A stretch of DNA of 64,000 nt, from positions 1 through 64,000 of IMG/VR virus record IMGVR_UViG_3300045988_037736. One strand, written 5' to 3'. The notes beneath the pieces are model-generated. The model did no database searches, was not told where the DNA came from, and saw only the letters and a program-made list of their open reading frames with translations. Shown one piece after another: positions 1 to 64,000 of this stretch. Source of the DNA: a virus. The stretch's first letter is position 1, and each line of letters begins with the position of its first letter. Both the position numbers and the translations under genes were made by a program.

Positions 1-646
1 AAAGAACCCTAAAGCAAAAGGTAGGGTCATTTATAGTTCTTGGGCTGAGAGATGGCATTATATAAGGCAAAAGAACAATCCTGTGCATATCTTCTGTACA
101 CAGGCCCAATATCTTGATGACCTTAATGGTCAGATAGAATGGTTCAAGAACAGAAGGGGAAATATGGCTTGCAGGAATAGGTGGCTCAAACTCTGTGGAG
201 ATAGGCTCAAGTACCTTAGTGACTGCAAAGTATCTATTGTGCTTAGAATACTCCAACATTGTGGCTATCAGAGGACACTAACATTCTGCAATAGCATAGA
301 GCAGACTAAGAAACTTGGTGAACATTGTATCAATAGTCAGAACTCAAAGTCAAATGATGTTCTTGAACTGTTTAACAAAGGTATAGTTCATCATATTACA
401 GCCTGTAATATGCTCAATGAAGGCATGAACCTTGTGGATTGCAGAGTTGGTATCTATGCCAATCTGAATAGTTCAGAGACCATTATCAAGCAGAGGGCAG
501 GTAGGTTGCTCAGGCATCCTAAACCTGTTATCATTATTCCCTATTATAAGGGAACAAGAGAAGAGGAACTTGTCAATAAGATGCTTGAAGATTATAATCC
601 AGAGCTTGTCAAAACTGTAAACTTTGTTGAAGAGATACAATTATGA
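1..646 (+). CDS. SF2/SNF2-type helicase, C-terminal domain only; the gene starts upstream of the window
   Basis: The frame is open from nt 2, and the ORF track begins only at an internal GTG at 83. The helicase motif VI 'QRAGRLLRH' (QRxGRxxR) is present, preceded by a motif V-like segment. It ends with TGA. Confidence 0.55.
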   Translation, partial: KNPKAKGRVIYSSWAERWHYIRQKNNPVHIFCTQAQYLDDLNGQIEWFKNRRGNMACRNRWLKLCGDRLKYLSDCKVSIVLRILQHCGYQRTLTFCNSIEQTKKLGEHCINSQNSKSNDVLELFNKGIVHHITACNMLNEGMNLVDCRVGIYANLNSSETIIKQRAGRLLRHPKPVIIIPYYKGTREEELVNKMLEDYNPELVKTVNFVEEIQL

Positions 647-1248
647 AAATTGCAATCGACGAGGAAATATGCAAGAAGATGGGAATGACACTCCCTGAAG
701 TGCTTGCAACAGTCTTAGTAAAGACTGGCGTTGATGTAGGTGAACTCTTCAAAGAACTTCAACAGAAGCAAGTCCTTGTGACTCAGAACACCCTAATAGG
801 GAAAACTTTGTTAGTTACCCAAAGATGGGATGATGTTGTCTCAAATATCCTACTTTCTTCTGACACTTCTGTGCCAGGAGAAGATAGGATTGAAAGGCTT
901 GCTTCTACACTGATGCAGATTTTCCCTCAAGGAAAGAAAGATGGTACTAATACCTATTGGAGAGGGAACATCAAAGACACCAAGCTTAAGCTCAAGAAAT
1001 TCTTCAAACTGTATGGCAGTAAGTATTCTGATGAACAGATTATTACTGCTACAAAGAAGTATGTGGAATCCTTTAATGGAAACTACTCCTATATGAGAGT
1101 TCTTAAATACTTCATTTGGAAAGATGTGAGGAAGCAAGATTCAGAAGGTAGATTCTATGTAGAAGAAGTCTCTGACCTTGCCACCCTTATTGAGAATGCA
1201 GGACATGAAGAAGTACTAAGAGATGACTGGACATCAACAACTGTCTAA
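643..1248 (+). CDS. hypothetical protein
   Basis: 201-aa ORF whose start overlaps the upstream stop (ATGA). The sequence is not low-complexity. It sits in the replication module. Confidence 0.4.
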   Translation: MKIAIDEEICKKMGMTLPEVLATVLVKTGVDVGELFKELQQKQVLVTQNTLIGKTLLVTQRWDDVVSNILLSSDTSVPGEDRIERLASTLMQIFPQGKKDGTNTYWRGNIKDTKLKLKKFFKLYGSKYSDEQIITATKKYVESFNGNYSYMRVLKYFIWKDVRKQDSEGRFYVEEVSDLATLIENAGHEEVLRDDWTSTTV

Positions 1249-1250
1249 CT

Positions 1251-2432
1251 ATGGGAAAGTTAAAGAATGACATCCAAAGACTCCGAAACAGGAGACAAAG
1301 AGTTCTTGATGGGAAGTATAATTGCATTCCATTTCCTTTCCCAAGGTTTAGAAGGCTGTTTCCTGGATTGGAGCAAGAGAAGTTCCTGGTTGTGACTGCC
1401 AATCAGAAGATTGGTAAGAGCAAGTTTACTGATTATATATTGGTATATGAGCCTCTGTTCTTTTCTATGGAACATCCTGAACTTAAGGTAAAGATTCTTT
1501 ATTTCACCTTGGAGATGAGTCCTTCTGCAAAGAGAGATGAGTTCTATTGCCACCTGTTATATAGACTTGATGGCATAAGAATATCTCCTACTGATTTGAG
1601 AAGTACTGACCAAGAAAGACCTGTTGATGAAAAGATTCTTGAACTGCTTGAATCTGAGAGATATAGACCATACATTGAAAAGTTTGATGAAATGGTTGAG
1701 TTCATTGATGAAGATAAGAATCCTACTGGTATCAATAAAAGATGCAGAGATTATGCTTTATCTCATGGACATCTCAATTTCAAGGAGGTTGATGTTGTTG
1801 ACCCTCTTGATGATACAAAAGTCACCAAGAGGAGAGTGGTTGACTCTGACAATCCCTATACCCCAGATGACCCTGAGGAATATAGGATTGTCATAGTTGA
1901 CAATGCTTCAAACCTTGCACTTGAAAGTGGAATGAAGAAGATGGAGAACATTGATAAACTTGCTAAGTATGGTATAACCTTGAGAAATCAGCTCAAGTAT
2001 ATCTTTGTTCTCATACAGCATCAAGCACAAGCACAGGAAGGTGTTGAAAATCAGAAACTTAACAAGATTAAACCATCTTCTGATGGTCTTGCAGACTGTA
2101 AGACTACAACAAGAGATGCCAACTTTGTCCTTGGTCTTTACAGTCCTTATAAATATGGACTGAGAGAATATGAAGGTTATGACATAACAAAGTTTGGAAA
2201 CTTCATCAGGTTCATGGAAGTTATTGAGGATAGAGATTATGGTGCAAGCAACAACATATGTCCTTTGTTCTTTGATGGTGCAGCAAGTACTTTTGCAGAG
2301 CTTCCAAGAGCTGATGATAAGGAGGGACTTGAAAAAGTTTATGCTTACATTCAGACACTGAAACAACCAAAGAAGAAGGGTATTTCCTTCTTCATGAAAT
2401 CAATAAAATCATTATTTAACAAGAATGGCTAA
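1251..2432 (+). CDS. DnaB-like (SF4) replicative helicase RecA-type domain
   Basis: Walker A-like 'TANQKIGKSKF' is present. 'YFTLEMSPSAKRDEF' matches the DnaB H2 motif (FSLEMS). A Walker B-like 'IVIVDNASNL' is also present. The gene lies next to the primase. Confidence 0.5.
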   Translation: MGKLKNDIQRLRNRRQRVLDGKYNCIPFPFPRFRRLFPGLEQEKFLVVTANQKIGKSKFTDYILVYEPLFFSMEHPELKVKILYFTLEMSPSAKRDEFYCHLLYRLDGIRISPTDLRSTDQERPVDEKILELLESERYRPYIEKFDEMVEFIDEDKNPTGINKRCRDYALSHGHLNFKEVDVVDPLDDTKVTKRRVVDSDNPYTPDDPEEYRIVIVDNASNLALESGMKKMENIDKLAKYGITLRNQLKYIFVLIQHQAQAQEGVENQKLNKIKPSSDGLADCKTTTRDANFVLGLYSPYKYGLREYEGYDITKFGNFIRFMEVIEDRDYGASNNICPLFFDGAASTFAELPRADDKEGLEKVYAYIQTLKQPKKKGISFFMKSIKSLFNKNG

Positions 2433-3105
2433 CATTTGTCTCATTTTGGGCAAGACTGGCACTGGTAAATCTTCAAGTATCAGAGGTCTTGACCCTAAGG
2501 AAACAGTTATCTTCAATGTATTGAAGAAAAGGCTTCCTTTCAAAGGAAGTAAGTCTTTGTACAATGAAGAGAACAAGAACCTCTTTAATGTAGATGACTA
2601 TGCTACTATTGTAAATTACATGCAGGGAGTTGACAAGTCTGCTCCTCATGTAAGGAACATAGTTATTGAGGATGCTACCTACATCATGAGGAAAGAGTAT
2701 TTCAAGACTGCCAAAATCTCAGGCTTCAATAAGTTTGTAGACATGGCAGCACATTTCCAGAGCATTGTCAGCACTGCTGAGAACCTCAGGGATAACCTTA
2801 ATGTGTTTATCATCATGCACTGTGAGGAAATCTTCTCGGACAATACTATTGTCGGGTACAAGACTTCTACAGTGGGTAAGCTCATTGACAACAGCTATAA
2901 TCCTGCTGAGGTGGTTCCTATGACTTTATTCTCCTCTGTCAAGTATAATGATAAGGGAGAGGCAAGTTATGGATTCTATACACACAGATGTATGGAAGGT
3001 GGAGTTGAAATTCCTGCCAAGTCTCCTGCTGATATGTTTGAACAGGACTTCATCCCCAATGATTTGGGTCTTGTTGTAAGAGCAATGGATGAATATTATA
3101 ACTAA
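2425..3105 (+). CDS. P-loop ATPase, AAA_24/Sak4-like
   Basis: Walker A 'GKTGTGKS' lies at residues 9-16 and Walker B 'IVIEDATY' follows. Size (226 aa) and position next to helicase/primase are typical of phage AAA_24 ATPases. Confidence 0.45.
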   Translation: MANICLILGKTGTGKSSSIRGLDPKETVIFNVLKKRLPFKGSKSLYNEENKNLFNVDDYATIVNYMQGVDKSAPHVRNIVIEDATYIMRKEYFKTAKISGFNKFVDMAAHFQSIVSTAENLRDNLNVFIIMHCEEIFSDNTIVGYKTSTVGKLIDNSYNPAEVVPMTLFSSVKYNDKGEASYGFYTHRCMEGGVEIPAKSPADMFEQDFIPNDLGLVVRAMDEYYN

Positions 3106-3123
3106 AAAAAAACAAAAGAAAAC
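3103..3123 (+). promoter_or_regulatory. recurrent A-tract upstream element 'aacaaaaaaaaa(c)aa' before the start codon
   Basis: The same motif recurs upstream of the ATGs at 3124, 3574, 5533 and 16157, and in related form before 20875. It is consistent with the SD-independent A-rich leaders of Bacteroidota genes. Confidence 0.35.
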
Positions 3124-3543
3124 ATGAGAGAATTATCAACTAGAGAAATTGCTGCCATTAAGAGGCAGTTTAAGAACTCTCTTCCTGCAATGAAGAAGAT
3201 TGAGTCTATTGACTTGAAGATTGCAAAACTTCAGGAAGAGAGAGCTATTCAGCAAGCTATCCTTGATGGTGGTGAAGCTGGTATCATGGCAATGACTGGT
3301 GGCTATAGGTCTGTAGACCTTATTACTTGCACCTACGAGCCTCAGTTCAATGAGGATGGTACTCCTAAGATGGACAAAGAGGGCAAGTATCAGGTCAAGA
3401 ACCAGGTGCTCACTTTTCATGCTCCTGTAGAAGTAGAGGAAGTTCCTATGGAACCTACTTCGGAGGTGGATGATACTCCTAATGGTGAGATAGAGACCAC
3501 TGCTGCTGATGCAGCCTTCAACCCTCTTGAAGGACTTGAATAA
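3124..3543 (+). CDS. hypothetical protein
   Basis: 139-aa ORF preceded by the A-tract motif. Confidence 0.35.
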   Translation: MRELSTREIAAIKRQFKNSLPAMKKIESIDLKIAKLQEERAIQQAILDGGEAGIMAMTGGYRSVDLITCTYEPQFNEDGTPKMDKEGKYQVKNQVLTFHAPVEVEEVPMEPTSEVDDTPNGEIETTAADAAFNPLEGLE

Positions 3544-3573
3544 CAAAAAAAAACAAACTAATAACAGACTACA

Positions 3574-4512
3574 ATGAGTAACAAAGGTTTTCTTTTTATG
3601 GCTATTGCCAAAGGTAAGGAATCTACAGAAAGTGATTTCAAAAGGTACATTGGTGTAGCTCCCTGCTTCATCAAAGGTCTTAACCCCACTAAGGCTCAGC
3701 TTGAGGAGATTTATGGCAATCCTCAGGACAAAGAGCCTGAATATGTAGGTGAGGTAGAAGTTACTGAGGGTGAATCAAAAGTAAAGTATCCCAATGTAAG
3801 GCTTAGCTTCCTTACACTCCCCGACCCTGAAAAGGTAGGTGTTGAACTCAAGCCCATCAGTGTGGCTCTCTTCCTTCAGAAGAGGTTCAAGTATAATAAG
3901 GACAAGACCAAAGTACAGGTCATTGACAAGTATGGTAGAACTGCATGGGTTACCATCGAGGAGTGCAAGAATCATGAGATTCCCATGTACAGCAATGGCC
4001 CTGCCAATCTTGACAAGGACTATAGACCTGCTTATGTAGGTGAGGAAGAGCTTACCAACTTCCTTATTGCTTACCTCAATATCCCCTCTGTGATGAGGTA
4101 CAATCAGGGAGAGAAGAAATGGTATATGGTAGAGCATCCTGAGGAGTCAGAGTGCAGACTTGACCATATTGAAGACTACTTCAAGGGCAACTTCTCTGAG
4201 CTGAGAGATGCTCTTTCCCTTCAGCCTACCAACAAAGTCAAGATACTGTTTGGTATCAGAACTGACAATGAAGGCAGACAGTATCAGGCTGCTTTCACTC
4301 AGATGTTCCTGAAGAACAGTATCACTGATTACAGTAAGCTGGATGCAAATGTACAGGAAAGGAAGAACAATGGTGCTTATGCCACTACTGAGTTTGAAAT
4401 AGTAGACTTCCATGAGTACTCTGTAAAGAGTTCTACTATCACTGACAATGCAGCTGATGACCCCTTTGCATCTTCAGCTCCTGCTGCTTCAAATCCCTGG
4501 GATAACAAGTAA
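3574..4512 (+). CDS. hypothetical protein (replication module)
   Basis: 312-aa ORF preceded by the A-tract motif. No diagnostic motif was recognised. Confidence 0.4.
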   Translation: MSNKGFLFMAIAKGKESTESDFKRYIGVAPCFIKGLNPTKAQLEEIYGNPQDKEPEYVGEVEVTEGESKVKYPNVRLSFLTLPDPEKVGVELKPISVALFLQKRFKYNKDKTKVQVIDKYGRTAWVTIEECKNHEIPMYSNGPANLDKDYRPAYVGEEELTNFLIAYLNIPSVMRYNQGEKKWYMVEHPEESECRLDHIEDYFKGNFSELRDALSLQPTNKVKILFGIRTDNEGRQYQAAFTQMFLKNSITDYSKLDANVQERKNNGAYATTEFEIVDFHEYSVKSSTITDNAADDPFASSAPAASNPWDNK

Positions 4513-4515
4513 AGT

Positions 4516-5508
4516 ATGATAAGCTCAGGTGAACCCTTTGTATCTTTGGAAGATATATATAAGGTAACAACTGAAGCTGAAATAGCCCACTACTATTTAG
4601 GTGTGTCTAACATACCATGCAAGATAAACAGTCCATTGAGGTTAGACAGAAGTCCCTCATTTGGACTGTTTTCTCCTAATGGTAGCAGGATAACTTGGAT
4701 AGATTTCTCCTCTGGAGAGAGGGGAGGTATATTCGACCTGCTTGGAAAGATGTGGAACACTAGTTTTAAGGAGACTCTTGCAAGAATATATAAGGACTTC
4801 AATAAATTCAATGGAAGTGTTAAGATAGACTCCACAGGGCATTTGCCAATGGCACCTCGCATCAATGTAGGAAATAATGATGTTATAATGGAGTGCAAAG
4901 TTAGAGAGTGGAGGAAGCATGATATTGAATATTGGGAGTCTTATGGTATATCATTAGAGTGGCTTAAGTATGCTAATGTGCATCCTATATCTCACAAGAT
5001 AATAATCAAGAATGGTCAAAGATATGTCTTTGGAGCTGATAAGTATGCTTATGCTTATGCAGAGTTCAAGGATGGAAAAACCACTTTGAAGATTTACCAG
5101 CCATACAACAAGCAAGGATTCAAATGGAGCAACAAACATGATAGGTCTGTAATAAGCCTGTGGACAAAAGTGCCACCTACAGGGGATAGAGTATGTATAT
5201 GCTCTTCTCTAAAAGATGCACTATGTCTATGGTCTAATACAGGGATTCCTGCTTTGGCAATACAAGGTGAAGGATATACTATCAGTGATACTGCTGTTAG
5301 TGAATTGAAACGCAGATTCAAGAATGTCTATATCTTACTTGATAATGATGAGGCAGGACTGAAAGATGCTGAAATATTAGCTTCAAAAACTGGGTTCACT
5401 AACATAGTACTACCTAACATCAATGGTGCGAAAGATGTGTCAGACCTCTATCTTTCCCTCCAGGACAAAGAACAATTCCAAAAGATTATGATAGGTCTAT
5501 TTGATTAA
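4516..5508 (+). CDS. DnaG-type primase (TOPRIM domain)
   Basis: 'ILLDNDEAG' is the canonical TOPRIM DxDxxG motif. It is preceded by a conserved Glu-containing strand 'LAIQGEGY'. A possible zinc-binding N-terminus is present. Confidence 0.6.
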   Translation: MISSGEPFVSLEDIYKVTTEAEIAHYYLGVSNIPCKINSPLRLDRSPSFGLFSPNGSRITWIDFSSGERGGIFDLLGKMWNTSFKETLARIYKDFNKFNGSVKIDSTGHLPMAPRINVGNNDVIMECKVREWRKHDIEYWESYGISLEWLKYANVHPISHKIIIKNGQRYVFGADKYAYAYAEFKDGKTTLKIYQPYNKQGFKWSNKHDRSVISLWTKVPPTGDRVCICSSLKDALCLWSNTGIPALAIQGEGYTISDTAVSELKRRFKNVYILLDNDEAGLKDAEILASKTGFTNIVLPNINGAKDVSDLYLSLQDKEQFQKIMIGLFD

Positions 5509-5532
5509 CAACCAAAAAAAAATAATGAAAAC

Positions 5533-6264
5533 ATGGAAGCAAGAAAAATTACAGTTGTTTCTACGAAAACTCAGAAAAAGAGTGTAATCATGTCAGGTGC
5601 CGAGACACTTGGCGAATTGAAGAAAGACCTCAATGAGGCAGGTATTGACTACGATGGTATGACCTTCTTTGAAGGCACCTCGAAGACTGAACTCAAGACA
5701 GATGAGTCTGTTCTTCCCAAGGATGTACCTTACACCAACAGAACTACAGGTGAAACTATAAACACTAATGAACTGGTGTTTATGCTCACCAATACCAACA
5801 AGAAAATCAGGTCAGGTGCTATGACTAGAACTGAGGCTTACAATACTATCAAGGCTCAGGGTCTTCAGGGTGCCTGTGTAGCTATGTATGGCAAAAACTT
5901 TACACAGTGCTCTACCAATGACCTTATCCTTCTCATTCAGAAGAAGGGCAAGAAAGCTGCTACTGCCCCTGTAAAGGAGCAGCCTGCACCTACAAAAGTT
6001 GAGACTGTAGCTACTACTCCTGCTACTCCCTCTGTTCCTGCACCTGTAGCAAAATGTGTTGATGTACAGGTAAGAGCTGCCATCACTGAACTTACAAGGG
6101 TTCTTTGTGAGGAGGGTACCATTGAGGAGGATACCAAAGATGAGGTTCTCAATATCCTTGGTGGGGGTGCTGTAGTTCCTACAGTATCTGACAATTATAA
6201 GCCTGATTCTGCCTCTCCCTACAGCGACAATGAGATTGATGCCATGTTCAGAGGTATGTGCTGA
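5533..6264 (+). CDS. hypothetical protein with Ala/Pro/Thr-rich linker
   Basis: 243-aa ORF. It contains the linker 'KKAATAPVKEQPAPTKVETVATTPATPSVPAPVAK' between two globular parts. Confidence 0.4.
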   Translation: MEARKITVVSTKTQKKSVIMSGAETLGELKKDLNEAGIDYDGMTFFEGTSKTELKTDESVLPKDVPYTNRTTGETINTNELVFMLTNTNKKIRSGAMTRTEAYNTIKAQGLQGACVAMYGKNFTQCSTNDLILLIQKKGKKAATAPVKEQPAPTKVETVATTPATPSVPAPVAKCVDVQVRAAITELTRVLCEEGTIEEDTKDEVLNILGGGAVVPTVSDNYKPDSASPYSDNEIDAMFRGMC

Positions 6265-7376
6265 TAGCACAGCCTATAGGCAATAACCCATGGGGAAGAG
6301 AGGAGCAATACCTTTCTTCCCCATTTTTTTTTGCATTTTATATGACAGAACATGACCCTATATCAATAGTCCACAGCATCTTTGCTGACTTCTTTGGTGA
6401 AGAGAATGTGGACTTGCAAGGACAGATTATCATAGTTCACTTCCCTAAAGTTACAGTGACTAATGAGCACAACCGAAGTGTTGATATAACCCACCTGTGG
6501 GTGAAAGTCAAAGTATCTCTTAACGGAACTATAGATGGCACATTTCAGATGATGAGGTCTGAGTTTACAGCAACTCAGTTTGCAAGTGGTTACAGCCATT
6601 CTCATATACCAAGCATTAGTAGAACTGGTCTTTCTTGGGCTAGTCCCTGTCTTGGTGATGGACCTATAAGGAGCACTATCACCTCTCTATCTACAGAGTT
6701 TTCTGAAGAGATGTGGAACTTATTTTGTCTTGAACTATCAAAGTATGTCACTGTAGAATCTCTCAGTGGAGGCCCTTATATACGTCTTGAAACTATAGGA
6801 ACTAGCAGGAGAAGTACTGAGGAAATTACATTCCCACTTGAACCTGCTATGGACGATATAAGACTTAGGGAGGATATAAAACAGAGCATAGCAGCTTTCA
6901 TTCCTGCGATACTTAGTAAGAAGCCTTTTGGGTTTAACTTCTTCAATGGAAGCTATGGTATTGCAATGTCTGAAAGAGACCTCTTTATCACTTTGAGCAA
7001 CTTGTTCATTGAATATTACAACTCCCTACCTGCTTCACAACAGACCCCAATAGAAGACCTATTTTCCGCAGGTATCTTGTGTAAAGGTAAACTTATTGGC
7101 AACAAATTGTACTATGTCTATGATGGTGACCCAAATGCAGTTACTAACCATAGAGATATGATAGGGAGAAATATGTTGAGGTTCAAGAATAGCACCATAA
7201 CTCTCAACATTACTAATGATTCAGTTGCAGAAGATGACCCTAATATGTCTATCTTCCTGTCGAAGATTGTAGTAAAGGCTATAATTGATAGAATTTTAAG
7301 AACAATAAATAACAAGTATGGACAACCAAGCAACCAAGAAGATGATTTCTCTGGAGAAGCACACAGATACTTATAA
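6258..7376 (+). CDS. hypothetical protein, possibly an E2/UBC-like partner of the downstream JAB/E1 pair
   Basis: 372-aa ORF translationally coupled to the JAB gene. The segment 'SHIPSISRTGLSWASPCLGDG' loosely resembles the E2 HPN...C-L active-site region. This is a weak similarity only. Confidence 0.3.
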   Translation: MLIAQPIGNNPWGREEQYLSSPFFFAFYMTEHDPISIVHSIFADFFGEENVDLQGQIIIVHFPKVTVTNEHNRSVDITHLWVKVKVSLNGTIDGTFQMMRSEFTATQFASGYSHSHIPSISRTGLSWASPCLGDGPIRSTITSLSTEFSEEMWNLFCLELSKYVTVESLSGGPYIRLETIGTSRRSTEEITFPLEPAMDDIRLREDIKQSIAAFIPAILSKKPFGFNFFNGSYGIAMSERDLFITLSNLFIEYYNSLPASQQTPIEDLFSAGILCKGKLIGNKLYYVYDGDPNAVTNHRDMIGRNMLRFKNSTITLNITNDSVAEDDPNMSIFLSKIVVKAIIDRILRTINNKYGQPSNQEDDFSGEAHRYL

Positions 7377-8487
7377 ATTAGTTATCCCTGCTGATGTAGA
7401 GAAGAAAATAAGACACCTTTGCAATAGGGTTTCACAGGTGGAGTGGTCTGGTACACTGTTCTACACGCATAGTGGCTCATACGAGGAGGGAACTCTTGAG
7501 ATAAGATGTGTGGACATATTCCCAATGGACATTGGTTCACAGGCATATACAGAGTTTGACATGTCTCCTGATGTAATAGCTTACATGACTGGCCATCCTG
7601 AACTGTTAGATTGCCAGATGGGACTTATACATAGCCATAATAATATGGCTACTTTCTTCAGTGGTACAGATACTGCCACCTTAAGGGAGGAGGGAAATGA
7701 TAGGAACCATTTTGTAAGCCTTATTGTAAATAATGCAGGAACCTATACTGCTGCTATTACAAGGAAACTCACAACCAAGAAGGTAATAAACTCTACTTAT
7801 ACTTATAAGACCTTTGAAGATGTTGAGAAGACAGGCACTAGAACTGTGGAAGTAGAGGAAGAGGTGATTGCATATAATTACCTCAATATCATCAAGGAGG
7901 GTGAGGTAACTGAACCCTTTCTTGAAATTGATGAAAGGCTGGAGGCAATCAAGAAGAATAAGGCTACAGCAGCTCCTACAAAAGCTCCATTGTCAACTAC
8001 TCCTTATCATAGTAGCCTTCCTTTCACTCCTCCCACATATCCCAAAGCTAAAGAAGTCAAGCCTGTACAACAGAGTACACTCTTTGATGAAGGGTTCATG
8101 GAAAGTGAACCACCAAGAGTAGTTTCTGCTGACCCTAATGAGATAGATATTACTATCCCAGCACCTGTAGTGAGAGCTACCACACTACAACTTATCACAG
8201 GTTCAATAGCTATTGCTGATGCAAGTAGAATTGACCCTGTGAAATGGTCAGGTCAGATGGTGGGTCTGTTTGACAAGAGATTTGATAAAGATGAATCTCT
8301 CTTTGCATTATGGGCTGAAACTATGGCAGAGTTTGTCTTAACTAACTTTGTACCAGATGAATATGCTCACTTTGAAGAGGAGTATATATCAGAACTGTGT
8401 CAAGCAGTCTATATGACTCTTGATAAGTTACCCAAGAATAAATATATTAAAGCAATTCAAGACGCATTAATTACATGGATGTTATAA
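7318..8487 (+). CDS. JAB/MPN (JAMM) metalloprotease domain protein
   Basis: The complete JAMM motif is present: upstream Glu 'EIRCVD', then 'HSHNNMATFFSGTD' (H-x-H-x7-S-x2-D). A ~250-aa C-terminal extension follows. The real start may be the internal ATG near 7342. Confidence 0.7.
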   Translation: MDNQATKKMISLEKHTDTYKLVIPADVEKKIRHLCNRVSQVEWSGTLFYTHSGSYEEGTLEIRCVDIFPMDIGSQAYTEFDMSPDVIAYMTGHPELLDCQMGLIHSHNNMATFFSGTDTATLREEGNDRNHFVSLIVNNAGTYTAAITRKLTTKKVINSTYTYKTFEDVEKTGTRTVEVEEEVIAYNYLNIIKEGEVTEPFLEIDERLEAIKKNKATAAPTKAPLSTTPYHSSLPFTPPTYPKAKEVKPVQQSTLFDEGFMESEPPRVVSADPNEIDITIPAPVVRATTLQLITGSIAIADASRIDPVKWSGQMVGLFDKRFDKDESLFALWAETMAEFVLTNFVPDEYAHFEEEYISELCQAVYMTLDKLPKNKYIKAIQDALITWML

Positions 8488-9314
8488 CAACAAATACCTT
8501 AGGATTATCTGAAGCAGAGGTTGCACTTCTTGAAGCAACTTTGGCACAGGCACATGAGGATAACAGGCAGATTCTGCCTCCTAATTCAGAATCACTCCTA
8601 ATAGATGAATCTTCTTCGAGATTCAGTTCTGCCATATGGTTTAAAGAAATAGGAAAGCGGATAGTAACTCTTGCTGGACTTGGAGGTATTGGCAGCTATG
8701 TTGCCTTCCTTCTTGGCAGACTTAAGGTAAACGAGATAATCATCTATGATGATGATACTGTAGATGAAACCAACCTATCAGGACAGATGTTCTCTAGAGA
8801 GGACATAGGACGTTCCAAGACAGTTGCAGTATGTCAGATGCTTAGGGACTATTCCACCTATTATAATATTATAAGTAGGAGTGAAAGGTTTACACATACC
8901 TCTCCTGCTACTAACATTATGATATGTGGCTTTGACAATATGTCGGCAAGAAAGACTTTCTATGAGAGATGGAGAAACTATGTTATGGGCAAACCTGAAG
9001 AAGAAAGAAGTAATTGTCTCTTTATTGATGGTAGGCTTGCAGCAGAGGAGTTCCAAGTATTTTGCATCAAAGGTACTGACAACTTCCTTATGAATAAATA
9101 TGAGGCAGAGTGGCTGTTCCAAGATGGTGAGGCAGAAGCAACACTATGTTCTTACAAACAGACAAGTTTCTGTGCCAATATGATTGCATCTGTTATGATA
9201 AATCTCTTTGTCAACTTCATAGCAAACAAATGTGAACCTCTCATTGAGAGGGAACTTCCTTTCTACACCAACTATGATGCAGAAAGGATGTACTTCAAAA
9301 CTGAAATGGTATGA
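8475..9314 (+). CDS. E1-like ThiF/MoeB-family adenylyltransferase
   Basis: Rossmann motif 'GLGGIGS'. 'DDDTVDETNLSGQ' matches the E1/MoeB DxDxVExSNLxRQ signature. 'FDNMSARK' matches the MoeB DN..AR motif. It overlaps the JAB gene by 13 nt. Confidence 0.7.
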   Translation: MDVITTNTLGLSEAEVALLEATLAQAHEDNRQILPPNSESLLIDESSSRFSSAIWFKEIGKRIVTLAGLGGIGSYVAFLLGRLKVNEIIIYDDDTVDETNLSGQMFSREDIGRSKTVAVCQMLRDYSTYYNIISRSERFTHTSPATNIMICGFDNMSARKTFYERWRNYVMGKPEEERSNCLFIDGRLAAEEFQVFCIKGTDNFLMNKYEAEWLFQDGEAEATLCSYKQTSFCANMIASVMINLFVNFIANKCEPLIERELPFYTNYDAERMYFKTEMV

Positions 9315-10069
9315 CAATCTCTTATGCACTTAGTAACAGTCTGAGAAGTAACACTTTTGGACCCTCTGATAGGTGGCACGACACTGTCAGTCCCCCTCCC
9401 AGCTATGAGAATAATGGAAGGTTCTCTAGATTTCTTGAGGTAATTGTTCCTTGTTCTGGAGAATGCTTTGTGCCTGTGCTAGGTATTTCAAATACCATAA
9501 GCTTTATAAAACACTGGCTTGATTCAGTATCTCCTACACGGCCAATAAAGCTCTCCTATCCTCTCTTCGTAGGTGGAAAGGGGGTGAGAAAAACAGCAGA
9601 CTCTATCATACAATCTATTAACAACTGCCCTGAGGACCTGAGGCTTAGTAATATTATTACTTCAAAAGGTCTTGACTATTATGGGGGACAAGGGCTTATC
9701 TTTGATGAGAACTGGAATCCTCTTATGCTCTGTGGGTACATCATTAACATTGATAGGATTAACAAAGTTATACGGATTGTAAAGCCTGTATGCCATGTTT
9801 CTCCTGATGTCATTGAGAATAAGGATATTCTGTCAAAGGCTATCATAAAGAAAGTTGTTCCCTTTATAAGCACTAGAGGCGCAGATGTTCCAGTCCTTTT
9901 TAGGAGAAGCCACTGTGTCACTTTCAACTCTGAGAGCTTTCAGTGTATCCCTGTGACAATATGTTGCTTGAATGACTTCTTTGTTACTCCTAAAGCACCT
10001 AGGTTCATAGAACATCTTGATGATGCTATATGGGGCTTTCTTGAAGAGCATGTAAATGACTTAATATGA
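9311..10069 (+). CDS. hypothetical protein (coupled to E1-like gene and UDG)
   Basis: 252-aa ORF with 4-nt overlaps on both sides. It is Cys-rich. Confidence 0.4.
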   Translation: MTISYALSNSLRSNTFGPSDRWHDTVSPPPSYENNGRFSRFLEVIVPCSGECFVPVLGISNTISFIKHWLDSVSPTRPIKLSYPLFVGGKGVRKTADSIIQSINNCPEDLRLSNIITSKGLDYYGGQGLIFDENWNPLMLCGYIINIDRINKVIRIVKPVCHVSPDVIENKDILSKAIIKKVVPFISTRGADVPVLFRRSHCVTFNSESFQCIPVTICCLNDFFVTPKAPRFIEHLDDAIWGFLEEHVNDLI

Positions 10070-10809
10070 CAGCAGAGGAATACTTTGGAAGATGGATGAG
10101 AGTCATTGATATGAATGAGATGGCAAAGGTTCTCAATACACTCAGGAGTGTAAATCCTGACAGGTTATGCCCTGAATACCCAAATATATTCAAGGCATTT
10201 GAACTGTGCAGGTATGATGACTGTAAGGTAGTCTTCCTAGGTCAAGACCCCTATCCTCAGAAAGGTGTTGCTACAGGTATATTGTTTGGTAATAAACTTG
10301 GAACAAAGGAGCTTTCTCCTTCACTTGAAATTATCAAGGAGGGTTGTGTAAATTATGAGATACCTCATGGCCCTATAGAGTTTGATATAACTCTTGAATC
10401 ATGGGCTAAGCAGGGTATTCTTATGATAAATTCAGCTCTAACTTGTGAGGTAGGAAAGGTAAACTCTCATGTTAACTTATGGAGGCCCTTCATCTCTAAA
10501 CTGCTAAAGAACCTTTCAGAGCATGAGACAGGAATAATTTATGTTCTGTTTGGTTCTCAAGCAAAGACTTTCAAACCTTATATCAATAAGAACTATAATG
10601 ACATAATTGAAGTAGAGCATCCTGCATACTTTGCAAGGACTGGTCAGATTATGCCATACAGTGTCTTTACTGATATAAATAAACTCTTAAAAGGTAAATA
10701 TGGTACTACTATTGAGTGGTATCATGAATTAAATAACATAAATACAAACGACAATGAAAGAAAAGAAACAACTGATGGTGATGACTTCTTTTGGCCCTGT
10801 TCCCTTTGA
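10066..10809 (+). CDS. ung: uracil-DNA glycosylase (family 1 UNG-like)
   Basis: 'VVFLGQDPYPQKGVATGILFG' matches the UNG water-activating motif GQDPYH. It sits in the replication module. Confidence 0.65.
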   Translation: MTAEEYFGRWMRVIDMNEMAKVLNTLRSVNPDRLCPEYPNIFKAFELCRYDDCKVVFLGQDPYPQKGVATGILFGNKLGTKELSPSLEIIKEGCVNYEIPHGPIEFDITLESWAKQGILMINSALTCEVGKVNSHVNLWRPFISKLLKNLSEHETGIIYVLFGSQAKTFKPYINKNYNDIIEVEHPAYFARTGQIMPYSVFTDINKLLKGKYGTTIEWYHELNNINTNDNERKETTDGDDFFWPCSL

Positions 10810-11248
10810 TGCAGTAAGGGAGCACCTTCCCAAAGAGATTGTTGAAGTGATTGACTCAACTAAGGATGAGATTCTTACAGCCATAGAGAGTGCTGTCCCT
10901 GTGTGTGTGGATTACTACATTGCAAGTCTCGCACAGAAAGCAGGGTGGAAACCTGAAAAGATGGCAGGCTACCTCACCAATCTCTACAACATCAATCCTG
11001 CTCTTGCATTCTCTATGCTCCTCAGAGAGGTGGCCATTGAGCTTGACAAGAAGTATGAGGACCACATCAACAACTGTAAGGAACTCTACATTATTTCTTT
11101 AATGGATGGCAGGATTCACAAGGTGCCCAGAGCTTATATCAAGAACTTCAGGAACTTTGCAGCTTTCAGAACTGAGGAAGATGCAAAGACTGCCTGTAGG
11201 ATTCTCAGAAGTGAACTTAAGGAGATGTTCAAAAGTGGCAGAAAATAA
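10754..11248 (+). CDS. hypothetical protein
   Basis: 164-aa ORF. Confidence 0.4.
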   Translation: MKEKKQLMVMTSFGPVPFDAVREHLPKEIVEVIDSTKDEILTAIESAVPVCVDYYIASLAQKAGWKPEKMAGYLTNLYNINPALAFSMLLREVAIELDKKYEDHINNCKELYIISLMDGRIHKVPRAYIKNFRNFAAFRTEEDAKTACRILRSELKEMFKSGRK

Positions 11249-11711
11249 GAAGATTAGAAATGCTAGAGAGTCAGTCTTCAATGGTATAACTTTCAAGTCC
11301 AAACTAGAGGAAAACTTCTACAAAACACTTGTGTCAGCAGGTCTGGCACCTGACTATGAACTTGCTAAGTTTGTACTGGTCGAGGGATTTAAGCCCACAG
11401 TACCATTCTACAACAGAAGTAAGTCAAAGGTGTTCAAGATGGATATGAATAAAGTCAGGGATATTACCTATACCCCTGACTTTACCATTCTCTATAATGG
11501 TACTTTATTCATCATAGAAGCAAAGGGTATAGAGAATGATACCTTCCCTCTTAAGAAGAAGCTCTTCAGAAGGTTCCTTGAATCTATGGAGATGCCCTGT
11601 GTGTACTTTGAAGTTCATACCAAGAGAGAGCTACTTGAAGTAATAAACATAATCAAATCTTATGGAACAGCCACTGGACAAAATCAGAAGACTCTCAAAG
11701 AGTTTACCTGA
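11187..11711 (+). CDS. PD-(D/E)xK-type nuclease-like protein
   Basis: 'TPDFTILYNGTLFIIEAKG' fits the D...(E)xK catalytic core. The ORF track starts at 11106 inside the upstream gene, so a downstream start near 11187 is more likely. Confidence 0.4.
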   Translation, partial: RLPVGFSEVNLRRCSKVAENKKIRNARESVFNGITFKSKLEENFYKTLVSAGLAPDYELAKFVLVEGFKPTVPFYNRSKSKVFKMDMNKVRDITYTPDFTILYNGTLFIIEAKGIENDTFPLKKKLFRRFLESMEMPCVYFEVHTKRELLEVINIIKSYGTATGQNQKTLKEFT

Positions 11712-11949
11712 AAGGGACATCAAATTTGCTGAGAAATATATTGCAAGCCGAGAGTTTGACAAGTTGCTTGAGATAGTTGAATCAGATATATACATGGTTC
11801 AGCAGAATGAGCTTCTTGAACATCCTAAAGAGAAGTTTGCTAATATTAATCTTGAAGAATTGCTGGAACTTAGAGGAGCTATAGATGAGTATATGTCATT
11901 CCTTGAAGTGCCTGACAATTCTGATGATGACAGCTGGATGTATGATTAA
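11662..11949 (+). CDS. hypothetical small acidic protein
   Basis: 95-aa ORF. Confidence 0.3.
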   Translation: MEQPLDKIRRLSKSLPERDIKFAEKYIASREFDKLLEIVESDIYMVQQNELLEHPKEKFANINLEELLELRGAIDEYMSFLEVPDNSDDDSWMYD

Positions 11950-12973
11950 ATCATTGAAAGAAATAAGCTGGGATGTTCCAGAGGATGTATATAGAGCAGA
12001 CCCTGCAATATCCTACTCTACCTTGTCAAAGTTTAAGAGAACAGGTTTCAATGAACTTGAACATCTTTTTGACAGGATTGATACTCCTTCTCTTACCTTC
12101 GGTTCTGCTGTAGATAGCATTATTACAGGTGGAGAAGAGGAGTTTGAGAGCAGGTTCATGGTAGCAGAGTTTCCTCCTGTTCCTGACTCTATTATCACTA
12201 TAGTAAAGTGCTTATTTGAGAACTATCACCATAATTATAGGATACTTGAAAACATCCCTGACAAGGAGGTTATAGAGGCAGCTTCTCAGTTCAACTATCA
12301 GAACAACTGGAAGCCAGAGACAAGAGCTAAAGTGATTAAGGAGAAAGGTTCTGCTTATTACAGACTACTGTACTTGAGCAAAGACAAGACTATTATTGAT
12401 ACTACCACTAACTTTGATATAAGAAGAACAGTGGGGGCACTCAAGAACAGTCCTGGTACTGGATGGTACTTTGCTCCTAAAAATCCCTTTGAGAACATTG
12501 AAAGGCTCTATCAGCTTAAGTTCAAAGCCACTCTTAATGGCATTGAATATAGGTGCATGGCAGACCTTCTGATAGTAGACTATGATAGGAAAGTGATTAT
12601 CCCTGTTGATTTGAAAACAAGTGGAAAGCCTGAATGGGACTTCTACAAATCATTTGTAGATTGGAGGTATGATATTCAAGCAAGGCTCTATTGGAGAATC
12701 ATTAGATATAACCTTGATAGAGACCCTTATTTTAAGGATTTTCAATTATGTGATTACAGGTTCATTGTAGCTAACAGGAGAACCCTCACCCCATTGATTT
12801 GGAATTGTGAATTTACCCAACAGAAGGGAACAATTTCATTTAATGATATAGTATTTGAAGACCCTGAAGATATAGGGAGAGAACTTCACACCTATCTTAC
12901 ATTAAGTTTATCAGTTCCCATAGGCATAAAGCTAGAGAAATGTAATTCATTAACTGAATGGTTAAGTAAATGA
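11941..12973 (+). CDS. PD-(D/E)xK nuclease (RecB/Cas4-like phage exonuclease family)
   Basis: 'CMADLLIVDYDRKVIIPVDLKTSGKP' carries the D-x(n)-D-L-K motif. The likely start is ATG ~11941, since the track start at 11885 overlaps the upstream ORF. Confidence 0.45.
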
Positions 12974-15135
12974 AAGTTACAAAAAGAGACGGTTCAATAG
13001 AGGATTTTGACATTGGCAAGATTGAAAAAGCTGTAAAAGCAGCCTATGCCAGTCAAGGTCAGGAAGTATCAGAAGGTATCTTAGCTGAACTGAACTATGT
13101 ATTTACACGGGATTACAAAGATGTAACTCTCAGTGTGGAACATATACAGGATGAAGTTGAGAAGATTCTGTTTGATTTGGCTCCTTATAAAGTTGCAAGG
13201 GCATATGTAACTTATAGAGAGCACCATAAACAGGCAAGATTCATAAGGGAAAGGCTGGATTATATGGAGAGGTATAGTTCTTCTTCTGATAATGCAGCCA
13301 CTTCCTCTGAGACAGATGCAAATGCAAATGTCACAATGAAGAATGTTGCCAACCTTGAGGGTGAGGTCTATAAGACCACCAATAGAACTATTCAAAGGCA
13401 AAGGATGAAGGACAAGCTCAATGAGATGTTCCCTGAACTTGCCAAGAGATATGAGGAAGACCTAAACCATCACATCATATATACCCACGATGAGGCATCT
13501 ACTCCAGTACTCAAGCAGTATTGCATGGCAGTGAGTCTCTATCCCCTTATGCTTGAGGGTGTTGGCAATATTGATGGGGTAACTCCAGGCCCTCCTAATG
13601 ATATACAGTCCTTTAGTGGGCAGATTACCAACCTTATCTTCCTCCTTTCTTCACAGTGTAAAGGTGCAGTAGCAGTAGGTGAATACTTTATTGCTCTCAA
13701 CTACTATATTGTGAAGGAATTTGGTCCTATGTGGTATGAGAAGCTTGATGAAATTGCCACATCAGACTTCTGTGTACAGAAAAGAACAATCAGAGACTCT
13801 ATACTTAAAGCTTTCAAGCAGTTTGTATGGGGTATCAATCAACCTGCTGGTAATAGGAGCTATCAGTCTCCCTTTACTAATATCTCCTATTATGACCATA
13901 CCTACTTTGAGTCACTCTTTGGAGAGTTTGCATATCCTGATGGTTCAAGACCTGAATGGAAGGCAATAGATACTCTCCAAAGAATGTTCATGAAGTGGTT
14001 TAACCAACTTAGATTGAAGCAGGTGCTTACATTCCCTGTTGAAACTATGGCTATGGTTCATGATGGCAAAGACATTATTGACAAGGAGTATAAACAGCTC
14101 ACTGCCGAAATGTATGCAGAAGGACACAGTTTCTTCACCTATATATCAGATAGTGCTGACAGTCTTGCCTCTTGTTGTAGGTTGAAGAATGAACTCACTG
14201 AGAATACCTTCAGTCCTACCTCTGGCCTTACTGGTGTTATGACAGGTAGTTGTAATGTAATTACCTTGAATATCAACAGAATTGTACAAGATTGTGTAAG
14301 AATAAACAATCTAAGTAGAGGCGAATGGTGGGATGGAGATAAGATATTGCTCAAGAATTACCTCGTAAACATTCTGGAAAGGGTTTATAAGTATCATATT
14401 GCATTCAAAACAATGCTTTATGAAACTGAAGACAAAGGTATGTTTGCAGCAAGCAATGGTGGATATATTCACATAAGCAAGCTGTATAGCACCATTGGTA
14501 TCAATGGTCTGAATGAAGCTGCAAGGTTCTTAGGTCTTGATGTAAGCAACAATGAGAAATACTTTGAGTTTCTCCAGCTTATTCTTGAGACCATCAAGGA
14601 ACAGAACAAACTTCATTCAATCCATGACAAGAAGAGACCTTTCCTGTTCAATTCAGAGGTAGTTCCTGCTGAAGGACTTGGTGGCAAGAACTATAATTGG
14701 GACAAAGAGGATGGCTATTGGGTTCCTGAAGACGAGAATCTATATAATAGTTACTTCTATAATGCCCATGACGATACATCAGTACTTGACAAGTTTATTC
14801 TTCATGGAAGAAAGACTTATCAATATACTGATGGTGGTTCTGCTGCACATATCAATCTTGCAGAGCATCTTAGCAAGGAACAATATCTTAAGCTGATAGA
14901 TTTTGCAATAGCACAGGGTACTAACTATTTTACCTTCAATATTCCTAACAGCAAGTGTAACAAGTGTGGGCACATTACCAAATCAATTATGAAAGTGTGT
15001 CCTAAATGTGGAGGAACTCATATCACTTATTACACAAGAGTAATAGGTTATCTTAGGCCAATCGACAAGTTTGGAGAAGATAGGCAGATTGAGGCAAAGA
15101 AAAGATACTATAAGAGTGATGTTGAAATATGTTGA
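12970..15135 (+). CDS. nrdD: anaerobic ribonucleoside-triphosphate reductase NrdD (class III)
   Basis: N-terminal ATP-cone 'VTKRDGSIEDFDIGKIEKAV'. C-terminal Zn-ribbon 'CNKCGH...CPKCGG'. Glycyl-radical motif 'RVIGYLRP'. Confidence 0.85.
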   Translation: MKVTKRDGSIEDFDIGKIEKAVKAAYASQGQEVSEGILAELNYVFTRDYKDVTLSVEHIQDEVEKILFDLAPYKVARAYVTYREHHKQARFIRERLDYMERYSSSSDNAATSSETDANANVTMKNVANLEGEVYKTTNRTIQRQRMKDKLNEMFPELAKRYEEDLNHHIIYTHDEASTPVLKQYCMAVSLYPLMLEGVGNIDGVTPGPPNDIQSFSGQITNLIFLLSSQCKGAVAVGEYFIALNYYIVKEFGPMWYEKLDEIATSDFCVQKRTIRDSILKAFKQFVWGINQPAGNRSYQSPFTNISYYDHTYFESLFGEFAYPDGSRPEWKAIDTLQRMFMKWFNQLRLKQVLTFPVETMAMVHDGKDIIDKEYKQLTAEMYAEGHSFFTYISDSADSLASCCRLKNELTENTFSPTSGLTGVMTGSCNVITLNINRIVQDCVRINNLSRGEWWDGDKILLKNYLVNILERVYKYHIAFKTMLYETEDKGMFAASNGGYIHISKLYSTIGINGLNEAARFLGLDVSNNEKYFEFLQLILETIKEQNKLHSIHDKKRPFLFNSEVVPAEGLGGKNYNWDKEDGYWVPEDENLYNSYFYNAHDDTSVLDKFILHGRKTYQYTDGGSAAHINLAEHLSKEQYLKLIDFAIAQGTNYFTFNIPNSKCNKCGHITKSIMKVCPKCGGTHITYYTRVIGYLRPIDKFGEDRQIEAKKRYYKSDVEIC

Positions 15136-15607
15136 TGCTCAAGTAGTCTTTGCAGAGGTTCCAGATGAGATAACTTTAGCAATAAGTATAAGTGGCTGCC
15201 CTTGTCATTGCAAGGGTTGCCACTCATCTTATCTTGCCGAGGACATAGGTGAGGAGCTAACCCCAGAAGCTATAGACAGGTTGATATACAACAACAGTGG
15301 CATAACATGTATAGCTTTAATGGGTGGAGATGCTGAACCCATAGTAGTAAGTTATTTGGCAGGGTGCATAAAAGGAGAGCATCCTGAGATAAAAGTAGCT
15401 TGGTACAGTGGGAGACAGGAGATAAGTGACAGGATAGACCTATGGTACTTTGACTATATCAAGGTTGGACCTTATGAGGAGGACAAAGGACCTCTTGATA
15501 AGAGAACAACCAATCAAAGGTTCTATAAGGTAGTTCATACTACAACAGGTAAAAGTAAGTTGTATGACATAACAAGTAGATTTTGGAAACATGAAGCAGA
15601 AGATTAA
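15119..15607 (+). CDS. nrdG: anaerobic RNR activating enzyme NrdG (radical SAM)
   Basis: The radical-SAM cluster 'CPCHCKGC' (CxxxCxxC) is near the N-terminus. The gene is immediately downstream of nrdD, with the ATG at 15119 overlapping the nrdD end. Confidence 0.7.
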   Translation: MLKYVDAQVVFAEVPDEITLAISISGCPCHCKGCHSSYLAEDIGEELTPEAIDRLIYNNSGITCIALMGGDAEPIVVSYLAGCIKGEHPEIKVAWYSGRQEISDRIDLWYFDYIKVGPYEEDKGPLDKRTTNQRFYKVVHTTTGKSKLYDITSRFWKHEAED

Positions 15608-16130
15608 AGTAAAAAGAATAAATAAGAATATTCCTCTCCCCGAAGTGATAGAAAAGGGAGATTGGGTTGACCTTAGAGCTGCTGAAACTGTACATCTCAA
15701 TGCTCCTCAAGCAGGAACATTAAAGAGGCATACAGTTGATGGAGTAGAAGTGTCACATAGAGATGTTACATTTGACTCCAAGCTTATTGGTCTTGGTGTT
15801 GCTATGCAACTCCCCAAAGGACTTGAAGCAGTAGCTCTTTCTAGAAGTAGCTCCTTCAAGAACTTTGGAGTAATTCTTGCCAATAGTGAGGGAGTAATTG
15901 ACCAGCCTTACTGTGGTGATAATGATGAGTGGAGATTTAATGCTATAGCATTGAGGGACACTACAATCAATGAAGGTGACAGAATCTGTCAGTTCAGAGT
16001 CCAGCTTAGTCAGAAGGCTACTATGTGGCAGAAGATTAAGTGGCTCCTCAGTTCTGGTATAGAGGTTGTTGAGGTTGATGAACTTGACAATCCTGACAGA
16101 GAGGGAATTGGTAGCACTGGCACTAGGTAA
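15591..16130 (+). CDS. dut: dUTP diphosphatase
   Basis: dUTPase motifs are present: 'DWVDLRAAE' (motif 1), 'GVIDQPYCGD' (motif 3) and 'REGIGSTG' (motif 5). Confidence 0.7.
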   Translation: MKQKIKVKRINKNIPLPEVIEKGDWVDLRAAETVHLNAPQAGTLKRHTVDGVEVSHRDVTFDSKLIGLGVAMQLPKGLEAVALSRSSSFKNFGVILANSEGVIDQPYCGDNDEWRFNAIALRDTTINEGDRICQFRVQLSQKATMWQKIKWLLSSGIEVVEVDELDNPDREGIGSTGTR

Positions 16131-16156
16131 GAACAAAAAAAAAACAATATGAAAGC

Positions 16157-16648
16157 ATGATTTTAGAAACTGGAATAGTACTTCTTGCAGTGGTGGCAGT
16201 AGGACTTACTGTCAACCACTTCGAGAGTAAGATTAACAAGGAAAAAGCTAAAATCTCTATCAAGGAGTCTATGGACTTGGCTCAAGTACCTGTAGTTACA
16301 TTCCTTGAAGGAGATACAAAGCTGAACTTCCTTCTTGACAGTGGTGGTTCCCATTCACATATCAGTAAGAGTGCTGCAAAGATGCTGATAGGAACACCTA
16401 TTGATACAGATTATACCTATACTACCTCAATAGGTTCTGACTCTACCAGCAAGATGATTGAATCAATTCTTAAATATAAGAATGAAGAGTTCAAGGTCAA
16501 TCTGTTTGTCAATGAAGGACTTGATACTTCCTTTGAGGAGGTTAAGAAAGAATGTGGTGTACAGTTGCATGGCATTCTTGGTGCTGATTTCCTCAAAGAG
16601 CACAAGTATGTACTTGATTTTGCAGAACTTGTAGCATATCACAAATGA
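16157..16648 (+). CDS. membrane-anchored retropepsin-like aspartic protease (putative)
   Basis: The N-terminus has a TM helix 'ILETGIVLLAVVAVGLTV'. 'FLLDSGGSHSHIS' resembles the clan AA D(S/T)G(A/S) active-site loop. Confidence 0.35.
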   Translation: MILETGIVLLAVVAVGLTVNHFESKINKEKAKISIKESMDLAQVPVVTFLEGDTKLNFLLDSGGSHSHISKSAAKMLIGTPIDTDYTYTTSIGSDSTSKMIESILKYKNEEFKVNLFVNEGLDTSFEEVKKECGVQLHGILGADFLKEHKYVLDFAELVAYHK

Positions 16649-16797
16649 AAGAATACATAAAACTTCAATCAAGATATAGAGAAGATGAAAACTATTCTGG
16701 TGGTTCCTTTATACAGAAAGGAACTGAAATTAATGGCAACATAGTCAAGTCTATATCAAGAGGAGAAGAGGGAGTTATTATTGAATTTGAGCAATGA
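16645..16797 (+). CDS. small hypothetical protein (50 aa)
   Basis: An ATG at 16645 overlaps the upstream TGA, and the stop overlaps the polA ATG (ATGA). It is below the ORF-track size cut-off. Confidence 0.25.
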   Translation: MKEYIKLQSRYREDENYSGGSFIQKGTEINGNIVKSISRGEEGVIIEFEQ

Positions 16798-19115
16798 TTT
16801 ATCTTGTTACCAATGCAATTCTCCCTGGAATTGAATCTCCTTATTACAAAATAGTAAGTGTAGAAGAGTCTTTAGCTCTGCTTGAACCCTTGAGAGTTGT
16901 GGGACTTGATACTGAGACTATGGGATTTGACCCTTATACAAAGGAGCTTCTTATGGTTCAGTTGGGGTGCTATGAGTTTCAAGTGGTAATAGATTGCACT
17001 ACAGTTAACATACAACAATATAAAGCCTATCTTGAATCAGACAGGCTCTTTATAGGATGGAATATCAAGTTTGACTTGAAGTTCCTATATCATAAAAGGA
17101 TAGTACCTAAGAGAGTCTATGATGGTTTCTTGGCTGAGAAACTTATGTGGCTTGGCTATCCTGCTGGCATTCATGGTATGTCTTTGAAGGCAGCAGGTGA
17201 GAACTATCTTGGAGTTGAACTTGACAAGACTGTTCGAGGGAAGATTATGTGGGCTGGTCTTTCAGATGAAGTCATTGTGTATGGTGCCAATGATGTGAAA
17301 TATCTGGAGAAGATTATGGAGGCCCAACAGCCTGAACTTGAAAGAAGAGGTCTTGTCAATGCTCTTGTCTATGAAAATATGTCAGTACTTTGGCTGGCAT
17401 ACACAGAATATTGTGGAGTTCTTCTTGATGTTCAGAGATGGCAGGAGAAGATGGAACTTGATAGCTTCTCTGAAAGAGTATTCAAGAAAGGTCTTAATGA
17501 CTGGGTTGTTGCTTGTGTAAAAGGGAGAAACTTTGCTTATCACTATCTACAGACTGATGGTGTTGATGAAGAGGATTTAGAGAAGGCCAGAGCCAGTATG
17601 AAGGGTGAAAGATGCCCTGAAATGGACATCAAAGGAGAAAAGAGAGGCTATTGTGAAGCTTATAGAGTGGTAGTTGAAGGTAATATAGACCCCAAGTTTG
17701 TAGGACCTGATATACCAGCAAATCTCTTTGAAGGACCAAGAGAGGGAGAATGTACCATAAATTGGGATAGTCCCAAGCAGGTAGTTCCCCTTCTCCTATC
17801 ACTAGGATTTGACCTGCTGGTTCAAGATGATGAGACGGGTGAAATGAAACATAGTACTGAGTCTAAAGTCATAGAACCTCAACAGGATAAGTCAACTTTA
17901 GCTTATCTTTATCTTCAATATAAGGCTGCTAAGAAAGTAACCTCTACTTATGGACAGAATGTTCTCAATCAGATAAATGAAAGGAGCAGGAGAATCCATA
18001 CCAACTTCAATCAGTTAGGCACAGATACAGGTAGATTAAGTTCAGGAGGCAAGGACAAGGCTAATGGTCTTGAATATCTTAACTTTCAGAACTTTCCTGC
18101 TGACCCTGTGACTAGAGCCTGCTTCATATCTGGACCAGGTATGAAGTGGATTAGTTGTGACTATAGTGGGCAGGAAAGTAGGATTATAGCTGACATAACC
18201 AATGATATGGCATTACTAGACCTGTTTAATCATGGTTGTGGTGATGTCCATTCATTGGTAGCCAAGATGTCCTATCCTGACATTATAGGTGACTGTCCTG
18301 TAGAAGAAGTAAAGAAGAGATTCAAACATTGGAGAAGTGAAGCCAAAGGTGTTGAATTTGCCATAAACTATGGTGGTGATGCCAACACTATCAAGAATAA
18401 CAAAGGTATACCTATAGAGGAAGCTCAGAAGATATATGATAGTTATATGAAGGGTTTTAAGGGTATGAAGACATATCAGGATAGACAGAGAAAGTTTGTC
18501 ATGGAACATGGTTTCATAATTCTTAATTCTATAAGTCATCATAAGGCTTATATTTATGACTATGATTTACTTATGAGAACTAAAGCTAGGTTCACAAGAG
18601 AGTTCTGGGATGTTTACAAGAAACACAAAGGACATGACAATAGGAAAATTCCTAAGGCTGTCCTTCAACAGTTATATCAGAGGTTTGCTAATGGTGAACC
18701 TTTTGAATCTATGGCTGGTGTTTATACCTATACCAAGAAGAAGGGCAAGATGGAAGAGACAAAGGAGGTTACTGTAACTATCTCTGATGTCTATGTCCAT
18801 CCTGTAAGACACTACTTCAAGAGGAAGGCTGCTTCTGAGAAGCAAGCTATCAACTATCCCTGTCAAGGTACAGGTGCTGTAATGTTCAAGACTGCATCAG
18901 TATTCCTATGGGAGTATCTTGTAGAACATGACCTCCTCTTTAAGGTTAAACTCTGTATACCTGCACATGATGAATGGAACATAGAAGTTCCTGAAGAAAT
19001 GGCAGAGGAAATGACAAAGGTCTTAAAGGATTGTATGAGTAAAGCTGGCTCTTATTTCTGTAGGAAGTTGGAGTTGCCTGCTGATGCAGAGCTTTGTGAC
19101 CACTGGGTACATTAA
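16794..19115 (+). CDS. polA: DNA polymerase, family A, with 3'-5' exonuclease domain
   Basis: Exo I 'VGLDTETMG'. Motif A 'DYSGQESRIIA'. Motif B 'RSEAKGVEFAINYGG'. Motif C 'PAHDEW'. Confidence 0.85.
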   Translation: MIYLVTNAILPGIESPYYKIVSVEESLALLEPLRVVGLDTETMGFDPYTKELLMVQLGCYEFQVVIDCTTVNIQQYKAYLESDRLFIGWNIKFDLKFLYHKRIVPKRVYDGFLAEKLMWLGYPAGIHGMSLKAAGENYLGVELDKTVRGKIMWAGLSDEVIVYGANDVKYLEKIMEAQQPELERRGLVNALVYENMSVLWLAYTEYCGVLLDVQRWQEKMELDSFSERVFKKGLNDWVVACVKGRNFAYHYLQTDGVDEEDLEKARASMKGERCPEMDIKGEKRGYCEAYRVVVEGNIDPKFVGPDIPANLFEGPREGECTINWDSPKQVVPLLLSLGFDLLVQDDETGEMKHSTESKVIEPQQDKSTLAYLYLQYKAAKKVTSTYGQNVLNQINERSRRIHTNFNQLGTDTGRLSSGGKDKANGLEYLNFQNFPADPVTRACFISGPGMKWISCDYSGQESRIIADITNDMALLDLFNHGCGDVHSLVAKMSYPDIIGDCPVEEVKKRFKHWRSEAKGVEFAINYGGDANTIKNNKGIPIEEAQKIYDSYMKGFKGMKTYQDRQRKFVMEHGFIILNSISHHKAYIYDYDLLMRTKARFTREFWDVYKKHKGHDNRKIPKAVLQQLYQRFANGEPFESMAGVYTYTKKKGKMEETKEVTVTISDVYVHPVRHYFKRKAASEKQAINYPCQGTGAVMFKTASVFLWEYLVEHDLLFKVKLCIPAHDEWNIEVPEEMAEEMTKVLKDCMSKAGSYFCRKLELPADAELCDHWVH

Positions 19116-19160
19116 ACTGGTAAGGGACTTAAGTGTCCCTTACCTTTACTTTCAATAACT

Positions 19161-19352
19161 ATGGTAGGAAATTTTTACATATATCCAAAGAATGGACATA
19201 CTTATAGGGTCTTACAGGAAGTAAAGATGAAAGACCCTACTACAGGAGAATGGATTCCAGCAGTTATCTATACTGATGGAGACTCTGCTTACTGTAGAGC
19301 AAAAGAAGATTTTATAAACAAATTCAAACTGAACAACAATGAGCAAGTTTAG
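19161..19352 (+). CDS. hypothetical small protein
   Basis: 63-aa ORF that terminates with TAG (19350-19352). Confidence 0.3.
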   Translation: MVGNFYIYPKNGHTYRVLQEVKMKDPTTGEWIPAVIYTDGDSAYCRAKEDFINKFKLNNNEQV

Positions 19353-19767
19353 ATGCACCAAGGATTTTTACTATGAGGATGTACTTATAGCAGCCAAGGG
19401 TGACATAGTTGAAATATCTAATAATAGTCTTGTAAATGCTTCAAGGGATACAACATGTACAAAGTGGGGTAACATACGGGACCATATCACTACAAACTCC
19501 TTTGTAGAAGTTAAAGAGACTAAAGCAGATATGGTCAATCATCCTAATCACTATACATGGCTTAAAGGCAAATGTGGAATTGAAGTCATAGACATTACAA
19601 GATGGCTTGACTTTGACACAGGCAATGCTGTCAAGTATCTGCTCAGAGCAGGACACAAGTCAGAAGAGGGAATAACAGATAGAGAGAAAACCATTCAGGA
19701 CTTGAAGAAGGCTGTCTGGTACATAAATGATAAAATAAAGCAACTAGAAGATGGGAATCAACATTAG
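19339..19767 (+). CDS. hypothetical protein
   Basis: 142-aa ORF that terminates with TAG (19765-19767). 'GNAVKYLLRAGHK' resembles a conserved phage-domain signature, but the family is not confidently recognised. Confidence 0.35.
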   Translation: MSKFRCTKDFYYEDVLIAAKGDIVEISNNSLVNASRDTTCTKWGNIRDHITTNSFVEVKETKADMVNHPNHYTWLKGKCGIEVIDITRWLDFDTGNAVKYLLRAGHKSEEGITDREKTIQDLKKAVWYINDKIKQLEDGNQH

Positions 19768-19924
19768 TGCTAACACCAAAGCCAAGGCATCTCTCAGGCT
19801 GTACAATCATATAGCATCCTATATGTTTGAACAGGAATATGGTGAGATGCAAGGCAATTCAAGAGTTAAACAAGTTCTTGATGAAGCTAAGAAGACTTTG
19901 GCTGAAATAATCGAGAAGAAGTAA

Positions 19925-20092
19925 ATGGCACAGTATATAATGTGTGAAAAATGCAAGAAAGTAGTAGAGTATAAGCCCGAAACAAGGTATGAAGGAGGTA
20001 TCTCTACCACTATCTTTAAGTGTCCTGAATGTGGACATGTGAAAGAAAGCAGTGTTAACCATATTCATTATGGAAATGATGGAAAGAAATAG
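19925..20092 (+). CDS. small Zn-ribbon protein (55 aa)
   Basis: The two Cys pairs are 'CEKC' and 'CPEC'. It ends with TAG and is below the ORF-track cut-off. Confidence 0.3.
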   Translation: MAQYIMCEKCKKVVEYKPETRYEGGISTTIFKCPECGHVKESSVNHIHYGNDGKK

Positions 20093-20630
20093 GAAACTTA
20101 GACTGTTAGTCACCTCAGAATGCCCTAACAGGTGTCCTATGTGCTGTAATAATCAATTTGACTTTGACCAGTTAGAAAGGGTCAAGGACTTTGATTATGA
20201 TGAAATCATGATTACAGGAGGTGAGCCTTTGCTATACCCTGATAAGGTAGAGGAACTTGCCAGGTCTATAAAGGTATGCAACTCTATTATATATCCTGAA
20301 GAGAATACTCCTAAAATCTATGTGTACACTTCTGTTGCATCATATTTGGCTTTCAGACAGGTACTTAGAGAGGTGGATGGCATTGTACTTACTCCTCACA
20401 GTGGAAGAGATGTGCAGCAGTTCCTAAAGCTCAATGATGTACTAAAGTTGCACCTGAGATTTAATGAATTACGCCCTTCACTTAGGCTCAACCTCTTTAA
20501 GAACATCAAGAAGATGCTCCCTGAAGATATTGATTTGTCGTTATGGCAAGTTAAAGATATGGAATGGGTCAAGGACTGTCCTGTTCCTAAGGGAGAAGAC
20601 TTTAGAAGATTGCCTACTTTATGGACATAG
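20070..20630 (+). CDS. small radical SAM enzyme (QueE/NrdG-like family)
   Basis: 'SECPNRCPMCC' is a CxxxCxxC motif. 'ITGGEPLL' is the SAM-binding GGE motif. The ATG at 20070 is preferred over the GTG at 20052. It ends with TAG (20628-20630). Confidence 0.5.
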   Translation: MEMMERNRKLRLLVTSECPNRCPMCCNNQFDFDQLERVKDFDYDEIMITGGEPLLYPDKVEELARSIKVCNSIIYPEENTPKIYVYTSVASYLAFRQVLREVDGIVLTPHSGRDVQQFLKLNDVLKLHLRFNELRPSLRLNLFKNIKKMLPEDIDLSLWQVKDMEWVKDCPVPKGEDFRRLPTLWT

Positions 20631-20631
20631 T

Positions 20632-20823
20632 ATGAAGCAATGGGCACACAGAGAGTTTGTTAAGTTAGTCAGACAGAATGGCTTTGAATATGTGAGAAGC
20701 AAAGGAAGTCATGATATATACTATAACAGACAGGGAAGACATATCAGTATTCCTCAAACTCTTGTGGATGTAATTGCTAGAAGACTGATTCGAGAGAATA
20801 ATTTAGTTTCAAAGCGTGAATAG
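20632..20823 (+). CDS. HicA/YcfA-like small protein (63 aa)
   Basis: 'FEYVRSKGSHDIYYNRQGRHISIPQ' matches the HicA dsRBD-like 'KGSH...IP' core. No HicB-like partner is adjacent. Confidence 0.45.
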   Translation: MKQWAHREFVKLVRQNGFEYVRSKGSHDIYYNRQGRHISIPQTLVDVIARRLIRENNLVSKRE

Positions 20824-20874
20824 TTGTAATTGCACTTGCAATTGAAAAATTTTTCCTAACTTTACAAAAAAAAA

Positions 20875-21444
20875 ATGGAATATTGGAAATCAGTAGTAGG
20901 TTATGAAGGATGCTACGAAGTTAGCTCCTTAGGAAGAGTAAGGAGTGTAGAGAGACAAGTGTGGAACCCTGGAAGGAATTGTTACAGAACTCAATACTCT
21001 AGAGTTTTGAGATTGTTTCAAGATAATAAAGGTTATTACAGAGTTACACTGTCGAAGGATGGGAAGCTCAATCAGAAACTAGTACATAGATTAGTAGCTG
21101 AGGCATTCATCCCCAACCCAAATAATCTGCCTCAAATAAATCACAAAGATGAGGTTACTTCTAATAACAATGTTTCTAATTTGGAATGGTGTTCTAATGA
21201 TTATAATTGTAATTATGGAAACCATAATGCAAACATTAGTGCAACTCAATCTATTCCTATAGAGCAGTTGTCCATAGATGGGACTCTTATCAAGGAGTGG
21301 TCCTCTGCTAGGGAAGCTGAAAGGTCTCTCGGTATTCCAAATGTAAACATTCTTAGGTGTTGTCATGGTGGTTTTTACAGTAAAGGTAGAGGAAGATGGG
21401 TAAATGTAACTACAGCTAATGGCTTCAAATGGAGATTCAAATAA
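20875..21444 (+). CDS. HNH homing endonuclease (NUMOD4 + HNH)
   Basis: The N-terminal NUMOD4-like segment is 'GYEGCYEVSSLGRVRS'. The HNH core is 'HRLVAEAFIPNP...INHKDEVTSNNNVSNLEW'. Confidence 0.7.
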   Translation: MEYWKSVVGYEGCYEVSSLGRVRSVERQVWNPGRNCYRTQYSRVLRLFQDNKGYYRVTLSKDGKLNQKLVHRLVAEAFIPNPNNLPQINHKDEVTSNNNVSNLEWCSNDYNCNYGNHNANISATQSIPIEQLSIDGTLIKEWSSAREAERSLGIPNVNILRCCHGGFYSKGRGRWVNVTTANGFKWRFK

Positions 21445-21631
21445 TATGGAAAAGTTAGTAGTAATTGACTTTCTATGTCAGGAGGTTGAAGTTCATATCT
21501 ATAACATATCTTCTGATATAGAAGTTGATGAGGAGTTCATTGAGAAGTTGGGACATGATACCAACCATTGTCAGTGGGCTTTCGGAACAAAAGTAGACAT
21601 AGTAAAACATAAAGGAAAAATACTGAAATGA
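21419..21631 (+). CDS. hypothetical small protein
   Basis: 70-aa ORF. Confidence 0.3.
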   Translation: MASNGDSNNMEKLVVIDFLCQEVEVHIYNISSDIEVDEEFIEKLGHDTNHCQWAFGTKVDIVKHKGKILK

Positions 21632-21897
21632 AACTATTACAATTCAAAGCAAACTGGTGTGGTCCTTGCAGGCAGCAGACCAAAGAGTTTGAGGAGAACC
21701 CTGTAGATGTAGAGGTTGTAGCTATTGACATTGATGAAGATGAGGCTGAACTCTCTACTAAGTATGGGATTAGGAGCATTCCTACAATGATTCTCATAGG
21801 AGACAATGATGAAATGTTGCATAGGTGGACTGGCTACACTAAATCTAGTACTATCAATGAGTTCATCAATGAATCAAGAGGAATTGCAGCTCCTTAG
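21628..21897 (+). CDS. trx: thioredoxin
   Basis: The 'WCGPC' active site is at residues 10-14 of an 89-aa ORF. It terminates with TAG. Confidence 0.7.
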   Translation: MKLLQFKANWCGPCRQQTKEFEENPVDVEVVAIDIDEDEAELSTKYGIRSIPTMILIGDNDEMLHRWTGYTKSSTINEFINESRGIAAP

Positions 21898-21910
21898 AGA
21901 GAACAATGAA

Positions 21911-22069
21911 ATGCTCAAGGAAATACTAAGTATCTTAAGAAGATTGACAAGCAAAGAGCACATAGAAAAGGAAGACCTTAAGGCATTTGCTATCAATCTT
22001 CTTGCAGATATTATGGTAGAGTACAAATCAGATGAGCTAAGCAGGTTAGTGAAAGATATAAAGTTATGA
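21911..22069 (+). CDS. hypothetical small protein
   Basis: The track ORF 21806..22069 overlaps trx by 92 nt. An internal start after the trx stop is more plausible. Confidence 0.25.
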   Translation: MLKEILSILRRLTSKEHIEKEDLKAFAINLLADIMVEYKSDELSRLVKDIKL

Positions 22070-22233
22070 CAAAGAAAGAACTGCAAGCACTAATGCCTCT
22101 ATTAGGTGCTGTCAGAAGTGCAGCATCAGAAATAGACTATTACAGTGTGGACTATGATTGTAAAGACTTAGGACATATTGCTGATAGGCTAAGAGAGGCA
22201 TTGGATAAATTCAGAAAGGAGGCTAAGGTATGA
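22066..22233 (+). CDS. small hypothetical protein (55 aa)
   Basis: Coupled by ATGA overlaps at both ends. An 'aaggagg' element precedes the downstream start. Confidence 0.25.
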   Translation: MTKKELQALMPLLGAVRSAASEIDYYSVDYDCKDLGHIADRLREALDKFRKEAKV

Positions 22234-22439
22234 AGAAGTTCATAGTGGAGTCAGTATATCATGTACATATCATAAAGAAAGGACATGAATTTACAACTAC
22301 TGAACATCTTATAGCTGATTCATTCGAGGATGCTGTAGCTATGTGCAGAGAGATGTATCCTGATGGACATCTGGAGAGAGTAGAACTTGCCTTTCAAGCA
22401 AAGAAAAGACCTACAAAAACAATAACTGTTGAAATATGA
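22230..22439 (+). CDS. hypothetical small protein
   Basis: 69-aa ORF. Confidence 0.35.
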   Translation: MKKFIVESVYHVHIIKKGHEFTTTEHLIADSFEDAVAMCREMYPDGHLERVELAFQAKKRPTKTITVEI

Positions 22440-24268
22440 AACTTATAAACCCTTCATTTGAAATATATGAGCAAGGTCCTGGTTTAGATGGTATCTATGA
22501 AGCTATAGAGAGGGCAGGTAGGACTTGTTATAAAAGTAAAAGGCCAGAGGGTCAAACAGCAAAGGACTTTGTTGACAGGATGATTGCTTCTCAACATTGT
22601 TATACAGGTAGTAGTGAGGTTCTCACTGAAAGAGGGTGGGTTCCTTGGCATAGTTATAGTGGAGAAAAAGTAGCTGTTGTAGATAGAGACTCTAGCCAAT
22701 TTATTGGCTTTGAGTTCCCTACTAGAGTAATATCTCATGAATACACTGGTAACTTCTATTACTACCCATCACTAGGTTTAGAAGTTACAGATGGGCATAG
22801 AATGTATGGGCTATTTAGAGAAAGTAGAAATAACTTTTATAATAGTTCTTACTATGATGTCTTTGTATGTGGGCAATCCTATAAGGATAATAATGGTAGA
22901 GAAAAGACCCTTGGAGAGAGGATGTTCAAATCTCCTAAACATTGTCCAAAACCTATCTACACTAACCCTTTCTATGAACTAATAGGATTCTGGCTAGGAG
23001 ATGGTTGCTACCAAAAAGATACAATAAATAAGTTAGTATTCCATCTTAAGAAAGACAGGAAAATAGAGTATCTTATAAATCTATGTAATGAGCTAGGGTA
23101 TAAATTTGAGATAGGTAAGGGAAATTATTACAAAGTAGTTAGAGATGGTATAGGAGAGCTGGTTAATTCTCAGTTTTATTATAATGGTAAATACATTCCA
23201 ATGATGTATAAAGCTGATGACCCTATTGCTGTTAATTCTATAATAAAAGGATTGATTAACTCTGATGGGAGTGTTGGAGTAAATACCAAGACTGTTACTT
23301 TTACCAGCACCAGCTATAGCATCATAGATTGGATAAACTCTGTAGCCCCTATTGGCGGTTATACAGCCTCATTCAGAGGAATTTGTCATGAAACTCCTGT
23401 ACACAATCCTGTGTATAAAATTCTTTTGTTAGATACTGATTATACTATTAACAATGATAGTAGAAACCCAGACTCTAAAGTTAGAATAACTAATAAAACA
23501 GAGAGAGTTTATTGTGTTACTGTCTCTACTGGCTTGATTATAGTTAGAGGTGACAATGGGGTTACTTCTATCTGTGGTAACTGTGCAATGCTAGAGCATG
23601 GTACTGTGTACCTTAAAGTCCCTAATAGTGTTGTAGATGAAGGGTTCCAGTTTGGCACTAATTGGAGTATTTTATGCCTAAATCCTTATACGAAATATAC
23701 TAGTGATGGAGATTATTACTACTATACGACTAACTACAGAGTAATTATAGAACATGGCTTACAAGGAGTTCTTGAGTATCTTTGTGAACCTACAGAATAT
23801 CATGAAAAGAGAATTACTGTGAGGTTTACAACTGATAGGGGAGTATCCCATGAATTTGTAAGACACAGAGTATTCTCTTTTGCTCAGGAAAGTACAAGGT
23901 ATTGTAACTATTCTAAGGATAAGTTTGGAAATGAACTTACTTTTATTATTCCTAACTGGGTTAATACTCATTGTCCTAATAAGGAACAAGAAGGTCCTTC
24001 TGTACCTGATATGGAATGGAGTTCTGCAATGTTAAATGCAGAAGCAAGTTATATGAATCTTCTTAAAATGGGTTGGACTCCTCAGCAAGCAAGGACTGTT
24101 TTACCAAACTCCTTAAAGACAGAATTAGTTGTAACTGGGTTTGTATCTGATTGGAAGAAATTCTTTAGACTCAGAAGTAGGATTGCTGAAACTGGAAAAC
24201 CTCATCCACAAGCTCAGGAACTTGCAGATTCACTTATGGATGAGTTTGTCAAAAGAGGATTGATATGA
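22436..24268 (+). CDS. thyX: flavin-dependent thymidylate synthase ThyX interrupted by an intein
   Basis: The N-extein is 'RTCYKS...ASQH'. The C-extein is 'CAMLEHGTV...RHRVFSFAQESTRY', containing the ThyX RHR...S signature. The 610-aa precursor is far longer than the 220-300 aa typical of ThyX. Confidence 0.75.
   Translation: MKLINPSFEIYEQGPGLDGIYEAIERAGRTCYKSKRPEGQTAKDFVDRMIASQHCYTGSSEVLTERGWVPWHSYSGEKVAVVDRDSSQFIGFEFPTRVISHEYTGNFYYYPSLGLEVTDGHRMYGLFRESRNNFYNSSYYDVFVCGQSYKDNNGREKTLGERMFKSPKHCPKPIYTNPFYELIGFWLGDGCYQKDTINKLVFHLKKDRKIEYLINLCNELGYKFEIGKGNYYKVVRDGIGELVNSQFYYNGKYIPMMYKADDPIAVNSIIKGLINSDGSVGVNTKTVTFTSTSYSIIDWINSVAPIGGYTASFRGICHETPVHNPVYKILLLDTDYTINNDSRNPDSKVRITNKTERVYCVTVSTGLIIVRGDNGVTSICGNCAMLEHGTVYLKVPNSVVDEGFQFGTNWSILCLNPYTKYTSDGDYYYYTTNYRVIIEHGLQGVLEYLCEPTEYHEKRITVRFTTDRGVSHEFVRHRVFSFAQESTRYCNYSKDKFGNELTFIIPNWVNTHCPNKEQEGPSVPDMEWSSAMLNAEASYMNLLKMGWTPQQARTVLPNSLKTELVVTGFVSDWKKFFRLRSRIAETGKPHPQAQELADSLMDEFVKRGLI
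22598..23581 (+). mobile_element. LAGLIDADG-type intein inside thyX (~328 aa)
   Basis: It starts 'CYTGSSEVLTERG' (Hint block A). LAGLIDADG blocks are 'LIGFWLGDGC' and 'KGLINSDGSV'. It ends '...GVTSICGN' followed by the +1 Cys of the extein. Confidence 0.65.
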
Positions 24269-24532
24269 TAAGTAACATCAAACTAATCCTTCCTCACTTC
24301 TATTACCCTAACTCCCTTAGCAACAATAAATGAATTTATCAAAGGTTATTTGTTGCTCTGTTGAGTTATTAAATAACTTCTTTTGCCCATGTAGCTTTAT
24401 ATTTATGGAGTTACATGGGCAATTATCTTCCAAAAACAAACACAATCATTATTAGCCTTCAGTTTTTTCCTTATGCTGTTGGTTATATAAAGAAATTTAC
24501 TTACCTTTGCACAAAACTTTAAGATACATCAT

Positions 24533-27500
24533 ATGAGTAAAGTATGTTATATACCCTTGAAAGGGGTAGATGATGTGATTGCAGCACATCTTGGGTGGAA
24601 ACCCACAGCAACCTTTAACCCAGCCTATAGAGTGGCTACACTTAGAGGCATGTATGATGAGGTACATGAGAAGAATCCACTTGATACTTCTGACCCTGCA
24701 AAAGCAGCTCAAGCTCTTGCAACTTTCAGAAAGGAAATAGCAAGAGGAAATAATGTTGCCATGAACAGTATAGGCACCAATCTTCATGCCTCTTACATAC
24801 AGCTTAGAAGGAACTTCACAGCAGAAGAAAGGTTCAATAGAGTCAATATGCTTGCATCTATGTTCTCAAGATGGATTGACAGGATGAAGGCAGCTGACCC
24901 TTCAAAGTCAAGAACTCAGTTTGTTGAAGGCTTCACTAGAGATGGTAAGCTAGTGGCAGGAGAGTTTGCAATCTTTGAAAAGATGTATAGTGAGTTGATA
25001 GATAAGCAGTCTTACTATATGAGCCTTAATACTCAAGAGGGCAGGGAAAGAGCAGACAAAATCAACCAAATACTCAGTAACTGGGCACCTCTTACAGCCT
25101 TTGTGAGAATGAAGCTCAGAGATACTGAGGGTGTCAAGCTTGGTAATGCACTTGAATGGGCAGATGAAACCAATGCTGATAACTTTGGTGAGAATAACAT
25201 GGGTGAGTTGTTTGATATGTCAGAGTCTAAAAGAGAAAGCTGGCAAGAGACCAATGATATGCAGTCTTCCTTTGGCTCTGTGGGCAAGAATGTTAGGAGG
25301 CTTATTAGCTGCGCTCCTCTATACAAGGAGGTAGATGGAAAGCCACAAGTTCAGTATGATGACCTTGGTCATCCTATCATGCTTGACCCTGTAAAAGTCC
25401 ATCAAGCCCTTATGGAAGACCTGAGAGGTATTACTTCCGAAGACCAGATGATGAGAGCTTTCTTTACAAAGGATGGTTCTCTAAAGCATGAATGGCTCAA
25501 GCCTATTGTGCAGACTCTAAGGACAAACAACCAACTTAGAACACAGTTCTTTGTTGACTTCAAGAAGAATTTCCAACCCTATTCTATCCTTGTAGAAGAT
25601 AAAGACCCTGCTAATAAAGGACTCAAGGTCTTCAAGACTAAGTTACTAAACAGGGTTGAGAACCTTCTAGGTGGTGAGTTTATGACAAGAGTTCAACTTG
25701 GTACTCCTGTCAATGAAATGAACTCAGTCTTTGACAAGAATGGAAATGTGGACTGGCAGAATCTTCAGAAGGTAAGAAGCTCTATTACAGAGTGGCTCAA
25801 TCCTGGTCCTATGAAAGTAGCTAAATGGGACAATCCAAAAACTACAAGGGCTGAAAAGAGAGCTTTCCTCCTTGAGAAGAGAGCTTTCCTCCTTGAGGTA
25901 AGTGAGGCTCTTGGTATGCCAGTGGATGCTGATACTGTTGACTCTATCATGGGCACTCCTAAAGACTTAAAGGAGTATCTAAACAATCTGAAACAAGCTC
26001 TTGTATATGGTATTGAAGGTAACCTTACCAAAGAGGTTGCTGACAAACTTACAGCAGGAGACTACTCCATAAGTAAGAGAAGCTATAAGTCACTTCTTAA
26101 TGCACAGAACTCATCTAAGGGTTCTCTCAGGGAGAAGATAGATAAGATGCTTACTCTAGTAACCAAGAACAGAGAAGGACTTAGACTAGAATCCAGAGTG
26201 AGGCACAAAGACTCTAAGGGAAATGGTATCACTCTCTTCTCTAATATCAATCCTTCCTACATGGGGGACAAACTTGAACTCATTAAGAGTTATGTAGAAG
26301 CTAATGATAAGAAAGGTCTTAAGAAGTTCCTTGAAGACCACTATCTAAGCTCCTCATATTTCAGAGATTCAAAAGGTACAGTTCTCAATGTGTGGCTTGA
26401 GGAATTACTCAAGTGCTGTGATGAGAAAGGTCCTGAACTCTCTGAGACTTTTGCAGCTCAGTTTGACTACATGAGGTCTCTTGGTTCTGCTGACATTAAC
26501 TTTGAGAACTTCACTGGAAAGCAGCACATGGTTGATATGCTTACCAGATTCTTCTCTGATAAACAGATTAGCTCAAATGCAGATACTGCTCTATATCCTG
26601 TCTTCATTCTTGGTGATAGTGGTGTGAGCAAATACATAAGAGCCAAGATGTATGAAGCAGAGGACATCCTTGATGGAATGTACAAGGTATGGAGGCAAGA
26701 GAAAAGAAGAATGATGCTCACTGAAGCAGCCAATAGAATCCTTGAAGAAGGAGGCTATAAGGGCATTGATAACTTCTCAAAGAGAAAGGTTGAAGTAAAG
26801 AGAGATGCAAGTGGCAAAGTCATTGATGTTGTTGGTGAGTATACTATGCTCCCCTTCCTCAATGAACCTAAGTATGCTAAACTCCTTGGAAGCCAGAGTG
26901 AAGCAGAAGTGAAAGCTGCTATACAGGCTTATATGGCTGATGCTCTTGTAAGTTTCAAACAGTCCCTCAATAATATGGGATTGCTTGAAACCAAGACTGT
27001 AAAGGCTAGAGACCCCAAGACAGGGAAGTATTCTGATGTTGAAAGGTATGTACATCTACCTAAGAACATCTCTCCTGCTACTCTTGACAGAGACCTTGCA
27101 AGATTCTACTGGAATACTAAGTTTGCTACTATTCAACAGCTCCAGATGATGACCATAGATACTGCCTTCTATAAAGGTACTAAAGACCTTCAGAAGAGGT
27201 ACAAGGAGATTCATGCTCCTGGTCAGGTTCTCAGCCTTACTGCTCTTGACAGAGATGGCAAGAGATATAGTGAGGATGGAATTGAAAGGTGCATCTACTT
27301 TGATGACATAGAGTTAAGTTCTGCTGACACCAACCCTAAATTCCTTGCTGCTGTAAAAGCAAGACTTGGAGAAGGTGCTTGGAAGAAATACCTTGAGAAT
27401 ACTCTTACTGATGGACAGGGTTACAGAAGCCTTAGGTCTTACAGAAAGGTTCTTGGTATGGCAGGTCAGTGGACTGATGAAATGGAGAATGCTTTCAGAG

Positions 27501-30500
27501 AGATTGAAGGCATCAGAAGTAGATATGGTAAAGACAAGATTCCTGCTGAGGAGTTGAAGAGAATTGCAGACCTTGCAGTCATCTTCCAACCTATTAAGCC
27601 TTATATGTTTACTCATGAAGTACTGGCAGTAAATAATACTGACAAACTCTTCATTCCAGTACAGCACAAATATGCTGAGGCAGTGCTTATCCCTGAACTA
27701 CTTCCTCATGGAAGTAAGTTAAGAGATATAGCCTACTATATGGATGAGAACAACATTGACTTGGTTGGCTCTACTAAGATTGTCAAGGTAGGTGGCTTTG
27801 GTTCTACAAGTATTAAGGGAGTTACCAATGCAGAGGAACTCAATACTGCTTTGGCAAAGGGCTATGTACATCAGTTAGACTATGCTGACTACAGAATACA
27901 AGGTAATGTTCCTGACCATGTACAGAGTGCTAGACTCTTTGGTACTCAGGTAAGGAAGCTTATCATGGCTGGAGTCAAGATGGATAGGTTTGATGATGGA
28001 CATTATGCAAGTTATGTAGACTCTGAGTTCATTAACCTTGGAGGAAAGCATGGCAATGTAAGAATGAATGGTAGGAATCTTATTTCCTTCTATAACTCTC
28101 TCATTGTAGCAAACATCATGGAGTCCTTTGACCTCTTCTCGAAGAAGACTGGTAATACTGAAGACCTCAGCAATCAGTTGATTCAAGCTGTCATAAACAA
28201 CAGTAGAGAGTCAATGGATAATCTTCTTGCCTATGGTATTGAAGATGGTGACTTTGCTGTCCCTTTGTTTGAGGCTGGTCTTGAACATGATGCTTCCTCT
28301 ATGCTTCTCAGTATCTTCAAGAAAACTGTCAATAAACAGACTATCCAAGGAAACCCTCTTGTGCAGGTATCTGCTATGGGTATCAGTGGGTATGCTGAAG
28401 ATGGTGACTTGCAGTATGTCACTGATGACAATGATAACATTCTCTATGCAGAATGTGAGATTCCTTGGGACCTCACATATACAGATGAGAAAGGCAATAC
28501 AGTTGCATTAGACTTCAATGACTATTGTAATGAAGATGGAACCCTCAAACTTGCCAAGGATGGCACTCCACTCATTGAAAAGAAACTTCCTGGTGTTACT
28601 AGCTTAGTAGCATATAGAATCCCTACTGAAAGAGACTATTCTATGATTAACCTTAGAGTTAAGAGATTTAGTCAGAAGACAGCAGGTGGTACTATTAAAG
28701 TTCCTGCTGAAGGAACTACCATTGCAGGTTTTGACTTTGACGTGGATAAGCTGTACTTGATGAGAAGAGAGTATAGGGCAAAGAGAAAGCAGTCTAAAGA
28801 TGAGGCAACAGATAATCTGCTGTCTGCTATCTTTGGACAGGATACTTCTGAGCTGCTTGAGTTTGAAGAGTATGACTTCACAAAGTCTCCTCTTGAGAAC
28901 ACTAAAGCTGCAAGGAACAATATGCTCATTCATCTCATTCAGCAGAGACTTACGGACCCTGAGACCTTCGAGCAAAGGTATACCCCTGGTGGTTTTGCTA
29001 ATGCTTCTAGGTCTGCAAGAATCATGAGAGAACTGCTGTTTGGTGACCTCTCTGGAATAGTACATAATGGTGAGGTTGACTTTGCAGCACTTAATGAGAG
29101 AGCTGCAAGGAAAGACCTTGACCCTGAGCCTAACTATGACCCTTCAGACCCCATGACTATCATCACTTATAATCAGCAGAACCAAGTAGCTGGAAAGCTT
29201 GTTGGTGTCTTTGCTAACCAAAATACTAACCATGCTTTTGCAAGTCTTATGAGCAGCTTCAGATTAGGTGCTCCTATCTCATTTGCAGAACATAGTTATG
29301 GTGATGGTAGAATGAGTGACTTCCTTAACCCTCCTGCTGGAGTTGATGTAGACTTGAATGTAGCAGAGCTTCTTTCTGCATCTGTGGATGCTGTAAAAGA
29401 CCCTGTGCTTAACTTCATGAATCTTAATACAATAACAGCAGATGCTGGAGCTATCCTTGCAAGAATTGGTTACACAACTCAAGAGATTGGTATCCTGTTC
29501 AATCAGCCTATCATCAAAGAACTTTGTGACTATTGCTTCAATAATGCAGTAGGAATAGAGACTGCTCTTAGGGATGTTAAAGCCAAGTATCTTACAGTTG
29601 AAGGAGTGAAAGCTGCTTCATCTACAAGCCCCAGTGACTTCACAATAGAGAAGCTTGCAAGTCATATCATTCAAGATAGAACTTCAAGAGAGGCTGGCAA
29701 CAATGCCATGCAAGAGGCAGGTTTCATAAGTGAGCAGTTGAAGGTTCTTGAACTCTTCAACAACATCACTACTATTGCAAGTCAGGTGTCTCAGTTTGTA
29801 ACTTCTACCAAGTTCACTGCATCAAATGCAGTAGGTTCTACCTTTGGTGACCTCTATGCACAGCAGATGAGAGTCAACAAGTATCTTGAAGGAGTTGAGA
29901 CTAATGAGGCTATCATCATGGAAGTAACTGACAGGATTCATACTCCTCTTAATAACAGTCAGAGTCTTCTTGGCATGAGTAATGAGGAATACTTTGATAC
30001 CCTTATTGACAATCCCTTTGCATATGAGCAGGCAATGTTTGATGCAAACAGGAGAGCTTTAAGGCATCTCATGAAGTACTTCCCCTATGATAACTCTTGT
30101 TATTCAAAGGCAAGAGCAAGACTTGCCAGTCTTACTAAAGCTGGCACTCTTGATGCTGACACTATCAACAGTCTTCACAGTGACATGATGGTATATCTGT
30201 TAGCCAATGAAGAACACAGTGACTTCAATGGTGAGCTTCCAAAGCTTGGAACAGGTCATACCAATCCTGATGGCACAGCTCCTACAGTCAGAGAATATTA
30301 TACCAAGTACTTTGCAAGTGATATGTTTAAGGAACTTGAAGCAAACCCTGCTCTCAAGGAACTTGCAATCTTCAAGTACATGGTATTTGAGGCTAATGAC
30401 CAGGGAGAAGTTAGGATGAATGTTCAAGGTATAGGTGGTCTTGCTCCTTTCCAAAAGGATGAAATCAGGGAGAGCTGGTCTGATTTAAGTAGGAATAATC

Positions 30501-31384
30501 CTCTGATAGCTAGAGACCTGTTCCTCTATAACTTCTATAAGCTTGGTTTCCAATTTGGTCCTAGTGCCTTTATGAACCTTGCTCCTACAGAAGTTAAGCA
30601 GTCTCTAATGGTTCCTAATAAGGATGGAAGTCCAAGGAGCTATGTTGAGTTTCTTAAGGATGTAAGGGATGACAAGATTCAGTATGATTCTGTTGATTTC
30701 GCCATTCAGTATATGCTTAATCATCCTGATAATGAGAGACTTGTTTTCAATGCTGATAAGAGCAAGACAGCAAGGGAGATTATCTCTAAACTTGCTTTCA
30801 ATAGTGCTAAGGATGTTCAGTCAAACTTCACTATTGACACTGCAAGACTGGGTGATGATGCAGGACTATTCCTCCTTAAGGCACCTACCAAGCAAGACCC
30901 AACCTCTGTGTTCAGACCAGTAATCTCTATCAAGGGAGCACTATTTGTTGCACAGAGTGGAGGACTTAAGTTTAATAAGACTGAAGGAACTACTATGACT
31001 TATGTCAGAATGGACCAACAAGGTTCTAAGGGAGTTTCCATGAGGTATAATGGCAGTACTCCTGTTGCATCTGTAATGGATGTGGCAGGTGAGACTGAAC
31101 AGGAGCCTCTTGGTAATTCCTCACAGGAGCCTGGTCCTGCTCCTGTAGTGTTTGATAGAGAAGCAGCTATCACAGAAATAGCAACTGAGATGGCTAAAGC
31201 TCTTGAGAATATAGGCTACAGAGATGAAATGGGAGAACCTATTTCAGCTCAGAGTCTCATTGAAGGCCTAAGAGGAGCTTCTGATTCAGAACTTCAATCA
31301 CAAGTTGAAGACATCAGAAAGGCTTGTAGGAAGGATGGTATTCTTCTCATGGACAGTGAAGGTAACTTGTTACAAGGTTGTTAA
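24533..31384 (+). CDS. giant virion protein (2283 aa), candidate virion-packaged RNA polymerase
   Basis: It carries 'AGFDFDVDK' (a DxDxD metal-binding motif, as in double-psi beta-barrel RNAPs) at nt ~28728-28751. Its size and position next to other giant proteins match the crAss-like vRNAP/cargo block. Confidence 0.4.
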   Translation: MSKVCYIPLKGVDDVIAAHLGWKPTATFNPAYRVATLRGMYDEVHEKNPLDTSDPAKAAQALATFRKEIARGNNVAMNSIGTNLHASYIQLRRNFTAEERFNRVNMLASMFSRWIDRMKAADPSKSRTQFVEGFTRDGKLVAGEFAIFEKMYSELIDKQSYYMSLNTQEGRERADKINQILSNWAPLTAFVRMKLRDTEGVKLGNALEWADETNADNFGENNMGELFDMSESKRESWQETNDMQSSFGSVGKNVRRLISCAPLYKEVDGKPQVQYDDLGHPIMLDPVKVHQALMEDLRGITSEDQMMRAFFTKDGSLKHEWLKPIVQTLRTNNQLRTQFFVDFKKNFQPYSILVEDKDPANKGLKVFKTKLLNRVENLLGGEFMTRVQLGTPVNEMNSVFDKNGNVDWQNLQKVRSSITEWLNPGPMKVAKWDNPKTTRAEKRAFLLEKRAFLLEVSEALGMPVDADTVDSIMGTPKDLKEYLNNLKQALVYGIEGNLTKEVADKLTAGDYSISKRSYKSLLNAQNSSKGSLREKIDKMLTLVTKNREGLRLESRVRHKDSKGNGITLFSNINPSYMGDKLELIKSYVEANDKKGLKKFLEDHYLSSSYFRDSKGTVLNVWLEELLKCCDEKGPELSETFAAQFDYMRSLGSADINFENFTGKQHMVDMLTRFFSDKQISSNADTALYPVFILGDSGVSKYIRAKMYEAEDILDGMYKVWRQEKRRMMLTEAANRILEEGGYKGIDNFSKRKVEVKRDASGKVIDVVGEYTMLPFLNEPKYAKLLGSQSEAEVKAAIQAYMADALVSFKQSLNNMGLLETKTVKARDPKTGKYSDVERYVHLPKNISPATLDRDLARFYWNTKFATIQQLQMMTIDTAFYKGTKDLQKRYKEIHAPGQVLSLTALDRDGKRYSEDGIERCIYFDDIELSSADTNPKFLAAVKARLGEGAWKKYLENTLTDGQGYRSLRSYRKVLGMAGQWTDEMENAFREIEGIRSRYGKDKIPAEELKRIADLAVIFQPIKPYMFTHEVLAVNNTDKLFIPVQHKYAEAVLIPELLPHGSKLRDIAYYMDENNIDLVGSTKIVKVGGFGSTSIKGVTNAEELNTALAKGYVHQLDYADYRIQGNVPDHVQSARLFGTQVRKLIMAGVKMDRFDDGHYASYVDSEFINLGGKHGNVRMNGRNLISFYNSLIVANIMESFDLFSKKTGNTEDLSNQLIQAVINNSRESMDNLLAYGIEDGDFAVPLFEAGLEHDASSMLLSIFKKTVNKQTIQGNPLVQVSAMGISGYAEDGDLQYVTDDNDNILYAECEIPWDLTYTDEKGNTVALDFNDYCNEDGTLKLAKDGTPLIEKKLPGVTSLVAYRIPTERDYSMINLRVKRFSQKTAGGTIKVPAEGTTIAGFDFDVDKLYLMRREYRAKRKQSKDEATDNLLSAIFGQDTSELLEFEEYDFTKSPLENTKAARNNMLIHLIQQRLTDPETFEQRYTPGGFANASRSARIMRELLFGDLSGIVHNGEVDFAALNERAARKDLDPEPNYDPSDPMTIITYNQQNQVAGKLVGVFANQNTNHAFASLMSSFRLGAPISFAEHSYGDGRMSDFLNPPAGVDVDLNVAELLSASVDAVKDPVLNFMNLNTITADAGAILARIGYTTQEIGILFNQPIIKELCDYCFNNAVGIETALRDVKAKYLTVEGVKAASSTSPSDFTIEKLASHIIQDRTSREAGNNAMQEAGFISEQLKVLELFNNITTIASQVSQFVTSTKFTASNAVGSTFGDLYAQQMRVNKYLEGVETNEAIIMEVTDRIHTPLNNSQSLLGMSNEEYFDTLIDNPFAYEQAMFDANRRALRHLMKYFPYDNSCYSKARARLASLTKAGTLDADTINSLHSDMMVYLLANEEHSDFNGELPKLGTGHTNPDGTAPTVREYYTKYFASDMFKELEANPALKELAIFKYMVFEANDQGEVRMNVQGIGGLAPFQKDEIRESWSDLSRNNPLIARDLFLYNFYKLGFQFGPSAFMNLAPTEVKQSLMVPNKDGSPRSYVEFLKDVRDDKIQYDSVDFAIQYMLNHPDNERLVFNADKSKTAREIISKLAFNSAKDVQSNFTIDTARLGDDAGLFLLKAPTKQDPTSVFRPVISIKGALFVAQSGGLKFNKTEGTTMTYVRMDQQGSKGVSMRYNGSTPVASVMDVAGETEQEPLGNSSQEPGPAPVVFDREAAITEIATEMAKALENIGYRDEMGEPISAQSLIEGLRGASDSELQSQVEDIRKACRKDGILLMDSEGNLLQGC

Positions 31385-31397
31385 ATAATTCTATAAT

Positions 31398-34300
31398 ATG
31401 AGTAAATGTACAGTTTTAGCTCATGTTAGGAACTCTAATGGTGAGGTGGTGGAGAGTAATCTCTTTAGGGATTTACTCTCCCACCTTCCCACTAGGGAAC
31501 TAGCAAAAGAGTATTACAGTGTAGGTACTAACCAAGAGTTCCTTGACAGAGTCAGGGATAAAGCAAAGTTTGATGAGAATGGAGAGATTACCTTTTCCTC
31601 TCTTAGAAAGTTGGCTAACATCAATATAAGTCAGGAGCAGCTTCTTTCAACTCTCAATAAGCAAATAGGGTCTGGTACATATGAGTATCAGCAGGCAATA
31701 GCCAGGCTACAGAGTTTCAACAGAAACAGTCAATTCAAGGATGAGTTCATGGCTACTATCAAATATAATGAAGGTAAGTTTGAACTCTCTATTGTGCCAA
31801 AAACATCAGCTAATGAGGCTACTTTACATGAAGAGATAAGGAAGAGGTCTCTTCAAGAAAGAATAATGTATCACTTAACAAAGGCTGGAGTTTCAGTAGA
31901 CTTCATTGAAAAGGATGACAGGACAGGTGGAAGATATAGTACAGTAAATGCACAGCAGACTGCTGATGGTCTTTACCAACTTATCAGAGTTGTAAATGGA
32001 GAAAGTGTTACTGCAAACCTTGCAGAAGAAGCGGGTCACTTTGTTATAGGTGCACTAGGAGAATCTCCCTTAGTAAAAAGACTTATGGAACTTCTTACCC
32101 CAGAGGTACAAAGGGAAGCATTAGGTGATGAACTTGATGATAAGGTTCTTGGTCCTGATGGAAGGAGAGAAGTTGCAGGTGCCTTAGTAGGTAAGGCTCT
32201 GATGGGAGGAGTTGATAATGAGAAGCCTTGGCAAAGAATGGTTCATAGAATTGTTAACTTAGCCAAGAGAGTCTTCTCCACTTTTAGTAAAGGAGATAAT
32301 GCAGCTTACAGAGCTACACTTGAAGCAAAAGAAATAGCTGATAAACTTGTCAGTGACTTTATGTCAAGTAACTTTAGCGGTTCAATTGAGAATGCTCTTA
32401 ACACAAGAGAAACTCTCTATAGTGCACATAGTTCTACTAATACAAAGCTATACAGAGAAACTGTCAATAGATTAAGTCTTGCTGTATCAGAACTCAGGAA
32501 CATAGACAATAATGTTTTCACTGAAAGAATGATGGGCATTCTTGGTGTAACTGAGGCAGGAAGGACTAATCAAATCAATGCTAATACCTTCCTATCTGAT
32601 AGCATTGCTCTTGATGGCATTACTGAGGCACTCAGTCTTATCTCTGACATGATGGGTCAAGGGAAAGAGATAGATACTCTTCTAAAATCTATTGACTTTC
32701 AGAATGTTGGAGACTTCATGTCTAACATGGCTGAGAATGGAAAGAAGCTAAGGCAGATACACTCCTTTGTTACTCTCTCTTATACTCTACAGGGTATCAT
32801 AGAAGAAGCTTGTGTTGAGGTAGGTGGTGAAAGGAAACTGAAAGGCAATATTGACCATGTTCAGTTGACAGATAGTCTTGGTAATGTAGTCACAGTAAAT
32901 CTAAACCAAGTACTAGACAATCTTGCTAAAGCTAATAAGACTCTTATGGCAGAGTTGTTCTCTAAAGAGAGACAGTTCTTCTGTAGATTCTGTGAGGACA
33001 CTTTAGGAAGTAAATATGTGCAGACTTCTGCAAGAGTATTGTTTAGCAAAGATGGTAGATGGGGTTTGTCCTTTGAAGGAGAGGGAAAGATAAATGTTTC
33101 AGATGCCTTGGAGCACATGGAAAGTGATATTACTTTCTTTGAGAGGTATCTTGCTTCTATGTCTAATAATTCTGACCTTATAGGTCAAATAGTAGACAGA
33201 GCTACAAAGGCTGCAAACAAAGCAGCAGATGACCTTACAAACCAATGTCAGGATGAATTAAGAATCCTTGAGGCAAGACTAAAGAAACTTGGATTGAAAG
33301 ATACAAGTATTCTCTTTGAGAGAAGCTCAAGGGATGGTCAGCTTACAGGTAATATCATGTCTGATGTAAATTGGGGTGACTATGAGAATGATTGGAAAGA
33401 GTTTAAGGAACAGGAGCTTGAAAACTTCAAGCAATCAATACCTAACTTAGACCAATTGACAGAGTTCGAGAAAGCTCTTCAGTGGGATATGTATTTCAGA
33501 CCTCTATCAAAGGCTTGGCATAAAACTCATAGTGACTATGACCAGAACTTACAAAGGTATGTTCCTAATAGTAACTATGCTAACCCTGACTTTGCTGACC
33601 TTATGTCTAAACATCCTGGTCTTCAAGGATGGTATAATGACTTCATGCAATTAAAGACAGGTCTTGATGCAAGACTTCCTGAAGGAAGTACACTTGCAGT
33701 AAGGATGCCTCAGTTCAAAGGAAGGTTTATCAATAGGGTAAAGAATCAAAACAAAGGTCTAACAAAGGCTGTAGGTCATGCTTTAAGAGGTAGTATCATG
33801 GACACCTTCTGTGAGAGTAGTGAAGATACAGACTTTGGAAGTAACCAAACTTATAACTCTGAGGATGAAGAACTATTTGCTAATGCTCTTGCCCATGAGA
33901 AAGAGAAGTTACATAGACTGCCTCTCTTTGGTATAAACAAGTTGCAGGATATGACAGAATTGTCAACTGACTTGTTCCAATCTACACTTGCTTATGCTGG
34001 AATGGCTAATAGTCATCTTGCAATGAGTCAGATAGTAGATACTCTTGAAGTAGGAAGTAATGTTCTTGCTAAGAGAAGTGTTGCTGGTCAAAGTACTGAG
34101 GAACAAAGGCAAGGTAATAAGTCTAAGGCTTACAATAGATACCTCAAGTTCCTTGATAAGCAGGTATATGGCATTGGTAACACAAAGCATAAGATAGGCA
34201 AGAAAGTAGTACTTGAGAAAGTGCTAGCAGCTCTATCAGGATTTGCAAGTAAGTATTTCCTAGGAGGTAATGTTGCTGGTGGTATGGTTAACACCATGAC

Positions 34301-35768
34301 TGGTTTCAATGAAATATTCAAAGAAGCCTTATCTGGGGAATACTATTCTCTGAAAGATTTCCAAAAGGCTAACAGACTTTACTTTGGGTCATTTGTCAAC
34401 AACTGGATGGACTATGGTAAAGATGTAAAGAGTGATAAGGTATCTCTACTTATAAGGCACTTTAACATTCTTGGAGACAGTAGACAGAGGCAAAGAGATT
34501 GGGAGAATGACAGAAATGGCTGGACCAGAATCTATAATAGGTTCAGTGAAAGCCTATTCCTTCCATATAAGTCTGGTGACCATTATATGTCAACTATATC
34601 CTATCTTGCACTTGCAAGTAAGACTATGCTATATGATGAGTATGGCACTAGAATATCTCTGTTTGATGCTTATAAAGTGGTTGACAATGAAGATACCTAT
34701 GGTAACAAGGCAGGAAAGACTTTATCTCTCGAAGGGACATTCTTCAAATCAGCAGATGGTAAGCAGGAATATGACATGGTAAATTCTATCATATCTCAGA
34801 TAGAAGCTGCTATGTCTAGTCCATTTGGAGCCTCAATCAATCTTACACAGGATGAGCAGGATTATCTTGCAAACAAGGGCTACAACCTCGCAGATACTGA
34901 AAATACTCTTGCTAATCTAAGGCAGGATGCTGAGAACCTTACTTGGAATGCTACTGATGAGACAGAGTTCATGGATAAAGCCAGGGAGATTAACATCAGA
35001 CTTCATGGTATTTATAATAACCAAGACAAGGTAGCTTTCTCTCAGAGCTGGTATGGTAATGCTGTGCTTGCTATGAGGGGTTATGCCCTTGGTATGATGG
35101 AAAGGAGATTTGGTGCTAATAAGTATAGTGTAGTTCTTGGACAAAATGTTGAAGGTTCACTCAATACTGTTGCTAAGGTGCTATTAAGCACATTTACTGA
35201 TAGAGGTGGCTTCAAACTTACAGCAAGAGCATTGTTACTTCCCTTTGGAAAGAACACAGCAAATGCTCTATATCAAGCTGGTTTCTCCTCAAATCAGGTA
35301 AGAAACCTTAAAAGAAATTGGGGTGACAACTTGTTGATTGGACTTTTATATCTGCTAAGATGTCTATCAAGTCTTGGAGATGATGACGATGATGATGAAA
35401 CCAATATAGCAATGGGTCTTACATATTACTTCTCAAATAGATTGTTCAGGGAGCAGGCAGCTTTCAACAATCCTATGGGTTGGTACTATGAGGCAAACAC
35501 TGTACTTGATATGATGCCTTCAGGGTTCAGTGCCCTGATGGATATTGGCAAGACAGGTTATCAACTTGCTGGTCAATCATTTGCTGATGAAGCTAATTCA
35601 ACTTTCTTCTATCAGTCAAGTAAAGAAGGATTCTATGAAGAGGGAGACTCAAAAGGATGGAATCATATGAAGAGAATGACTCCTTATTTAAGGAGTGTAT
35701 ATACATTCCAACATCCTTATGAAGCTGCTAAATCCTATGAGTATGGTAGAAATGTAAAGGCTAGATAA
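31398..35768 (+). CDS. giant virion/cargo protein (1456 aa)
   Basis: It contains the run 'GDDDDDDET' (nt ~35380-35400). It ends in TAA. Confidence 0.4.
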   Translation: MSKCTVLAHVRNSNGEVVESNLFRDLLSHLPTRELAKEYYSVGTNQEFLDRVRDKAKFDENGEITFSSLRKLANINISQEQLLSTLNKQIGSGTYEYQQAIARLQSFNRNSQFKDEFMATIKYNEGKFELSIVPKTSANEATLHEEIRKRSLQERIMYHLTKAGVSVDFIEKDDRTGGRYSTVNAQQTADGLYQLIRVVNGESVTANLAEEAGHFVIGALGESPLVKRLMELLTPEVQREALGDELDDKVLGPDGRREVAGALVGKALMGGVDNEKPWQRMVHRIVNLAKRVFSTFSKGDNAAYRATLEAKEIADKLVSDFMSSNFSGSIENALNTRETLYSAHSSTNTKLYRETVNRLSLAVSELRNIDNNVFTERMMGILGVTEAGRTNQINANTFLSDSIALDGITEALSLISDMMGQGKEIDTLLKSIDFQNVGDFMSNMAENGKKLRQIHSFVTLSYTLQGIIEEACVEVGGERKLKGNIDHVQLTDSLGNVVTVNLNQVLDNLAKANKTLMAELFSKERQFFCRFCEDTLGSKYVQTSARVLFSKDGRWGLSFEGEGKINVSDALEHMESDITFFERYLASMSNNSDLIGQIVDRATKAANKAADDLTNQCQDELRILEARLKKLGLKDTSILFERSSRDGQLTGNIMSDVNWGDYENDWKEFKEQELENFKQSIPNLDQLTEFEKALQWDMYFRPLSKAWHKTHSDYDQNLQRYVPNSNYANPDFADLMSKHPGLQGWYNDFMQLKTGLDARLPEGSTLAVRMPQFKGRFINRVKNQNKGLTKAVGHALRGSIMDTFCESSEDTDFGSNQTYNSEDEELFANALAHEKEKLHRLPLFGINKLQDMTELSTDLFQSTLAYAGMANSHLAMSQIVDTLEVGSNVLAKRSVAGQSTEEQRQGNKSKAYNRYLKFLDKQVYGIGNTKHKIGKKVVLEKVLAALSGFASKYFLGGNVAGGMVNTMTGFNEIFKEALSGEYYSLKDFQKANRLYFGSFVNNWMDYGKDVKSDKVSLLIRHFNILGDSRQRQRDWENDRNGWTRIYNRFSESLFLPYKSGDHYMSTISYLALASKTMLYDEYGTRISLFDAYKVVDNEDTYGNKAGKTLSLEGTFFKSADGKQEYDMVNSIISQIEAAMSSPFGASINLTQDEQDYLANKGYNLADTENTLANLRQDAENLTWNATDETEFMDKAREINIRLHGIYNNQDKVAFSQSWYGNAVLAMRGYALGMMERRFGANKYSVVLGQNVEGSLNTVAKVLLSTFTDRGGFKLTARALLLPFGKNTANALYQAGFSSNQVRNLKRNWGDNLLIGLLYLLRCLSSLGDDDDDDETNIAMGLTYYFSNRLFREQAAFNNPMGWYYEANTVLDMMPSGFSALMDIGKTGYQLAGQSFADEANSTFFYQSSKEGFYEEGDSKGWNHMKRMTPYLRSVYTFQHPYEAAKSYEYGRNVKAR

Positions 35769-35770
35769 AT

Positions 35771-35817
35771 AAAAAGGGTAGTGAGAATTAACTCACTACC
35801 CTATTTTTTTTTTTTTC
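35771..35817. terminator. bidirectional intrinsic terminator between convergent genes
   Basis: An 11-bp stem 'agggtagtgag/ctcactaccct' with a 6-nt loop. It is flanked by an A-run on one side and a 13-T run on the other. Confidence 0.7.
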
Positions 35818-35825
35818 AATTAGTT

Positions 35826-38800
35826 TTATAGACAACCAAGCTCTTGTTCCATCTCTTGGTCTTCCATCTGTGACCAAGACACTTCATCTATATGCTTGGC
35901 AGCAAGTCCATCTCTTTGCTCCTGTGTTAGATTATTCCACTGTAGATGGTGTGGAATAGGAGTTAATCTTCCTCCTAAATCCCAACCCATTCCTCCAGTG
36001 AAGTCATCTTCAAATAGACCCTCTCCTATGCTCATATCAACTGCTATTCCTAGAGTAGGGTCAACAGTCATATCAACAGAGTCTGCTACCTGAGCTTCTA
36101 TAGGAGTTACAGGTTCTACAGGAGCCTCTACAACACCAGTTCCTTCATTAAGAGTCTCTTCAATTCCTGAAACCATTGCCTTCTCAGCATCAGTAAGTCT
36201 ATCATAGACTATCCTTAATGGCTTGTAAGGAACTGCAATAGTCTCTTGGAGTACAGGATTTGCCTCTGTATATTCTCTACCATCTATAAGAAGTTGATTA
36301 TCCTTCTCAGGTGATACTGAATAGTCAGCAGTTCCATTTCTCCAACCTGCTGGTGCAGGATAGGAAACTCCAATAGGAATAATGTTGAGAGCCTTCACTT
36401 GTACACCATATTTTCTCTCAAGGAAATCTTTATAAAGAGACAACTGTCTAGCATACTTCTCCCTCTTATGTTGGTCAATCCCACTTCTATTAGTCTTCAT
36501 ATCGAAGATATAGAAGTTTCCCTTTCCATCATAGGCAAGAATGTCAAGTGTTCCTGCTACATTTATAGTATGGACTTTACCATTGCTGTCAGCAACTTCA
36601 ACCTGCCCTGTAACAGTTACATCCCTTGGAACAACTGTCAAACCATTTACCTCAAGGTTATTCTTGAGTACAGTGAGTTGTTCTGCAAACTTCTGTAAAG
36701 CTTCAGGAGTAGCATTAGGATACTTGCTAAAGTCAGTTGCCACACCTGCAAAGAAGTCTCTTACAAACTCATCAATACCAGTACCTATATTAGTAGAGGG
36801 TGTTACCCAAGGACTGTTAGGGTCAAACCTTTCTCCAGCCTCTTCATCAGCAGCTATTATTGAAGTAACTCTAGCATATCTAGTACCTTTACTATCAACA
36901 TAGCCTGAGCCATCATCAGCGAGAGTAATAGATTTAGAGTCATCTACAATCCTATCTACTATCTCCTTTGCTCTTTCAGCAGCAGGGTTAGCAGCAGGAG
37001 CAGACTCTCCCTGTACTACAGTTCCAGTGTCACTGTCTATTACTGTATCACCTCTTACAACCTGACCATTAGGTACTACTACTGGCTCATTAACAGGAGA
37101 TGCAGGTGAGGCATTAGTAGGGTTAGCTACTGTAGTATATACAGGACTTCCATCACTCTTGAAAGGACTCTGTAGTGCTATACCTTGGATGATATAATTG
37201 AATGATACATTAGTAGGACTTACCTCAAGGAAACCATCATCATATATATCTGATAGGTTCTTCTTGGCTGCATTGTCTCCTTCAGCAGCTCTCTCTACAT
37301 CAGAGAATGGAACTTGCCATTTGATAAATGAGTCTCTCTCATTAGCCATTCTAACTTCTCCACTTTCATCAGTAAGAAGATTCTTAAGGAACTCATGCTG
37401 AGCAGCCTTACTTGCCTCTTCTGTCATTCCCTGATATACAGTAGTAAGATGTATAGGGGTAATGGAGCCATCATCATTGACAAGGTCTATACTATATACC
37501 TTCTTACCATCTGCTACCTGGTCTGTAGCAGTGACAGAGTAATGCCATCCAGACTTTGAAGGAACATTCATGTAGTTACTTATTTGATTCTCAATAGTAT
37601 TAGCCATTGAGTTAAGTAACTTTTCAGTATCACCTAAAGGTACTACTTGACCACTAGAATCTCTTGTGAAACTCATCTCCTCATCTGAGAAAGTCTCAAT
37701 GAAGTTAGCTATAGTCTTGGCAGCTCTTCTGGTTCTACTGTTAAAGTTGATAAGTCCATCTACACTGTCTCTTACTTGGGAAACAGTCTGTCCTTCCTTG
37801 TTCTGAGTTCTTTGTACTGGAGCAATAAAGATGTCTATGGGCTGTGTTCCACCATTCAGTTTGTCTTGATGGAATACAATCTTCTTTCTATTGTCTCCCA
37901 CCTTAACTATACCAAGTCTCTTTAAGAAATTCCTCTTGGCTTTTTGATAGCCCATTGGAGTTCCCTTATCCTGTTCACTAAGGTCATTCTGTCCAACATC
38001 AAGTACATTATTATTCTCCTGTCCTCTTCTACTTGAGTCAAAGCTGGTTGCAGCTACAATAGGCTTAAGTAGTTTGGTTACAACAGGAGAACCATCAGTA
38101 TTCTTTACAAGGGATGTGCCAGTATTGCCTACTGCAAGGCTCCTTATAGGAGCCATGTTCTTGCTACCTGGACTATATTCAACTCCTGTAGCAGACATTA
38201 CACTAACTGGTTGGAAGTGCTTATCCTGACCATCAACATTGATAGTTATTGGACCATTAGAAGATTCAACAACTGCAATGATAGGTAGGTCATTTTCAGT
38301 ATATCCAAAGCCCTTAGATTCCATGTTGCTCTTAACCTCATCTGTAAGTGCATCATCTGTAATGAACATCACTTCAGAATCTCTAGTAAGAACTCCATCT
38401 CTTAGGGCATCCTCAATACCATACTTATCATAGTACCTTACTATAGGAGTATCAGGATGAGATTGCCTCAGATAAGCTATATTCATACTGGTAATCATAC
38501 CAGATTCTGGATTACCAACAATGAACTGATAGTTCATCTTCCTTGCTTGAGTTCTGATTGCTCTTCTTCTCTTATCAAAGAATGGAGATACAGGAGCATC
38601 TACCCTAGGAGAAGGAGTATCAATCTTCTTCTCATCTGACTGAGATTTAAGAACCTTAGCTACAACATGTCTTAGAAGGTCAGGTACTTGAGTTTCATTA
38701 GCTTCTGCTCTACCATCCATAGCATTTGCTCTTGCAGTAATAGCATCTGCAAACTCTTGTACAGTGTCAAAGCTATTGGCAGACAGTCCTTCTATAAGAG

Positions 38801-41800
38801 CCTTTACCTGCTCCTTTGCTTCAGCAGTAAATGAAGGTGCATTCTCTGCAACTCTTAAAGCTACTTCAGCGGCTTTACCAACCTCCTCATTGCTATTTTC
38901 AATGAATGTGTCTATAACAGAACTAGGTTGGGTTACTTCAATAGGAGTTTCTACAGGAGTAACAGGAGTTTCAACTTCACCCTGCTCAACCATATCAGAT
39001 ACTGTAGGACTTCCAACTCTTTCACCATCTTCAGTAATATGTCCTGCTTCAGGGGTACTACCTCCAATGTCAAATATAGTTGGACCAGATGGAGTAGGGT
39101 CAGGAATTGCAGCTGGCTCTGAGGCTTCAACAGGAGTTTCAGTTGGAACAACTTCCTCATTATTAAGGTCTCTTTGTTCTCTTTCTGAGTTATACCTGCC
39201 CATTATATCTCTATAGGTTTGAATGGTCTCTTCTATAGAGTTATAGCCTGTAATCTGCCCTTCAATAGGAGCCTTCTCATTTGCTCTTGCAAGATGCTGT
39301 TCAAAGTAAAGATTAACTTCTCCATCCTCAGCAGCATCCCTATCATAGTCAAGTAGCATTTCAGCACCTGCTTCAACATCAGTTACATCAACTCCACTAT
39401 TACTTAGATAGTCAAGAGTAGCTGCAAAAACATCAGCTCTTGGGTCATTCTCTTCAAAGACTCCATTCCTTTCAGCCCAATCATAAATCTCTGACTTTCT
39501 TTCATTCTCTCTAGAGTATCTTTCAAACATATCTCTAGCTTCCTGAGGGAAATCATACCATTTACCCTTGTAAGACTGATTGGTAAGCATATCTTCTACA
39601 GCAGCTATTTCAGCTTCATCCCCTCTATTATAAATATCATCAAGTCTTTCTGAGAATTGCCAATAGTTACCATTAGTTGCTATATCAAGGAGTTCCTCAT
39701 TTTTCTTCTGTAGCATTCTCTGTTGTGCTTGATGTTTAACCTTTGCCACATACCTATTGAGGGCTTTAGGGCTATACATAAGAGCAAACTGAGAGTTCAT
39801 AGCAGCTCTATAGTCTCTTTCAACTCTATTCCTATCTGCAATCTTCTTGGTAAAGTCTTGATGTATAGAAGTACCTACACTATTAACTTTATCAATTTCA
39901 GCTTGCTGTTCCTGACTATATCTATCTCTATGCTTTGGGTCAAGCATAAAGGCTCTATCACTTGCAGACAGAGACATAATCTCAGAAGCAGAAAGAACTG
40001 TAGTATCTACAGGGTCATTATATGTAACACCATCCCTCTCTACTGCCTGATGCTGAGCATTGAAACTGTAGTCTTCCTGAGCAGACTTTATAGACTTGAT
40101 GTTTCTATCAAGTTCTCTAGCATAGCTTTCAGCCATAGCAAGAGTAGCTTGGTCTTCCTGTGAAAGAGAACCTCTCTTCTGCTCTCTCTTCATCTCTCTT
40201 ACAACTTGGTCAAGTTCAGACTTCTGTTCTTCAAGTTTAGAGAGTTCAGTTACAGCATTACTTAGTGAGCCAAACCTTGCTATAAGTCTCCTTCCTTTAT
40301 TATTGAGAGCTGAGCTTGGAGTAGCATCTTCCTGTGAGTTAAGTTCAGTTGTTACCTCAGCTATTTCTTCATCAAGTTGACCTATCCTCTTCTTATAGTC
40401 CTCAATAACTACCTTATTAAATACCATACTTGCCTTAACATCCTGGTCAATATTCTCTCCAAATATCTTCTCAATAGACCTGGTTTCTTTTGAAACCATA
40501 TCCATCATGTCAAGCATTTCATTGGCATTTCTCTGTATAGTCTGAAGGGCTTCCTCTCTACTTATGTTCTGAGTTCTGTTCTGAGCTGATGCCATGAACT
40601 GTTCAACAGCCTTTGATTCCTCTGACTCAGGGTCTTGCAGATTCTGAGCATCAAAGTTTGCCCTTGCCTGTAGGTTAGCCATAACAGCTTCATGATAACC
40701 AGTACCTTCAAGGTCATTAAGAGTTATAATGTTACTAAACATTTGACCAACTCTTGCATCTCTTGCAGCCTTTTCATCATTACTTTCTATAGCCTCTTGA
40801 TATTGAGTAAGCCATTCAGCAGTACCTCCTGCATTAAATAATGCTCTCTGCATACTTTCATCAGAGAAGTAGGTATTAAAGTGTTCAGCCATCTTCTCCC
40901 TCTGCTGATTGACAGCATTGATTTCAGTATTTGAGAATAAAGGAGTAAAGGCACTTCTCCAAGTAATACCCTTTGCAGTCATATTACCATTAGCACCTTG
41001 TTTCATACCAATGTTAGGTCCACCCATTGCAGTGGATAAAGCACCATAGACACCACTCTTTATAGCATCAAAGGATATAGCTGTATTACCTGCTGCTTGT
41101 AGACCTGCTGCAAAGGATTGCCAGAAGTCATTCTGAGCTGCTGTAGCTCCAGGGTTTGCACCATATTTATTGTCAATATACTGTTGCATTTTGTCTTCAG
41201 CATATGCCTGACCAAATGCACTAGATATATCCTGTGTGTACTCTTCAAAGCCTTCACCTAAAGCCTCCTTAAGCCTACCCTTAAAGGCTTGACCCTTAGT
41301 CATCTGTCTTGCTTGAGCTACCCATCTATCTCCCTGTCTTGCTATATTAACTGCATCTCCTACAGAGTTATTTCCTCCTATACCAATCTTCCTAAGAGCA
41401 TTCTGAACTCTTGGAGCTTGCTGACCTGCCTGCCATGTAGCATTGACCATACCATTTATAACAGAGTTAGTCCAAAAGTCATAGTACATAGCTGTGTTGG
41501 CACTTTCCTCGGCAGCTTGTCTATCTGCTGCCATATCAGCAGCATACTTTCCTTCAAACTGTGCTCTAGCTTCAGGGTTGGACTTTAAGTAGTCTGCTTG
41601 TTCCTGAGACATATTATGCTCTCTAGCATAGGCATCAATATCAGCATCTACCTTAGAAGCATATCTATTCTGAATATCTGTTTCAAGACCTTTCAGAGTT
41701 TCCTGTTTGGTCATAGCAGCATTCATGCCACCTTCAACTGTGCCTACTGCACCTGGAACAAGAAGATTTCCTATGTTCCTTGCCTTAGTCACTCCTCTTA

Positions 41801-42998
41801 GGAAGGATACTCCTTTTGCTGAAGCATTAAGAGTCTTTCCTCCCATAGCTACTTTTCCTAGCCAAGCAGCTCCTTTAGTAGCTGCATTAACAGCAGCAGA
41901 GCTACCAAATGAGAGGATAGTAGAGGCAGCAGTAAAACCATACTGACCAAATAACTCAAAGGGTGTATTAGCTGAAAATAAGGAGTTCTGTTGCTCAACA
42001 GTATTAAAGATAGGATTGTCAGATAGTCCAAGACTCTCCAATCTCTCTTGCTCCGATGGTGACCATGAGTTAGTAGTTGCAACCCTGTCACCATATCTAG
42101 TTACAGCATTATCAATTACATTCTCAAGCCATGACTCATCATCTTCAAGACCTATACCTACAGCACCACCTATCATACCAGCAGCTCTGATAATCATACC
42201 AGCAGCACTGTCAATAAACTGAGCACCAGAGTTCCATGTTTTTTCAAGGAATGACTGATTGTTTGCTACTGTATTTTGATAGTAGTTACCAAGAGCCTTA
42301 GCAGCAAACTGACCTCCACCAACTGCTTCATTAGCAAGATAGGAGGCAAGAACCTGCTTTCTCTCCTCTGTAGACATTGATAGCTTATCTGTACCATTAT
42401 ACTCCTTATACATTGGAGAAATTTCTCCTGAGAAAGAATCAAGGTCAGTCAGGTACCTTTCTAGAGTCTCTGAGTCTAGGGCATTAAGCTGGTTATAGTA
42501 GGTATCATATAGTTGGGCAGACTTATTCTCAAGATAGGAAAAAGCCTGCTCCCTCATAGTATCTCCTCCTGTTAACTTAGCATCAATTAGGGCATACTTG
42601 TAATCAGGGTCAAACAGGAACTTCCACACAGAAGTGGAAGATTCCTGTAAATCACTCCTAGCATCAAGGTCAGATGCTAGAGCCTTCTTTGCTACATAGT
42701 CATCTCTCTGTCCTTTCGTAAGAGAGCTTCTGCTGTTGAATATCTGTTGGTCTTCTTCACTGTTACTATTGCCAAATATATCCATGAATACTGTGTTCCT
42801 AAAGTAGTTATCTTTTTGAACATCATCCATTCCTTGAATTTCTCTAGCATACTGCTTCTCCCATTCAGCCCTATCATCTGCACTAAGACCGGTCAGTCCC
42901 GAAAAGTAGGACTGATTATACCTTTGCTGTAGAGTCTGTTGTGACTTCTCTGAAGGAAGAGCAAACATTCCAGTGGGACCACCCGCTAATATAGGCAT
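35826..42998 (-). CDS. giant virion/cargo protein (2390 aa)
   Basis: It has coiled-coil-rich and Ala/Pro linker regions and no in-frame TAG. It ends in TAA. A possible PD-(D/E)xK-like segment is 'ILAYDGKGNFYIFDMKT'. Confidence 0.4.
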   Translation of the reverse strand: MPILAGGPTGMFALPSEKSQQTLQQRYNQSYFSGLTGLSADDRAEWEKQYAREIQGMDDVQKDNYFRNTVFMDIFGNSNSEEDQQIFNSRSSLTKGQRDDYVAKKALASDLDARSDLQESSTSVWKFLFDPDYKYALIDAKLTGGDTMREQAFSYLENKSAQLYDTYYNQLNALDSETLERYLTDLDSFSGEISPMYKEYNGTDKLSMSTEERKQVLASYLANEAVGGGQFAAKALGNYYQNTVANNQSFLEKTWNSGAQFIDSAAGMIIRAAGMIGGAVGIGLEDDESWLENVIDNAVTRYGDRVATTNSWSPSEQERLESLGLSDNPIFNTVEQQNSLFSANTPFELFGQYGFTAASTILSFGSSAAVNAATKGAAWLGKVAMGGKTLNASAKGVSFLRGVTKARNIGNLLVPGAVGTVEGGMNAAMTKQETLKGLETDIQNRYASKVDADIDAYAREHNMSQEQADYLKSNPEARAQFEGKYAADMAADRQAAEESANTAMYYDFWTNSVINGMVNATWQAGQQAPRVQNALRKIGIGGNNSVGDAVNIARQGDRWVAQARQMTKGQAFKGRLKEALGEGFEEYTQDISSAFGQAYAEDKMQQYIDNKYGANPGATAAQNDFWQSFAAGLQAAGNTAISFDAIKSGVYGALSTAMGGPNIGMKQGANGNMTAKGITWRSAFTPLFSNTEINAVNQQREKMAEHFNTYFSDESMQRALFNAGGTAEWLTQYQEAIESNDEKAARDARVGQMFSNIITLNDLEGTGYHEAVMANLQARANFDAQNLQDPESEESKAVEQFMASAQNRTQNISREEALQTIQRNANEMLDMMDMVSKETRSIEKIFGENIDQDVKASMVFNKVVIEDYKKRIGQLDEEIAEVTTELNSQEDATPSSALNNKGRRLIARFGSLSNAVTELSKLEEQKSELDQVVREMKREQKRGSLSQEDQATLAMAESYARELDRNIKSIKSAQEDYSFNAQHQAVERDGVTYNDPVDTTVLSASEIMSLSASDRAFMLDPKHRDRYSQEQQAEIDKVNSVGTSIHQDFTKKIADRNRVERDYRAAMNSQFALMYSPKALNRYVAKVKHQAQQRMLQKKNEELLDIATNGNYWQFSERLDDIYNRGDEAEIAAVEDMLTNQSYKGKWYDFPQEARDMFERYSRENERKSEIYDWAERNGVFEENDPRADVFAATLDYLSNSGVDVTDVEAGAEMLLDYDRDAAEDGEVNLYFEQHLARANEKAPIEGQITGYNSIEETIQTYRDIMGRYNSEREQRDLNNEEVVPTETPVEASEPAAIPDPTPSGPTIFDIGGSTPEAGHITEDGERVGSPTVSDMVEQGEVETPVTPVETPIEVTQPSSVIDTFIENSNEEVGKAAEVALRVAENAPSFTAEAKEQVKALIEGLSANSFDTVQEFADAITARANAMDGRAEANETQVPDLLRHVVAKVLKSQSDEKKIDTPSPRVDAPVSPFFDKRRRAIRTQARKMNYQFIVGNPESGMITSMNIAYLRQSHPDTPIVRYYDKYGIEDALRDGVLTRDSEVMFITDDALTDEVKSNMESKGFGYTENDLPIIAVVESSNGPITINVDGQDKHFQPVSVMSATGVEYSPGSKNMAPIRSLAVGNTGTSLVKNTDGSPVVTKLLKPIVAATSFDSSRRGQENNNVLDVGQNDLSEQDKGTPMGYQKAKRNFLKRLGIVKVGDNRKKIVFHQDKLNGGTQPIDIFIAPVQRTQNKEGQTVSQVRDSVDGLINFNSRTRRAAKTIANFIETFSDEEMSFTRDSSGQVVPLGDTEKLLNSMANTIENQISNYMNVPSKSGWHYSVTATDQVADGKKVYSIDLVNDDGSITPIHLTTVYQGMTEEASKAAQHEFLKNLLTDESGEVRMANERDSFIKWQVPFSDVERAAEGDNAAKKNLSDIYDDGFLEVSPTNVSFNYIIQGIALQSPFKSDGSPVYTTVANPTNASPASPVNEPVVVPNGQVVRGDTVIDSDTGTVVQGESAPAANPAAERAKEIVDRIVDDSKSITLADDGSGYVDSKGTRYARVTSIIAADEEAGERFDPNSPWVTPSTNIGTGIDEFVRDFFAGVATDFSKYPNATPEALQKFAEQLTVLKNNLEVNGLTVVPRDVTVTGQVEVADSNGKVHTINVAGTLDILAYDGKGNFYIFDMKTNRSGIDQHKREKYARQLSLYKDFLERKYGVQVKALNIIPIGVSYPAPAGWRNGTADYSVSPEKDNQLLIDGREYTEANPVLQETIAVPYKPLRIVYDRLTDAEKAMVSGIEETLNEGTGVVEAPVEPVTPIEAQVADSVDMTVDPTLGIAVDMSIGEGLFEDDFTGGMGWDLGGRLTPIPHHLQWNNLTQEQRDGLAAKHIDEVSWSQMEDQEMEQELGCL

Positions 42999-43021
42999 AA
43001 TTTATAAATATTTTTAAGTTA

Positions 43022-44410
43022 TTACATACCACTAGATGCATCATCATCTGCTACTGTAGCAGGGGTTGATGAGCTACTCACCTTAGGAACAAGCCAGAAG
43101 TGGTCATCTACAGTTGTCTGTGTCTTCACAGCAATCTCTATCTCATTTACATCATAGCCAGTTCCTGCCAATCTTCTCCTTACATACTGTTGTTGAGTAG
43201 GACTCAACTGACTAAATTGTATATATTGGACATCTCCTGGGATAACATAACCTTCTTTATCCTCCTTATCCCCTCTAGAGTCAGGATTAGAAGCTTGTGC
43301 ATTATCTGCTCTCCAGTGAATGTTACCTAATGGCTTTCTTTGCGCTTTAGCTTTTGCAACTTCAGCAGCTGTTGGAGTAGGTGTTGGAGTAGGTGTTGTA
43401 GATTTCCATGTTACTCCATCAGACTGTAAAATTTCAGTCCATTGCAGCTTACCATTACTATAGAATTTAGTCTTGCCATCAGCAGAAATATAATAAGGTT
43501 TAGCTCCTGAAGCAATACTATCCTTCTCCTTAGCATACTCAAACTGGTCTCTTTGTAGCTGTACTGAGGCTGCTTGATTAGCAAGAGACTGTCTTTGTGC
43601 AGCATTGATATACTCGCCATTCTCAGTAAACTGATAGGTAGGCTTAGCAAGACCTGCATACATACCAGTAGTAACACTACTTAGAACTTGCTGTCTTGCA
43701 GCATCTCCCCAATCAGCAACATTGGCAAGTTCATCATCCATTATCTGTCTGAACCCTTGTAGCTTTGTTCTAAGAGCTTCTGATATATTTGGATTATTAA
43801 GCTGGTCATTTACTACAGCATAGAACATCTCAGGACTCATGCCATTCTGCTGAGTTATCTGATATTTCTGACCACCAAGAACTGTCTTAAATTCAGGGTC
43901 ACTGAATAATGACTTACCTAATGCTTCTGCTTTTGCAGATGTTCTTGCAAGTATATCCTTACCACTTACATAATCCTCACTTACTGTCTTTCCATGTAAG
44001 AAATCATCAAGGGAGAGATTCTCAACCTTGAATATAGCTGAGTTATCTCTTGCCCTTGTATCTCTCCTATATTTTATAGCTTCCTGTCTGGCAGCATCTG
44101 CTCTTGCAATAGGAGTAATCTCCTTTGCATATCTTCTTTTGAGACCAAGGAGCTGCCTTCTGTTAGCCATTGTCATTCCTCTACTGAAGTCATCAGTAAC
44201 AGTTTCTAAATCCTTAGCATATCTACTAAACATTGCATAGGCTTCAGGACTATTCTCCTGTGTTGCAATATCTCTGAATGCCTCAGTCTGAGTTGCAAGA
44301 TTTGCATACTGCTCTTCAGCTTCATTATAAGCTTTGGTGTAATCCTCTAGAGGCTTTACCAGCTGCTCATATGTAAAAGGATTAAACCTACTATTTACAA
44401 CTATATTCAT
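43022..44410 (-). CDS. hypothetical virion protein (462 aa)
   Basis: It contains a 'TPTPTPTPT' linker. It is separated from the upstream gene by TAA in the same frame. Confidence 0.35.
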   Translation of the reverse strand: MNIVVNSRFNPFTYEQLVKPLEDYTKAYNEAEEQYANLATQTEAFRDIATQENSPEAYAMFSRYAKDLETVTDDFSRGMTMANRRQLLGLKRRYAKEITPIARADAARQEAIKYRRDTRARDNSAIFKVENLSLDDFLHGKTVSEDYVSGKDILARTSAKAEALGKSLFSDPEFKTVLGGQKYQITQQNGMSPEMFYAVVNDQLNNPNISEALRTKLQGFRQIMDDELANVADWGDAARQQVLSSVTTGMYAGLAKPTYQFTENGEYINAAQRQSLANQAASVQLQRDQFEYAKEKDSIASGAKPYYISADGKTKFYSNGKLQWTEILQSDGVTWKSTTPTPTPTPTAAEVAKAKAQRKPLGNIHWRADNAQASNPDSRGDKEDKEGYVIPGDVQYIQFSQLSPTQQQYVRRRLAGTGYDVNEIEIAVKTQTTVDDHFWLVPKVSSSSTPATVADDDASSGM

Positions 44411-44413
44411 ATG

Positions 44414-47104
44414 TTAGAATGTTAAACCTCTTTTCTTTCTTTTAATCTTACCACCATAAGCTTCCTTTTGAACAGGAGCATAAACTCCATGTCTACTAGC
44501 CCATGTTCTCCATTTTCTATCAACTTTCTCCCTACCAATATCTCCAAGAGAACTGAAGATGTTTGATAAGTTATCAGAGATAGCTTGTTCTCTTGCAAGT
44601 CTAGCTCTTGACCTTATATCAGCAGCAGCCATTGTACCTCTTAATGAGAAGTCTCTAGCTCTTGATAATGCTTCTTGGTTGGCTATATCAGCTTGCAGGA
44701 ATCCTTGGGAGTTCTGAATATTTGTACCTCTATTGAACTCTTCAACTTGATTCCTTTGAGCAAGGTTATATTCTTCAGCCTGTCTTGCTAAAGCACCAAG
44801 CTGGTTTAGATAGTTATTATCAGCAGCAAGAATGCCTGCCATTGCAGTGGCTCTGTTACCTCCTGAAGTATTTAGTAGAGACCTTCTTGAGGCACCTGCC
44901 TCTGCATTCATCTTGTTAATGTAGTAATCCCTATCAAATGGTCTATAAGTTAGGTAGTTACCAATAGGTCTATACCTTACAGGTCTGTAAGCACCTTTAC
45001 CACTGCTTGCTTCAAGTATGGCTGAGACATCACCATCATCAGGCTTTGTAAACAATGAAGTTCCAAGACCTATGGCAGAGCCTAAGATAGGCATATACCT
45101 CATCCAATTATCATAGTTGGGGTATTCACCTCCATTATCAGTAAGGTCAGGGGCTTTCTCATCAGTAGGAGCTACAGCAGGTCTTTCCTTATAGAATAGG
45201 TCTGTATAATCTGTATCTCCTTCACTACTTGTTCCTGTCCTTACATACTGATATGTTCCAGTTGTTGGGTCATAGTCAGGAATAAGTAGGTCTTCCAAAG
45301 GAGTGCCACTAGCATCTGTTCTTCCTGTAAGATACATCCTCTTACCAGTCTTTCTTGGAGCTACTGGAACTGGACTACCTGCAAGGTCTATTCCTGCGTG
45401 CATACCACCCCAACTCTTGTCAGCTGTCCTTGAAGAGAAGATGTCTTTGGTAAGACCCTCTAGAGTAAGAGGCACATATCCTCTTCTTCCTTCATTATAC
45501 CTATTAACTGATTCAACATACCTAGGTAGCCATTGATTTACCTCATCACTTCCCCAGTTATTGATGACATAGTTCCTTCTTGTCATAAATGGAGAGTTAT
45601 CTCCATACATAATATCCCAGTCAATAGAGCCATTTGACTTATAGGGATTGAATCCTTCTTGACCAAAAGTAAGACCTGGAGTAGAGTTATTATAATTGAG
45701 AGTCTGCATCCAGCTACCTGTTTCATACAGGTGACCTCCTCTCGCAAACTTTCTCTCTTCTTTTCTTTCCCTTACCTGCTCCTGTACTTCCATCAACTTA
45801 GACATGCTGTCTATCATTCCTGCCCTACTTATAGGGTCATTAGGCCTCTCTTCAGATTCTTTGCTCATTTGAATAGCAGCATCTGCAAAGGTGAGAGGTT
45901 TTGTTCCTCTTAGTTTATATTTCTTTCTTACTGCTTTTGGAACTCTTAGTCTGTTACTAAATACATAATCATTGAAGATAACTTCTCCCTCTTCTACAAG
46001 GTTAGGAATGCCTTCAGCATCCATTCCCATAGGAACTCCTTCATTAGGGTTTTCTTCATGTGTACCTCCATTACCCACAAGAACAAGTCCTGTATCAAAG
46101 TCAGCTCCATGTGTCATAAGGTCTCCTCCAAAGGCATGATGCCACTTAGCAGCGTTCTAAGCAAATATAGCTCTCTTTCTAGTTAAAGGATTTTTACTAT
46201 GGGTTAATTCCTCTGTAGTCTTTCCTGTTCTCTTCTTAGTAGCATTGAACTTACCTCTATTCTCTGGGTTAATATGTATTCCTCCACCTTCTGCAAAGTA
46301 CAATGGACCTCCATATGAGGCTATGTTTCTAAGTATATCCCTCTTCCTAGTCTATCCTATATTATACTGTGCATTTTCTAAAGAAGAACTAACATATTGC
46401 CTAGCAGTATCAGCTCTTTTGCTCATATCCTAATATAAATCATCTATATCATGACTAAATGCACCCTAACTGCCTAAATCATCATGATTAAAGTATCCAA
46501 CTGTTGGAGCAGTAGCCATCTCCTAAGCTAAAGCATCATAATCAGTAGCACTTGATTTAAACTGTCCAGCCTGGGATATTTGATTATTTAAAGAACTTAT
46601 AAGTTTTTCATTTCTTTCAGAACCAAATAAGTTATTAGTAACTCCTCCAAGTAGCTAACTTGCTCCCATTACTATACCCCCAACCATTGGGTTTACAGAC
46701 ATTAAGGCTCCACCTACAGTTGAGCCTATACTACTAATTCCATTTCCTACTGCACTAGACCTTTTTCCTCCAATTACATTACCTACAATTGAACCAGTTA
46801 AGGCACTTCCTAGTCCTATACCCTGTTTGCCCAATTGAGTAAGTCCTAAGGATGGATTAGTAGTTCCAGATGGTGGAAGAGGAAGGGTTGCTGAAGCAGC
46901 AGTTGGTTGAGTAGTTTTAGTAAGAGCTTGCAGCCCTGTTGATATAGCTTCTCCAGGCATAGTTTCTCTAATACCAGGCATAGAAAAAGCATCATCCATA
47001 CCTGGTATTCCAGCTAGATAATCAGGAGTACCTCCCCATGCAAAATAATTATTCCTCCCAAAAAGGAGTTTATTTGTTCTTTTTTTAATAAGTTTCTTTG
47101 CCAT
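44414..47104 (-). CDS. large structural protein read through 6 in-frame TAG codons (~896 codons)
   Basis: The 149-aa and 567-aa ORFs are in the same frame. The 537-nt spacer 46118-46654 contains TAG at 46157, 46352, 46430, 46466, 46523 and 46655 as its only stops, with no TAA or TGA. The N-terminus is Gly-rich. It ends in TAA. Confidence 0.5.
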
Positions 47105-47167
47105 CTAAATGAATTTTGTATGCAAATGTAGCAAAAATATCCCACTAATACAATAGTATAATACAAT

Positions 47168-47209
47168 TAATTAAAAAGGTGTAAGGTTTTTCTTACACCT
47201 TTTTAATTA
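47168..47209. terminator. long perfect hairpin at the 3' end of the TAG-containing tail-fiber-like gene
   Basis: A 19-bp perfect stem 'aattaattaaaaaggtgtaag/cttacacctttttaattaatt' with a 6-nt loop 'gttttt'. It is AT-rich on both sides and overlaps the TAA stop at 47207-47209. Confidence 0.6.
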
Positions 47210-50200
47210 CATAGAGTACTTAGTAGATACATTATATATTGTCACTCTCTAGTTTTTATGTGAGGCACTCCCTAGAGTTATTTCACTCCATGGATTTCTA
47301 ATCCTTGCCCTACCATAGTGCCTTATAACATCTTTACCATCTTGTGCTACATAAGGAGACCTAGGAATATTAATCCTCCATATATTAAACTTCTTCCTTA
47401 TATCTCTACTATTAGTGAGGTCAGTATAAGCTTTCTAATAGTCATTCTCTGCTTGGATAAAATCAAATGGCTTATCAGAATTATCCTTTTGGTCAAAGTT
47501 CCGTACTTCAGCATTAACTTCCACTGTGTCAAAAATTTTTGTGTAAGGAGAATTACCATTAGATATATAAGTGAAACTAAATGGTTTAAAGTTACCATAG
47601 AACTCATTATATACCCCAGTGAAGTTCTCCCATAGCCTAACTTTATCCTATTCCTATTTTATAGAGTAAAAACCACCTTCAAAGTCAAACATACCTTCAG
47701 TTTCACCATAACTTAAAAAGGAAGTGAACTAGTTAAGCTTAGTTGAGAAACATAAAGCTTCTTCGCCATGAGCTGGAGAGAAATATACATCCCCATTCAT
47801 ATTATCAACAAAGCTTCTTACTCCCATTCCTGTAGGAGTCCACTCTGATAAGTCAACATCATTCTTAACCCACTAACTCATTCCTGAAAGCTCACTTACA
47901 TTTACTAATTCCTAACCATATCTATAAATACTTTTGGACTCGTTATCTATGAAGAATAGACCTGTTGAGGTAGGAATAATAGACCATTTATTAGCACATC
48001 CAATAGTAGAGGATAGAATCCTGAACCCATCTACTCTGTTTGAATTTCCTATCTCAATAGGTACTCCGTCTGTAGGATTGAGCTATACTCTAGAATTAAA
48101 CATAATCTAGCTAATAGATTTTTCCTAGAAGCCAATAAGAGTATCATTGATGGAGGTTAGACATGTTACAGACCCTTTATCAGCAGGAAGGTCTAAGGTA
48201 CTAGCTAAAGTGACATTAGTCCATGGGTCAATTATAGACTAGGGATTTTTCTTTAAGGACCATGCTACCTAGTAAGGAAATGTATCTATTTTATAATAGT
48301 CCTTGTCTAGTGTTCTGTAGTTAAAGAAGTTATCTAACTAAGAGTATACTTCATTTATCTTATAAGAGTCAGGAGTAATGTCGAAGTTGGATAGCTGCCC
48401 TCTTTTAGTATCGTATCTTCCATCAAGATTAATATGTGACTCAAGCATAAATGAACCTATTTCTACTATCTAATTAGTATCATCATCTGCAAAAGGATAA
48501 GTCTTTACACAATCATATCTTGTACACCATGTATCCCCATAGGCATAAGGAATCGTAATTATCTTATGTGGAGTTGATACAAGAGGAACTGACTCACTAC
48601 TTGGAACCCATAAGTTATTTTTGATAGCTTCATCCGATTTACCTCCAAACCTAGTGTCTGGGTCAACCCACTATGTTAATTCAGCTATAGGTAATGTGGG
48701 GGAATAATCTTTATCCTCTTCAAGTAACTACAGAGTGCTATTCTGGATGGTAAACGTATTATCTGTATTATCTGTAGATGGCTCTGAATACATTTTATAA
48801 GATGTAATACCAACTATATTTCCGAGAGATACCTTTAAGTTTAATAATACCTAATCCCCAAGATACTAAAAGTTATCATGACCATCCTGTAAGTTTTCAA
48901 AAGGACCCCATTTTATTGGCCCCGCATTCTGAAGAACTCCTACCCACTCACCATTTACATAGTGATGATAGATTATACATCCTTTCTTCACTAAAACAGT
49001 CACTTTAGTTCCTGAGTTTTGTACCTGCCAATACCCTACTTCTCCTATCTTTACCCTTTTAACCAATACACGCTTAGCTATGGGTCCAATGTAAGCCATT
49101 ACAATCTGATAGGTTCCTAGAGCAGTCACACTTGTATCGTCAACATCTAGTACTAAGTTCCCCTCTTTGTTATAAGTCCCATAAAAGGTTTTTGAGCCTA
49201 TAAATGAAAGGATAGGATATGAAGTACTGGTAGAAGTATTATTCTCCCATCCAGAGGGGGTATACTATGAAGTTATAGTCTCACCAGTAACAGAAGTGTA
49301 TGGTAGTACTGGAATAACCTTAGGGTTATCCTCATCATATAAAGAGAATACTAAGTGAGGAGATGATTTATACTTCATTCTTACTGACTCCCCAGAAGTA
49401 GGTACATTAGTAGGGGATACTTGTGAAATACTATCATCAGTACCAGCATAAATAGGATAAGCTGATGTGGCTGATACAATATCATCTACATTTCCAAAGT
49501 ATAGTACATCCTAGTCTAAATGTGGAACACGAACAGTTAAGCCTGTAACCTCTTTAGAAGAGAATAACTTAGGAGTTGTAATTTTAATATTGTGGTTATT
49601 AGAGTTAAAAAAAGTTGACTTACTTTCAAAATACTTTAAATTGGAAATAATCTTCCATTTTAGTATAGCTGTTCTATTTCCGGATTTCTCTATAATCTCA
49701 GGAGACCTGACAATATCATTATTTAGTGAGCCTGTTCTATGCCAAGGATAAACTAAATATTTAACAATACCTGTCTTATCATCATCTAAAAAATCCCCTC
49801 TTAGTATTTTATCTTCAAAACAACATGATGATACAAATCCTCCATTAACAGTAGTATTAGGAGTAGTACAGTTCACTGGAAATCCTACAGGATGATGTAT
49901 AAATCCTCCAGCCTGAGAACTAGCTTTAGAGGTCACTGCTAAATCTATATCTCCATACAATCCATGTAGGCTAGCGGCTCCAACAATATTTAGCCTTGCT
50001 CCTTCTAATTGAGTAGTATTTATATAGGACCCATACTCAATTTCTGGGGAATGTAAAGTAACTAAGTTACTATCAACAGCAAAAGTTGAATAATGAGACT
50101 TTATACCATCAGAGGGAGAAATAATTTCCTATATTGACTTATTGGAATCTCCTGGCAGAGATGACTATATTTCAGCACTTCTATTACCTCCACTGAAAAG

Positions 50201-51676
50201 TGTATAATTATGTTTATACTAAATAGTCGACCCCTAATCTATCGAGGTAGAGGTTTCTTTTGGCTTTCCATCTACATATACAGGAGATGGCCTAAAGAAC
50301 CAAGATGACATTGCATATGGGTTATTCATGTGCCTTCCTCTCACACTGTAGACAGTAGGATTTAAAACTCCCTAACATATAATATTTCTCTCCGCTGGCT
50401 TAGGGAAAACAACACAAGTTCTAGCCCTTCTTACTCCAGCTTTTAATAATGAGGCAGTTGCATTAGGGAATAACTAAAGTTCCTTAGTATCCACCCCGTC
50501 AGTAGTGCCCCAAAAATATGAATTATTTAACTCTACATCAAGAAAACCATCACCATCACCATCACTATTCCTTATGACTTTGTTTAATGGAATAGGTTCT
50601 GACCATTCTCCAGTCTTAAACTAAAATTGAACTCCTAATCTATATGTTTCTCCTGCCTTAAAATGACCAGGCTTAAACTATGGTAGATAAGGATAGTATT
50701 TATTTATACCCTAATTATCATAAGTATCTTCGGCTAAAAAACAATCTGTTAACCCTAAAGAGTCCCCATTTTCAGCCTCTTCCTATTGAAGTAATGTAGT
50801 TAGTTCTTTAGTATTTTTCTGAACAGTAATGTTTCCATAAAACATCACTCCTTCTTTGCTAGTGATAGTTCCAGCTAATATTGTTTGTCCCCCAGTATAT
50901 AATAGTTTAGCAGGGTCTTCTATTGAACCAGTAAGACCAGTATCTGTATATTCAATTGTTTTTACCAGCTAATCCTCAGAACCAAACACATCATACCAGT
51001 ATTCTCCTTCAGCACTTTCCTCCTAGCAATCTTTTAAGTCTAAGTCAGCTACAATCTTAACTGTAGGCTATGCGTCTAGTGAAGTTCTATGTATAGAATA
51101 AACCCTTATATAATCAAAGTTATCAACATTTTCTACTTTAATTGTGAAAGAAGTTATAACCTTCTCTTCTGGATTACCAGCTCTATCATAATTCCTTATA
51201 TACTATATGGGAGATACATAGAATATGTTACTTTCTTGCCCATACTTATTAAAGTATGTAAGAGCATATTGAATTACTCCAGGAGAAAATTCTCCATGAC
51301 TGGAACTTCTACCTACCAGTACTCTTTCTTTTAACTATAGGTTCTATACAAAATCAAATGGAGACTCAGCTCTGTATATCCAATTTCCTTTTTCATACCA
51401 CTTTTCTAGATTTTCTATAACTTCCTAGGAAACTCCCTCACTTTTCTATGGATTTGAGAAATTAACTCCGTCTACTATAACTTTACTAGCTATATCTTCA
51501 GGAAGTTTCAACTCTGGGGCAGTTATATTAATAACTCTAGGCTGGTTAATTCCATCTGTCCAATACAACTTATTCACAAGAACTGACTCACTATCCCCTA
51601 ATATTTCTAGAGGGTGATTAGCATCAAGACCTAGCACTCCTTCAAATAGAGTAACTTTAATCCACTCCCCTTTATC
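47207..51676 (-). CDS. very large tail-fiber/tailspike-like protein encoded with 39 in-frame TAG codons
   Basis: A single frame is open over ~4.4 kb (1477 codons). The only in-frame stops are 39 TAG, and it ends at TAA 47207-47209. It joins the track fragments 51446..51637, 49511..49960 and 48866..49129. The start is unresolved, because two in-frame TGAs lie upstream at 51677 and 51713. Confidence 0.5.
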
Positions 51677-51712
51677 TTCATGGAGTCTATATATTCTAGA
51701 TACTTCCTGAGT

Positions 51713-52024
51713 GTCATTCTAACTTACAGTAAATACTACTAAGTATCTATTAAGCACACAATGTCCTACGTACTACCCATCAAAAACAACACCAGTGTCC
51801 GTATTTCCCTTCTCATTAGTGATAGAAAACCCAGTATCACTATCCCTATTAGTAAGTCTCACATTTAAAGCATCCCATAAAAAAGACTCATCTTGTCTTG
51901 ATGGGTGAACATCTCTCCTTAGGCCTTTAAATATATGATTATCTGAATACATCATGTTAATATAATTAATGAAGTTTGATATACTCCTTAGAACCAAGAG
52001 TTTTAAACCCTTTGCTATGCTCAT
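51713..52024 (-). CDS. small hypothetical ORF, boundaries uncertain
   Basis: The 83-aa track ORF ends with TAG at 51773. It would extend 20 codons to TGA at 51713 if the TAG is read through. It overlaps the upstream gene's end. Confidence 0.2.
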
Positions 52025-52664
52025 TAGTCCTGGAGATTAAAGTATTCCAAGAATTAGTGAAAGATTGGAGTTGGTCAATAGAGGGCCTAACAAGGTCAGA
52101 CTGAGCTTGACCCACTGCCCAAGCATATTGTTGTTCTGCGTGTTGCAGAACCTGTTGAGTTATCCTACCAAGCTCAAACTGAACTGTAAAATGTTTTACC
52201 TTTATAAATAGCTCAAGTGCTTCCTCAAAAGAACCATTCTCTGGTATGAGAGGGAATCCTTCTTCATCTGTCGAGAAAGCTCTATAAGCTACTTCTATAG
52301 TTCCTTCCTTCATAGAAGTAAAAATACAACTTCCCTGTAGTTTATAGGTAAGGTCATTATCTCTTGTCTTATCAGGACTCATATGAAATGAATCAGTAGA
52401 GTATCTGAATACTTCATGAAGTACTCCATTACAGTTATGACCAACTGCTCTTACCTGTATCATTTCATAGAAGTCACAAGGTAGCTTACCTCTATAATTC
52501 TCTATCTCAACCTTCTCTGTTTTCTCAAGGAATATTGAGGGCATACCTACCTTCTGTATGAACCTGACAGCATAATTGACTGCCCTTTCTAAAGATAAAT
52601 CTTGTAGCAAGGGATTATCCATCAGGTTATCAAGAACTTGTCTTATGCTTATATATTTTGTCAT
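51966..52664 (-). CDS. hypothetical protein
   Basis: 232-aa ORF ending in TAA. Confidence 0.4.
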   Translation of the reverse strand: MTKYISIRQVLDNLMDNPLLQDLSLERAVNYAVRFIQKVGMPSIFLEKTEKVEIENYRGKLPCDFYEMIQVRAVGHNCNGVLHEVFRYSTDSFHMSPDKTRDNDLTYKLQGSCIFTSMKEGTIEVAYRAFSTDEEGFPLIPENGSFEEALELFIKVKHFTVQFELGRITQQVLQHAEQQYAWAVGQAQSDLVRPSIDQLQSFTNSWNTLISRTNEHSKGFKTLGSKEYIKLH

Positions 52665-53185
52665 ATCTTAAAAGCATCAAAGTTACCACTTTTAATTCTT
52701 TGCTTCAATCTCCTTTTAAGGTCTCTGTTCACTACAAATTCATAGAGGGATTTATTGTTGTAGTCTGCATCAATCCTGTTATAGTAGACCTTGAAGATTT
52801 CTTTTTCCTCCATTTTAATGAGTGTTCTTTCCTTATAGGCTTCCTCATCTTCTGACCATAGTTTAAGTGTTCTATCCCAGTCAATAGGAAGATTAGTCTT
52901 TACCTTTCCCTTCTCAACTGAGATTCTTACATCATACTTCCTTATCTCTATAGTACCCATTCCACATGGTAACTTTATATCATGGCCATGTATAAGTGAC
53001 TCGGCAAGAAGATTATTTATCCTTCTTATAATAGAGTAGAACTGATGTTCTGTAATAGGCTGTCCTATATCAAACCATTTGTTCTTTCTGATATACTTGT
53101 AGGCATCATATACTCCATATGAGTTATTCACTCTATAGACTCTTGACTCACTTACTTTAAGTACCTTCTTTCTGAACTCCTCCAT
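52661..53185 (-). CDS. hypothetical basic protein
   Basis: 174-aa ORF ending in TGA, with overlapping coupling to its neighbours. Confidence 0.35.
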   Translation of the reverse strand: MEEFRKKVLKVSESRVYRVNNSYGVYDAYKYIRKNKWFDIGQPITEHQFYSIIRRINNLLAESLIHGHDIKLPCGMGTIEIRKYDVRISVEKGKVKTNLPIDWDRTLKLWSEDEEAYKERTLIKMEEKEIFKVYYNRIDADYNNKSLYEFVVNRDLKRRLKQRIKSGNFDAFKI

Positions 53186-53864
53186 ATTTGAACTTGTATC
53201 CTCTGCAAAGCTTACCAGTCCTGCAACACTTACTTAACCATGATTTATCTACTCCTAGAGCTAAGGCTGCTTCTGTAGCTGATTTGTACACAGCTAGTAC
53301 TTCTCCCTCCCTATCAAGCATTTGTACAATCTTAGACATTGGTGAGTTCTCAGATATTTTCAACCTTTCACACATAGGTCTTTTCCTACCAAGATTTACT
53401 TGTCTAAGACATTCCTTTTGTTTCTCACTCATTTTCCATCCAGAACCTCTAGATGATTTTCCTCTATGGGCTATACTCAACTTCTTCTTATGAGATTCTG
53501 TAAGAGTACATCCCCTTCTCTTATTGGATTTTTCATAAGGAATCTTAATTCCTTTATTCCATGGGACATTCCCTGTGCATCCCTCCCCTCCATCTGTAAT
53601 ATTGAGACTAATCCCTAAATTCTTGTAATAGGCTATATATTGTTTCTCTCTATTTATAGCGTCTTGTTCTGTCATTCCAGTATAAAGTATTTCATGAGTT
53701 ATATTGTCCCATCCATACTTTATTATACTATTCTTAAATGGAGAGTTCTTACAATTAAAATACCCTTTACCATTATTCCATCTATGAAGAGGATTTTGGC
53801 TAGTTATGCCTATATATACTTTGCCAGATGGAGTAGTATGTTTATACAAACAATATTCTTTCAT
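53157..53864 (-). CDS. GIY-YIG homing endonuclease with NUMOD3 repeats
   Basis: The GIY-YIG core is 'CLYKHTTPSGKVYIGIT...RWNNG'. Basic NUMOD3-like repeats are 'KKKLSIAHRGKSS' and 'KQKECLRQVNLGRKRP'. Confidence 0.65.
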   Translation of the reverse strand: MKEYCLYKHTTPSGKVYIGITSQNPLHRWNNGKGYFNCKNSPFKNSIIKYGWDNITHEILYTGMTEQDAINREKQYIAYYKNLGISLNITDGGEGCTGNVPWNKGIKIPYEKSNKRRGCTLTESHKKKLSIAHRGKSSRGSGWKMSEKQKECLRQVNLGRKRPMCERLKISENSPMSKIVQMLDREGEVLAVYKSATEAALALGVDKSWLSKCCRTGKLCRGYKFKYGGVQKEGT

Positions 53865-54592
53865 CAGTCCTCTAGCTGTTTTTGGAAATTACCCTTCATA
53901 TTTCTTTTAATAAAGGTTGCTATATCAGATAAATCATCTGACGCATTGTTGTCAGTGTCCTTTCCCCTATAGACTGCACCAGAGAGATACTTGACTACAA
54001 GTTCAATCAGTGTAGATGCAAGTCCTTCTTCAAGAGGGAACTCCCTGTCTAGTACATCACATTTCTTATCACCTGAGTCACACTCAAGTTCTGCTGCTTT
54101 GTCAGGGTCTTCAAAGATGCCTGTCATTCTTACCTTTTCAAGGTATAGGAACTGGGGGTTACTTGACTTGAAATATAGGTAATCATCTGGGCCTTTCGAT
54201 ACATAGATAATATTCTTAAGCCATTTATTTTCACCCACATATCTCATTCTTTCCCTACTTACATAAGTAATATGGGTACCTTGATAGAAGTCTACAGGAT
54301 ACACTGTGTTTGTACCTATAGACATAGTTGAAGGCACTTTCTTCTCACTCCTAAGATATGTACCACCCTCACAAGGTTCTCCTGCAATAGCAGGTACTTG
54401 TATAAGGTCTAAACAGATAGTTTGGTAGTTACTTTGGGGTATCTCTTTCTTTATATCAGAATATCTTTGCTTCAGTATTAAAGCTCTTAACTTTGATACA
54501 AGAAATAGGACATGCTCCAATGTTATGTATGAGTCATCAGATACTGCTTTCAAAGAATCTAGACACATATAACACACTTCTCTATACGTCAT
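53864..54592 (-). CDS. hypothetical protein flanked by two homing endonuclease genes
   Basis: 242-aa ORF ending in TGA, which overlaps the start of the downstream endonuclease gene. Confidence 0.4.
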   Translation of the reverse strand: MTYREVCYMCLDSLKAVSDDSYITLEHVLFLVSKLRALILKQRYSDIKKEIPQSNYQTICLDLIQVPAIAGEPCEGGTYLRSEKKVPSTMSIGTNTVYPVDFYQGTHITYVSRERMRYVGENKWLKNIIYVSKGPDDYLYFKSSNPQFLYLEKVRMTGIFEDPDKAAELECDSGDKKCDVLDREFPLEEGLASTLIELVVKYLSGAVYRGKDTDNNASDDLSDIATFIKRNMKGNFQKQLED

Positions 54593-54617
54593 ATATTTAT
54601 GATATTTATAAGTTTAT

Positions 54618-55286
54618 TTAACTACTATATTTCCATATAAACCCGCCAGAGGTTTTGTGCTCCCCATTTAGGCATTTATACAAGGAAGCTTCAGCTATAC
54701 CAGTACATAAACTAGCTTCCTTAACTGAAGGAAAGGACTGTATCAACTCTTCTTCTAAAGAAAACTGTAGTACGCCCTTTATGGTTTTAGCCTTTATTAT
54801 CTTATCAGACCAAGTACAGGGTCTTCCTTTCAGAGACTTACTGATATTATTTCTCCATTCTTCTGTAAGCTTTACTCCCCTACGAACTAATGATAGCTTC
54901 TTTTTAACCTCATCAGTTCTCTTCTTTCCTCTGTTAGCTATAGAAATTCTATTTTTGGACTCTGTAGAAAATTTGTAGCCAACGGTGGAGTCCCCTCCTA
55001 TTGTGCAATTATATCCATGCACATAAGAGTTATATAGTCCTATGTAATATACTTCCAGCTTGTCAAGTTCTTCTTTAGCCTGCTTTTTAGAACTAAATAT
55101 TCTCTTTTCTAAAACTTCATATTTGAAGGACTCCAAACCATATTTAATTCTAGCCCTATTTATTTTAATTCCAGCATATGGCCCGACAGTGTTCCAATGC
55201 TCCCTTCGTATTTTCTCGTTAGTAGTCTGACCTATGTAAGATTTTCCACTTGGAGAAACATATCTATATATAACACCTTCAACCAT
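54618..55286 (-). CDS. GIY-YIG homing endonuclease with NUMOD3 repeats
   Basis: The GIY-YIG core is 'GVIYRYVSPSGKSYIGQTTNEKIRREHW'. Repeats are 'KNRISIANRGKKRT', 'KKKLSLVRRGVKLT' and 'RNNISKSLKGR'. Confidence 0.65.
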   Translation of the reverse strand: MVEGVIYRYVSPSGKSYIGQTTNEKIRREHWNTVGPYAGIKINRARIKYGLESFKYEVLEKRIFSSKKQAKEELDKLEVYYIGLYNSYVHGYNCTIGGDSTVGYKFSTESKNRISIANRGKKRTDEVKKKLSLVRRGVKLTEEWRNNISKSLKGRPCTWSDKIIKAKTIKGVLQFSLEEELIQSFPSVKEASLCTGIAEASLYKCLNGEHKTSGGFIWKYSS

Positions 55287-55363
55287 ATTCTGTATAATTA
55301 AAATGCTCCTGCAAAGGTAAGCATTTTTTACTTATCCTGCAAGAGCATAATAATTTTTATTTT

Positions 55364-55609
55364 TTACTGTATACAAGTTCCTTTACATGAATCATAAGGA
55401 ATGAGGCAGCTTCCTTGTAGGCAAGAAAGTGCTCTCTCTATAATATACTTCTGTTCAGAAGTTAAAGAGGTCTCCTTACTCAGCTCTGTAATATAAGTCA
55501 GTACTAGAACAGAGAATGTGTCACTATCAGGAATATAACCTACTTGAGACAATCTCTTAAAGTACCTGTTGAGAGTGTCATATAGTTTATTATCTTCCAT
55601 TGCATCCAC
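55364..55609 (-). CDS. hypothetical small protein
   Basis: 81-aa ORF ending in TAA. Confidence 0.3.
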   Translation of the reverse strand: MDAMEDNKLYDTLNRYFKRLSQVGYIPDSDTFSVLVLTYITELSKETSLTSEQKYIIERALSCLQGSCLIPYDSCKGTCIQ

Positions 55610-56105
55610 ATCCTTTTAGAGTTGTTCCTTTTACCATTGTGAGCATCTTCCAGTACTTAATAGCAGTACTATAGTTGCAAGTAGCTATAGCCATATCAAG
55701 AGCATATCTGTTAAGTATGAAATCAACAAAGCCCCTTGATATTTCACAGGTATCCCCAAGCTCTTTAAGGTATCCAAGCCCCTTATCTATCAAGATATTT
55801 CTATCATAAATAGCTGCCATATCAATGACATCAGCTCCACAAGGAGTATCAGGAGGAAGAGATATGTGGACTATAGGAGTGATGATAAGAAGTTCTTTCT
55901 TGGCATCTGGGATAAAGATTTCTGTCGTATACTGAGTTACATCGTCTCCATCACAGAGATGATATGGAGTATCAGTTCCATAGGTGAGAGGAGTGTCAAC
56001 CCTGACACCTTTTATACTTAGATTGCTATAGTAAGGCTTATCTTCTATCTCAAAGTCTATTATGAGCTTGTTACCATCTATCTGTAGCTTATTATACTTT
56101 ATCAT
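55590..56105 (-). CDS. hypothetical protein
   Basis: 171-aa ORF ending in TAA. Confidence 0.35.
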   Translation of the reverse strand: MIKYNKLQIDGNKLIIDFEIEDKPYYSNLSIKGVRVDTPLTYGTDTPYHLCDGDDVTQYTTEIFIPDAKKELLIITPIVHISLPPDTPCGADVIDMAAIYDRNILIDKGLGYLKELGDTCEISRGFVDFILNRYALDMAIATCNYSTAIKYWKMLTMVKGTTLKGCGCNGR

Positions 56106-56107
56106 AG

Positions 56108-56146
56108 TGTATAAAATAAAAAAGGGAGGCTTTTGACCTCCCTTAT
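56108..56146 (-). terminator. intrinsic terminator downstream of the 346-aa structural gene
   Basis: A GC stem 'gggagg/cctccc' with the loop 'cttttga' sits immediately after the TAA at 56149. On the minus-strand RNA it is followed by 'UUUUUUAUUUU'. Confidence 0.55.
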
Positions 56147-56148
56147 GA

Positions 56149-57189
56149 TTAGGCTAGTTCTGCAACCTGTACCTTAGAGGCTTCAGCAAACTGACCAATG
56201 AGCTTGTTTAGCTGTGCCTTGTCAGCACATACAATAGTGATGTCCTTCTCTGACCTTTGTGGTCCTTCATTGGGACCTACATAAGCATAGTGGATTTCAA
56301 GAACATTGTATGCAGTGTCAGGGTCAACAAGATACTTGGTTGGAATACTGTTAGGCCATCCAATATTTCTGTATTGGTCACCTCTTTCACCCATGCAGAA
56401 GTACTCAAGGTCTGCAATTATTCTACCATTGTTTCTTACAGTAGTGGAGTCACTTACTGTTACTGCACCCCACTTAACTTCTTCACCATCAAAGGTTACT
56501 GTAGTAGGAGTAACTGTGAAGTTAACTTTAGTCTGTTCCTTGATACCAAGAGTCCAGTCCTGCTCTACTTCTGTGATAGTAACACCATCAGCATAATCTT
56601 CAGCTACTGTGATAGCTGCACCAGTAGTGTCAATAAGAGTTTCCTCACCATTAACATCTGTCTTTACTCTACCTACAACCTTTCCAGCTATAGTGAACTC
56701 AAGCATCTTGCCAAGTTCTCTGCTGAAATTCTTGTAGAGAGAAGCTGCAAGCTTAGTATAGAACTGGGCAGGAGTCATAGTTCTTGTAGCATGAACAGCA
56801 CCATACTTGAAGTAGGGTTCCCCATCTGACATTCCTACATAAGGATTGATACAGATTCTAAGGATATAGTCCTGACCTCCAATAGGATTGCCTTCATTGA
56901 CACTAGCATCAAGCTTAACTACAGCCTGCTTAAGTGCATACTTCTGAGTAGCAGCCTCTGCACTTACAGCTTTGGCATAGAGAATATTGTCTATGTTGAT
57001 GAGGTCACTCCTCATAAGGTTATCAGCCCCCTTATACTGGAAGTATAAGTTCTTACCTTCAGCATCAGCCTTGAGAGCAATGGTACCAGCAGCATCTGAC
57101 TCACTCACCTTACCATCTGTCTTCTTTGCAGTACCTTGAACTGCTGTGACTACATAAAGTTGTCTTACTTGGTTAGTTGAAAATACCAT
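56149..57189 (-). CDS. abundant structural protein candidate (346 aa)
   Basis: It is followed by its own terminator. No internal TAG. Ends in TAA. Confidence 0.4.
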   Translation of the reverse strand: MVFSTNQVRQLYVVTAVQGTAKKTDGKVSESDAAGTIALKADAEGKNLYFQYKGADNLMRSDLINIDNILYAKAVSAEAATQKYALKQAVVKLDASVNEGNPIGGQDYILRICINPYVGMSDGEPYFKYGAVHATRTMTPAQFYTKLAASLYKNFSRELGKMLEFTIAGKVVGRVKTDVNGEETLIDTTGAAITVAEDYADGVTITEVEQDWTLGIKEQTKVNFTVTPTTVTFDGEEVKWGAVTVSDSTTVRNNGRIIADLEYFCMGERGDQYRNIGWPNSIPTKYLVDPDTAYNVLEIHYAYVGPNEGPQRSEKDITIVCADKAQLNKLIGQFAEASKVQVAELA

Positions 57190-57208
57190 AATTTATTTTA
57201 TTAAGTTT

Positions 57209-57904
57209 TTACTTACCTGCACTGGCTCTACTCTTCAAGGCAAGGCTAACTGCCATTTCTAGTATCACTCTATGTATTGCAGGGTTTAATTTACATTCAG
57301 TTGCTTTTGTTAATCCATTGATAGAAAGACCTTCAGGTAAATCAATAAGGATGATAGGTTCTGGCTTTGACAGGTATCTAATCTGGTACTCATCTATGTT
57401 GAATGCTGAGATAAGTTCAACTGTATATCCTTCAATATCAAGCCTTAATACTCTCCTCTTGTTGGGCATTCTGAATGGATTCCTTTTGGTTTTATAGAGT
57501 TCATCTTGAGTGACAGGAACTACTTCCATTATAGAACCTTTAGCACAACCTAACTTAACATCTTGAGATGTTACAGCCTCATAGGTTATAAACCAGGTAT
57601 CTTCAGGAATATTGAAGAAGTATGAGTCTCTTGTAAGACCTTCCCCTTCCACCTTGTCAGTGGTGGAGTAGGTCTTTACAAGACTGCTCAAATATCTTCT
57701 GAGTTCCTCTGTCTTCTCGAATGAATCTCCTGTAAGGTTTCCATTGTAGAGTGATATGACTATACTCTCTTGTGCCTTTGTAAGGAACATTGACTTTTCA
57801 TATTCATCAAACTCCAATGGCATAGAGTCTACACCAAATGGCTTGATGATGGAGTTGCTGTTGACTAGATTGTCAAATTCATTTGAGAACTCTTCGTTTG
57901 TCAT
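57209..57904 (-). CDS. hypothetical structural protein; TAG-free tandem paralogue
   Basis: 231 aa. Its N-terminal 'EFSNEFD...DEYEKSMFLTKAQ' is shared with the adjacent TAG-containing gene. Confidence 0.45.
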   Translation of the reverse strand: MTNEEFSNEFDNLVNSNSIIKPFGVDSMPLEFDEYEKSMFLTKAQESIVISLYNGNLTGDSFEKTEELRRYLSSLVKTYSTTDKVEGEGLTRDSYFFNIPEDTWFITYEAVTSQDVKLGCAKGSIMEVVPVTQDELYKTKRNPFRMPNKRRVLRLDIEGYTVELISAFNIDEYQIRYLSKPEPIILIDLPEGLSINGLTKATECKLNPAIHRVILEMAVSLALKSRASAGK

Positions 57905-57906
57905 AA

Positions 57907-58680
57907 TTATCTACTTTGAGTTACAATACCCATATTAGTCTGTGATGTCTGACCAAGAGCAACCTGTGAAGTAAGGTCTCCAATATAAGCAGCCTTAGCT
58001 AGCTCACAAGCTCTTTGAATAATCTCTGGAAATAGTATTGGGTCAAGCTCACAACATTCCTCACTACTCTCACCTCCTATAGTAAGACCGTCAAATGTAC
58101 TTAGTCTAATAGCTTTAGGACGTCTAACAAATCTATAGGTATAACTAATTAAGGAATCCTAATATCCTAAAATTAATTCAACTTTCTTTCTATTACTGTC
58201 AGAAATAAGCAATCTCCAAGCTTGGTTTTTTAGAGGATATTTGTAAGGTTTGCTAGTGAGTCTATTATACTCCAAGTAACTAATAGGGATAACAGTTAAT
58301 CCAGTTTCGTTATTACCTCTCTAAACTGTAACATACTCGTTGATAAACATGAATATATCATCTTGAAGGATGATACTTTTACTGCTTTTTCTATTGTCAA
58401 AGTGTGCATCTAAAAAAGAGTCTGCATCTGCTATTGTACGGTCTCTCATGAGCATAGAGAAATCAATCTACCTTATCTCACTTCCGTCAAAACCTTCTTG
58501 AGACTTATTAGTTTTTGGACTAAAATAAGCTTTTACTACTTCATCTTGAGCCTTAGTTAGAAATACAGACTTCTCATATTCATCCAAACCAGGAGCCTGA
58601 TTACTTGTAATGCTGTTGTAAATTATATCAAACTCATTACTAAATTCCTAATTTCTTATTCTTCTTTCTTCCGCAGTCAT
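57907..58680 (-). CDS. TAG-containing paralogue of the preceding gene (257 codons, 4 in-frame TAG)
   Basis: The frame is open from ATG 58678 to TAA 57907. Its only stops are TAG at 58648, 58468, 58321 and 58159. It translates to 'MTAEERRIRN*EFSNEFD...LDEYEKSVFLTKAQ', homologous to 57209..57904. Confidence 0.5.
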
Positions 58681-58719
58681 AAGGTTTTCAATTTGCGACA
58701 TGTAACTTAAAGATTAAAG

Positions 58720-59115
58720 TTACTGCCTTAACTTAGCCTCAAGAGAAAATTTAATTTCTTGATGCTTGGGATTATTAAGATACTTGGCTGCTATGTTGAG
58801 TGTAGGTTCTTCATTAGCTTCACATAATGGGGCATTATCACTCCTTAGATATAGATAATTTCCTCTATTAGAGATAAGACCTGCTTCAATAGCTTTCCTA
58901 ATAAGGACTTTGGTAGGAAGCATTGGGTCTGTAATAGCTCTAAGGAAGATTTTACTATCTGCTTGGATAAGGTCATTAGCCTTGGTCTGTAAGAACTCAA
59001 GCTTAGATGTAGAAGCAAGGGGTCTACCATCAATAGTTTCAATGATGACTCTCAGTGTATCTGCATCTTCCTCTATCTTACCAAACTCCTTATAGCACTT
59101 CATTGTAGTACTCAT
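58720..59115 (-). CDS. hypothetical protein
   Basis: 131 aa, ending in TAA. It is in the same frame as the upstream ORF, separated by one TAG and 24 open codons. Confidence 0.35.
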   Translation of the reverse strand: MSTTMKCYKEFGKIEEDADTLRVIIETIDGRPLASTSKLEFLQTKANDLIQADSKIFLRAITDPMLPTKVLIRKAIEAGLISNRGNYLYLRSDNAPLCEANEEPTLNIAAKYLNNPKHQEIKFSLEAKLRQ

Positions 59116-59187
59116 GTTAACCTTAGCATTCTTAGTTTCATCACCTTCAGAAATGATTACAAACTGATAGCTTGCCTTGGGAGCATC

Positions 59188-59715
59188 CTATAGTGCCTCA
59201 AGTGAGGGAGCAATATAGTTCTTATTAGCTAGAAGAATCTTATATCTGATATAATCTTCTGGGTCTGCCAGATTAAAATAATTATCTTGCTTGGTAAGTC
59301 TTACCCTTGAGATACCCTTATCATTTGTGTCATCCCAGAAGTTATCTGTTTTTCTATAGATAGATAGAGCATTTACCTCAAGTCTCATGATATGTTCAAG
59401 GAAAGCCTTTTCATCATCTGTCAGTACATTCACGTACATACCTGAGCTTAACCTAGGTACTGTAAATGTCTTGGTAGCATTCTCGGCCATACCTCCATAG
59501 AGTATATGTTTGGGATTAGTAATCATACCACCAAGCTTGGGTATATGTCTCACAATGATTCTTTCATTTCTTAAGCAGTTTATTAGCTGCTTTGGTGCTC
59601 TTCTTGCGGGCTGTTCCTCAACTATAGGAACAACTTTTGGCACCTCTTGTAGAGGCAACTCATCAGATAGGTCAATCTGAGCTACATCTATTTCTTCCAT
59701 ATTTTTCTTTGCCAT
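59188..59715 (-). CDS. hypothetical protein
   Basis: 175 aa, preceded by AAGGAG. Its TAG stop at 59188-59190 may be read through into 58720..59115. Confidence 0.35.
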   Translation of the reverse strand: MAKKNMEEIDVAQIDLSDELPLQEVPKVVPIVEEQPARRAPKQLINCLRNERIIVRHIPKLGGMITNPKHILYGGMAENATKTFTVPRLSSGMYVNVLTDDEKAFLEHIMRLEVNALSIYRKTDNFWDDTNDKGISRVRLTKQDNYFNLADPEDYIRYKILLANKNYIAPSLEAL

Positions 59716-59740
59716 ATCTTCTCCTTATGAAGTTAAAGAA

Positions 59741-59768
59741 AGGGGAAGAGAGAATTGCTCTCTCCCCC
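59741..59768 (-). terminator. stem-loop terminator downstream of the putative major capsid gene
   Basis: 'ggggaagagag-aattg-ctctctcccc' forms a 10-bp stem with one bulge, located directly after the TAA at 59778. Confidence 0.5.
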
Positions 59769-59777
59769 TTATTTTGT

Positions 59778-61292
59778 TTAGCCCTGTAGTATAGCAGGGA
59801 TAAGTGACATTGTTCTAGTTGGGTCAAGAACACAAATACCAAGAGTAGCCATCCTATGGAAGGTAGCTGAATCTTCATCATATGACATGAATTGATTACC
59901 AAGCTGACCTGTGAAAGGATTTCTCAATCCCCATTGATAACCTCTGAACTCCTCTTGTCCCTTAATCTTACACTTGAAGATATTGGGCTGGTCCATAGTA
60001 CCAATGTACATGATGTCATACCTGTAAGAGAAGGCAGGTCCACCATCAGGGTGTTGTACCTTGTTTCTTATTGGGTCATCATAGTATGGGTCAACATCAA
60101 GCTTCACTCTTACACCATTAGGTGCCCTGTACTCTACAAACTGGAAGCCAGCTGCAAGAGCATTAGTATGAAGATTGCTTTGTGTCTTCTCAACAACATT
60201 CAGAGCATCACCATTAAGTGTGAACTGAGTCCATCCACTTACAGTCTGAAGTACAGCCTTATGGAATTGTATAGCACCTCTTTCACCTGTCTTAATGACG
60301 AAGTACCTATCACCAAAGTCAAGCTTGGATGCAGACAGTTCATATAGGGCATCTTCAAGAAGTTTCAGGCTGAACTTGTTGTAGTACTGAGTATTAGCTA
60401 CCTCCATCTGTTCAAACAGACCAGCACCCATCTTAATAACTTCACCTGACTTACCAAAGTTCAGATACTCTCCATTGTTGTTTCTGTTGCTTCTACCAAA
60501 GGCAAGAATGTTATTCTTGTATTCAGAGAATGTCTGTTCAACTTCCCAGTCAACATAGTGCATCCACATGTTAACTACAGACTTAGTGTAACCTGTAGGA
60601 GTTTCCTTTGTTACAGGAATACCACATGCAAGTTTCTTGTTGAGCATATTGCCAGGCACCTTATGTTGGATTCTGATGGTAGACCATTCATTTCTCATAG
60701 ATACAGGAGAAGTGAATCTAACATCACCAACTTTCCTTGAAAGTGCTCTTTCTACAGGAGCATATTCATAGCTGAATCTTTCTCCTGGAAGGAGTCTTTC
60801 AGCAGGAATACCTTGGGTAATACCACCCATTAGCTCTACCTTGTAAACTGCATTAGTACCTTCCATTCTCGGATTACCAAGAATCCTCATGGGATATACT
60901 TCATTCAGATTACCTACAATTACTTCACCATCAGCAAACCAGTCCTCAGGGAAGACAAGCTCAAACACAGCTGTACCAACACCTACATTGGCAGTAGTTG
61001 CTGCGGTTACTACATTGCCATTCTCATCTCTTGCCTCAAGCAGAGGAATATTCCTTCTGGTAGAGCCAATTACATCCCAGTAATATTCTGAGTCATCTTC
61101 AAACTCTTTTGTAGGGAACTGGCTTAGGAAGGTATCAAGAGTCTTACCTCTGTACCAAGCTAATAGCTGTACCATTAGGTTAGTTGCCTTCTGTGGAGCA
61201 AGCTGGAAGATTTGACCAAGGTGGTTGTCCTTTGTCAGACCTTTCCAGTGAGAAAAGCCAATCATTTGGAACTTATTCAGTTTTCCAGCCAT
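59778..61292 (-). CDS. putative major capsid protein (504 aa)
   Basis: The size matches crAss-like major capsid proteins. It is immediately downstream of the acidic scaffold-like gene and followed by a terminator. Assignment is by size and synteny only. Confidence 0.4.
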   Translation of the reverse strand: MAGKLNKFQMIGFSHWKGLTKDNHLGQIFQLAPQKATNLMVQLLAWYRGKTLDTFLSQFPTKEFEDDSEYYWDVIGSTRRNIPLLEARDENGNVVTAATTANVGVGTAVFELVFPEDWFADGEVIVGNLNEVYPMRILGNPRMEGTNAVYKVELMGGITQGIPAERLLPGERFSYEYAPVERALSRKVGDVRFTSPVSMRNEWSTIRIQHKVPGNMLNKKLACGIPVTKETPTGYTKSVVNMWMHYVDWEVEQTFSEYKNNILAFGRSNRNNNGEYLNFGKSGEVIKMGAGLFEQMEVANTQYYNKFSLKLLEDALYELSASKLDFGDRYFVIKTGERGAIQFHKAVLQTVSGWTQFTLNGDALNVVEKTQSNLHTNALAAGFQFVEYRAPNGVRVKLDVDPYYDDPIRNKVQHPDGGPAFSYRYDIMYIGTMDQPNIFKCKIKGQEEFRGYQWGLRNPFTGQLGNQFMSYDEDSATFHRMATLGICVLDPTRTMSLIPAILQG

Positions 61293-61320
61293 AAATAAAT
61301 TGATTATTGGTTATATTTTA

Positions 61321-61557
61321 TTAAGCATCAATGGTCCAGCCCTTACCTATGAAGGATTCTGAATCAACTCCACTTGCATAGTTAAGATTACCATCTGAGG
61401 TTCTAGCAGTATTGTTTAGAGTATTTTCCAGTTCTCTGAACCCTCTCTTTACTTCTTTTCTTACTTTACCTTTTACAAGTCCATCAAGATTCTTGAAGCC
61501 ATCTGTAAGTGTGAATATAAGACCAAGGTTCTTTAAGAACTCTGTCCTATGTTCCAT
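61321..61557 (-). CDS. hypothetical small protein
   Basis: 78 aa. It is in the same frame as the scaffold-like gene, 3 codons after that gene's TAG. Confidence 0.3.
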   Translation of the reverse strand: MEHRTEFLKNLGLIFTLTDGFKNLDGLVKGKVRKEVKRGFRELENTLNNTARTSDGNLNYASGVDSESFIGKGWTIDA

Positions 61558-61566
61558 TTCATATCT

Positions 61567-62475
61567 CTAAATGGCAGTAAGCATTTCTCCTGTCTCAGGG
61601 TCTTTATATACAGGCTTGGCAAGATTGTCATATATTCTTTGTCTTGTTGCCTTGTCAACTTCTACATCACCAAAGACTTTCTTCTCAGTGAGAATAGATG
61701 TTCTCAGCTTCTCAGCCTGTTCCTTCCTCTTTGCTACTTCTGCCTCTTCCTCTTTCTTGGCATCTTCAATTACTTCCTCATATTTGGACTTGAAGTATTC
61801 CTTGTTGCTTTTCAAAGCCTCTCTTGCATCATCTACATCAGTACCTCCATTAAGGGATTTCTGAACTTCTCTTGAAGCTCTTTCCTTACTGTAACCCCTA
61901 TTAATGAAGTCCTGATATATTAGCTGTTTCCTCAGCTTCTCTCCTTCATCAGTCTCAGCTGCAATAGAGTCATCCTTGATACTGTCAAGATAGTTGATGG
62001 CACCTTCATACTGCCTGATAGTATCAGGTTCCACTCCAACATTGAGAGCCTCATCAATCCTCTTCTGTCTTTCATCAAGACCAGCTTTAATCTGTTGCTC
62101 TACAAGCTCTCTTAAGTCTTCAGGAGTTTCTACTTTAGAAATGGCTTCTTCATCAAGGTCTGGGAAGATACCTTCCTCTGCAAAGGCTTTGGCAATGGAA
62201 GAGTAAATTTTGGGAGAAGTACTGCCTTTGTCAGGGTCAGTATCTTCCTTTTCCTCTGTATCTCCACTACCTACGCTCTCTGGTTTGTCTGTAAACAAGG
62301 AGTCTACATTAACCTCAGTAGTTTCTTTTTCTTTCTTTTCTTTGCCCTCTACGAGCTCATCTTCTTTTTCTTTACCTGTATCATCAGGTGCAGGCTCCTG
62401 TGATGTGTCATCATCTATGAACAGGTTCTCTACCTCAGAGCCTGTCAGAATGTTATCTAGTGATAGTTCTTCCAT
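61567..62475 (-). CDS. scaffold-like highly acidic/charged protein (302 aa)
   Basis: It is Glu/Lys/Asp-rich with predicted coiled coil ('EKEDELVEGKEKKEKETTEV...'). It sits directly upstream of the putative major capsid gene. It terminates with TAG (61567-61569). Confidence 0.35.
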   Translation of the reverse strand: MEELSLDNILTGSEVENLFIDDDTSQEPAPDDTGKEKEDELVEGKEKKEKETTEVNVDSLFTDKPESVGSGDTEEKEDTDPDKGSTSPKIYSSIAKAFAEEGIFPDLDEEAISKVETPEDLRELVEQQIKAGLDERQKRIDEALNVGVEPDTIRQYEGAINYLDSIKDDSIAAETDEGEKLRKQLIYQDFINRGYSKERASREVQKSLNGGTDVDDAREALKSNKEYFKSKYEEVIEDAKKEEEAEVAKRKEQAEKLRTSILTEKKVFGDVEVDKATRQRIYDNLAKPVYKDPETGEMLTAI

Positions 62476-62584
62476 ATTAACTTCTCATTATTAAACTTCG
62501 CTGCAAAGGTAGAAAAAGTTCCTGTATTGTACAATAGTCTAAATAAAAATATTAAGGAAGTATAAATGAAAATGTAAAAATAAA

Positions 62585-62604
62585 GGGAGACAGTAGTGTC
62601 TCCC
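62585..62604 (-). terminator. stem-loop terminator after 62611..62862
   Basis: An 8-bp stem 'gggagaca/tgtctccc' with the loop 'gtag'. On the minus-strand RNA it is followed by 'UUUAUUUUUAC'. Confidence 0.5.
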
Positions 62605-62610
62605 TTCGTA

Positions 62611-62862
62611 TTATAGCTCAGCTATATTATAGAGTGCTTCATTGAGTATCTGCATAGCTGTTTCACCACTAAGTATTGCAGCTTCCTCAGAGTAAGGATT
62701 AATGTCAAGAGCCTCACATATGTGCATTTCAAGATGATTCTTTTCATGCTCAAAGGTGTTAACAAATTCTCCTACACTCGAAGCCTTATGTATGACTATA
62801 AGTGAGAACTTCTTATAGAAGCTTGAGTATATGAAACCTGTATCAAGTTCCGAGTTCATCAA
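62611..62862 (-). CDS. hypothetical small protein
   Basis: 83-aa ORF ending in TAA. Confidence 0.3.
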   Translation of the reverse strand: MMNSELDTGFIYSSFYKKFSLIVIHKASSVGEFVNTFEHEKNHLEMHICEALDINPYSEEAAILSGETAMQILNEALYNIAEL

Positions 62863-63013
62863 GTTCCTTTCCAGTTTCTCAAAGGTTTCTTTGTCAGGCT
62901 GAAGCTCTTTAAGTTCAGTGACTATCTCAGTCTTCTATTTCTCATCTACAGTGTAATATATTACTACATCCCAGTCATACTTCCTTATCTTGAACTGCTG
63001 CCTGAGACCCATA

Positions 63014-63244
63014 TCATCTATATTTTTCTTTGAGTTTTTCAATCTTTTCCTCAAAGCCTTCTCTATAGCTTCCTCTATAAAGACCACCTCTCCTTTCATC
63101 AAAGCCTGCTTCTCTCATAGCTTTCTTATAGCCATGTTCACAACCTTCCTTGAAAGCCTTTTCAAGCATATAGTCTTCATCCTCCCTCCTAGAGCCTCTG
63201 CCACCTCTTTCATCTTCATCCATTATTTGATAAATTCTTCCCAT
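63014..63244 (-). CDS. hypothetical small charged protein
   Basis: 76 aa, rich in Arg, Glu and Gly. Confidence 0.25.
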   Translation of the reverse strand: MGRIYQIMDEDERGGRGSRREDEDYMLEKAFKEGCEHGYKKAMREAGFDERRGGLYRGSYREGFEEKIEKLKEKYR

Positions 63245-63249
63245 AGTTT

Positions 63250-63762
63250 TTATGATTTAGTTGTGCTTTCCTTTGACTTAAGCTGAGCCATTAATTCTTT
63301 CATATCTGTCATCATTTCAGACATCTGAGACTTCAGCATATCTATCTCTTGCTTTTGTTGTTTCTGTTCTGCAAACTCTGGATTTAATCTTTGAAGTAAT
63401 ACTTCACAATCTTGAACTATTTTCTTATGATAATCTACACTATTAAGGATGCCAAGACTCTTCTGTCTGAGTGAATCTACCTCTGCATTCATAGCTTCTC
63501 TTGATGTAGTTATAACCAAAGCTCCGTTAGAAGTTCCTTGGTCTGCAACATCAAGGTTTGCAGGAAGCTTCTGCAATGTAACATCATTACCATTTATCCT
63601 CACTACAACATCTACTACGAGTTCTTGAGGGTTCATGAAGTTAGCCACTGGGAATCTAGGCTGAGGTTGTGAAACACTCAGTACTTGACCCACTTCAACA
63701 TAGGGGGTAGATTCTTTGTGCAGTATGTATATTTGACTGTTAGTTCTTAAGTTGGAAAACAT
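63250..63762 (-). CDS. hypothetical protein
   Basis: 170-aa ORF ending in TAA. Confidence 0.35.
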   Translation of the reverse strand: MFSNLRTNSQIYILHKESTPYVEVGQVLSVSQPQPRFPVANFMNPQELVVDVVVRINGNDVTLQKLPANLDVADQGTSNGALVITTSREAMNAEVDSLRQKSLGILNSVDYHKKIVQDCEVLLQRLNPEFAEQKQQKQEIDMLKSQMSEMMTDMKELMAQLKSKESTTKS

Positions 63763-63788
63763 ATTGTTTATAATTTAGTTGGTTAAAT

Positions 63789-64000
63789 TTATGCCGCTGA
63801 TGCAGCAGGTGGTGTTATAGCAAGAGTCAGAGAGTCATTTATTGTGTATGAGAAAGCACATCCACAATTTATATTAGACCCAAACTGGTCTCTTCCCACA
63901 TTGGTAAGTGTTACTGTTGTAGGTAGAGCAGTCTGACCCTGGAATGCAACTACAAAGTTTTCAGTAAATAGCTGAGTATGTGCATTGCAACCACACTGAC
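63789..64000 (-). CDS. 3' end of a gene that starts beyond the window
   Basis: The minus-strand frame is open from the window edge to TAA at 63789-63791 (about 69 codons, '...TVTLTNVGRDQFGSNINCGCAFSYTINDSLTLAITPPAASAA'). It is absent from the ORF track because no start codon is in the window. Confidence 0.25.
   Translation of the reverse strand, partial: QCGCNAHTQLFTENFVVAFQGQTALPTTVTLTNVGRDQFGSNINCGCAFSYTINDSLTLAITPPAASAA

Follow-up and report, generated by a model that had tools for sequence, protein, structure and literature searches.

Inteins inserted in the flavin-dependent thymidylate synthase ThyX have been described more than once. The Ter ThyX intein of Trichodesmium erythraeum is a first instance (Liu and Yang, 2004, via PMC4913046), and it has been shown to splice (PMC3620165). 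The 'TdS' inteins of the cluster C1 mycobacteriophages are another published set (PMC5050341). ThyX is thus an established intein host and, since the Trichodesmium gene also comprises a group II intron, thyX can hold an intein and an intron together. An additional case is gp22 of P1201, an actinobacterial siphophage infecting Corynebacterium, which is annotated as 'contains hypothetical intein'. For crAss-like phages, published accounts of the load of introns and inteins concern chiefly the Delta and Zeta groups (PMC7886860).

Two known systems bear on the chemistry of such elements. The AceL NrdHF split intein (PDB 6ZGQ; Hoffmann et al., 2020, PMC7891396) is, by sequence profile, the nearest solved relative of the element described below, with the same constellation of residues, and it follows the class 3 splicing route. 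Class 3 inteins are by definition devoid of an N-terminal nucleophile, and they carry Trp at position B:12 and Thr at G:5 (PMC2807308). AceL NrdHF is an atypical member, with M-C-T in place of the WCT set (PMC7891396). The second system is the intein of mycobacteriophage Bethlehem gp51 (RDF), a phage class 1 intein in a different host protein. Its penultimate residue is Gly; it splices fast, and replacing this Gly by His slowed splicing (PMC5050341). Functional inteins lacking the penultimate His are therefore documented (PMC5050341, PMC7891396).

The locus examined here belongs to a window of 64 kb, the whole stretch of viral DNA that was analysed. It comes from a roughly 100-kb phage of the Crassvirales, a distant relative of the crAss001-type Steigviridae. 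Judging from its sequence, the thyX gene of this phage very probably harbours a bifunctional and currently active intein (Table 1). We read the element as active and mobile because its splicing residues and both of its LAGLIDADG Asp are conserved among relatives, because its dN/dS ratio is about 0.1, and because occupied and empty alleles occur on flanks that are 96-97% identical.

Table 1. Features of the intein-bearing thyX gene, in window coordinates; lobe boundaries are approximate and follow the secondary structure of the AlphaFold model.
Feature	Position	Strand	Remarks
thyX precursor ORF (N-extein + intein + C-extein)	22436..24268	+	610 aa plus stop
N-extein	22436..22597	+	54 aa, end ..DRMIASQH; its last residue (-1) is the His conserved in the N-terminal motif of ThyX
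Intein	22598..23581	+	328 aa, Cys1 to Asn328; precursor residues 55-382
Predicted Hint N-terminal lobe	22598..22951	+	about aa 1-118; invariant C1 and H67, T/S64; profile match to 6ZGQ
Block A	22598-22600	+	Cys1
Block B	22787-22804	+	T64-D-G-H67-R68-M69
Predicted LAGLIDADG homing-endonuclease domain	22952..23467	+	about aa 119-290
LAGLIDADG motif 1, LIGFWLGDGC	Asp135 at 23000-23002	+	
LAGLIDADG motif 2, KGLINSDGSV	Asp223 at 23264-23266	+	
Predicted Hint C-terminal lobe	23468..23581	+	about aa 291-328
Block F, VYC306VTVSTGLIIVR317	Cys306 at 23513-23515	+	assigned by motif and spacing
Block G, SIC326-G327-N328	23573-23581	+	
C-extein	23582..24265	+	228 aa; +1 nucleophile Cys (23582-23584), then AMLEHGTV
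ThyX signature motif RHRVFSFAQESTRY	23861..23902	+	in C-extein, intact

The preliminary description had placed an insert of some 328 residues in a 610-residue ThyX precursor, and this proves exact to the base. The announced beginning (CYTGSS, residue 55), end (SICGN, residue 382) and +1 Cys are all present. That a conserved ThyX motif is interrupted is also correct. The motif is not literally GHESxLEH, as had been written: it reads SQH-C-AMLEH, the phage version of the conserved N-terminal ThyX motif (VGHFSVLEH in the enzyme of M. tuberculosis). A literature search on His53 of ThyX gave no match. Removal of the insert in silico yields a product of 282 residues that passes the ThyX models, with E=4.5e-32 for Pfam Thy1 and 91.9 bits for TIGR02170 thyX (cut-off 87.9). 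The ThyX signature RHRxxSxxxxSxRY is present as RHRVFSFAQESTRY, and the structures of the M. tuberculosis and C. glutamicum enzymes can be aligned with the phage ThyX. Alignment with intein-free proteins supports the precise excision boundaries: gp54 of crAss001 is intein-free and collinear through the site, where it reads MIKSGH|GAMLEH (with empty-site DNA of the ..AAATCTGGTCAT|GGT.. type), and so are 73 intein-free crAss-like alleles from IMG/VR. Because the spliced product passes the ThyX models and the orthologues are collinear across the junction, the feature is a true insertion and no chance reading frame; it is precise and in frame.

Two further features of the locus were considered. 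GC content is 0.347 in the intein, 0.365 in the exteins and 0.387 in the window, a difference too small for foreign base composition to be retained as a sign of recent arrival. Just upstream of the ThyX signature motif, some relatives have a group I intron. The crAss-like relative L084 combines a group I intron with an intein of the present family, where the Trichodesmium gene combines its intein with a group II intron. Such an intron was rejected for the thyX gene of the window, with no Rfam match anywhere in the 64 kb.

As modelled, the insert is a Hint splicing domain built around a two-motif LAGLIDADG nuclease. This Hint assignment relies on the predicted structure and on one profile match, because searches of Pfam, NCBIfam and, with the single sequence, of the PDB were negative. 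Scans of both the precursor and the isolated insert returned no Hint or intein model from Pfam or NCBIfam, and phmmer with the single insert sequence found no match among PDB sequences; the recourse to intein HMMs that had been proposed as a check would, alone, have been read as negative. The AlphaFold2 model of the insert has a pLDDT of 94.3 and a pTM of 0.91. The top 15 Foldseek matches in the PDB are all intein nucleases (15/15; PI-SceI, TliVMA, PI-PfuI, PI-PkoII), with E values between 3.5e-13 and 8e-9 and alignments of 414-577 columns; I-DmoI and I-Tsp061I are also among the matches of the endonuclease domain. A family profile limited to the Hint domain matched the AceL NrdHF intein (6ZGQ) over the N-terminal lobe with E=6.3e-10, and matched the Mtu RecA inteins weakly. 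With the full-length family profile, the PDB matches were weak and confined to the nuclease domains of PI-SceI and PI-PfuI. The two LAGLIDADG blocks that had been noticed earlier are confirmed. The insert reaches 25.9 bits with Pfam LAGLIDADG_3 (cut-off 22.5), Hom_end remaining below threshold. With both acidic residues in place, the nuclease has the predicted structure expected of a two-motif monomeric LAGLIDADG endonuclease (alpha-beta-beta-alpha-beta-beta-alpha fold), and it is predicted to cleave DNA and to support homing. Cellular homologues did not appear in genome contigs, searched with a single narrow peptide pattern, apart from a weak match of the nuclease domain to a Saccharibacteria MAG.

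The residues expected of an intein are there for the most part: a nucleophile at position 1 (Cys1), the TxxH of block B, a terminal Asn and a nucleophile at +1 (Cys). The penultimate His is missing. As had been pointed out, Gly stands in its place (Gly327, followed by Asn328 and Cys+1), and this is a trait of the whole family. In a set of 36 sequences C1, T64, H67, Y305, C306, G327 and N328 are invariant, as is D223, while D135 is nearly invariant; so is C+1, with Ser in P0046. Fourteen divergent members still display invariant C1, H67, D223, C306, G327 and N328, together with an invariant R317, T64 being replaced by Ser in one clade. Family-wide, position +1 is taken by Cys, Ser or Thr, the Cys at position 4 of block F is kept and the penultimate His is absent; the block F His has been lost in the crAss clade. 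Neither frameshifts nor stops were seen, and lengths range between 318 and 336 residues. Between the window intein and that of L084, dN/dS is 0.11 for the whole intein, 0.12 for Hint-N, 0.095 for the endonuclease and 0.06 for Hint-C, these being values from a single pair with dS near saturation (1.9).

How would such an element splice? Its translation product would be a 610-residue precursor, most likely processed by the class 1 route. An N-S acyl shift of Cys1 at the His54|Cys55 junction, aided by Thr64 and His67 of block B, would come first. The N-extein would then be transferred to Cys+1. Cyclisation of Asn328 would have to proceed in the absence of a penultimate His, perhaps assisted by Arg68 (B:11), a role that has been shown for Arg69 of AceL NrdHF. 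A final S-N shift would deliver the 282-residue ThyX, with its ..SQH-C-AMLEH.. motif restored. As the Bethlehem intein splices fast with Gly and is slowed by His, the penultimate Gly of the window intein is no defect. The insert comes immediately after a His that is conserved in the N-terminal motif of ThyX, so that the unspliced precursor is presumably inactive, and the ThyX-dependent dTMP supply of the phage would hinge on splicing. The freed intein would act as a homing endonuclease. It would cut the intein-free thyX of relatives infecting the same cell, whose repair on the template of the occupied allele would bring in the intein together with the obligatory Cys+1 codon.

Choosing the class 1 route is an assumption, because position F:4 is Cys, not Asp, and because both the block F His and the penultimate His are absent. 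The residues at the class-defining positions are Met69 (B:12), Cys306 (F:4) and Cys326 (G:5). Cys306 is inferred to be position 4 of block F from the motif V[YF]x[LV]TV and from its 22-residue spacing to the terminal Asn; a profile covering 43 positions of the two blocks, F and G, yielded nothing beyond chance matches, HslV for example. The same 22-residue spacing separates C124 from N146 in AceL NrdHF (PMC7891396). It is therefore necessary to consider splicing of a class 3-like or mixed type, where Cys306 would attack the N-terminal junction, form a branched thioester at block F and transfer the N-extein to Cys+1, while Cys1 would be unnecessary, redundant or one step of a relay. This we hold to be unlikely. 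It would explain why the F:4 Cys is unchanged in the 36 close and the 14 divergent members, and it is in line with a likeness to AceL NrdHF that involves block B (xSPNHRM in AceL NrdHF), Arg at B:11, Met at B:12, Cys at F:4, Gly at the penultimate position (G:6), the spacing just mentioned, the lack of a block F His shared with the crAss clade, and the family profile match. That intein is experimentally class 3, its C124A and C124S variants being dead (PMC7891396). Against this, Cys1 is invariant in every member of the family, although the members span three registers and several host genes, which is unexpected of a dispensable residue; the canonical TxxH of block B is present, and the N-terminal lobe of the window intein is 15% identical to that of AceL NrdHF. 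Furthermore, according to PMC3196547 (citing Tori and Perler, 2011), class 1 inteins with an F:4 Cys are a recognised, polyphyletic category. Membership of class 3 as defined by Tori et al. (2010) is rejected as a matter of definition: position 1 is Cys, B:12 is Met and G:5 is Cys, and of the WCT set only the F:4 Cys is found.

A broader conjecture, which we regard as doubtful, is that inteins of the 'CY..TEVLT / VTxxH.M / VYC.TV / ..GN' type, the window intein among them, form a phage-borne lineage endowed with both candidate first nucleophiles. AceL NrdHF would then have branched off this lineage and lost Cys1, without any link to the canonical WCT class 3 clade. If this were true, the origin of class 3 chemistry would become directly testable, and a separate, convergent origin of class 3 would be disfavoured.

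The reading as a mobile intein also draws on the distribution of the element. Both empty and occupied alleles, which the preliminary description had proposed to look for in related phages, were found. Occupied alleles are scattered through the extein tree, and their nearest neighbours are usually empty. Over 140 flanking residues, the occupied/empty pairs P0037/L078 and P0035/L083 are 97% and 96% identical, respectively, versus 64% for the nearest other occupied allele. These pairs belong to other parts of the crAss group and indicate that the element was gained or lost there recently. In the 73 motif-matched empty IMG/VR alleles the residue equivalent to +1 is Gly in 64, Tyr in five, and otherwise Asp, Asn, Leu or Trp; it is Cys in none (0/73). 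Further empty alleles, inspected by eye, have Thr or Gln there, never Cys, and L009 is an empty SQH|Y allele. Conversely, Cys+1 is present in every intein-bearing crAss-like allele examined, in strict co-occurrence with the insert.

Within a single ThyX motif, inteins of this lineage are found in three adjacent registers: H|x, Hx|S and HxG|C. This suggests that ectopic invasions may be imprecise and survive at any point where the protein tolerates a +1 nucleophile. An unsupported neighbour-joining tree suggests that each register may have arisen once.

It may be, however, that the intein splices while its nuclease is immobile in the lineage of the window, the element being a fixed passenger, kept because imprecise loss would destroy ThyX. 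This is quite improbable in our opinion. The exact protein and its close variants are known from more than 56 contigs, every one of which is occupied because the cluster is so defined. The empty junction of the same phage species had no match in metagenome contigs, where the occupied-junction control gave none either; the occupied junction of the window thyX was found once in IMG/VR. In some distant relatives the first LAGLIDADG motif has decayed, with GGG (P0046) or GVG (P0010) instead of GDG. A passenger nuclease fits poorly with the two catalytic Asp residues, both intact in the window intein, with an endonuclease dN/dS comparable to the low values of the Hint lobes, and with the nearly identical occupied/empty pairs found elsewhere in the crAss group. 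Finally, that the insert is no intein at all, that is, a native, lineage-specific ThyX domain or a fused nuclease retained in the mature enzyme, is highly improbable in spite of the lack of a Hint HMM match by sequence: it splits a conserved ThyX motif, is bounded by the invariant nucleophile/Asn/nucleophile set that splicing requires, resembles intein nucleases over its full length in the predicted fold, is strictly tied to Cys+1, and is missing from most homologues, including crAss001 gp54, the 73 IMG/VR alleles and some proteins with 96-97% identical exteins.

What does this tell us about phage genomes? The precursor has an exact public copy, DAH01810.1, labelled 'Thymidylate synthase complementing protein [Crassvirales sp.]', with thymidylate synthase as its sole attribution. 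Because standard intein HMMs miss the Hint domain and because this public label lacks the intein, annotations of gut phage genomes probably overlook part of this family. Among database entries for the ThyX of crAss-like phages, many are intein precursors, some of them further shortened by a group I intron. Mobile elements of at least two kinds thus invade the thyX gene of these phages, at two different conserved motifs. The window intein sits in a crAss001-like (Steigviridae-related) phage, as compared with the published emphasis on Delta and Zeta.

We end with a comparison with the systems already known. The intein of P1201 gp22 occupies the same N-terminal motif of the same host protein and is homologous over its whole length, LAGLIDADG domain included, with 27% identity. 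It shares Cys1, TxxH followed by Met, the VYC.TV block F, the ..GN end and the lack of a penultimate His. It differs in being inserted one residue downstream (KHH|SVLEH versus SQH|CAMLEH), in having Ser at +1 where the window intein has Cys, and in keeping the block F His (PNHTLYV). AceL NrdHF likewise resides in a gene of nucleotide metabolism, and it is probably of phage origin, its contig being phage-like according to its authors (PMC7891396). It departs from the window intein, however, by Ala1 in place of Cys1, by Thr at G:5 and Ser at +1, by its host gene, nrdHF, and by being naturally split, with a GIY-YIG gene between its halves instead of an embedded LAGLIDADG domain. PI-SceI (Sce VMA1), PI-PfuI and TliVMA have the same architecture of Hint and LAGLIDADG domains and are the best full-length Foldseek matches (E 3.5e-13 to 1.4e-10), at 11-14% identity and with 100-130 additional residues. 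These archetypes possess a penultimate His and mostly an Asp at position 4 of block F. For the specialist, the value of the present intein is in the combination of Cys1 and an F:4 Cys without a C-terminal His, as in an experimentally established class 3 intein save for Cys1, and in register shifts of a single codon. The general picture of inteins is unchanged: ThyX inteins were already known in other organisms, and the one described here is well supported but rather ordinary, apart from a small number of catalytic residues that are unusual.

The window is a piece of a Crassvirales genome. Translation of its thyX frame bears out exactly the extent, at nucleotides 22598-23581, and the 328-aa length that a preliminary description had proposed for an insert splitting this gene. 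The insert separates an N-terminal part of 54 aa, ending in ..DRMIASQH, from a C-terminal part of 228 aa that begins with CAMLEHGTV. In the unspliced protein Pfam recognises Thy1 in the C-terminal part only, with LAGLIDADG_3 in the middle; removing the insert in silico leaves 282 aa that match Thy1 (Pfam, E=4.5e-32) and score 91.9 bits with the equivalog thyX model of NCBIfam, above its cut-off of 87.9. Alignment to the M. tuberculosis and C. glutamicum structures (..SQH-CAMLEH.. against ..VGH-FSVLEH.. and ..VGH-TALLEH.., respectively) thus places the insert directly 3' of the conserved His, in the N-terminal ThyX motif. The exact 610-aa protein is public as DAH01810.1 (Crassvirales sp.), named only 'Thymidylate synthase complementing protein', with no mention of an intein. 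Its cluster is present on dozens of roughly 100-kb contigs, and thymidylate synthase is the sole annotation.

Table. Features of the window, with conservation of intein residues among 36 homologues
Feature	Positions	Strand	Conservation
NrdD	12970-15135
PolA	16794-19115
189-aa free-standing ORF	20875-21444	+
Thioredoxin	21628-21897
thyX precursor ORF, 610 aa	22436-24268	+
Insert, precursor residues 55-382, 'CYTGSS' to 'SICGN'	22598-23581	+
Cys1, block A nucleophile	22598-22600		invariant
Thr64 and His67, block B TxxH	22787-22798		invariant; Thr64 to Ser in one divergent clade
Asp135, LAGLIDADG motif 1	23000-23002		nearly invariant
Asp223, LAGLIDADG motif 2	23264-23266		invariant
Tyr305-Cys306, block F	23513-23515 (Cys306)		invariant
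Gly327-Asn328, end of block G	23576-23581		invariant
Cys+1, first C-extein residue	23582-23584		nearly invariant; Ser in P0046

Judged by its predicted fold, the insert is a genuine intein, though sequence models miss its Hint domain. Pfam found LAGLIDADG_3, as anticipated, but a Hint domain was detected neither by Pfam or NCBIfam nor by phmmer against the PDB. An AlphaFold2 model based on an alignment of 36 homologues has very high confidence (pLDDT 94.3, pTM 0.91), and the 15 PDB structures that Foldseek ranks highest against it are without exception bifunctional inteins (PI-SceI, TliVMA, PI-PfuI and PI-PkoII; E=3.5e-13 to 8e-9 over 414-577 alignment columns), followed by free-standing LAGLIDADG enzymes. 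A profile restricted to the Hint domain, made from 14 divergent members of the family, matches the solved split intein AceL NrdHF (6ZGQ, E=6.3e-10) and, weakly, Mtu RecA mini-inteins, while the intein-family profile also matches PI-SceI and PI-PfuI in their nuclease domains. Together with absence from orthologues, the fold and 6ZGQ matches support the intein reading.

The homologues used for conservation share 35-80% identity with the window intein. C1, H67, C306, R317, G327 and N328 are still invariant across the 14-sequence divergent set. The penultimate Gly, flagged from the sequence at the outset, is thus a family trait, being invariant in both sets. In one phage intein that has Gly at this position, splicing is slowed when His replaces it (PMC5050341).

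As for the splicing route, the main alternative is a class 3-like or redundant mechanism. Both its motif (V-Y-C-V-T-V, where V-[YF]-D-L-T-V is usual) and its spacing put Cys306 at block F position 4, and this position, usually Asp in standard inteins, holds the obligate nucleophile of class 3 inteins (PMC2807308). The crAss clade, moreover, has neither a block F His nor a penultimate one, and carries Met at B:12 together with Arg at B:11, a constellation shared with AceL NrdHF, where it was termed 'unusual' (PMC7891396). The latter is class 3 by experiment, with M-C-T, G145, and R69 aiding Asn cyclisation (PMC7891396), and 22 residues separate Cys from Asn in both (C124 to N146 there, C306 to N328 here). 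However, AceL NrdHF begins with Ala1, whereas Cys1 is invariant in the window's family; the window N-lobe is merely 15% identical to it; and Cys at F:4 is also known from class 1 inteins, where it defines a recognised polyphyletic category (PMC3196547). For these reasons we consider class 1, if the insert is an intein, the fairly probable default.

In cultured crAss-like phages thyX is contiguous (about 290-300 aa), the site reading MIKSGH/GAMLEH in crAss001 gp54, a ThyX about 54% identical to that of the window; so are the best 80 IMG/VR relatives of the spliced protein (80/80). Of these 80, 73 fit the motif pattern and, like crAss001 gp54, are collinear with the spliced protein across the junction; at the +1-equivalent position 64 of them have Gly, five have Tyr, and Asp, Asn, Leu and Trp are found once each; additional empty alleles inspected by eye have Thr or Gln. 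Cys is found in none of the 73 nor in the others so inspected, yet stands at +1 in all intein-bearing crAss-like alleles examined. That the insert might be a native ThyX domain is ruled out by this contiguity and by the confinement of the +1 Cys. Four empty IMG/VR alleles (L009, L019, L020 and L053) read SQH-Y-AMLEH, their +1 codon TAT being one base away from TGT at the window's spliced junction, SQH-C-AMLEH. They could have arisen by precise loss of the intein and a subsequent C-to-Y change, or represent a homing-resistant variant.

The intein is under purifying selection. Window-type inteins were found in 48 clusters of crAss-like ThyX, with full-length matches 43-79% identical and of constant length, and the 36 aligned inteins contain no frameshift or internal stop. 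Between the window and L084, an IMG/VR crAss-like contig, dN/dS is 0.11 for the intein (Hint-N 0.12, nuclease 0.095, Hint-C 0.06) and 0.18 for the exteins, dS being near saturation. In a tree of 140 flanking extein residues, occupied alleles are interspersed among empty ones. Both kinds, sought among related phages, thus occur, and for several occupied alleles the nearest neighbour is empty at 96-97% identity (P0037/L078, P0035/L083), the nearest other occupied allele reaching only about 64%. From sequence comparison, this is the pattern expected of recent homing gain or precise loss. A scan of metagenome contigs for intein-free thyX from the window's species returned no match, and neither did its positive control, the occupied junction. 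The -2 residue differs too: SQH, SEH or SDH in occupied alleles against SGH in otherwise near-identical empty ones, which may reflect a co-conversion tract or flank adaptation to splicing. In the window it is Gln53 (22592-22594); 64 of 73 empty crAss-like alleles have S-G-H, whereas in occupied ones this G is frequently replaced by Q, K, D, E or N, even with the rest of the extein 96-97% identical.

With the ThyX motif numbered G1-H2-x3-S4-x5-x6-E7-H8, thyX would be translated as a 610-aa inactive precursor, and splicing initiated by Cys1 would yield a 282-aa ThyX with Cys at x3. The freed LAGLIDADG nuclease would then target empty thyX alleles during co-infection, the Cys codon being carried along by co-conversion. 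The intein is genuine, and probably active and mobile.

Other intervening elements lie nearby or in relatives. Group I introns (Rfam RF00028) interrupt thyX in L084 (4978-5255, 56.8 bits) and in L003, Kehishuvirus 'tikkala' (1950-2329, 71.8 bits), between ..DRGVSH and EFVRHR.., immediately 5' of the ThyX signature motif; this interruption is why many crAss-like database 'ThyX' proteins end after ..GVSHK. The L084 intervening stretch holds a 254-aa ORF (4399-5163), and its thyX combines intron and intein. The window's thyX has no intron, and Rfam returned no family at gathering score over the 64 kb, tRNAs and introns included. The 189-aa ORF between the PolA and thioredoxin genes, about 1 kb upstream of thyX, is homing-endonuclease-like (NUMOD4, E=2.8e-14; HNH_3, E=4.4e-07). 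Downstream of thyX comes a giant ORF of 2283 aa, whose residues 1-1000 share about 43-44% identity with cr106_1, Kolpuevirus and DAC15, where the matching region is labelled hypothetical protein or putative RNA polymerase. It contains, at 25853-25897 (+), a perfect 21-nt tandem duplication, GAAAAGAGAGCTTTCCTCCTT GAGAAGAGAGCTTTCCTCCTT GAG, the final GAG starting another copy (protein EKRAFLL-EKRAFLL-E).

A single intein lineage occupies three adjacent ThyX registers, in gap-free extein alignments: H2/x3 in the crAss clade (H/CAMLEH) and in L090 and L095 (H/SSPFE, H/STPFE); x3/S4 in Corynebacterium phage P1201, P0046, L088, L089 and L092-L094 (HH/SVLEH and similar); and S4/x5 in L085-L087 (GHYG/CLEH). 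An unsupported NJ tree gives one group per register, the S4/x5 group nested within the x3/S4 group. Elsewhere in ThyX the lineage has a further site, ..(S/D)R(A/G)/C.. (e.g. ..SRA/C..), and it is also present in NrdD, in endonuclease Q and, among DNA methyltransferases, in the DPFxG motif. Conserved motifs of nucleotide metabolism would then have been invaded ectopically time and again, with register set by tolerance of the +1 nucleophile. Its signature (CY..TEVLT, VTPNH[RN]M, VYC.TV, ..GN) recurs in proteins P0049-P0083 and at loci L085-L095. Many of these proteins are short N-terminal fragments, for which split inteins, truncated gene calls and contig ends are candidate explanations.

The catalytic and positional peculiarities of the window intein are moderately interesting, and easily tested by experiment. 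Inteins as well as group I introns have been described for crAss-like phages, chiefly from the Delta and Zeta groups and from genes other than thyX (PMC7886860); our literature search turned up no report of an intein in their ThyX. ThyX inteins have been published from Trichodesmium (PMC3620165; Liu and Yang 2004, as cited in PMC4913046) and cluster C1 mycobacteriophages (PMC5050341). A homologue of the window intein splits the same motif in the ThyX of phage P1201 (gp22, annotated 'contains hypothetical intein'); the two are 27% identical from end to end, nuclease included. With these precedents, the window element belongs to an established kind.

Follow-up and report, generated by a model that had tools for sequence, protein, structure and literature searches.

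The DNA analysed, a stretch of 64,000 nucleotides (IMGVR_UViG_3300045988_037736:1-64000) referred to here as the window, is, judged by its gene content and gene order, part of a crAss-like gut phage that is related to crAss001 and Steigviridae-like. Pfam matches to Crass_capsid, crAss_MUZ, CrAss_Ring_1/2/3_4, crAss_AuxCP, crAss_CARG1 and crAss_CARGO2 were obtained, and the gp31 to gp47 gene order of Bacteroides phage crAss001 (Kehishuvirus primarius, NC_049977) is collinear with the window from 62475 down to 35826. Both phages have the muzzle, ring, cargo and virion RNA polymerase modules, and their capsid proteins are 78% identical. The two differ in that the aligned crAss001 genes need no sense TAG; Gln codons stand where the window has TAG. 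The features considered below are as follows.

19161..21897, plus strand: small early genes ending in TAG (19161-19352; 19339-19767, DUF3310; 19925-20092; 20070-20630; 20632-20823, HicA-like; 21628-21897, thioredoxin)
35826..44410, minus strand: backbone late genes, virion RNA polymerase (gp47 orthologue) and cargo protein 2 (Pfam crAss_CARGO2); TAG-free
44414..47104, minus strand: cargo protein 1 gene (gp45 orthologue; Pfam crAss_CARG1), 896 codons; 6 TAG
46160..51955, no strand assigned: putative foreign TAG-rich block, delimited by a 500-nt sliding comparison and per-gene identities
47207..51955, minus strand: muzzle protein gene, 1582 codons, collinear with its crAss001 orthologue gp44; 40 TAG
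57907..58701, minus strand: tail ring protein 3/4 gene (gp34 orthologue; Pfam CrAss_Ring_3_4, 170 bits); 4 TAG
58720..59715, minus strand: gp33 orthologue, 331 aa, a single gene; one TAG, codon 176 (59190-59188)
59778..61292, minus strand: major capsid protein gene (PHROG 11589, 394 bits); 0 TAG
61321..62475, minus strand: gp31 orthologue, 384 aa, a single gene; one TAG, codon 303 (61569-61567)
62611..63099, minus strand: late ORF, 162 codons; one TAG, codon 55 (62937-62935)

The late minus strand of the window contains 53 in-frame TAG codons, 46 of them within 46160..51955. When TAG is read as sense, minus-strand frames are open at 47207-52024 (40 TAG), 44414-47104 (six) and 57907-58701 (four), and none of the three contains a single TAA or TGA. 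Since this absence extends over ca. 1,600 codons at 35% GC, the open frames cannot be due to chance. The muzzle, cargo-1, ring-3/4, gp33 and gp31 genes are broken by TAG alone and are otherwise full length, each being collinear with a single crAss001 gene. The muzzle protein gives a full-length match to Pfam crAss_MUZ (797 bits, scored on the 99%-identical protein P0001), and homology places its start at 51955 (MMYSDNHIF...) instead of the initially proposed 51676. In the ring-3/4 protein, the family match covers residues 16-239, all four TAGs included.

The original prediction that in-frame TAG is confined to a few late genes holds for the three multi-TAG genes; it does not hold for 58720-59715, 61321-62475 and 62611-63099, where single TAGs occur as well. 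The giant late genes of 2283, 1456, 2390 and 504 aa are indeed devoid of in-frame TAG. In the 2390-aa RNA polymerase gene, zero TAG compares with 133 CAA/CAG in frame, and the non-coding frames contain 73 and 62 TAG. The distribution is highly uneven: there are 40 TAG versus 22 CAA/CAG in the muzzle gene, and 13 versus 324 in the remaining late block (Fisher p = 7e-28). TAG makes up 65% of the muzzle Gln codons; CAA and CAG together drop to 1.4% of codons in this gene, a share that becomes 3.9% when TAG is included.

On the plus strand, the TAG terminators predicted for four early genes were confirmed at 19352, 19767, 20630 and 21897, and two further genes, 19925-20092 and the HicA-like one, were added. 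Three of the four confirmed genes have a Pfam match (DUF3310, thioredoxin, and a radical-SAM-like match below the Pfam cut-off). A backup TAA or TGA lies 1-11 codons past the TAG stop in the five early genes checked. Of 35 plus-strand genes, 16 end in TAA, 14 in TGA and 5 in TAG. In-frame TAG is absent from all large plus-strand genes, and the early and replication genes can be read in the standard code.

Alignment with orthologues identifies TAG as a glutamine codon in the late genes. TAG-free relatives have CAG at the codon corresponding to gp33 176, gp31 303 (also CAG in crAss001), codon 55 of the 162-aa ORF (relatives L095 and L097), and portal 701 and 790. When the window is aligned with crAss001, Gln is the commonest partner of TAG (13 of 38 aligned positions), and 12-18 of the 40 muzzle TAG columns (30-45%) have Gln in a set of six relatives, the three recoded and the three TAG-free ones nearest to the window. 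Four of the six cargo-1 TAG positions are CAG, CAA or TAG in relatives, and ring-3/4 codon 78 is CAG or TAG. The alignments demonstrate that the single TAGs in backbone genes are derived, in-place changes from CAG.

In gp31 and gp33, two late genes were thought to end in TAG, each with the next ORF in the same frame, so that read-through fusions or C-terminally extended variants were proposed. TAG is a stop at these sites under the standard code only, and the ORFs turned out to be front parts of single genes, each pair corresponding to one crAss001 orthologue. The stretch 58720..59715 aligns to crAss001 gp33 over residues 10-331 at 62%, with a PHROG 16383 match that crosses the TAG, and 61321..62475 aligns to crAss001 gp31 over residues 3-384. 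Codon 303 of gp31 is polymorphic within the species: L003-L006 and L094 have CAA, L007 and L008 TAG.

ARAGORN finds no tRNA in the window, in agreement with the original prediction, and the amber suppressor that was expected elsewhere does appear, as a tRNA(CUA), ca. 18 kb past the window end in the genome of the nearest relative; it was seen in this relative, L013 (IMGVR_UViG_3300045988_064014), and not in the window's own genome. L013 is the nearest public genome and has all 40 muzzle TAG positions in common with the window; the closest public contig matches the window at 98.6% over a 2-kb muzzle stretch and at 100% over the complete muzzle block. The tRNA, with anticodon CUA (L013 1298-1370; ARAGORN; Rfam 55 bits), is located on the late strand, at its 5' end, upstream of the genes for terminase, portal, tail and head, and lies within an insertion of ca. 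418 nt that is missing from relatives. Its acceptor and D arms are like those of the relatives' phage tRNA-Gln(UUG). Pyrrolysine at UAG, suggested by the ARAGORN label 'Pyl' for this tRNA, was rejected because TAG aligns with Gln and the tRNA looks like a phage tRNA-Gln. The site is covered by 46 related loci, of which L013 and L075 alone have a CUA tRNA; the in-frame TAG codons in their long ORFs number 35 and 41, respectively, and each of the other full-length loci among the 46 has at most 8. With 40 TAGs in the muzzle gene, near-complete suppression is needed. A six-frame scan of the window, L008, L009 and L013 (ca. 93 kb, with ca. 5.7 kb of the genome outside) yielded no release factor 2 motif GGQ[HNA][VI]N, and by this motif scan neither a release-factor gene nor another helper was seen. 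Phage release factor 2, or release-factor manipulation, is accessory and is found in some code-15 phages only.

Comparison with relatives L095-L098, in which every late gene is TAG-free, reveals a mosaic genome. Amino acid identity to these relatives is 98-99% for the capsid protein, 92-94% for gp33 and 89-92% for gp43, versus 35-45% for muzzle, 57-61% for ring-3/4 and 52-69% for cargo-1; thus, the three lowest late-gene identities are those of the three multi-TAG genes. The RNA polymerase/cargo-2 part is 84-86% identical to L095, and the backbone as a whole is ca. 85-99% identical to TAG-free, suppressor-less relatives. The ring-3/4 gene is the divergent copy of an adjoining TAG-free ring paralogue (57209-57904), whose identity to the TAG-free relatives is 77-87%.

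All six cargo-1 TAGs fall within codons 150-316 (46657-46157). Nucleotide similarity of cargo-1 to L095 comes back below ca. 46165, and the breakpoint near 46160, which falls at the last cargo-1 TAG, is by this similarity profile a recombination breakpoint. Nucleotide alignment of block 46160..51955 to TAG-free sister lineages is mostly impossible, while similarity to a fully recoded lineage is 65-76%. The muzzle protein is closer to proteins of recoded genomes (50-53% identity) than to those of TAG-free relatives, and these closest homologues beyond the species belong to genomes in which most late genes contain TAG. By these measures, the muzzle gene is the core of an imported TAG-rich module. 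The proposal that TAG-rich modules were acquired horizontally is supported: relative to the TAG-free relatives, no late genes diverge more than muzzle, cargo-1 in its front part, and ring-3/4. The delay or tuning of a chosen set of late proteins by TAG, also part of the original proposal, stays hypothetical; as far as identities trace it, where TAGs lie depends on the ancestry of the segment in question.

The donor of the muzzle module is not among the genomes sampled; beyond the species, the best match reaches just 53% at the amino acid level. Of the 40 muzzle TAG positions, 4-10 are common to recoded homologues, a number that conserved Gln sites rather than shared descent could explain. GC content is uninformative on muzzle origin, because muzzle genes range from 0.28 to 0.47 GC across lineages.

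Taken together, the phage very probably reads TAG as Gln by means of its own tRNA(CUA), and the patchiness of TAG results largely from replaced modules. The lineage would have been converted recently, its sister lineages having neither suppressor nor in-frame TAG, and the gene for the suppressor tRNA(CUA) would lie beyond the window, where the late-gene strand has its 5' end. The host enzyme presumably charges the tRNA with Gln, the code switch is expected to come late in infection, and suppression should be efficient enough for 40 TAGs. In-frame TAG would then have two sources. Modules (muzzle with the front of cargo-1, and ring-3/4) would have given way to versions that had evolved in phages long since recoded, and the tail-fibre genes outside the window follow the same pattern; TAG accounts for 19-65% of Gln codons in the replaced modules. 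Isolated CAG-to-TAG transitions in place would account for gp31, gp33, the 162-aa ORF and, outside the window, portal. The RNA polymerase, capsid and cargo-2 genes would not yet have acquired TAG, and the early genes would stay readable in the standard code, their TAG stops backed by a nearby TAA or TGA. In this scheme, the spread of TAG is uneven mainly because the TAG-rich genes came in by exchange with phages that had been recoded before.

Several other explanations were weighed. Programmed read-through, with a short and a C-terminally extended product from 61567-62475 plus 61321-61557 and from 59188-59715 plus 58720-59115, is improbable. Each pair is in frame with one TAG in between, and truncated gp31 and gp33 forms may arise as by-products should suppression be incomplete in the first part of the late phase; however, the orthologues in crAss001 and TAG-free relatives are uninterrupted single proteins of equal total length, and homologous family matches run across the TAG. 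Programmed read-through expects the stop to be conserved in orthologues, yet it aligns there to CAG or CAA and is replaced by CAA in members of the same species, and this reading was rejected. Decoding of TAG by the host (a natural suppressor or an alternative-code host), which would make the phage tRNA irrelevant, is in keeping with a window that itself lacks a tRNA. We consider it very unlikely, for early genes have TAG as a genuine stop, close relatives (85-99% amino acid identity) wholly avoid in-frame TAG, and TAG load goes together with a phage-encoded tRNA(CUA) in related genomes. Less credible still is the view that the TAG-containing genes are pseudogenes or that a recoded and a standard-code phage were joined in a chimeric assembly to give the window, even though a standard gene caller fragments the TAG genes, listing nothing but small pieces for the muzzle region. 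Against it stand the 1582 muzzle codons free of TAA and TGA and the full-length Pfam match of a protein that, in crAss001, is an essential virion component. The arrangement also recurs in assemblies made independently from different samples. The cluster of 99%-identical muzzle proteins numbers 46 sequences, and the same gp46 protein is found on eight independent contigs >50 kb, one shown with the window's gene order and seven collapsed as similar. Given this recurrence, the arrangement is not an assembly artefact.

That the patchiness is adaptive, with TAG selectively enriched in genes for muzzle, ring and tail-fibre proteins that are made only once the suppressor has built up, and other late genes kept free of TAG since their products are needed earlier or in bulk, seems to us doubtful, though far less so than the preceding alternatives. 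Sense TAG is restricted to the late strand, which has the suppressor at its 5' end. In recoded phages L106-L108, the capsid gene has 0-2 TAG and most late genes have several, which fits avoidance in the most highly expressed gene. Borges et al. report that a few families (lysis, tail tube) favour TAG over CAA/CAG in crAss-like phages, and selection of this kind for TAG in particular genes could add to a historical pattern. On the other hand, TAG density tracks ancestry rather than function: the two ring paralogues have 4 versus 0 TAG, a difference that parallels how far each diverges from TAG-free relatives, the cargo-1 TAGs end at the recombination breakpoint, and cargo-2, ring-1 and homing endonuclease genes, TAG-rich in recoded lineages, have 0 TAG here. 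Sister phages, moreover, produce the same proteins with zero TAG.

The recoding itself has precedents. Code-15 (TAG to Gln) crAss-like phages have been described (Ivanova 2014; Borges et al. 2021/2022; Peters et al. 2022; Mgcod, Pfennig et al. 2022), as have recoded late blocks and the 5' position of the suppressor (PMC7886860; bioRxiv 10.1101/2021.08.26.457843 and 10.1101/2022.06.29.495998). Like the window, these phages have in-frame TAG on the late strand only and an early block readable in either code; like the window's relative, they have a Sup-CUA tRNA at the 5' end of the recoded strand (Mgcod) and TAG as Gln. Typical members (here L106-L108 and L075) have TAG across most late genes, whereas most late genes of the window phage are TAG-free. 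Yutin et al. 2021 (Nat Commun 12:1044, PMC7886860) reported that OFRY01000050, a crAss001-type member of the beta group of crAss-like phages, gained a TAG-suppressor tRNA, and viewed it as an ongoing progression to an alternative code. This kind of recoding is already known, then, and the window phage adds a new member to the case type described by Yutin et al. 2021. Its likeness to OFRY01000050 is drawn from the published description, and the two may be the same lineage or parallel cases. In-place accumulation was stressed for OFRY01000050 (PMC7886860), for example in the terminase gene, while here 46 of 53 TAGs lie in a replaced module.

It is possible, and we raise it tentatively, that the suppressor cassette (ca. 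0.4 kb) acts as a compatibility key that lets a standard-code crAss-like phage import TAG-laden modules. TAG-laden structural modules would be unusable in the absence of tRNA(CUA), and in its presence muzzle, ring and tail-fibre alleles, which may bear on host interaction, could be imported from recoded lineages. The genetic code would then be an obstacle to recombination among co-circulating phages, and imported modules would spread recoding no less than point mutations do, with the window being a snapshot of the process. The 100%-identical muzzle block common to otherwise diverged genomes would, on the same premise, mark a recent sweep of the import.

The window is a portion of the genome, about 100 kb in length, of a crAss-like phage. 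On its minus strand, from 62475 down to 35826, the gene order is collinear with crAss001 gp31 to gp47, and Pfam and PHROG matches in the window cover the capsid, auxiliary capsid, tail hub A/B, ring 1, ring 2, ring 3/4, muzzle, cargo 1, cargo 2 and giant virion RNA polymerase proteins. Open frames on this strand were obtained with TAG treated as a sense codon.

Strand layout, capsid gene and TAG-containing late genes of the window
1-35768, plus strand: replication and early genes, then two giant genes
44414-47104, minus strand: cargo-1, 6 in-frame TAG, all within codons 150-316
47207-52024, minus strand: muzzle (homology-based true start 51955), 40 in-frame TAG
57907-58701, minus strand: ring-3/4, 4 in-frame TAG
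58720-59715, minus strand: gp33 orthologue, 1 in-frame TAG
59778-61292, minus strand: major capsid protein, 78% identity to crAss001 gp32
61321-62475, minus strand: gp31 orthologue, 1 in-frame TAG
62611-63099, minus strand: 162-aa ORF, 1 in-frame TAG

None of the six TAG-containing late frames contained TAA or TGA. The genes of 2390, 2283, 1456 and 504 aa had no in-frame TAG, while the two remaining frames of the polymerase gene contained 73 and 62. When TAG was counted against CAA and CAG together, the ratio was 40 to 22 in the muzzle gene and 13 to 324 in the rest of the late block, a distribution far more uneven than chance would give (Fisher p = 7e-28). The original prediction had limited TAG to a few late genes; the uneven distribution and the TAG-free giant genes agree with it, but single TAGs are also present in gp33, gp31 and the 162-aa ORF. 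Under the standard code the muzzle, cargo-1, ring-3/4, gp31 and gp33 genes are fragmented or missed, while use of code 15 (TAG read as glutamine) on the late strand recovers the full crAss001 gene set. The muzzle protein is an essential virion component in crAss001. The ring-3/4 gene is one of two tandem paralogues (57209-57904 and 57907-58701, minus strand) with ca. 30% mutual identity, one TAG-free and backbone-like, the other divergent and with four TAGs.

Codon-level alignments indicate that TAG stands for glutamine in the late genes. TAG-free close relatives have CAG at codon 176 of gp33, codon 303 of gp31 and codon 55 in the 162-aa ORF; at the gp31 position, both TAG and CAA occur within the species. 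Both portal TAGs, which lie beyond the window, correspond to CAG in one relative, and relatives have CAG, CAA or TAG at four of the six cargo-1 and two of the four ring-3/4 positions. Glutamine was the commonest partner of TAG in the comparison with crAss001 (13 of 38 aligned positions), and in a muzzle alignment of 12 sequences the six nearest relatives of the window had it in 12-18 of the 40 TAG columns. CAA and CAG make up 1.4% of muzzle codons; with TAG, which accounts for 65% of muzzle glutamine codons, the figure is 3.9%, within the normal range. A pyrrolysine reading of TAG was considered and rejected, given the alignment of TAG with glutamine. Because TAG stands for glutamine, the two pairs of adjacent ORFs that had been proposed to be read-through fusions are each an ordinary single gene, orthologous to gp31 (384 aa) or gp33 (331 aa), with one TAG codon.

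In the early genes TAG is a terminator, as had been predicted, and 19925-20092 and 20632-20823 are two further genes with a TAG stop. Of the resulting six, three have matches above the curated Pfam cut-off (DUF3310, HicA and thioredoxin), and the radical-SAM match of another, 20070-20630, is below it. A TAA or TGA lies 1-11 codons beyond the TAG in each of the five genes checked. The HicA-toxin-like ORF (20632-20823, plus strand, 63 aa, Pfam 37 bits, TAG stop) overlaps the end of the radical-SAM-like gene.

ARAGORN detected no tRNA in the window. Many same-species contigs exist (about 100), including two Logan contigs 100% identical to window positions 1-11248. A complete contig from this strain, logan:ERR636403_27182 (101,424 bp), contains the window at ca. 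34,907-98,906 in reverse orientation. The nearest public relative, IMGVR_UViG_3300045988_064014, shows 98.6% identity to the window over a 2-kb muzzle stretch and 100% across the muzzle block (500-nt windows), with all 40 muzzle TAG positions in common. In L013, a stretch of this relative, a tRNA with anticodon CUA was found at 1298-1370 (ARAGORN; Rfam 55 bits, full length), on the late strand, about 18 kb past the window end and upstream of the terminase and portal genes. This location agrees with the one reported for suppressors of 303 code-11/15 phages, namely the recoded strand's 5' end (Mgcod, Pfennig et al. 2022). In its acceptor and D arms the tRNA is similar to the tRNA-Gln(UUG) of related phages, and it lies immediately upstream of tRNA-Thr, inside an insertion of about 418 nt that is absent from the nearest TAG-free relatives. 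Out of 80 related portal loci examined, 46 covered the site, and two of these, L013 and the more distant L075, carried a CUA tRNA; long ORFs contained 35 in-frame TAGs in L013, 41 in L075 and no more than eight in any other full-length locus. Exact matching of the suppressor tRNA returned a single IMG/VR contig; no match was obtained in JGI metagenomes, nor in GTDB genomes when any base was allowed at the third anticodon position. The retrieved portal homologues in Logan were on short contigs ending before the tRNA array. The prediction of a suppressor encoded elsewhere is thus upheld in the nearest relative, from which we infer that the exact source genome of the window carries it too. Forty TAGs in one protein need very efficient suppression. 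A check for release-factor manipulation had also been suggested, and a motif scan of about 93 kb, with about 5.7 kb of the genome outside it, revealed no release-factor motif.

The nearest lineages outside the species are four IMG/VR contigs (031323, 025205, 042591 and 049815), whose late genes all lack in-frame TAG and whose scanned tRNA arrays contain no CUA tRNA. Identity between these contigs and the window was 98-99% for the capsid, 92-94% for gp33, 89-92% for gp43 and 87-90% for gp31, and 86% for the polymerase N-terminus (031323), versus 52-69% for cargo-1, 57-61% for ring-3/4 and 35-45% for the muzzle. Among 16 genes, the three with multiple TAGs, and no others, rank as the most divergent. 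When compared in sliding windows of 500 nt, positions ca. 46160-51955 were mostly unalignable to the four contigs and 65-76% similar, over most of their length, to a fully recoded lineage (L106-L108). Below ca. 46165, where the cargo-1 TAGs end, similarity to 031323 returned at 82-92%. A muzzle search of 5.8 billion proteins yielded its own 99% cluster (46 members), then only three homologues at 50-53%, the rest being near 40%. The source genomes of these three have TAG in most late genes (25-32 in the muzzle, 11-12 in cargo-1, 8-12 in cargo-2, plus rings and endonucleases). An IMG/VR search with the muzzle protein returned only the contig that carries the suppressor tRNA; the donor lineage is not represented in IMG/VR. 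Beyond the window, tail-fibre-region ORFs with 3, 10 and 14 TAGs have little or no counterpart in TAG-free relatives, and the portal, 89-96% identical to theirs, has two TAGs only. The proposed horizontal gain of TAG-rich modules is therefore supported, and per-gene comparison across related genomes showed that TAG density matches segment ancestry.

Two candidate markers were dropped: GC content as a sign of foreign origin, since it varies between 0.28 and 0.47 among the muzzle genes of different lineages and is low in adjoining TAG-free genes too, and TAG positions in common with recoded muzzle genes as proof of common descent, since an overlap of 4-10 out of 40 is close to that expected from conserved glutamine sites. 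Positions 46165-52664 and 58665-60164 are 100% identical to IMGVR_UViG_3300045988_064014 (500-nt windows), with flanks at 82-98%, and in its cargo-1 C-terminus and cargo-2 that contig bears essentially no relation to the window (30% aa identity). The pattern suggests that modules were exchanged, or underwent a sweep, very recently within the recoded species.

We conclude that a standard-code backbone very probably acquired a suppressor cassette and TAG-rich modules from long-recoded phages, a few CAG-to-TAG transitions later arising in place. TAG may instead be adaptively enriched for timing (Borges et al.), and the capsid gene is nearly TAG-free in recoded relatives as well. Such enrichment could add to the historical pattern, but it leaves unexplained why TAG density tracks the ancestry of each segment, and why cargo-2, ring-1 and the endonucleases are TAG-free here and TAG-rich in recoded lineages. 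That the TAG genes are pseudogenes or the window an assembly chimera was rejected: the frames are open, protein family matches are full-length, and independent assemblies show the same arrangement. Suppression by the host was likewise rejected, given the genuine TAG terminators of early genes and the strict avoidance of TAG by sister phages.

Late-gene TAG-to-glutamine recoding, suppressor tRNAs and early blocks identical under both codes are established in crAss-like phages (PMC7886860; bioRxiv 10.1101/2021.08.26.457843, 10.1101/2022.06.29.495998). Yutin et al. 2021 (PMC7886860) described a beta-group genome which, unlike its closest relatives, has acquired a TAG suppressor and is starting to accumulate TAG; the window is of the same kind and possibly the same lineage. 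The modest addition here is that most TAGs came inside swapped modules; no new mechanism is revealed. The lineage offers a clean view of an early stage in a genetic-code change, and comparison with its sister genomes, which lack both in-frame TAG and the suppressor, allows imported TAG-rich modules to be told from in-place TAGs. It suggests, without proving, that code compatibility restricts module exchange among gut phages.

The ThyX (thymidylate synthase) gene (22436-24268, plus strand, 610 aa) matches the Thy1 domain at residues 460-605 only and contains, at about residues 268-299, a LAGLIDADG endonuclease-like insertion that is probably an intein. In L013 5407-9900, beyond the window, the terminase frame has an insertion of about 360 aa (residues ca. 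398-757) with TAG codons inside; it is missing in relatives and is possibly an intein or endonuclease insertion. An HNH/NUMOD4 endonuclease gene lies in the early block (20875-21444, plus strand), and two GIY-YIG/NUMOD homing-endonuclease genes, whose presence varies across close relatives, lie between tail-ring genes (53157-53864 and 54618-55286, minus strand). Capsid genes are interrupted in some relatives (L095/L096 1872-4220, L107 1246-3594); in one of them the gap holds an HNH/NUMOD4 endonuclease gene and resembles an intron-type insertion. Upstream of the window start, a contig 100% identical to the window (L009, 1212-6805) carries four tRNA genes (Arg-CCU, Arg-UCU, Lys-UUU and Pro-CGG) among early-strand genes, apart from the main late-strand tRNA array.

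Follow-up and report, generated by a model that had tools for sequence, protein, structure and literature searches.

A crAss-like phage gene for cargo protein 1 that contains six in-frame TAG codons and is a recombinational chimera

A single cargo protein 1 gene containing six TAG codons

Our analysis covered a 64,000-nt stretch of viral DNA (IMG/VR record IMGVR_UViG_3300045988_037736, positions 1 to 64,000; here, the window). Two standard-code open reading frames (ORFs), 46655..47104 (149 aa) and 44414..46117 (567 aa), lie in the same frame. Translation of the minus strand from 47104 to 44414 yields 897 codons, composed of 896 sense codons, including six TAG codons (150, 194, 213, 225, 251, and 316), and a TAA codon at 44414-16, which is the only non-TAG stop of the frame; no internal TAA or TGA exists. 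The features of the locus are compiled in Table 1. Upstream of the gene lies a muzzle gene (Pfam PF25731, 796 bits; PF25729, 57.7 bits), the start of which at 51955 (MMYSDNH...) was placed by comparison with homologues. Downstream lie the gene for cargo protein 2 (C2; PF25712, CARGO2) and then a gp47-like virion RNA polymerase (vRNAP) gene. The order muzzle, cargo protein 1 (C1), C2, and vRNAP is that of PhiCrAss001.

Table 1. Coordinates of the cargo-1 locus in the window
Feature	Position	Strand	Description
Cargo-1 gene	44414..47104	-	896 sense codons including six TAG, TAA stop; from translation, homologues, and PF25725
TAG codon 150	46655..46657	-	Variable column: Gly in L006 type, Asp in P0140
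TAG codon 194	46523..46525	-	Conserved Gln: CAG in L006; TAG in independent relative L005
TAG codon 213	46466..46468	-	Variable column: Asp in L006 type, Glu in P0140
TAG codon 225	46430..46432	-	Variable column: Ala in L006 type, His in P0140
TAG codon 251	46352..46354	-	Thr in L006 type, Gln in P0140; last TAG of the cassette, ~40 nt from the junction
TAG codon 316	46157..46159	-	Conserved Gln: CAG in L006 and L005; ~155 nt outside the sharp junction
Divergent cassette	46313..51813	.	Muzzle gene from ~codon 48, intergenic hairpin, cargo-1 codons 1-264; 45 in-frame TAGs
Muzzle gene (PhiCrAss001 gp44 homologue)	47207..51955	-	1582 codons, 40 in-frame TAGs, no internal TAA/TGA
Cargo-1 codons 265-457: linker and portal-binding domain	45734..46312	-	L014 ~100%, L006/L005 ~80-90%
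Cargo-1 C-terminal part	44414..45733	-	TAG-free; L006-like (~87%), unlike L014
Terminator-like hairpin, 18-bp stem	47168..47209	-	Between muzzle stop codon and cargo-1 start; from a consensus scan only

The protein matches PF25725 (crAss_CARG1) with 192.5 bits against a Pfam gathering score of 27, covering positions 1 to 127 of the 133 profile positions, and aligns colinearly over its full length with PhiCrAss001 gp45 (~38% identity overall). The TAG-free homologues are single proteins of 840 to 850 aa that align colinearly through the “spacer” between the two ORFs, and the gp45 and cr116_1 homologues are likewise single genes, in the same gene order as here. Our analysis shows that the two ORFs are one gene, as the first-pass annotation had proposed. 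The gene encodes crassvirus C1 (homologue of PhiCrAss001 gp45), and the source is a PhiCrAss001-like (Steigviridae-type) crAss-like gut phage with genetic code 15. A PHROGs search assigned no family to the cargo-1 protein or C2, and near-identical DNA was not found in the GenBank phage set.

The gene shares with gp45 (Bayfield 2023, PMC10172136) its place between muzzle (gp44) and C2 (gp46), a portal-binding domain (residues 323 to 452 here, the extent of the PF25725 match; 425 to 552 in gp45), a conserved C-terminal half that ends in GLTF/GLTY, and a Gly-rich hydrophobic N-terminal segment. It differs in the low overall identity, in its N-terminal 264 residues, which are of a rare type, and in the six TAG codons, none of which exists in gp45. 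That C1 is packaged in the virion, spans tail and capsid, and is ejected into the host has been established in PhiCrAss001 alone, by cryo-EM and mass spectrometry (PMC10172136).

The 149-aa and 567-aa ORFs could instead be independent products of two genes, or of a broken one, with a noncoding or decaying spacer. Database entries agree with such a split: public protein sets include the 567-aa fragment as a protein of its own (P0018 and P0019), and gene callers list the 149-aa ORF upstream of it. However, the split arises because standard-code gene callers stop at TAG, and the spacer aligns residue by residue with single-gene homologues. With the TAA-plus-TGA density of the noncoding frames of the window (~0.048 per codon) as chance baseline, the absence of both from the 179 codons of the spacer has a probability of ~1e-4 (~1e-20 for all 896 codons), and the probability that six of six stops are TAG is ~5e-4, values that exclude chance. 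The first-pass annotation was right that there are six in-frame stops and that all are TAG, although one of them, at 46655-57, terminates the 149-aa ORF and so lies one base outside the spacer. The TAG sites are conserved in L014, a phage discussed below, and all six TAGs recur where this phage was assembled independently from other samples (L003, 99.995%; L004, 99.4%), which excludes an assembly or sequencing artefact. Furthermore, the adjoining essential muzzle gene has 40 TAGs of its own, and loss of the spacer would remove the region between the N terminus and the portal-binding domain. The alignments thus already refute the two-gene reading, to which we assign hardly any probability.

Even less probable is that the patch is removed or bypassed, as a group I intron, an intein, or another intervening element, or as a programmed frameshift site: introns, inteins, and homing endonucleases abound in crAss-like phages (PMC7886860), and endonuclease genes occur nearby (e.g., the NUMOD-type ORF 54618-55286) and in L024 (a LAGLIDADG ORF), but alignment with homologues shows no insertion at the patch, Rfam gave no match across 44000-52500, and the frame is unbroken except for TAG.

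Reading of TAG as glutamine

Two of the six TAG codons, 194 and 316, stand opposite CAG in relatives, and relative L005 independently has TAG at the codon-194 Gln. The expectation that homologues carry CAA or CAG at the TAG positions was therefore borne out at these two sites, while the other four fall in variable, diverged columns, where P0140, the nearest relative of the N-terminal type, has D, E, H, and Q. The muzzle gene offers a larger sample: opposite its 40 TAGs, 31.6% of the aligned residues are Gln against a background of 3.6% (8.9-fold enrichment). The divergent cassette described below contains 4.07 Gln per 100 codons if TAG is counted as Gln and 1.66 if it is not; the backbone has 4.50. 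In late gene 62484→61321, a TAG corresponds to CAA in four relatives. On this comparative evidence, TAG is read as glutamine in this phage. For crAss-like phages, code 15 has been validated by metaproteomics, with peptides that carry Gln at TAG (PMC9523058).

Recoded codons are limited to the late genes, and the early genes are readable in the standard code. None of the plus-strand ORFs needs TAG read-through; 28 of them end in TAA (14), TGA (11), or TAG (3), and all three TAG stops are backed by a TAA or TGA 1 to 10 codons further on.

A tRNA scan of the 64-kb window found zero tRNA genes, and no tRNA with a CUA anticodon is present in the 10 kb preceding its start. The amber suppressor tRNA(CUA) was found only in sister phages, namely, L024, which bears the cassette described below, and L105, in both of which it lies between tRNA-Leu(UAG) and tRNA-Thr; it is missing from the same tRNA array in the TAG-free phages L025, L027, L028, and L030. 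Among IMG/VR contigs, the exact suppressor sequence exists only in that of L014, and it was not found in the JGI metagenome contigs scanned. This phage probably carries a similar amber suppressor tRNA, in which case translation of its late genes with TAG would have to wait for expression of that tRNA. The region corresponding to the L024 array is expected ~18 kb past the window end. An origin of the suppressor from tRNA-Gln, considered because of D-arm likeness, was rejected, as the global similarity (0.63 to 0.67) is no higher than that to several other tRNAs. An ORF of L024 encodes a LAGLIDADG homing endonuclease.

In these respects the phage resembles the known code 15 (TAG→Gln) crAss-like phages (Ivanova 2014; Yutin 2021, PMC7886860; Borges 2021, 10.1101/2021.08.26.457843; Peters 2022, PMC9523058): TAG is confined to late structural genes on one strand and stands opposite Gln, early genes can be read in either code, a suppressor tRNA exists in the array of sister phages, and genes are fragmented by standard-code callers. 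As a consequence of standard-code calling, truncated cargo-1 pieces and shreds of the muzzle protein have entered public protein sets, while code-aware calling recovers two large structural proteins.

A TAG-rich cassette with sharp intragenic junctions

The six TAGs of the cargo-1 gene are confined to 167 of its 896 codons (P = 0.0011), and codons 1 to 149 and 317 to 896 contain none, in agreement with the earlier remark that the remainder of the gene is TAG free. Comparison with relatives shows that the gene is a recombinational chimera with sharp junctions, also at synonymous sites. By blastn and maximum chi-square, the downstream junction lies at ~46313 (cargo-1 codon 264), where identity steps from 0.46 to 0.87 versus L006 and from 0.49 to 0.82 versus L005. 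The upstream junction lies at ~51813, inside the muzzle gene, so that the cassette is 5.5 kb long. At the nucleotide level it shares no similarity with L006, a TAG-free relative to which both flanks are 82 to 87% identical, and third-position identity is 0.1 to 0.4 within the cassette and 0.5 to 0.85 outside. The muzzle protein has ~39% amino acid identity to every homologue, including that of L006, and the rare-type N-terminal 264 residues of cargo-1 have 49% identity with P0140. Most of the close relatives have a common muzzle type, and the cassette is the rare allele.

A second phage, L014/L023 (IMGVR_UViG_3300045988_064014), is 98 to 99% identical over 54629→45734 and at most 70% identical beyond; all TAGs of the cassette are conserved in L014. 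The junction with this phage lies at cargo-1 codons 427 to 457. The cassette thus behaves as an exchange module, with an abrupt change of identity followed by recovery and with the same module in a second backbone. Both junctions in the cargo-1 gene coincide with domain limits mapped from gp45, in which the tail barrel, close to the muzzle, houses residues 1 to 245, and the portal is bound by residues 425 to 552 (PMC10172136). The muzzle gene has a GC content of 0.349 and the flanks 0.40; since other late genes range from 0.34 to 0.42 and the GC and GC3 differences between cassette and flanks are modest, composition was not counted as evidence for a mosaic.

TAG makes up 45 of the 76 Gln-equivalent codons of the cassette (59%) but only 8 of 323 in other late genes (2.5%; Fisher P = 1e-30). 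Within cargo-1 alone, the contrast is marginal (5/14 in the N-terminal part versus 1/18 in the C-terminal part; P = 0.064); codons 1 to 149, which belong to the cassette, have four Gln codons and no TAG. The TAG-rich zone begins ~40 nt inside the junction near muzzle codon 48, spans the muzzle stop codon and the terminator-like hairpin, and ends ~40 nt before the codon-264 junction. The downstream module of the window has no TAG in ~3,500 codons. Just past the window, relatives have another TAG-dense block, made up of tail-fibre-like genes, which coincides with a stretch that cannot be aligned to the TAG-free relative.

These results modify the suggestion that the six TAGs are a recombination scar left in the gene by a TAG-recoded donor lineage. 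The gene is mosaic, and the evidence supports the placement of the five upstream TAGs in a very TAG-rich segment of foreign ancestry, but the sixth lies ~155 nt outside the junction, where synonymous divergence is intermediate (codons 260 to 319). This TAG, codon 316, either arose in place as CAG→TAG or reflects a second, less sharp junction around codon 320. The breakpoints are not near 46118 and 46655, as had been proposed, and with the junctions at ~46313 and ~51813 the patch is only the 3' trailing edge of a 45-TAG cassette. Nor is the recipient a standard-code phage: in-frame TAGs exist in at least four further late genes of the window, which implies that the whole phage already depends on TAG suppression, and the recipient itself is lightly recoded.

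As for the donor, the high TAG density of the cassette agrees with a recoded lineage, from which density its origin is inferred, but no donor lineage was found. Searches with the muzzle protein, the muzzle alignment, the 149-aa N terminus, and P0140 gave best relatives at ~44 to 49%, and nothing closer to the muzzle gene or the cargo-1 N-terminal part was found in IMG/VR or the protein libraries; apart from that on the L014 contig, no IMG/VR muzzle gene exceeded ~44% identity. A protein search with a 205-aa TAG-free muzzle segment found no matches, not even this phage's own fragment, and is little informative. P0140 was called without in-frame TAGs. The heavily recoded phage L156 was rejected as the donor type, its cargo-1 N terminus being of the common type.

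Origin of the uneven TAG use

Taken together, the data probably reflect a single cargo-1 gene in which TAG encodes Gln and in which the TAGs are clustered by way of a TAG-rich 5.5-kb cassette of other ancestry. The clustering would then exist because the gene is a chimera, with codons 1 to 264 from the cassette and the rest from a backbone in which TAG is rare (~2.5%). The cassette appears to have a deeply divergent ancestry, unlike the rest of the genome, and may have long resided in a heavily recoded lineage. Because it is a rare allele among close relatives, it was presumably imported into this lineage. The muzzle gene and the cargo-1 N terminus may travel together, given that in PhiCrAss001 the counterpart of this N terminus sits in the tail beside the muzzle.

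There are two other explanations, both of which we consider unlikely and about equally so. (i) TAG may have been enriched in place by selection in the muzzle gene and the start of cargo-1, in that heavy TAG use delays or throttles their translation pending expression of the suppressor tRNA; recombination would be incidental. Gene-specific TAG enrichment has been explained by selection for late expression (10.1101/2021.08.26.457843); Borges et al. describe a small number of crAss gene families, one of them a tail gene, in which TAG is favoured over CAA/CAG, and they interpret the preference as regulatory. The second TAG-dense block beyond the window fits this explanation, as does L156, an unrelated recoded phage with a muzzle gene that is also 65% TAG. 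However, all late genes of L156 are TAG rich, and its cargo-1 gene has TAGs along its whole length. Moreover, the TAG-rich zone of our phage tracks the recombination junctions rather than gene boundaries, and its synonymous sites are saturated next to flanks of 82 to 87% identity, which selection on TAG cannot yield. Selection for late expression could operate alongside ancestry or in its place.

(ii) The exchange may have run in reverse, with the TAG-rich cassette as the older resident and the flanks (cargo-1 C terminus, C2, and vRNAP) recently replaced from a TAG-free phage. Consistent with this, L014 combines the same cassette with another downstream module, which carries few TAGs (5 in its vRNAP), the downstream module of our phage is free of TAG, and replacement of the transcription module has been documented among close crAss relatives (10.1101/2021.06.01.446427). 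Against it, the upstream flank 57000→51813 is likewise L006-like (~82%) and TAG poor. As both flanks share these properties, the cassette is an island rather than one side of a single junction. The common muzzle type of most close relatives also argues against a resident cassette.

Neither code 15 nor modular recombination is new for crAss-like phages, and the present case is a clear example of them, neat rather than surprising for the specialist. In the published accounts considered here, uneven TAG use is ascribed to timing and regulation; the terms “recombin” and “mosaic” do not appear in those of Borges and Mgcod, and in that of Yutin “recombin” appears only for the replacement of the DNA polymerase. 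What sets our phage apart from the known code 15 cases is that TAG use within the late module is extremely uneven (59% versus 2.5%), and that the step falls within a gene, where a recombination junction lies. The cassette resembles the module replacements of Gulyaeva et al., in which identity above 80% drops to unalignable sequence and recovers around a replacement of unknown origin, and the L014 junction opens the same RNA-polymerase region. It differs from them in content (muzzle gene and N-terminal part of C1, not transcription or replication genes), in that both junctions are intragenic, and in that module and flanks differ in stop-codon usage. As with the code blocks of Mgcod (10.1101/2022.06.29.495998), some stretches of the genome need code 15 and others are readable either way; the Mgcod blocks, however, extend over tens of kilobases, follow strand switches, and by design have their limits set between genes, and the density change here is subgenic and on one strand.

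The locus is a clean case of a recoded-codon density step within a single gene, located exactly where a recombination junction and a structural-domain boundary of the cargo protein fall. It suggests that the uneven TAG use of crAss-like phages, so far read as late-gene regulation, reflects module exchange at least in part, and code compatibility, through the suppressor tRNA, may limit which modules are exchanged; both ideas are testable on existing genome collections. A more general form, which we offer tentatively and regard as possible but on balance doubtful, is that TAG density is a heritable marker of ancestry and that heavily recoded modules pass into lightly recoded lineages at protein-domain boundaries. 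Assuming that this is true, possession of a suppressor tRNA would decide the pool of tail modules open to a phage, uptake of an essential gene with 40 TAGs would commit the recipient to the alternative code, and the uneven recoding of late modules would be largely a record of recombination, not of regulatory selection. The TAG-dense block beyond the window, which also coincides with a stretch unalignable to the TAG-free relative, points in this direction.

A cargo gene interrupted by six TAG codons

By DNA and protein searches, the window belongs to a PhiCrAss001-like crassvirus. On the window's minus strand, translation from the start MAKKLIKKRTNKLL gives a frame of 897 codons that ends with TAA (44414-16) and whose internal stops are six TAGs, at codons 150, 194, 213, 225, 251, and 316. 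In the same frame, the standard code yields two ORFs, one of 149 aa (46655..47104) and one of 567 aa (44414..46117). The first-pass annotation had joined them into one gene through six stops, all TAG; all six coordinates were as it listed, and the terminal TAA is the sole non-TAG stop. Measured against the TAA plus TGA density of the window's noncoding frames, the probability of finding neither codon is ~1e-4 for 179 codons and ~1e-20 for 896 codons. That all six stops are TAG has P ~5e-4, and their confinement to 167 of the 896 codons has P = 0.0011 under random placement. Thus, chance does not explain the pattern. All six TAGs recur in this phage as assembled independently from other samples (L003, 99.995% identity; L004, 99.4%).

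Matches of the gene include PhiCrAss001 gp45 (842 aa) and the homologue of gp45 in cr116_1 (838 aa), both of them single genes in their annotations. A protein search with the read-through product found thousands of homologues; the nearest full-length ones, each a single protein of 840-850 aa, span the whole product (100%) and are colinear across the supposed spacer between the ORFs, as expected if the two are one gene. Residues 323-452 match crAss_CARG1 in Pfam (192.5 bits; cutoff, 27). A one-frame, TAG-interrupted gene is therefore confirmed. The 567-aa piece stands as a complete protein in public protein sets (P0018 and P0019), an artefact of calling genes with the standard code.

Features of the cargo region and of TAG-bearing genes in the window
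Feature	Position	Strand	Remarks
Muzzle protein gene	47207-51955	-	Upstream neighbour of cargo-1; PF25731, 796 bits
Terminator-like hairpin	47168-47209	-	18-bp stem, T-rich tail; directly 3' of muzzle stop codon, ~60 nt upstream of cargo-1 start
Cargo-1 gene	47104->44414	-	gp45 homologue
Cargo-1 codons 1-264		-	Cassette ancestry
Cargo-1 codons 265 to ~457		-	Common to both relatives (L006, L014/L023)
Cargo-1 after ~codon 457		-	L006-like only
Cargo protein 2 gene			Directly downstream of cargo-1
Virion RNA polymerase (vRNAP) gene			2391 aa; downstream of cargo protein 2
Late gene	63114->62611	-	In-frame TAG
Late gene	62484->61321	-	In-frame TAG
Late gene	59724->58720	-	In-frame TAG
Late gene, ring-3/4-like	58713->57907	-	In-frame TAG
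222-aa ORF	54618-55286	-	Faint NUMOD-type homing-endonuclease matches
Plus-strand ORF ending in TAG	19339-19767	+	TAA/TGA backup within 1-10 codons
Plus-strand ORF ending in TAG	20052-20630	+	TAA/TGA backup within 1-10 codons
Plus-strand ORF ending in TAG	21628-21897	+	TAA/TGA backup within 1-10 codons

TAG as a probable glutamine codon and its uneven use

Recoding of TAG to Gln in late genes, suppressor tRNAs, and fragmented gene calls are known from crAss-like phages (PMC7886860; 10.1101/2021.08.26.457843; PMC9523058; 10.1101/2022.06.29.495998), and proteomics has proven this code (code 15) in them (PMC9523058). Alignments indicate that TAG is a sense codon here as well, most likely for Gln. 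The expectation that homologues carry CAA or CAG at the TAG positions held for codons 194 and 316, which fall at conserved Gln positions (CAG at both in the TAG-free relative L006, and at codon 316 also in L005); the other four fall in diverged columns. At those four, the database protein P0140, which alone among the homologues shares this N-terminal type, has D, E, H, and Q, which is compatible with Gln and not diagnostic. L005, an independent relative, has one TAG in its cargo gene, exactly at the Gln of codon 194.

The muzzle gene is a far more extreme case of recoding: its 1582 codons include 40 in-frame TAGs (65% of its Gln equivalents) but neither TAA nor TGA. In eight TAG-free homologues, Gln makes up 31.6% of the residues opposite these TAGs versus a background of 3.6%, while no other residue is enriched more than 1.3-fold. 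Counting TAG as Gln raises the Gln content of the cassette (46313-51813, comprising the muzzle gene from about codon 48 to cargo-1 codon 264) from 1.66 to 4.07 per 100 codons, compared with 4.50 in the backbone. Intron, intein, and bypass readings were rejected because 44000-52500 has no RNA-family match and comparison with the homologues shows no insertion at the patch. Standard-code callers leave the muzzle gene as a few scraps of 36-149 aa.

TAG use differs sharply along the genome. In the muzzle gene plus cargo-1 codons 1-260, 45 TAGs stand beside 31 CAA plus CAG codons (TAG share, 59%), versus 8 beside 315 in all other late genes pooled (2.5%; Fisher's exact test, p = 1e-30). Four late genes outside the cassette region nonetheless contain in-frame TAGs, so that the phage depends on amber suppression irrespective of the cargo gene; the recipient is thus not itself a standard-code genome. 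TAG sites in two of these genes vary between relatives of 95-99% identity (the ring-3/4-like gene has TGG [Trp] at codon 185 in L022; 62484->61321 has CAA at codon 306 in the four related genomes L020-L023), which shows ongoing TAG turnover in the backbone. None of the plus-strand (early/middle) ORFs requires TAG read-through, and 28 of their stops divide into 14 TAA, 11 TGA, and 3 TAG; late read-through of the last three would add only a short tail.

Recombination junctions inside the cargo gene

L006 (IMGVR_UViG_3300045988_031323) shares 86.7% identity with the window over 46313->34449 and ~82% over 57000->51813, with essentially zero nucleotide similarity from 51813 to 46313. Maximum chi-square places the cargo-gene junction at gene nucleotide 791 (codon 264, window 46313), where identity to L006 steps from 0.46 to 0.87 and identity to L005 from 0.49 to 0.82. 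Third-codon-position identity is saturated upstream of the junction (0.1-0.4) and 0.5-0.85 downstream; different ancestry can explain this pattern and faster protein evolution cannot. The muzzle protein is ~39% identical to each homologue tested, including that of L006. A second relative, the cassette-bearing L014/L023 (IMGVR_UViG_3300045988_064014), is 98% identical over 54629->45734, keeps all 40 + 6 TAGs, and diverges abruptly at cargo-1 codons 427-457 into another downstream module. Judged from these alignments, three segments make up a chimeric cargo gene.

The first-pass annotation had read the patch at 46118-46654 as a recombination scar. That idea is right in spirit, since the mosaic is real and the identity step sharp; it is wrong on the recipient's framing and on extent, the junctions lying at 46313 and ~51813. 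Measured inward from the junctions, the first muzzle TAG is 38 nt from the upstream one and the fifth cargo TAG ~40 nt from the downstream one, and the TAG-rich zone spans the muzzle stop codon and the hairpin; the zone thus tracks the junctions and not gene boundaries. The sixth TAG (codon 316) is outside the sharp junction, and third-position identity of roughly 0.6 at codons 260-319 versus 0.78 at codons 320-420 marginally suggests that another, softer junction lies near codon 320. The predicted hairpin may mean that the muzzle and cargo-1 genes are not simply cotranscribed.

In PhiCrAss001, gp45 residues 1-245 lie in the tail barrel, with one segment attached to rings R1/R2 and a second probably bound beside the muzzle, and residues 425-552 form a portal-bound domain inside the capsid (PMC10172136). 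By alignment, codon 264 falls just after the tail-resident part and the portal-binding domain covers codons 324-457, so that both junctions are at domain limits. The cassette unites the muzzle gene with the muzzle-adjacent part of cargo-1, and the two may be coadapted.

Abrupt module replacement between close crAss relatives has been described (10.1101/2021.06.01.446427). The strings "recombin" and "mosaic" occur nowhere in Borges 2021 (10.1101/2021.08.26.457843) or the Mgcod preprint (10.1101/2022.06.29.495998), Yutin 2021 (PMC7886860) uses "recombin" for DNA polymerase replacement only, and none of the three ties uneven TAG use to recombination. Uneven recoding with recombination junctions inside a gene is thus a real finding, of which the underlying kinds were already described.

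Candidate decoding tRNA and probable origin of the cassette

No tRNA gene lies within the 64-kb window, and none of four tRNAs in the 10 kb before its start has a CUA anticodon. The four (Arg-CCU, Arg-UCU, Lys-UUU, and Pro-CGG; L017 1212-6805, within ~8.2 kb upstream of position 1) lie apart from one another among the early genes of the early strand, away from the large tRNA array of the late strand. In that array, the cassette-bearing sister L024 has an amber suppressor tRNA(CUA) at 1298-1370, between tRNA-Leu(UAG) and tRNA-Thr(UGU), and L105 has one in the same place (4659-4731; 8/73 positions differ). It is not in the same array of four TAG-free relatives (L025, L027 [the L006 phage], L028, and L030). 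The corresponding region of the window's phage would begin ~18 kb beyond position 64000. Phage tRNA-Gln is not specifically the nearest match of the suppressor, and the Gln assignment therefore rests on the alignments.

The L014 contig apart, IMG/VR holds no muzzle relative above ~44% identity, and a search of 1.8 billion representative proteins gives the cargo-1 N-terminal type just ten weak relatives, led by P0140 (49% identity; called without in-frame TAGs). Because most close relatives have the common muzzle and N-terminal type, import of the cassette into the window's lineage is the simpler reading of these comparisons; replacement of the flanks around a resident cassette is less likely. 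In L156, a heavily recoded crassvirus, all late genes are TAG-rich and cargo-1 has ten TAGs over its whole length, whereas the C-terminal 580 codons of the window's cargo-1 are TAG-free; the L156 pattern shows how long residence in a recoded lineage would look. Beyond import, selection in favour of TAG in tail genes may also have played a part.

A second TAG-dense block of three to four genes, without Pfam matches, was found at L024 12400-16292 (in this sister phage, ~3.4-7.3 kb beyond the point that corresponds to window position 64000), L020 3431-6396, and L105 15167-19802. TAG versus CAA plus CAG counts in the block are 3/4, 10/7, and 14/7. It has no nucleotide similarity to the TAG-free L027; TAG density and a divergent segment thus coincide twice. 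A called 700-aa ORF (L020 76-2475; L024 10001-12400) extends to 799 codons under code 15 through two TAGs, and its database form is therefore truncated too. LAGLIDADG homing-endonuclease sequences (L024 5407-9900, L022 1-403, and L105 10001-12652) are inserted in, or fused with, a large ORF of the late strand that precedes this gene, in an arrangement that differs per relative, and may be intein- or intron-borne. Alignments to L014 and L020-L022, otherwise 94-98% identical, break at the NUMOD-type ORF (gap, 54629-54991); the ORF is probably that of a mobile endonuclease, present or replaced strain by strain.

Follow-up and report, generated by a model that had tools for sequence, protein, structure and literature searches.

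We analyzed a window of 64,000 nucleotides, comprising positions 1 to 64,000 of the IMG/VR virus record IMGVR_UViG_3300045988_037736. By MCP similarity, the phage belongs near Steigviridae/Asinivirinae; PhicrAss001 and cr85_1 are among its relatives. Its late region on the minus strand includes a muzzle gene that contains numerous in-frame TAG codons (Table 1). The gene order, Ring1-MUZ-CARG1-CARGO2-giant cargo gene, is the same as in relatives (loci L030-L032), and the muzzle gene is flanked by PF24228 upstream and by PF25725 and PF25712 downstream. In PhicrAss001, the N terminus of cargo protein 1 sits in the tail barrel.

Table 1. Features of the late region, with positions counted from the first nucleotide of the window.
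Feature	Position	Strand	Remarks
Muzzle gene	47207..51955	-	1582 sense codons plus TAA; 40 in-frame TAG; GC 0.349
Muzzle start ATG	51953..51955	-	N terminus MMYSDNHIFKGL agrees with N termini of homologues
Muzzle stop TAA	47207..47209	-	
Divergent, low-GC, TAG-rich segment (candidate cassette)	46314..51812		Muzzle from about codon 48, together with ~264 N-terminal codons of cargo protein 1
Cargo protein 1 (CARG1, gp45 homologue)	44414..47104	-	896 codons; 6 TAG, residues 150-316; PF25725, E=4e-57
CARG1 TAG at residue 316	46157-46159	-	Conserved part of the gene; CAG in relatives
Ring protein 1	51966..52664	-	0 TAG; 89-92% identical to standard-code relatives; PF24228
Ring protein 3/4 paralogue	57907..58701	-	4 in-frame TAG; PF25710
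Single TAG in gene 58720-59715 (92-94% identical)	59188..59190	-	CAG in 3/3 standard-code relatives
Single TAG in gene 61321-62475	61567..61569	-	CAG in 3/3 standard-code relatives
Single TAG in gene 62611-63099 (98% identical)	62935..62937	-	CAG in 2/2 relatives aligning there
Cargo protein 2	43022-44410	-	Late virion gene; 0 TAG; 33 Gln codons, all CAA/CAG
2390-aa cargo gene, at the position of the gp47 RNA-polymerase-associated protein	35826-42998	-	Late virion gene; 0 TAG; 133 Gln codons, all CAA/CAG

The frame of the muzzle gene is free of TAA and TGA up to position 52036, which amounts to 1609 codons. Within the 1582 codons of the gene, the only in-frame stop is TAG: we found 0 TAA, 0 TGA, and no frameshifts over 4.7 kb. 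In the remaining five frames of this region, the TAA and TGA codons together number 64-183 per frame. With base composition as the expectation, log10 of the probability that 1582 codons lack both TAA and TGA is about -40, and TAG at all 40 stops would have a probability of about 4e-23. Genuine Gln codons are scarce, with only 22 CAA/CAG as compared to the 40 TAG. A preliminary description had traced the frame from about 51637 to 47207, with 1477 codons and 39 TAGs as the sole type of stop. The terminal TAA and the exclusive use of TAG were correct, while the start and length have to be revised to 51955 and 1582 codons, and the TAG count to 38 in that range and 40 in the whole gene. The value of ~36% GC given there fits neither the gene (0.349) nor the window (average ~0.39). 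The same description did not settle the start, owing to two TGAs at 51677 and 51713 that were taken to be in frame. Neither is in frame (caTGAa and aaTGAc), and the codons of the gene at these sites read L-H-E-D-K and S-TAG-N-D-T. Thus, the start of the gene is resolved; the ATG at 51955 agrees with the N termini of homologues and lies 10 nt downstream of the TAA (51968-51966) of Ring protein 1.

Translation with TAG as Gln, which had been proposed as a check, yielded a single protein collinear with gp44 of PhicrAss001. The translated sequence scored 796.5 bits (cutoff 27; E=7.8e-239) with Pfam PF25731 (crAss_MUZ) and 57.7 bits, at residues 1447-1532, with PF25729 (crAss_MUZ_C). Furthermore, it matched PDB 7QOK chain A, which is gp44, with E=2e-214, residues 5-1573 of the query aligning with residues 5-1362 of the 1371 in the chain. 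This match is composed of four collinear segments, of which the one at query residues 839-885 is weak. The homologue search gave 2833 homologues, and the precomputed domains agreed with muzzle in all 120 that were listed. Identity is ~35-40% to most muzzle proteins and 50-53% to the nearest homologues. Judged by the Pfam and PDB 7QOK matches, the predicted product is a full-length Crassvirales muzzle protein, located at the tail tip and homologous to gp44, rather than the tail-fiber/tailspike-type protein suggested initially. By analogy with gp44, it presumably acts as a hexameric tail-tip gatekeeper contacting the cell surface.

When read with the standard code, the longest fragment of the muzzle gene spans 206 codons, and standard-code callers report pieces of 59 and 149 aa labeled crAss_MUZ on some contigs. 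Such fragments would be expected if the gene were a decayed pseudogene, or a row of separate short genes ending at the TAGs, with no full-length protein made. The absence of TAA, TGA, and frameshifts argues against both possibilities, as does the full-length collinearity with gp44 across all TAGs, several of which coincide with invariant Gln columns. In addition, the same 40 TAGs are kept in a 98.9% identical muzzle allele from an independent IMG/VR assembly, and the muzzle is one of the essential and conserved virion proteins in Crassvirales (PMC10172136). Two Logan assemblies also contain the sequence at 100% identity. With no mixed stops, no frameshifts, and conservation intact, we consider the pseudogene and separate-gene readings effectively refuted, their probability being negligible, in line with the dismissal of a decayed pseudogene in the preliminary description.

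We then asked which residue the TAG codons stand for. In a MAFFT alignment with 119 homologues, Gln makes up 34.7% of the residues at the 40 TAG columns, as compared to a background of 3.3% and to 34.3% at the columns of genuine CAA/CAG codons. Gln is present in 119/119 homologues at six of the TAG columns, in 118/119 at one, and in 114/119 at another. In the standard-code muzzle alleles, CAA/CAG is the commonest codon at the TAG columns. Moreover, the four isolated TAGs correspond to CAG in 11/11 comparisons with standard-code relatives, to which the genes or gene parts around them are 86-98% identical. The reading of UAG as Gln in the late genes is thus well supported by sequence comparison. 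The initial proposal of one long late gene with TAG as a sense codon, most plausibly for Gln, holds on three lines of evidence, namely the homologue columns, the CAG codons in relatives, and a tRNA(CUA) described below.

Decoding as another residue, such as pyrrolysine, Tyr, Lys, Trp, or Leu, has two observations in its favor. Some TAG columns are mostly non-Gln (Y at 61, R at 1095, G at 1348, and W at 1361), and ARAGORN names the tRNA(CUA) "tRNA-Pyl". However, the columns of genuine Gln codons show an equal spread of non-Gln residues, and Gln far outnumbers every other residue at the TAG columns. The name given by ARAGORN derives from the anticodon alone. At every isolated TAG, the near-identical relatives have CAG, and Gln at TAG has been shown by proteomics in other crAss-like phages (PMC9523058). 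We therefore regard a residue other than Gln as very improbable. A pyrrolysine system was considered specifically and rejected: the precomputed Pfam lists of loci L001, L003, and L022 contain no pylS/pylBCD families, that is, neither PylRS nor pyl biosynthesis, and the TAG columns point to Gln.

A tRNA scan detected no tRNA within the window, and no suppressor tRNA was present in the first flanking loci scanned. By walking through IMG/VR from an endolysin anchor, we reached an array of 21 tRNAs that includes a tRNA(CUA), at 11284-11356 of locus L022 (contig ERR636403_27182). This contig is 100% identical to the window where the two overlap and places the tRNA(CUA) ~18 kb past the high-coordinate end of the window. 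The array lies on the late-gene strand, transcriptionally upstream of the late-gene block, and the endolysin gene inside it has 0 TAG. Among the other 21 tRNAs of the phage, tRNA-Gln(UUG) is the closest to the tRNA(CUA), sharing 23 of its first 26 nt; the overall identity is modest, at 64.5% as compared to up to 60% for the other tRNAs. One relative has a variant of the tRNA(CUA) whose anticodon stem carries changes that appear compensatory. An exact-pattern search of IMG/VR for the suppressor tRNA returned one contig only. Precomputed Pfam lists for the called genes of the contigs examined contained no release-factor or GlnRS families. Thus, for 40 suppressions, either each codon would have to be read very efficiently in competition with host RF1, or a low yield would have to be tolerated.

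Taken together, these data make it very probable that the locus holds the intact muzzle gene of a ~101-kb human-gut crAss-like phage, with its 40 TAGs read as Gln by the phage's own suppressor tRNA. The identity and integrity of the gene, the correspondence of TAG to Gln, the presence of the tRNA, and its co-occurrence with TAG-bearing alleles are established here at the level of sequence. The phage-encoded tRNA(CUA) would be the decoder and is likely to be charged with Gln by host GlnRS. The muzzle gene would be translated whole, into one 1582-residue protein, because UAG would be read as Gln late in infection, with the timing of tRNA expression probably confining decoding to this phase. Convincing plus-strand genes between 1 and 35768 contain no internal TAG; thus, the early and middle genes should be expressible in a naive host, and the TAG-bearing late genes would be made full length only after the suppressor tRNA appears. 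In this plus-strand region, TAG occurs only at the very end (3') of a few small ORFs, at a site upstream of the likely 11807-12973 start, and once inside one doubtful 68-aa ORF. Several early genes seem to end at TAG, and the codon would thus carry two meanings in one genome, which fits the temporal model.

The TAG codons are unevenly distributed, with 45 of the 53 in-frame TAGs of the window's late genes located in the segment 46314..51812. Since large neighboring late genes have none, the recoding is patchy and not uniform. Beyond the window, five further TAG-bearing ORFs gave no match in PHROGs. Megablast of the 44-53 kb region of the window against INPHARED phages gave no match, and the genomic context was taken from searches with protein sequences. 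In a blastn comparison, similarity to the TAG-free relative L128 breaks at ~51813 and ~46313; DNA identity is 80-86% in the flanks, and the segment between shows a single 259-nt patch at 69%. Within CARG1, sliding identity rises from 20-40% over residues 1-250 to 74-98% (mostly 86-98%) over residues 301-896. Four close relatives carry muzzle alleles with 0 TAG that are 35-39% identical to the present one. In the same four, Ring1 is 89-92% and TerL 93-94% identical, and the syntenic array lacks tRNA(CUA). The TAG-rich muzzle and the tRNA(CUA) occur together in two genomes, so that their co-occurrence is perfect across the six genomes gathered with TerL and Ring1 anchors; an endolysin-anchored scan of IMG/VR gave 80 loci, mostly distant and none from standard-code relatives. 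Per-gene identities indicated that the divergent genes are the TAG-bearing ones. Divergence is also seen in the Ring protein 3/4 paralogue, a second such segment: its identity to relatives is 57-61%, as compared to 77-94% for its neighbors. The nearest homologues of the muzzle (50-53% identical) come from phages with in-frame TAGs in most late genes. Thus, the two breaks in similarity suggest that the muzzle gene and the N-terminal part of cargo protein 1 are a swapped cassette, which probably recombined in from a long-recoded crassvirus lineage. The TAG-dense cassette (~46314-51812) would have entered an otherwise almost TAG-free backbone, and a few CAG-to-TAG point changes would have followed in situ.

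The enrichment could instead have arisen in place, with CAG-to-TAG transitions building up mainly in muzzle after the gain of the tRNA and with no foreign cassette, for example because muzzle is low-copy or because its delayed synthesis is advantageous. Changes of this kind clearly explain the four isolated TAGs in conserved genes, and Yutin et al. describe a beta-group genome that, with a TAG suppressor gained, "started to accumulate" TAG (PMC7886860). Even in phages with in-frame TAGs in most late genes, the TAG share of Gln codons is highest in muzzle, at 46-56%; the giant cargo gene that follows CARGO2 has 26-28% and the MCP 0-10%. This suggests gene-specific tolerance. The TAG positions common to the present muzzle and its nearest TAG-rich homologues are also not above chance. 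Against accumulation in place stands the TAG-dense block itself, which is only 35-39% identical in protein between flanking genes at 80-92%, with sharp breakpoints and a different GC. The adjacent 2390-aa cargo gene, whose product is a low-copy virion protein in PhicrAss001 too, has 0 TAG in its 133 Gln codons. On this evidence, we consider an origin entirely in situ unlikely.

If the cassette was indeed exchanged, a broader reading can be put forward tentatively, as one that may well prove wrong: crassviruses might pass on amber recoding as a portable package, in which the tRNA lets a standard-code backbone take up TAG-dense host-interaction cassettes from long-recoded relatives and the TAG density locks these cassettes to tRNA carriers. 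In the present phage, the cassette would be the muzzle with the N terminus of cargo protein 1. The data support a mosaic genome and a perfect pairing of tRNA with TAG alleles in six genomes; the direction, the order of events, and a selective "lock" go beyond them. If true, genomes of different code types would be separated by a recombination barrier or an addiction, and the TAGs would serve as a late-expression gate as well.

Standard-code gene calling splits an essential virion protein of 1582 residues into fragments of no more than 206 codons and truncates several neighbors. Thus, the genome needs to be called with TAG as Gln, on the late strand only. The six closely related genomes, which differ in one tRNA and in TAG-bearing alleles, provide a clean natural comparison. 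They show that crassviruses can change their code in a patchy manner, and they suggest module exchange as a route to such change, besides gradual accumulation. Furthermore, 40 consecutive amber suppressions would set a demanding quantitative constraint on how host RF1 is outcompeted.

The present protein is collinear with PhicrAss001 gp44 (7QOK/7QOL/8CKB) from the N to the C terminus, and its gene has the same neighborhood of Ring1, cargo 1 and 2, and giant cargo genes. In contrast to gp44, it is ~210 residues longer, with the alignment weakest in the middle third, and its gene carries 40 TAG codons, while PhicrAss001 has no reported TAG recoding. Amber-to-Gln recoding of crAss-like late genes, together with suppressor tRNAs, is already known (PMC7886860; 10.1101/2021.08.26.457843) and has been validated by proteomics (PMC9523058); what the present locus adds is the concentration in one candidate cassette. 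Like the code 15 crAss-like phages, this phage has in-frame TAG only in late/structural genes, a phage tRNA(CUA), and TAG corresponding to Gln, and in both the early/replication genes fit the standard code. It differs from them in that the recoding is very uneven, with most late TAGs in a single cassette, and in that no "code-change module" of RF2 or aaRS was seen. The Agate phage pairs (Borges et al.) likewise comprise close relatives that differ in code, with recoded codons in structural and not replication genes. However, they belong to another clade and host, reassign TGA to Trp, and have their recoded codons spread over the structural and lysis genes of the aligned genome instead of one replaced cassette. 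A comparable case from the same phage group is OFRY01000050 (beta group). According to Yutin et al. 2021 (PMC7886860), this genome gained a tRNA suppressing TAG and "started to accumulate TAG codons", which sets it apart from its nearest relatives. As in that case, the present phage has a tRNA(CUA) and relatives without the tRNA and the TAGs, and its conserved genes, such as those of the TerL region, carry a few TAGs. In contrast to the gradual accumulation described for OFRY01000050, most TAGs here lie in divergent segments that appear to have been recombined in.

The minus-strand frame closing at the TAA at 47207-47209 contains TAG as its sole in-frame stop type. The TAA/TGA-bounded open stretch runs from 52036 to 47207 (1609 codons, 40 TAG), and the remaining five frames carry 64-183 TAA and TGA codons each over the same interval. 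As computed from base composition, the log10 probability of finding no TAA or TGA across 1582 codons is about -40, and the probability that all 40 muzzle stops are TAG is ~4e-23. Thus, the preliminary description of a long frame interrupted by TAG only was upheld, as was its TAA end at 47207, but its extent from about 51637, length of 1477 codons, and count of 39 TAG were not. We found that the start codon is the ATG at 51955, which lies 10 nt past the upstream gene's TAA and gives an N terminus (beginning MMYSDNHIFKGL) that agrees with those of the homologues. Therefore, the gene spans 51955..47207, with 1582 sense codons including 40 TAG and just 22 CAA/CAG, so that roughly two of every three glutamine codons are TAG. 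The start had been regarded as unresolved because of two TGAs placed in the same frame, at 51677 and 51713; both are in fact out of frame (in caTGAa and aaTGAc), and the in-frame codons around them read L-H-E-D-K and S-TAG-N-D-T.

A MAFFT alignment of the muzzle with 119 non-identical homologues showed glutamine at a frequency of 34.7% in the 40 TAG columns compared to a background of 3.3%, which was indistinguishable from the 34.3% found at the genuine CAA/CAG columns. Six TAG columns (445, 528, 1206, 1229, 1277, and 1507) carried glutamine in 119/119 homologues, and two further columns in 118/119 and 114/119, respectively. Because some of the homologues are themselves recoded, a second comparison used unambiguously standard-code relatives, in whose muzzle alleles the TAG columns were occupied most frequently by CAA/CAG. 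Four isolated TAGs (59188-59190, 61567-61569, 62935-62937, and 46157-46159), which lie in neighboring genes or gene parts 86-98% identical to standard-code relatives, faced CAG in 11/11 comparisons, which means single C-to-T transitions. These comparisons demonstrate a correspondence between TAG and glutamine, as had been proposed. The muzzle gene is intact.

Translated with TAG as glutamine, the frame yielded a single product collinear with gp44, the muzzle of Bacteroides phage PhicrAss001 (PDB 7QOK, E=2e-214; query residues 5 to 1573 versus 5-1362 of 1371). It also matched the Pfam families crAss_MUZ (PF25731, E=7.8e-239) and crAss_MUZ_C (PF25729). A large protein collection contained 2833 muzzle homologues, and all 120 matches listed carried both muzzle domains; the top match was 99% identical, its source's own translation already having Q at the TAG sites. 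The flanking genes are those expected for a crassvirus tail and cargo block (see table), and the MCP shares 78-80% identity with its counterparts in PhicrAss001 and in cr85_1, a phage assigned to Steigviridae, Asinivirinae. Together, these data identify the product, by homology, as a muzzle protein and not the tail fiber or tailspike that had been suggested. The PhicrAss001 muzzle is a tail-tip hexamer of about 1 MDa that gates cargo protein ejection and is probably in contact with the cell surface (PMC10172136). Two GIY-YIG/NUMOD homing endonuclease-like ORFs (53157-53864 and 54618-55286, both minus) lie among the ring and tail-hub genes and have no counterparts in the closest standard-code relatives (loci L128, L130, and L131). 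A convergent strand switch at about 35768-35826, where GC and AT skew both flip sign, separates the late block from plus-strand giant genes (24533-31384 and 31398-35768) without a Pfam match.

Late genes of the window and their in-frame TAG codons
Feature	Coordinates	Strand	In-frame TAG	Position relative to muzzle
MCP	59778-61292	-	0	upstream
Ring 3/4 paralogue	57907-58701	-	4	upstream
Other Ring 3/4 paralogues				upstream
Tail hub proteins THA and THB, auxiliary capsid protein				upstream
Ring 2			0	upstream
Ring 1	51966-52664	-	0	upstream
Muzzle	47207-51955	-	40	
Cargo protein 1	44414-47104	-	6 (all in residues 150-316)	downstream
Cargo protein 2	43022-44410	-	0	downstream
Cargo gene, 2390 aa	35826-42998	-	0 (133 Gln codons)	downstream
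Three other late genes			1 each	

Per-gene counts in the window revealed a very uneven use of TAG on the late strand. Among the plus-strand early/middle genes (1-35768), no convincing gene had an internal TAG, and a few small ORFs carried one at the extreme 3' end only. In five plus-strand ORFs (19161-19376, 19339-19773, 19925-20128, 20070-20663, and 21628-21909), a TAG stands 1-10 codons ahead of the next in-frame TAA/TGA, e.g., ...GNQH-TAG-C-TAA. This TAG probably serves as the true stop of these ORFs, with a second stop close behind it in case of late read-through; the distances are only weakly unusual (rough estimate, p ~0.01-0.04). The ThyX (Thy1) gene (22436-24268, plus) carries a LAGLIDADG-type insertion. 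Beyond the window, a run of four late-strand ORFs in flanking locus L001 (19-3935, plus; about window 67.4-71.3 kb, minus) has in-frame TAG counts of 3, 4, 11, and 7, so the genome has TAG-dense genes other than the muzzle. None of the four had a PHROG or Pfam match; judging from where they lie, between the portal and MCP regions, they may encode tail or fiber proteins. The TerL anchor, assigned by position in flanking locus L022 (15394-19905, plus), holds an intein and LAGLIDADG insertions in an arrangement that varies by strain (883 aa versus 527+346+496 aa), and it too contains a few TAGs.

Four close relatives in IMG/VR are 89-92% identical in Ring 1, 93-94% in TerL, and 76-99% in most other alignable late genes. 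Their muzzle alleles, however, are 35-39% identical to that of the window, with 0 TAG in all four. DNA similarity to one standard-code relative (blastn) ends at 51813 and restarts at 46313, and cargo protein 1 is 20-40% identical to that of a standard-code relative over residues 1-250 but 74-98% (mostly 86-98%) over 301-896. Therefore, the block ~46314-51812 has a history unlike that of its flanks. It holds 45/53 in-frame TAGs of the window's late genes and has a lower GC content. The first ~245 residues of PhicrAss001 cargo protein 1 lie in the tail barrel, and the muzzle is bound by a fragment probably from this N terminus (PMC10172136); an exchange of both parts as one unit would thus make structural sense. 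The Ring 3/4 paralogue in the table, 57-61% identical to the relatives as compared to 77-94% for its neighbors, appears to be a second exchanged segment of smaller size.

At 50-53% identity, the nearest muzzle homologues belong to crassviruses with in-frame TAG in most late genes (25-32 in the muzzle, 2-12 in cargo proteins, and 26-38 in that portion of the giant cargo gene that was covered). No donor of the cassette was found, and TAG positions shared with these homologues were not above chance. Because the breakpoints are sharp and the flanks TAG-free, the cassette was probably brought in from a long-recoded lineage. The same features make a purely in situ build-up of the TAGs unlikely, even though the four isolated CAG-to-TAG changes clearly arose in situ. 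Owing to these changes, we conclude that import and in situ change both operate.

Within the window, ARAGORN detected no tRNA. Two Logan contigs of roughly 101.4 kb each include parts with 100% identity to the window, and we reached the flanks of the window by stepping outward through IMG/VR loci and an endolysin anchor to L022, which shares contig ERR636403_27182 with L001. On the late-gene strand, L022 contains an array of 21 tRNAs (7203-11922; about window 82-87 kb, minus), including a tRNA with anticodon CUA (11284-11356). This gene, at ~82.3 kb in window coordinates, lies roughly 18 kb beyond the window end, transcriptionally upstream of the late genes. The label tRNA-Pyl given by ARAGORN reflects the anticodon alone. 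Among the phage's other 21 tRNAs, tRNA-Gln(UUG) is the closest (64.5% identity overall; others 60% or less): over the initial 26 nt, D-arm included, 23 positions match, and the 3' ends are similar. A variant in a related contig has anticodon-stem differences that appear compensatory. An endolysin gene (Amidase_2 and PG_binding_1, 0 TAG) and an HNH endonuclease are embedded between the tRNAs of the array, and further tRNAs (Arg, Arg, Lys, and Pro) lie on the opposite strand immediately before the start of the window (flanking locus L003, 604-6197).

The 40-TAG muzzle and tRNA(CUA) occur together in the window genome and in strain IMGVR ..._064014 (muzzle allele 98.9% identical), while the syntenic arrays of the four standard-code relatives lack this tRNA between tRNA-Leu(UAG) and tRNA-Thr. 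Thus, with two genomes having both and four having neither, the co-occurrence is perfect in six genomes. A more distant relative (IMGVR ..._123055, TerL 70% identical) also carries tRNA(CUA) (L124, 6217-6288, plus) in a much smaller set of 3 genes found. In the standard-code relative IMGVR ..._042591 (L007), ARAGORN predicted a tmRNA-like gene (3846-4233, plus; tag peptide AEVDYTPVRMAA) along with several tRNA-like genes whose anticodon loops are unusual.

The genome thus contains a tRNA(CUA), and its early gene bodies are free of TAG. As modeled in the literature for recoded phages (10.1101/2021.08.26.457843; PMC7886860), the unmodified host would translate the early genes, and expression of the tRNA array would allow UAG to be read as glutamine, giving full-length protein from TAG-bearing late genes. 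No release-factor or aminoacyl-tRNA-synthetase families were present in the precomputed Pfam lists of called genes on these contigs, and neither an RF1 antagonist nor RF2 was seen. The muzzle yield equals the per-codon suppression efficiency to the power of 40, i.e., about 13% at 95% and about 67% at 99%. Either late suppression is very efficient, or a low yield suffices for a protein with six copies in the PhicrAss001 virion (PMC10172136).

TAG-to-Gln recoding of late genes and phage suppressor tRNAs have been described in crAss-like phages (PMC7886860; 10.1101/2021.08.26.457843), and metaproteomics confirmed the reassignment in two of them (PMC9523058). Therefore, our finding is a known phenomenon correctly recognized in a new genome. 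Its modest additions are that the recoding falls mainly within a recombined muzzle/cargo-1 cassette and that tRNA(CUA) and TAG-bearing alleles covary among very close relatives. Yutin et al. (PMC7886860) reported that the beta-group genome OFRY01000050 gained a TAG suppressor and began accumulating TAG unlike its closest relatives; it may represent the lineage of the window genome.
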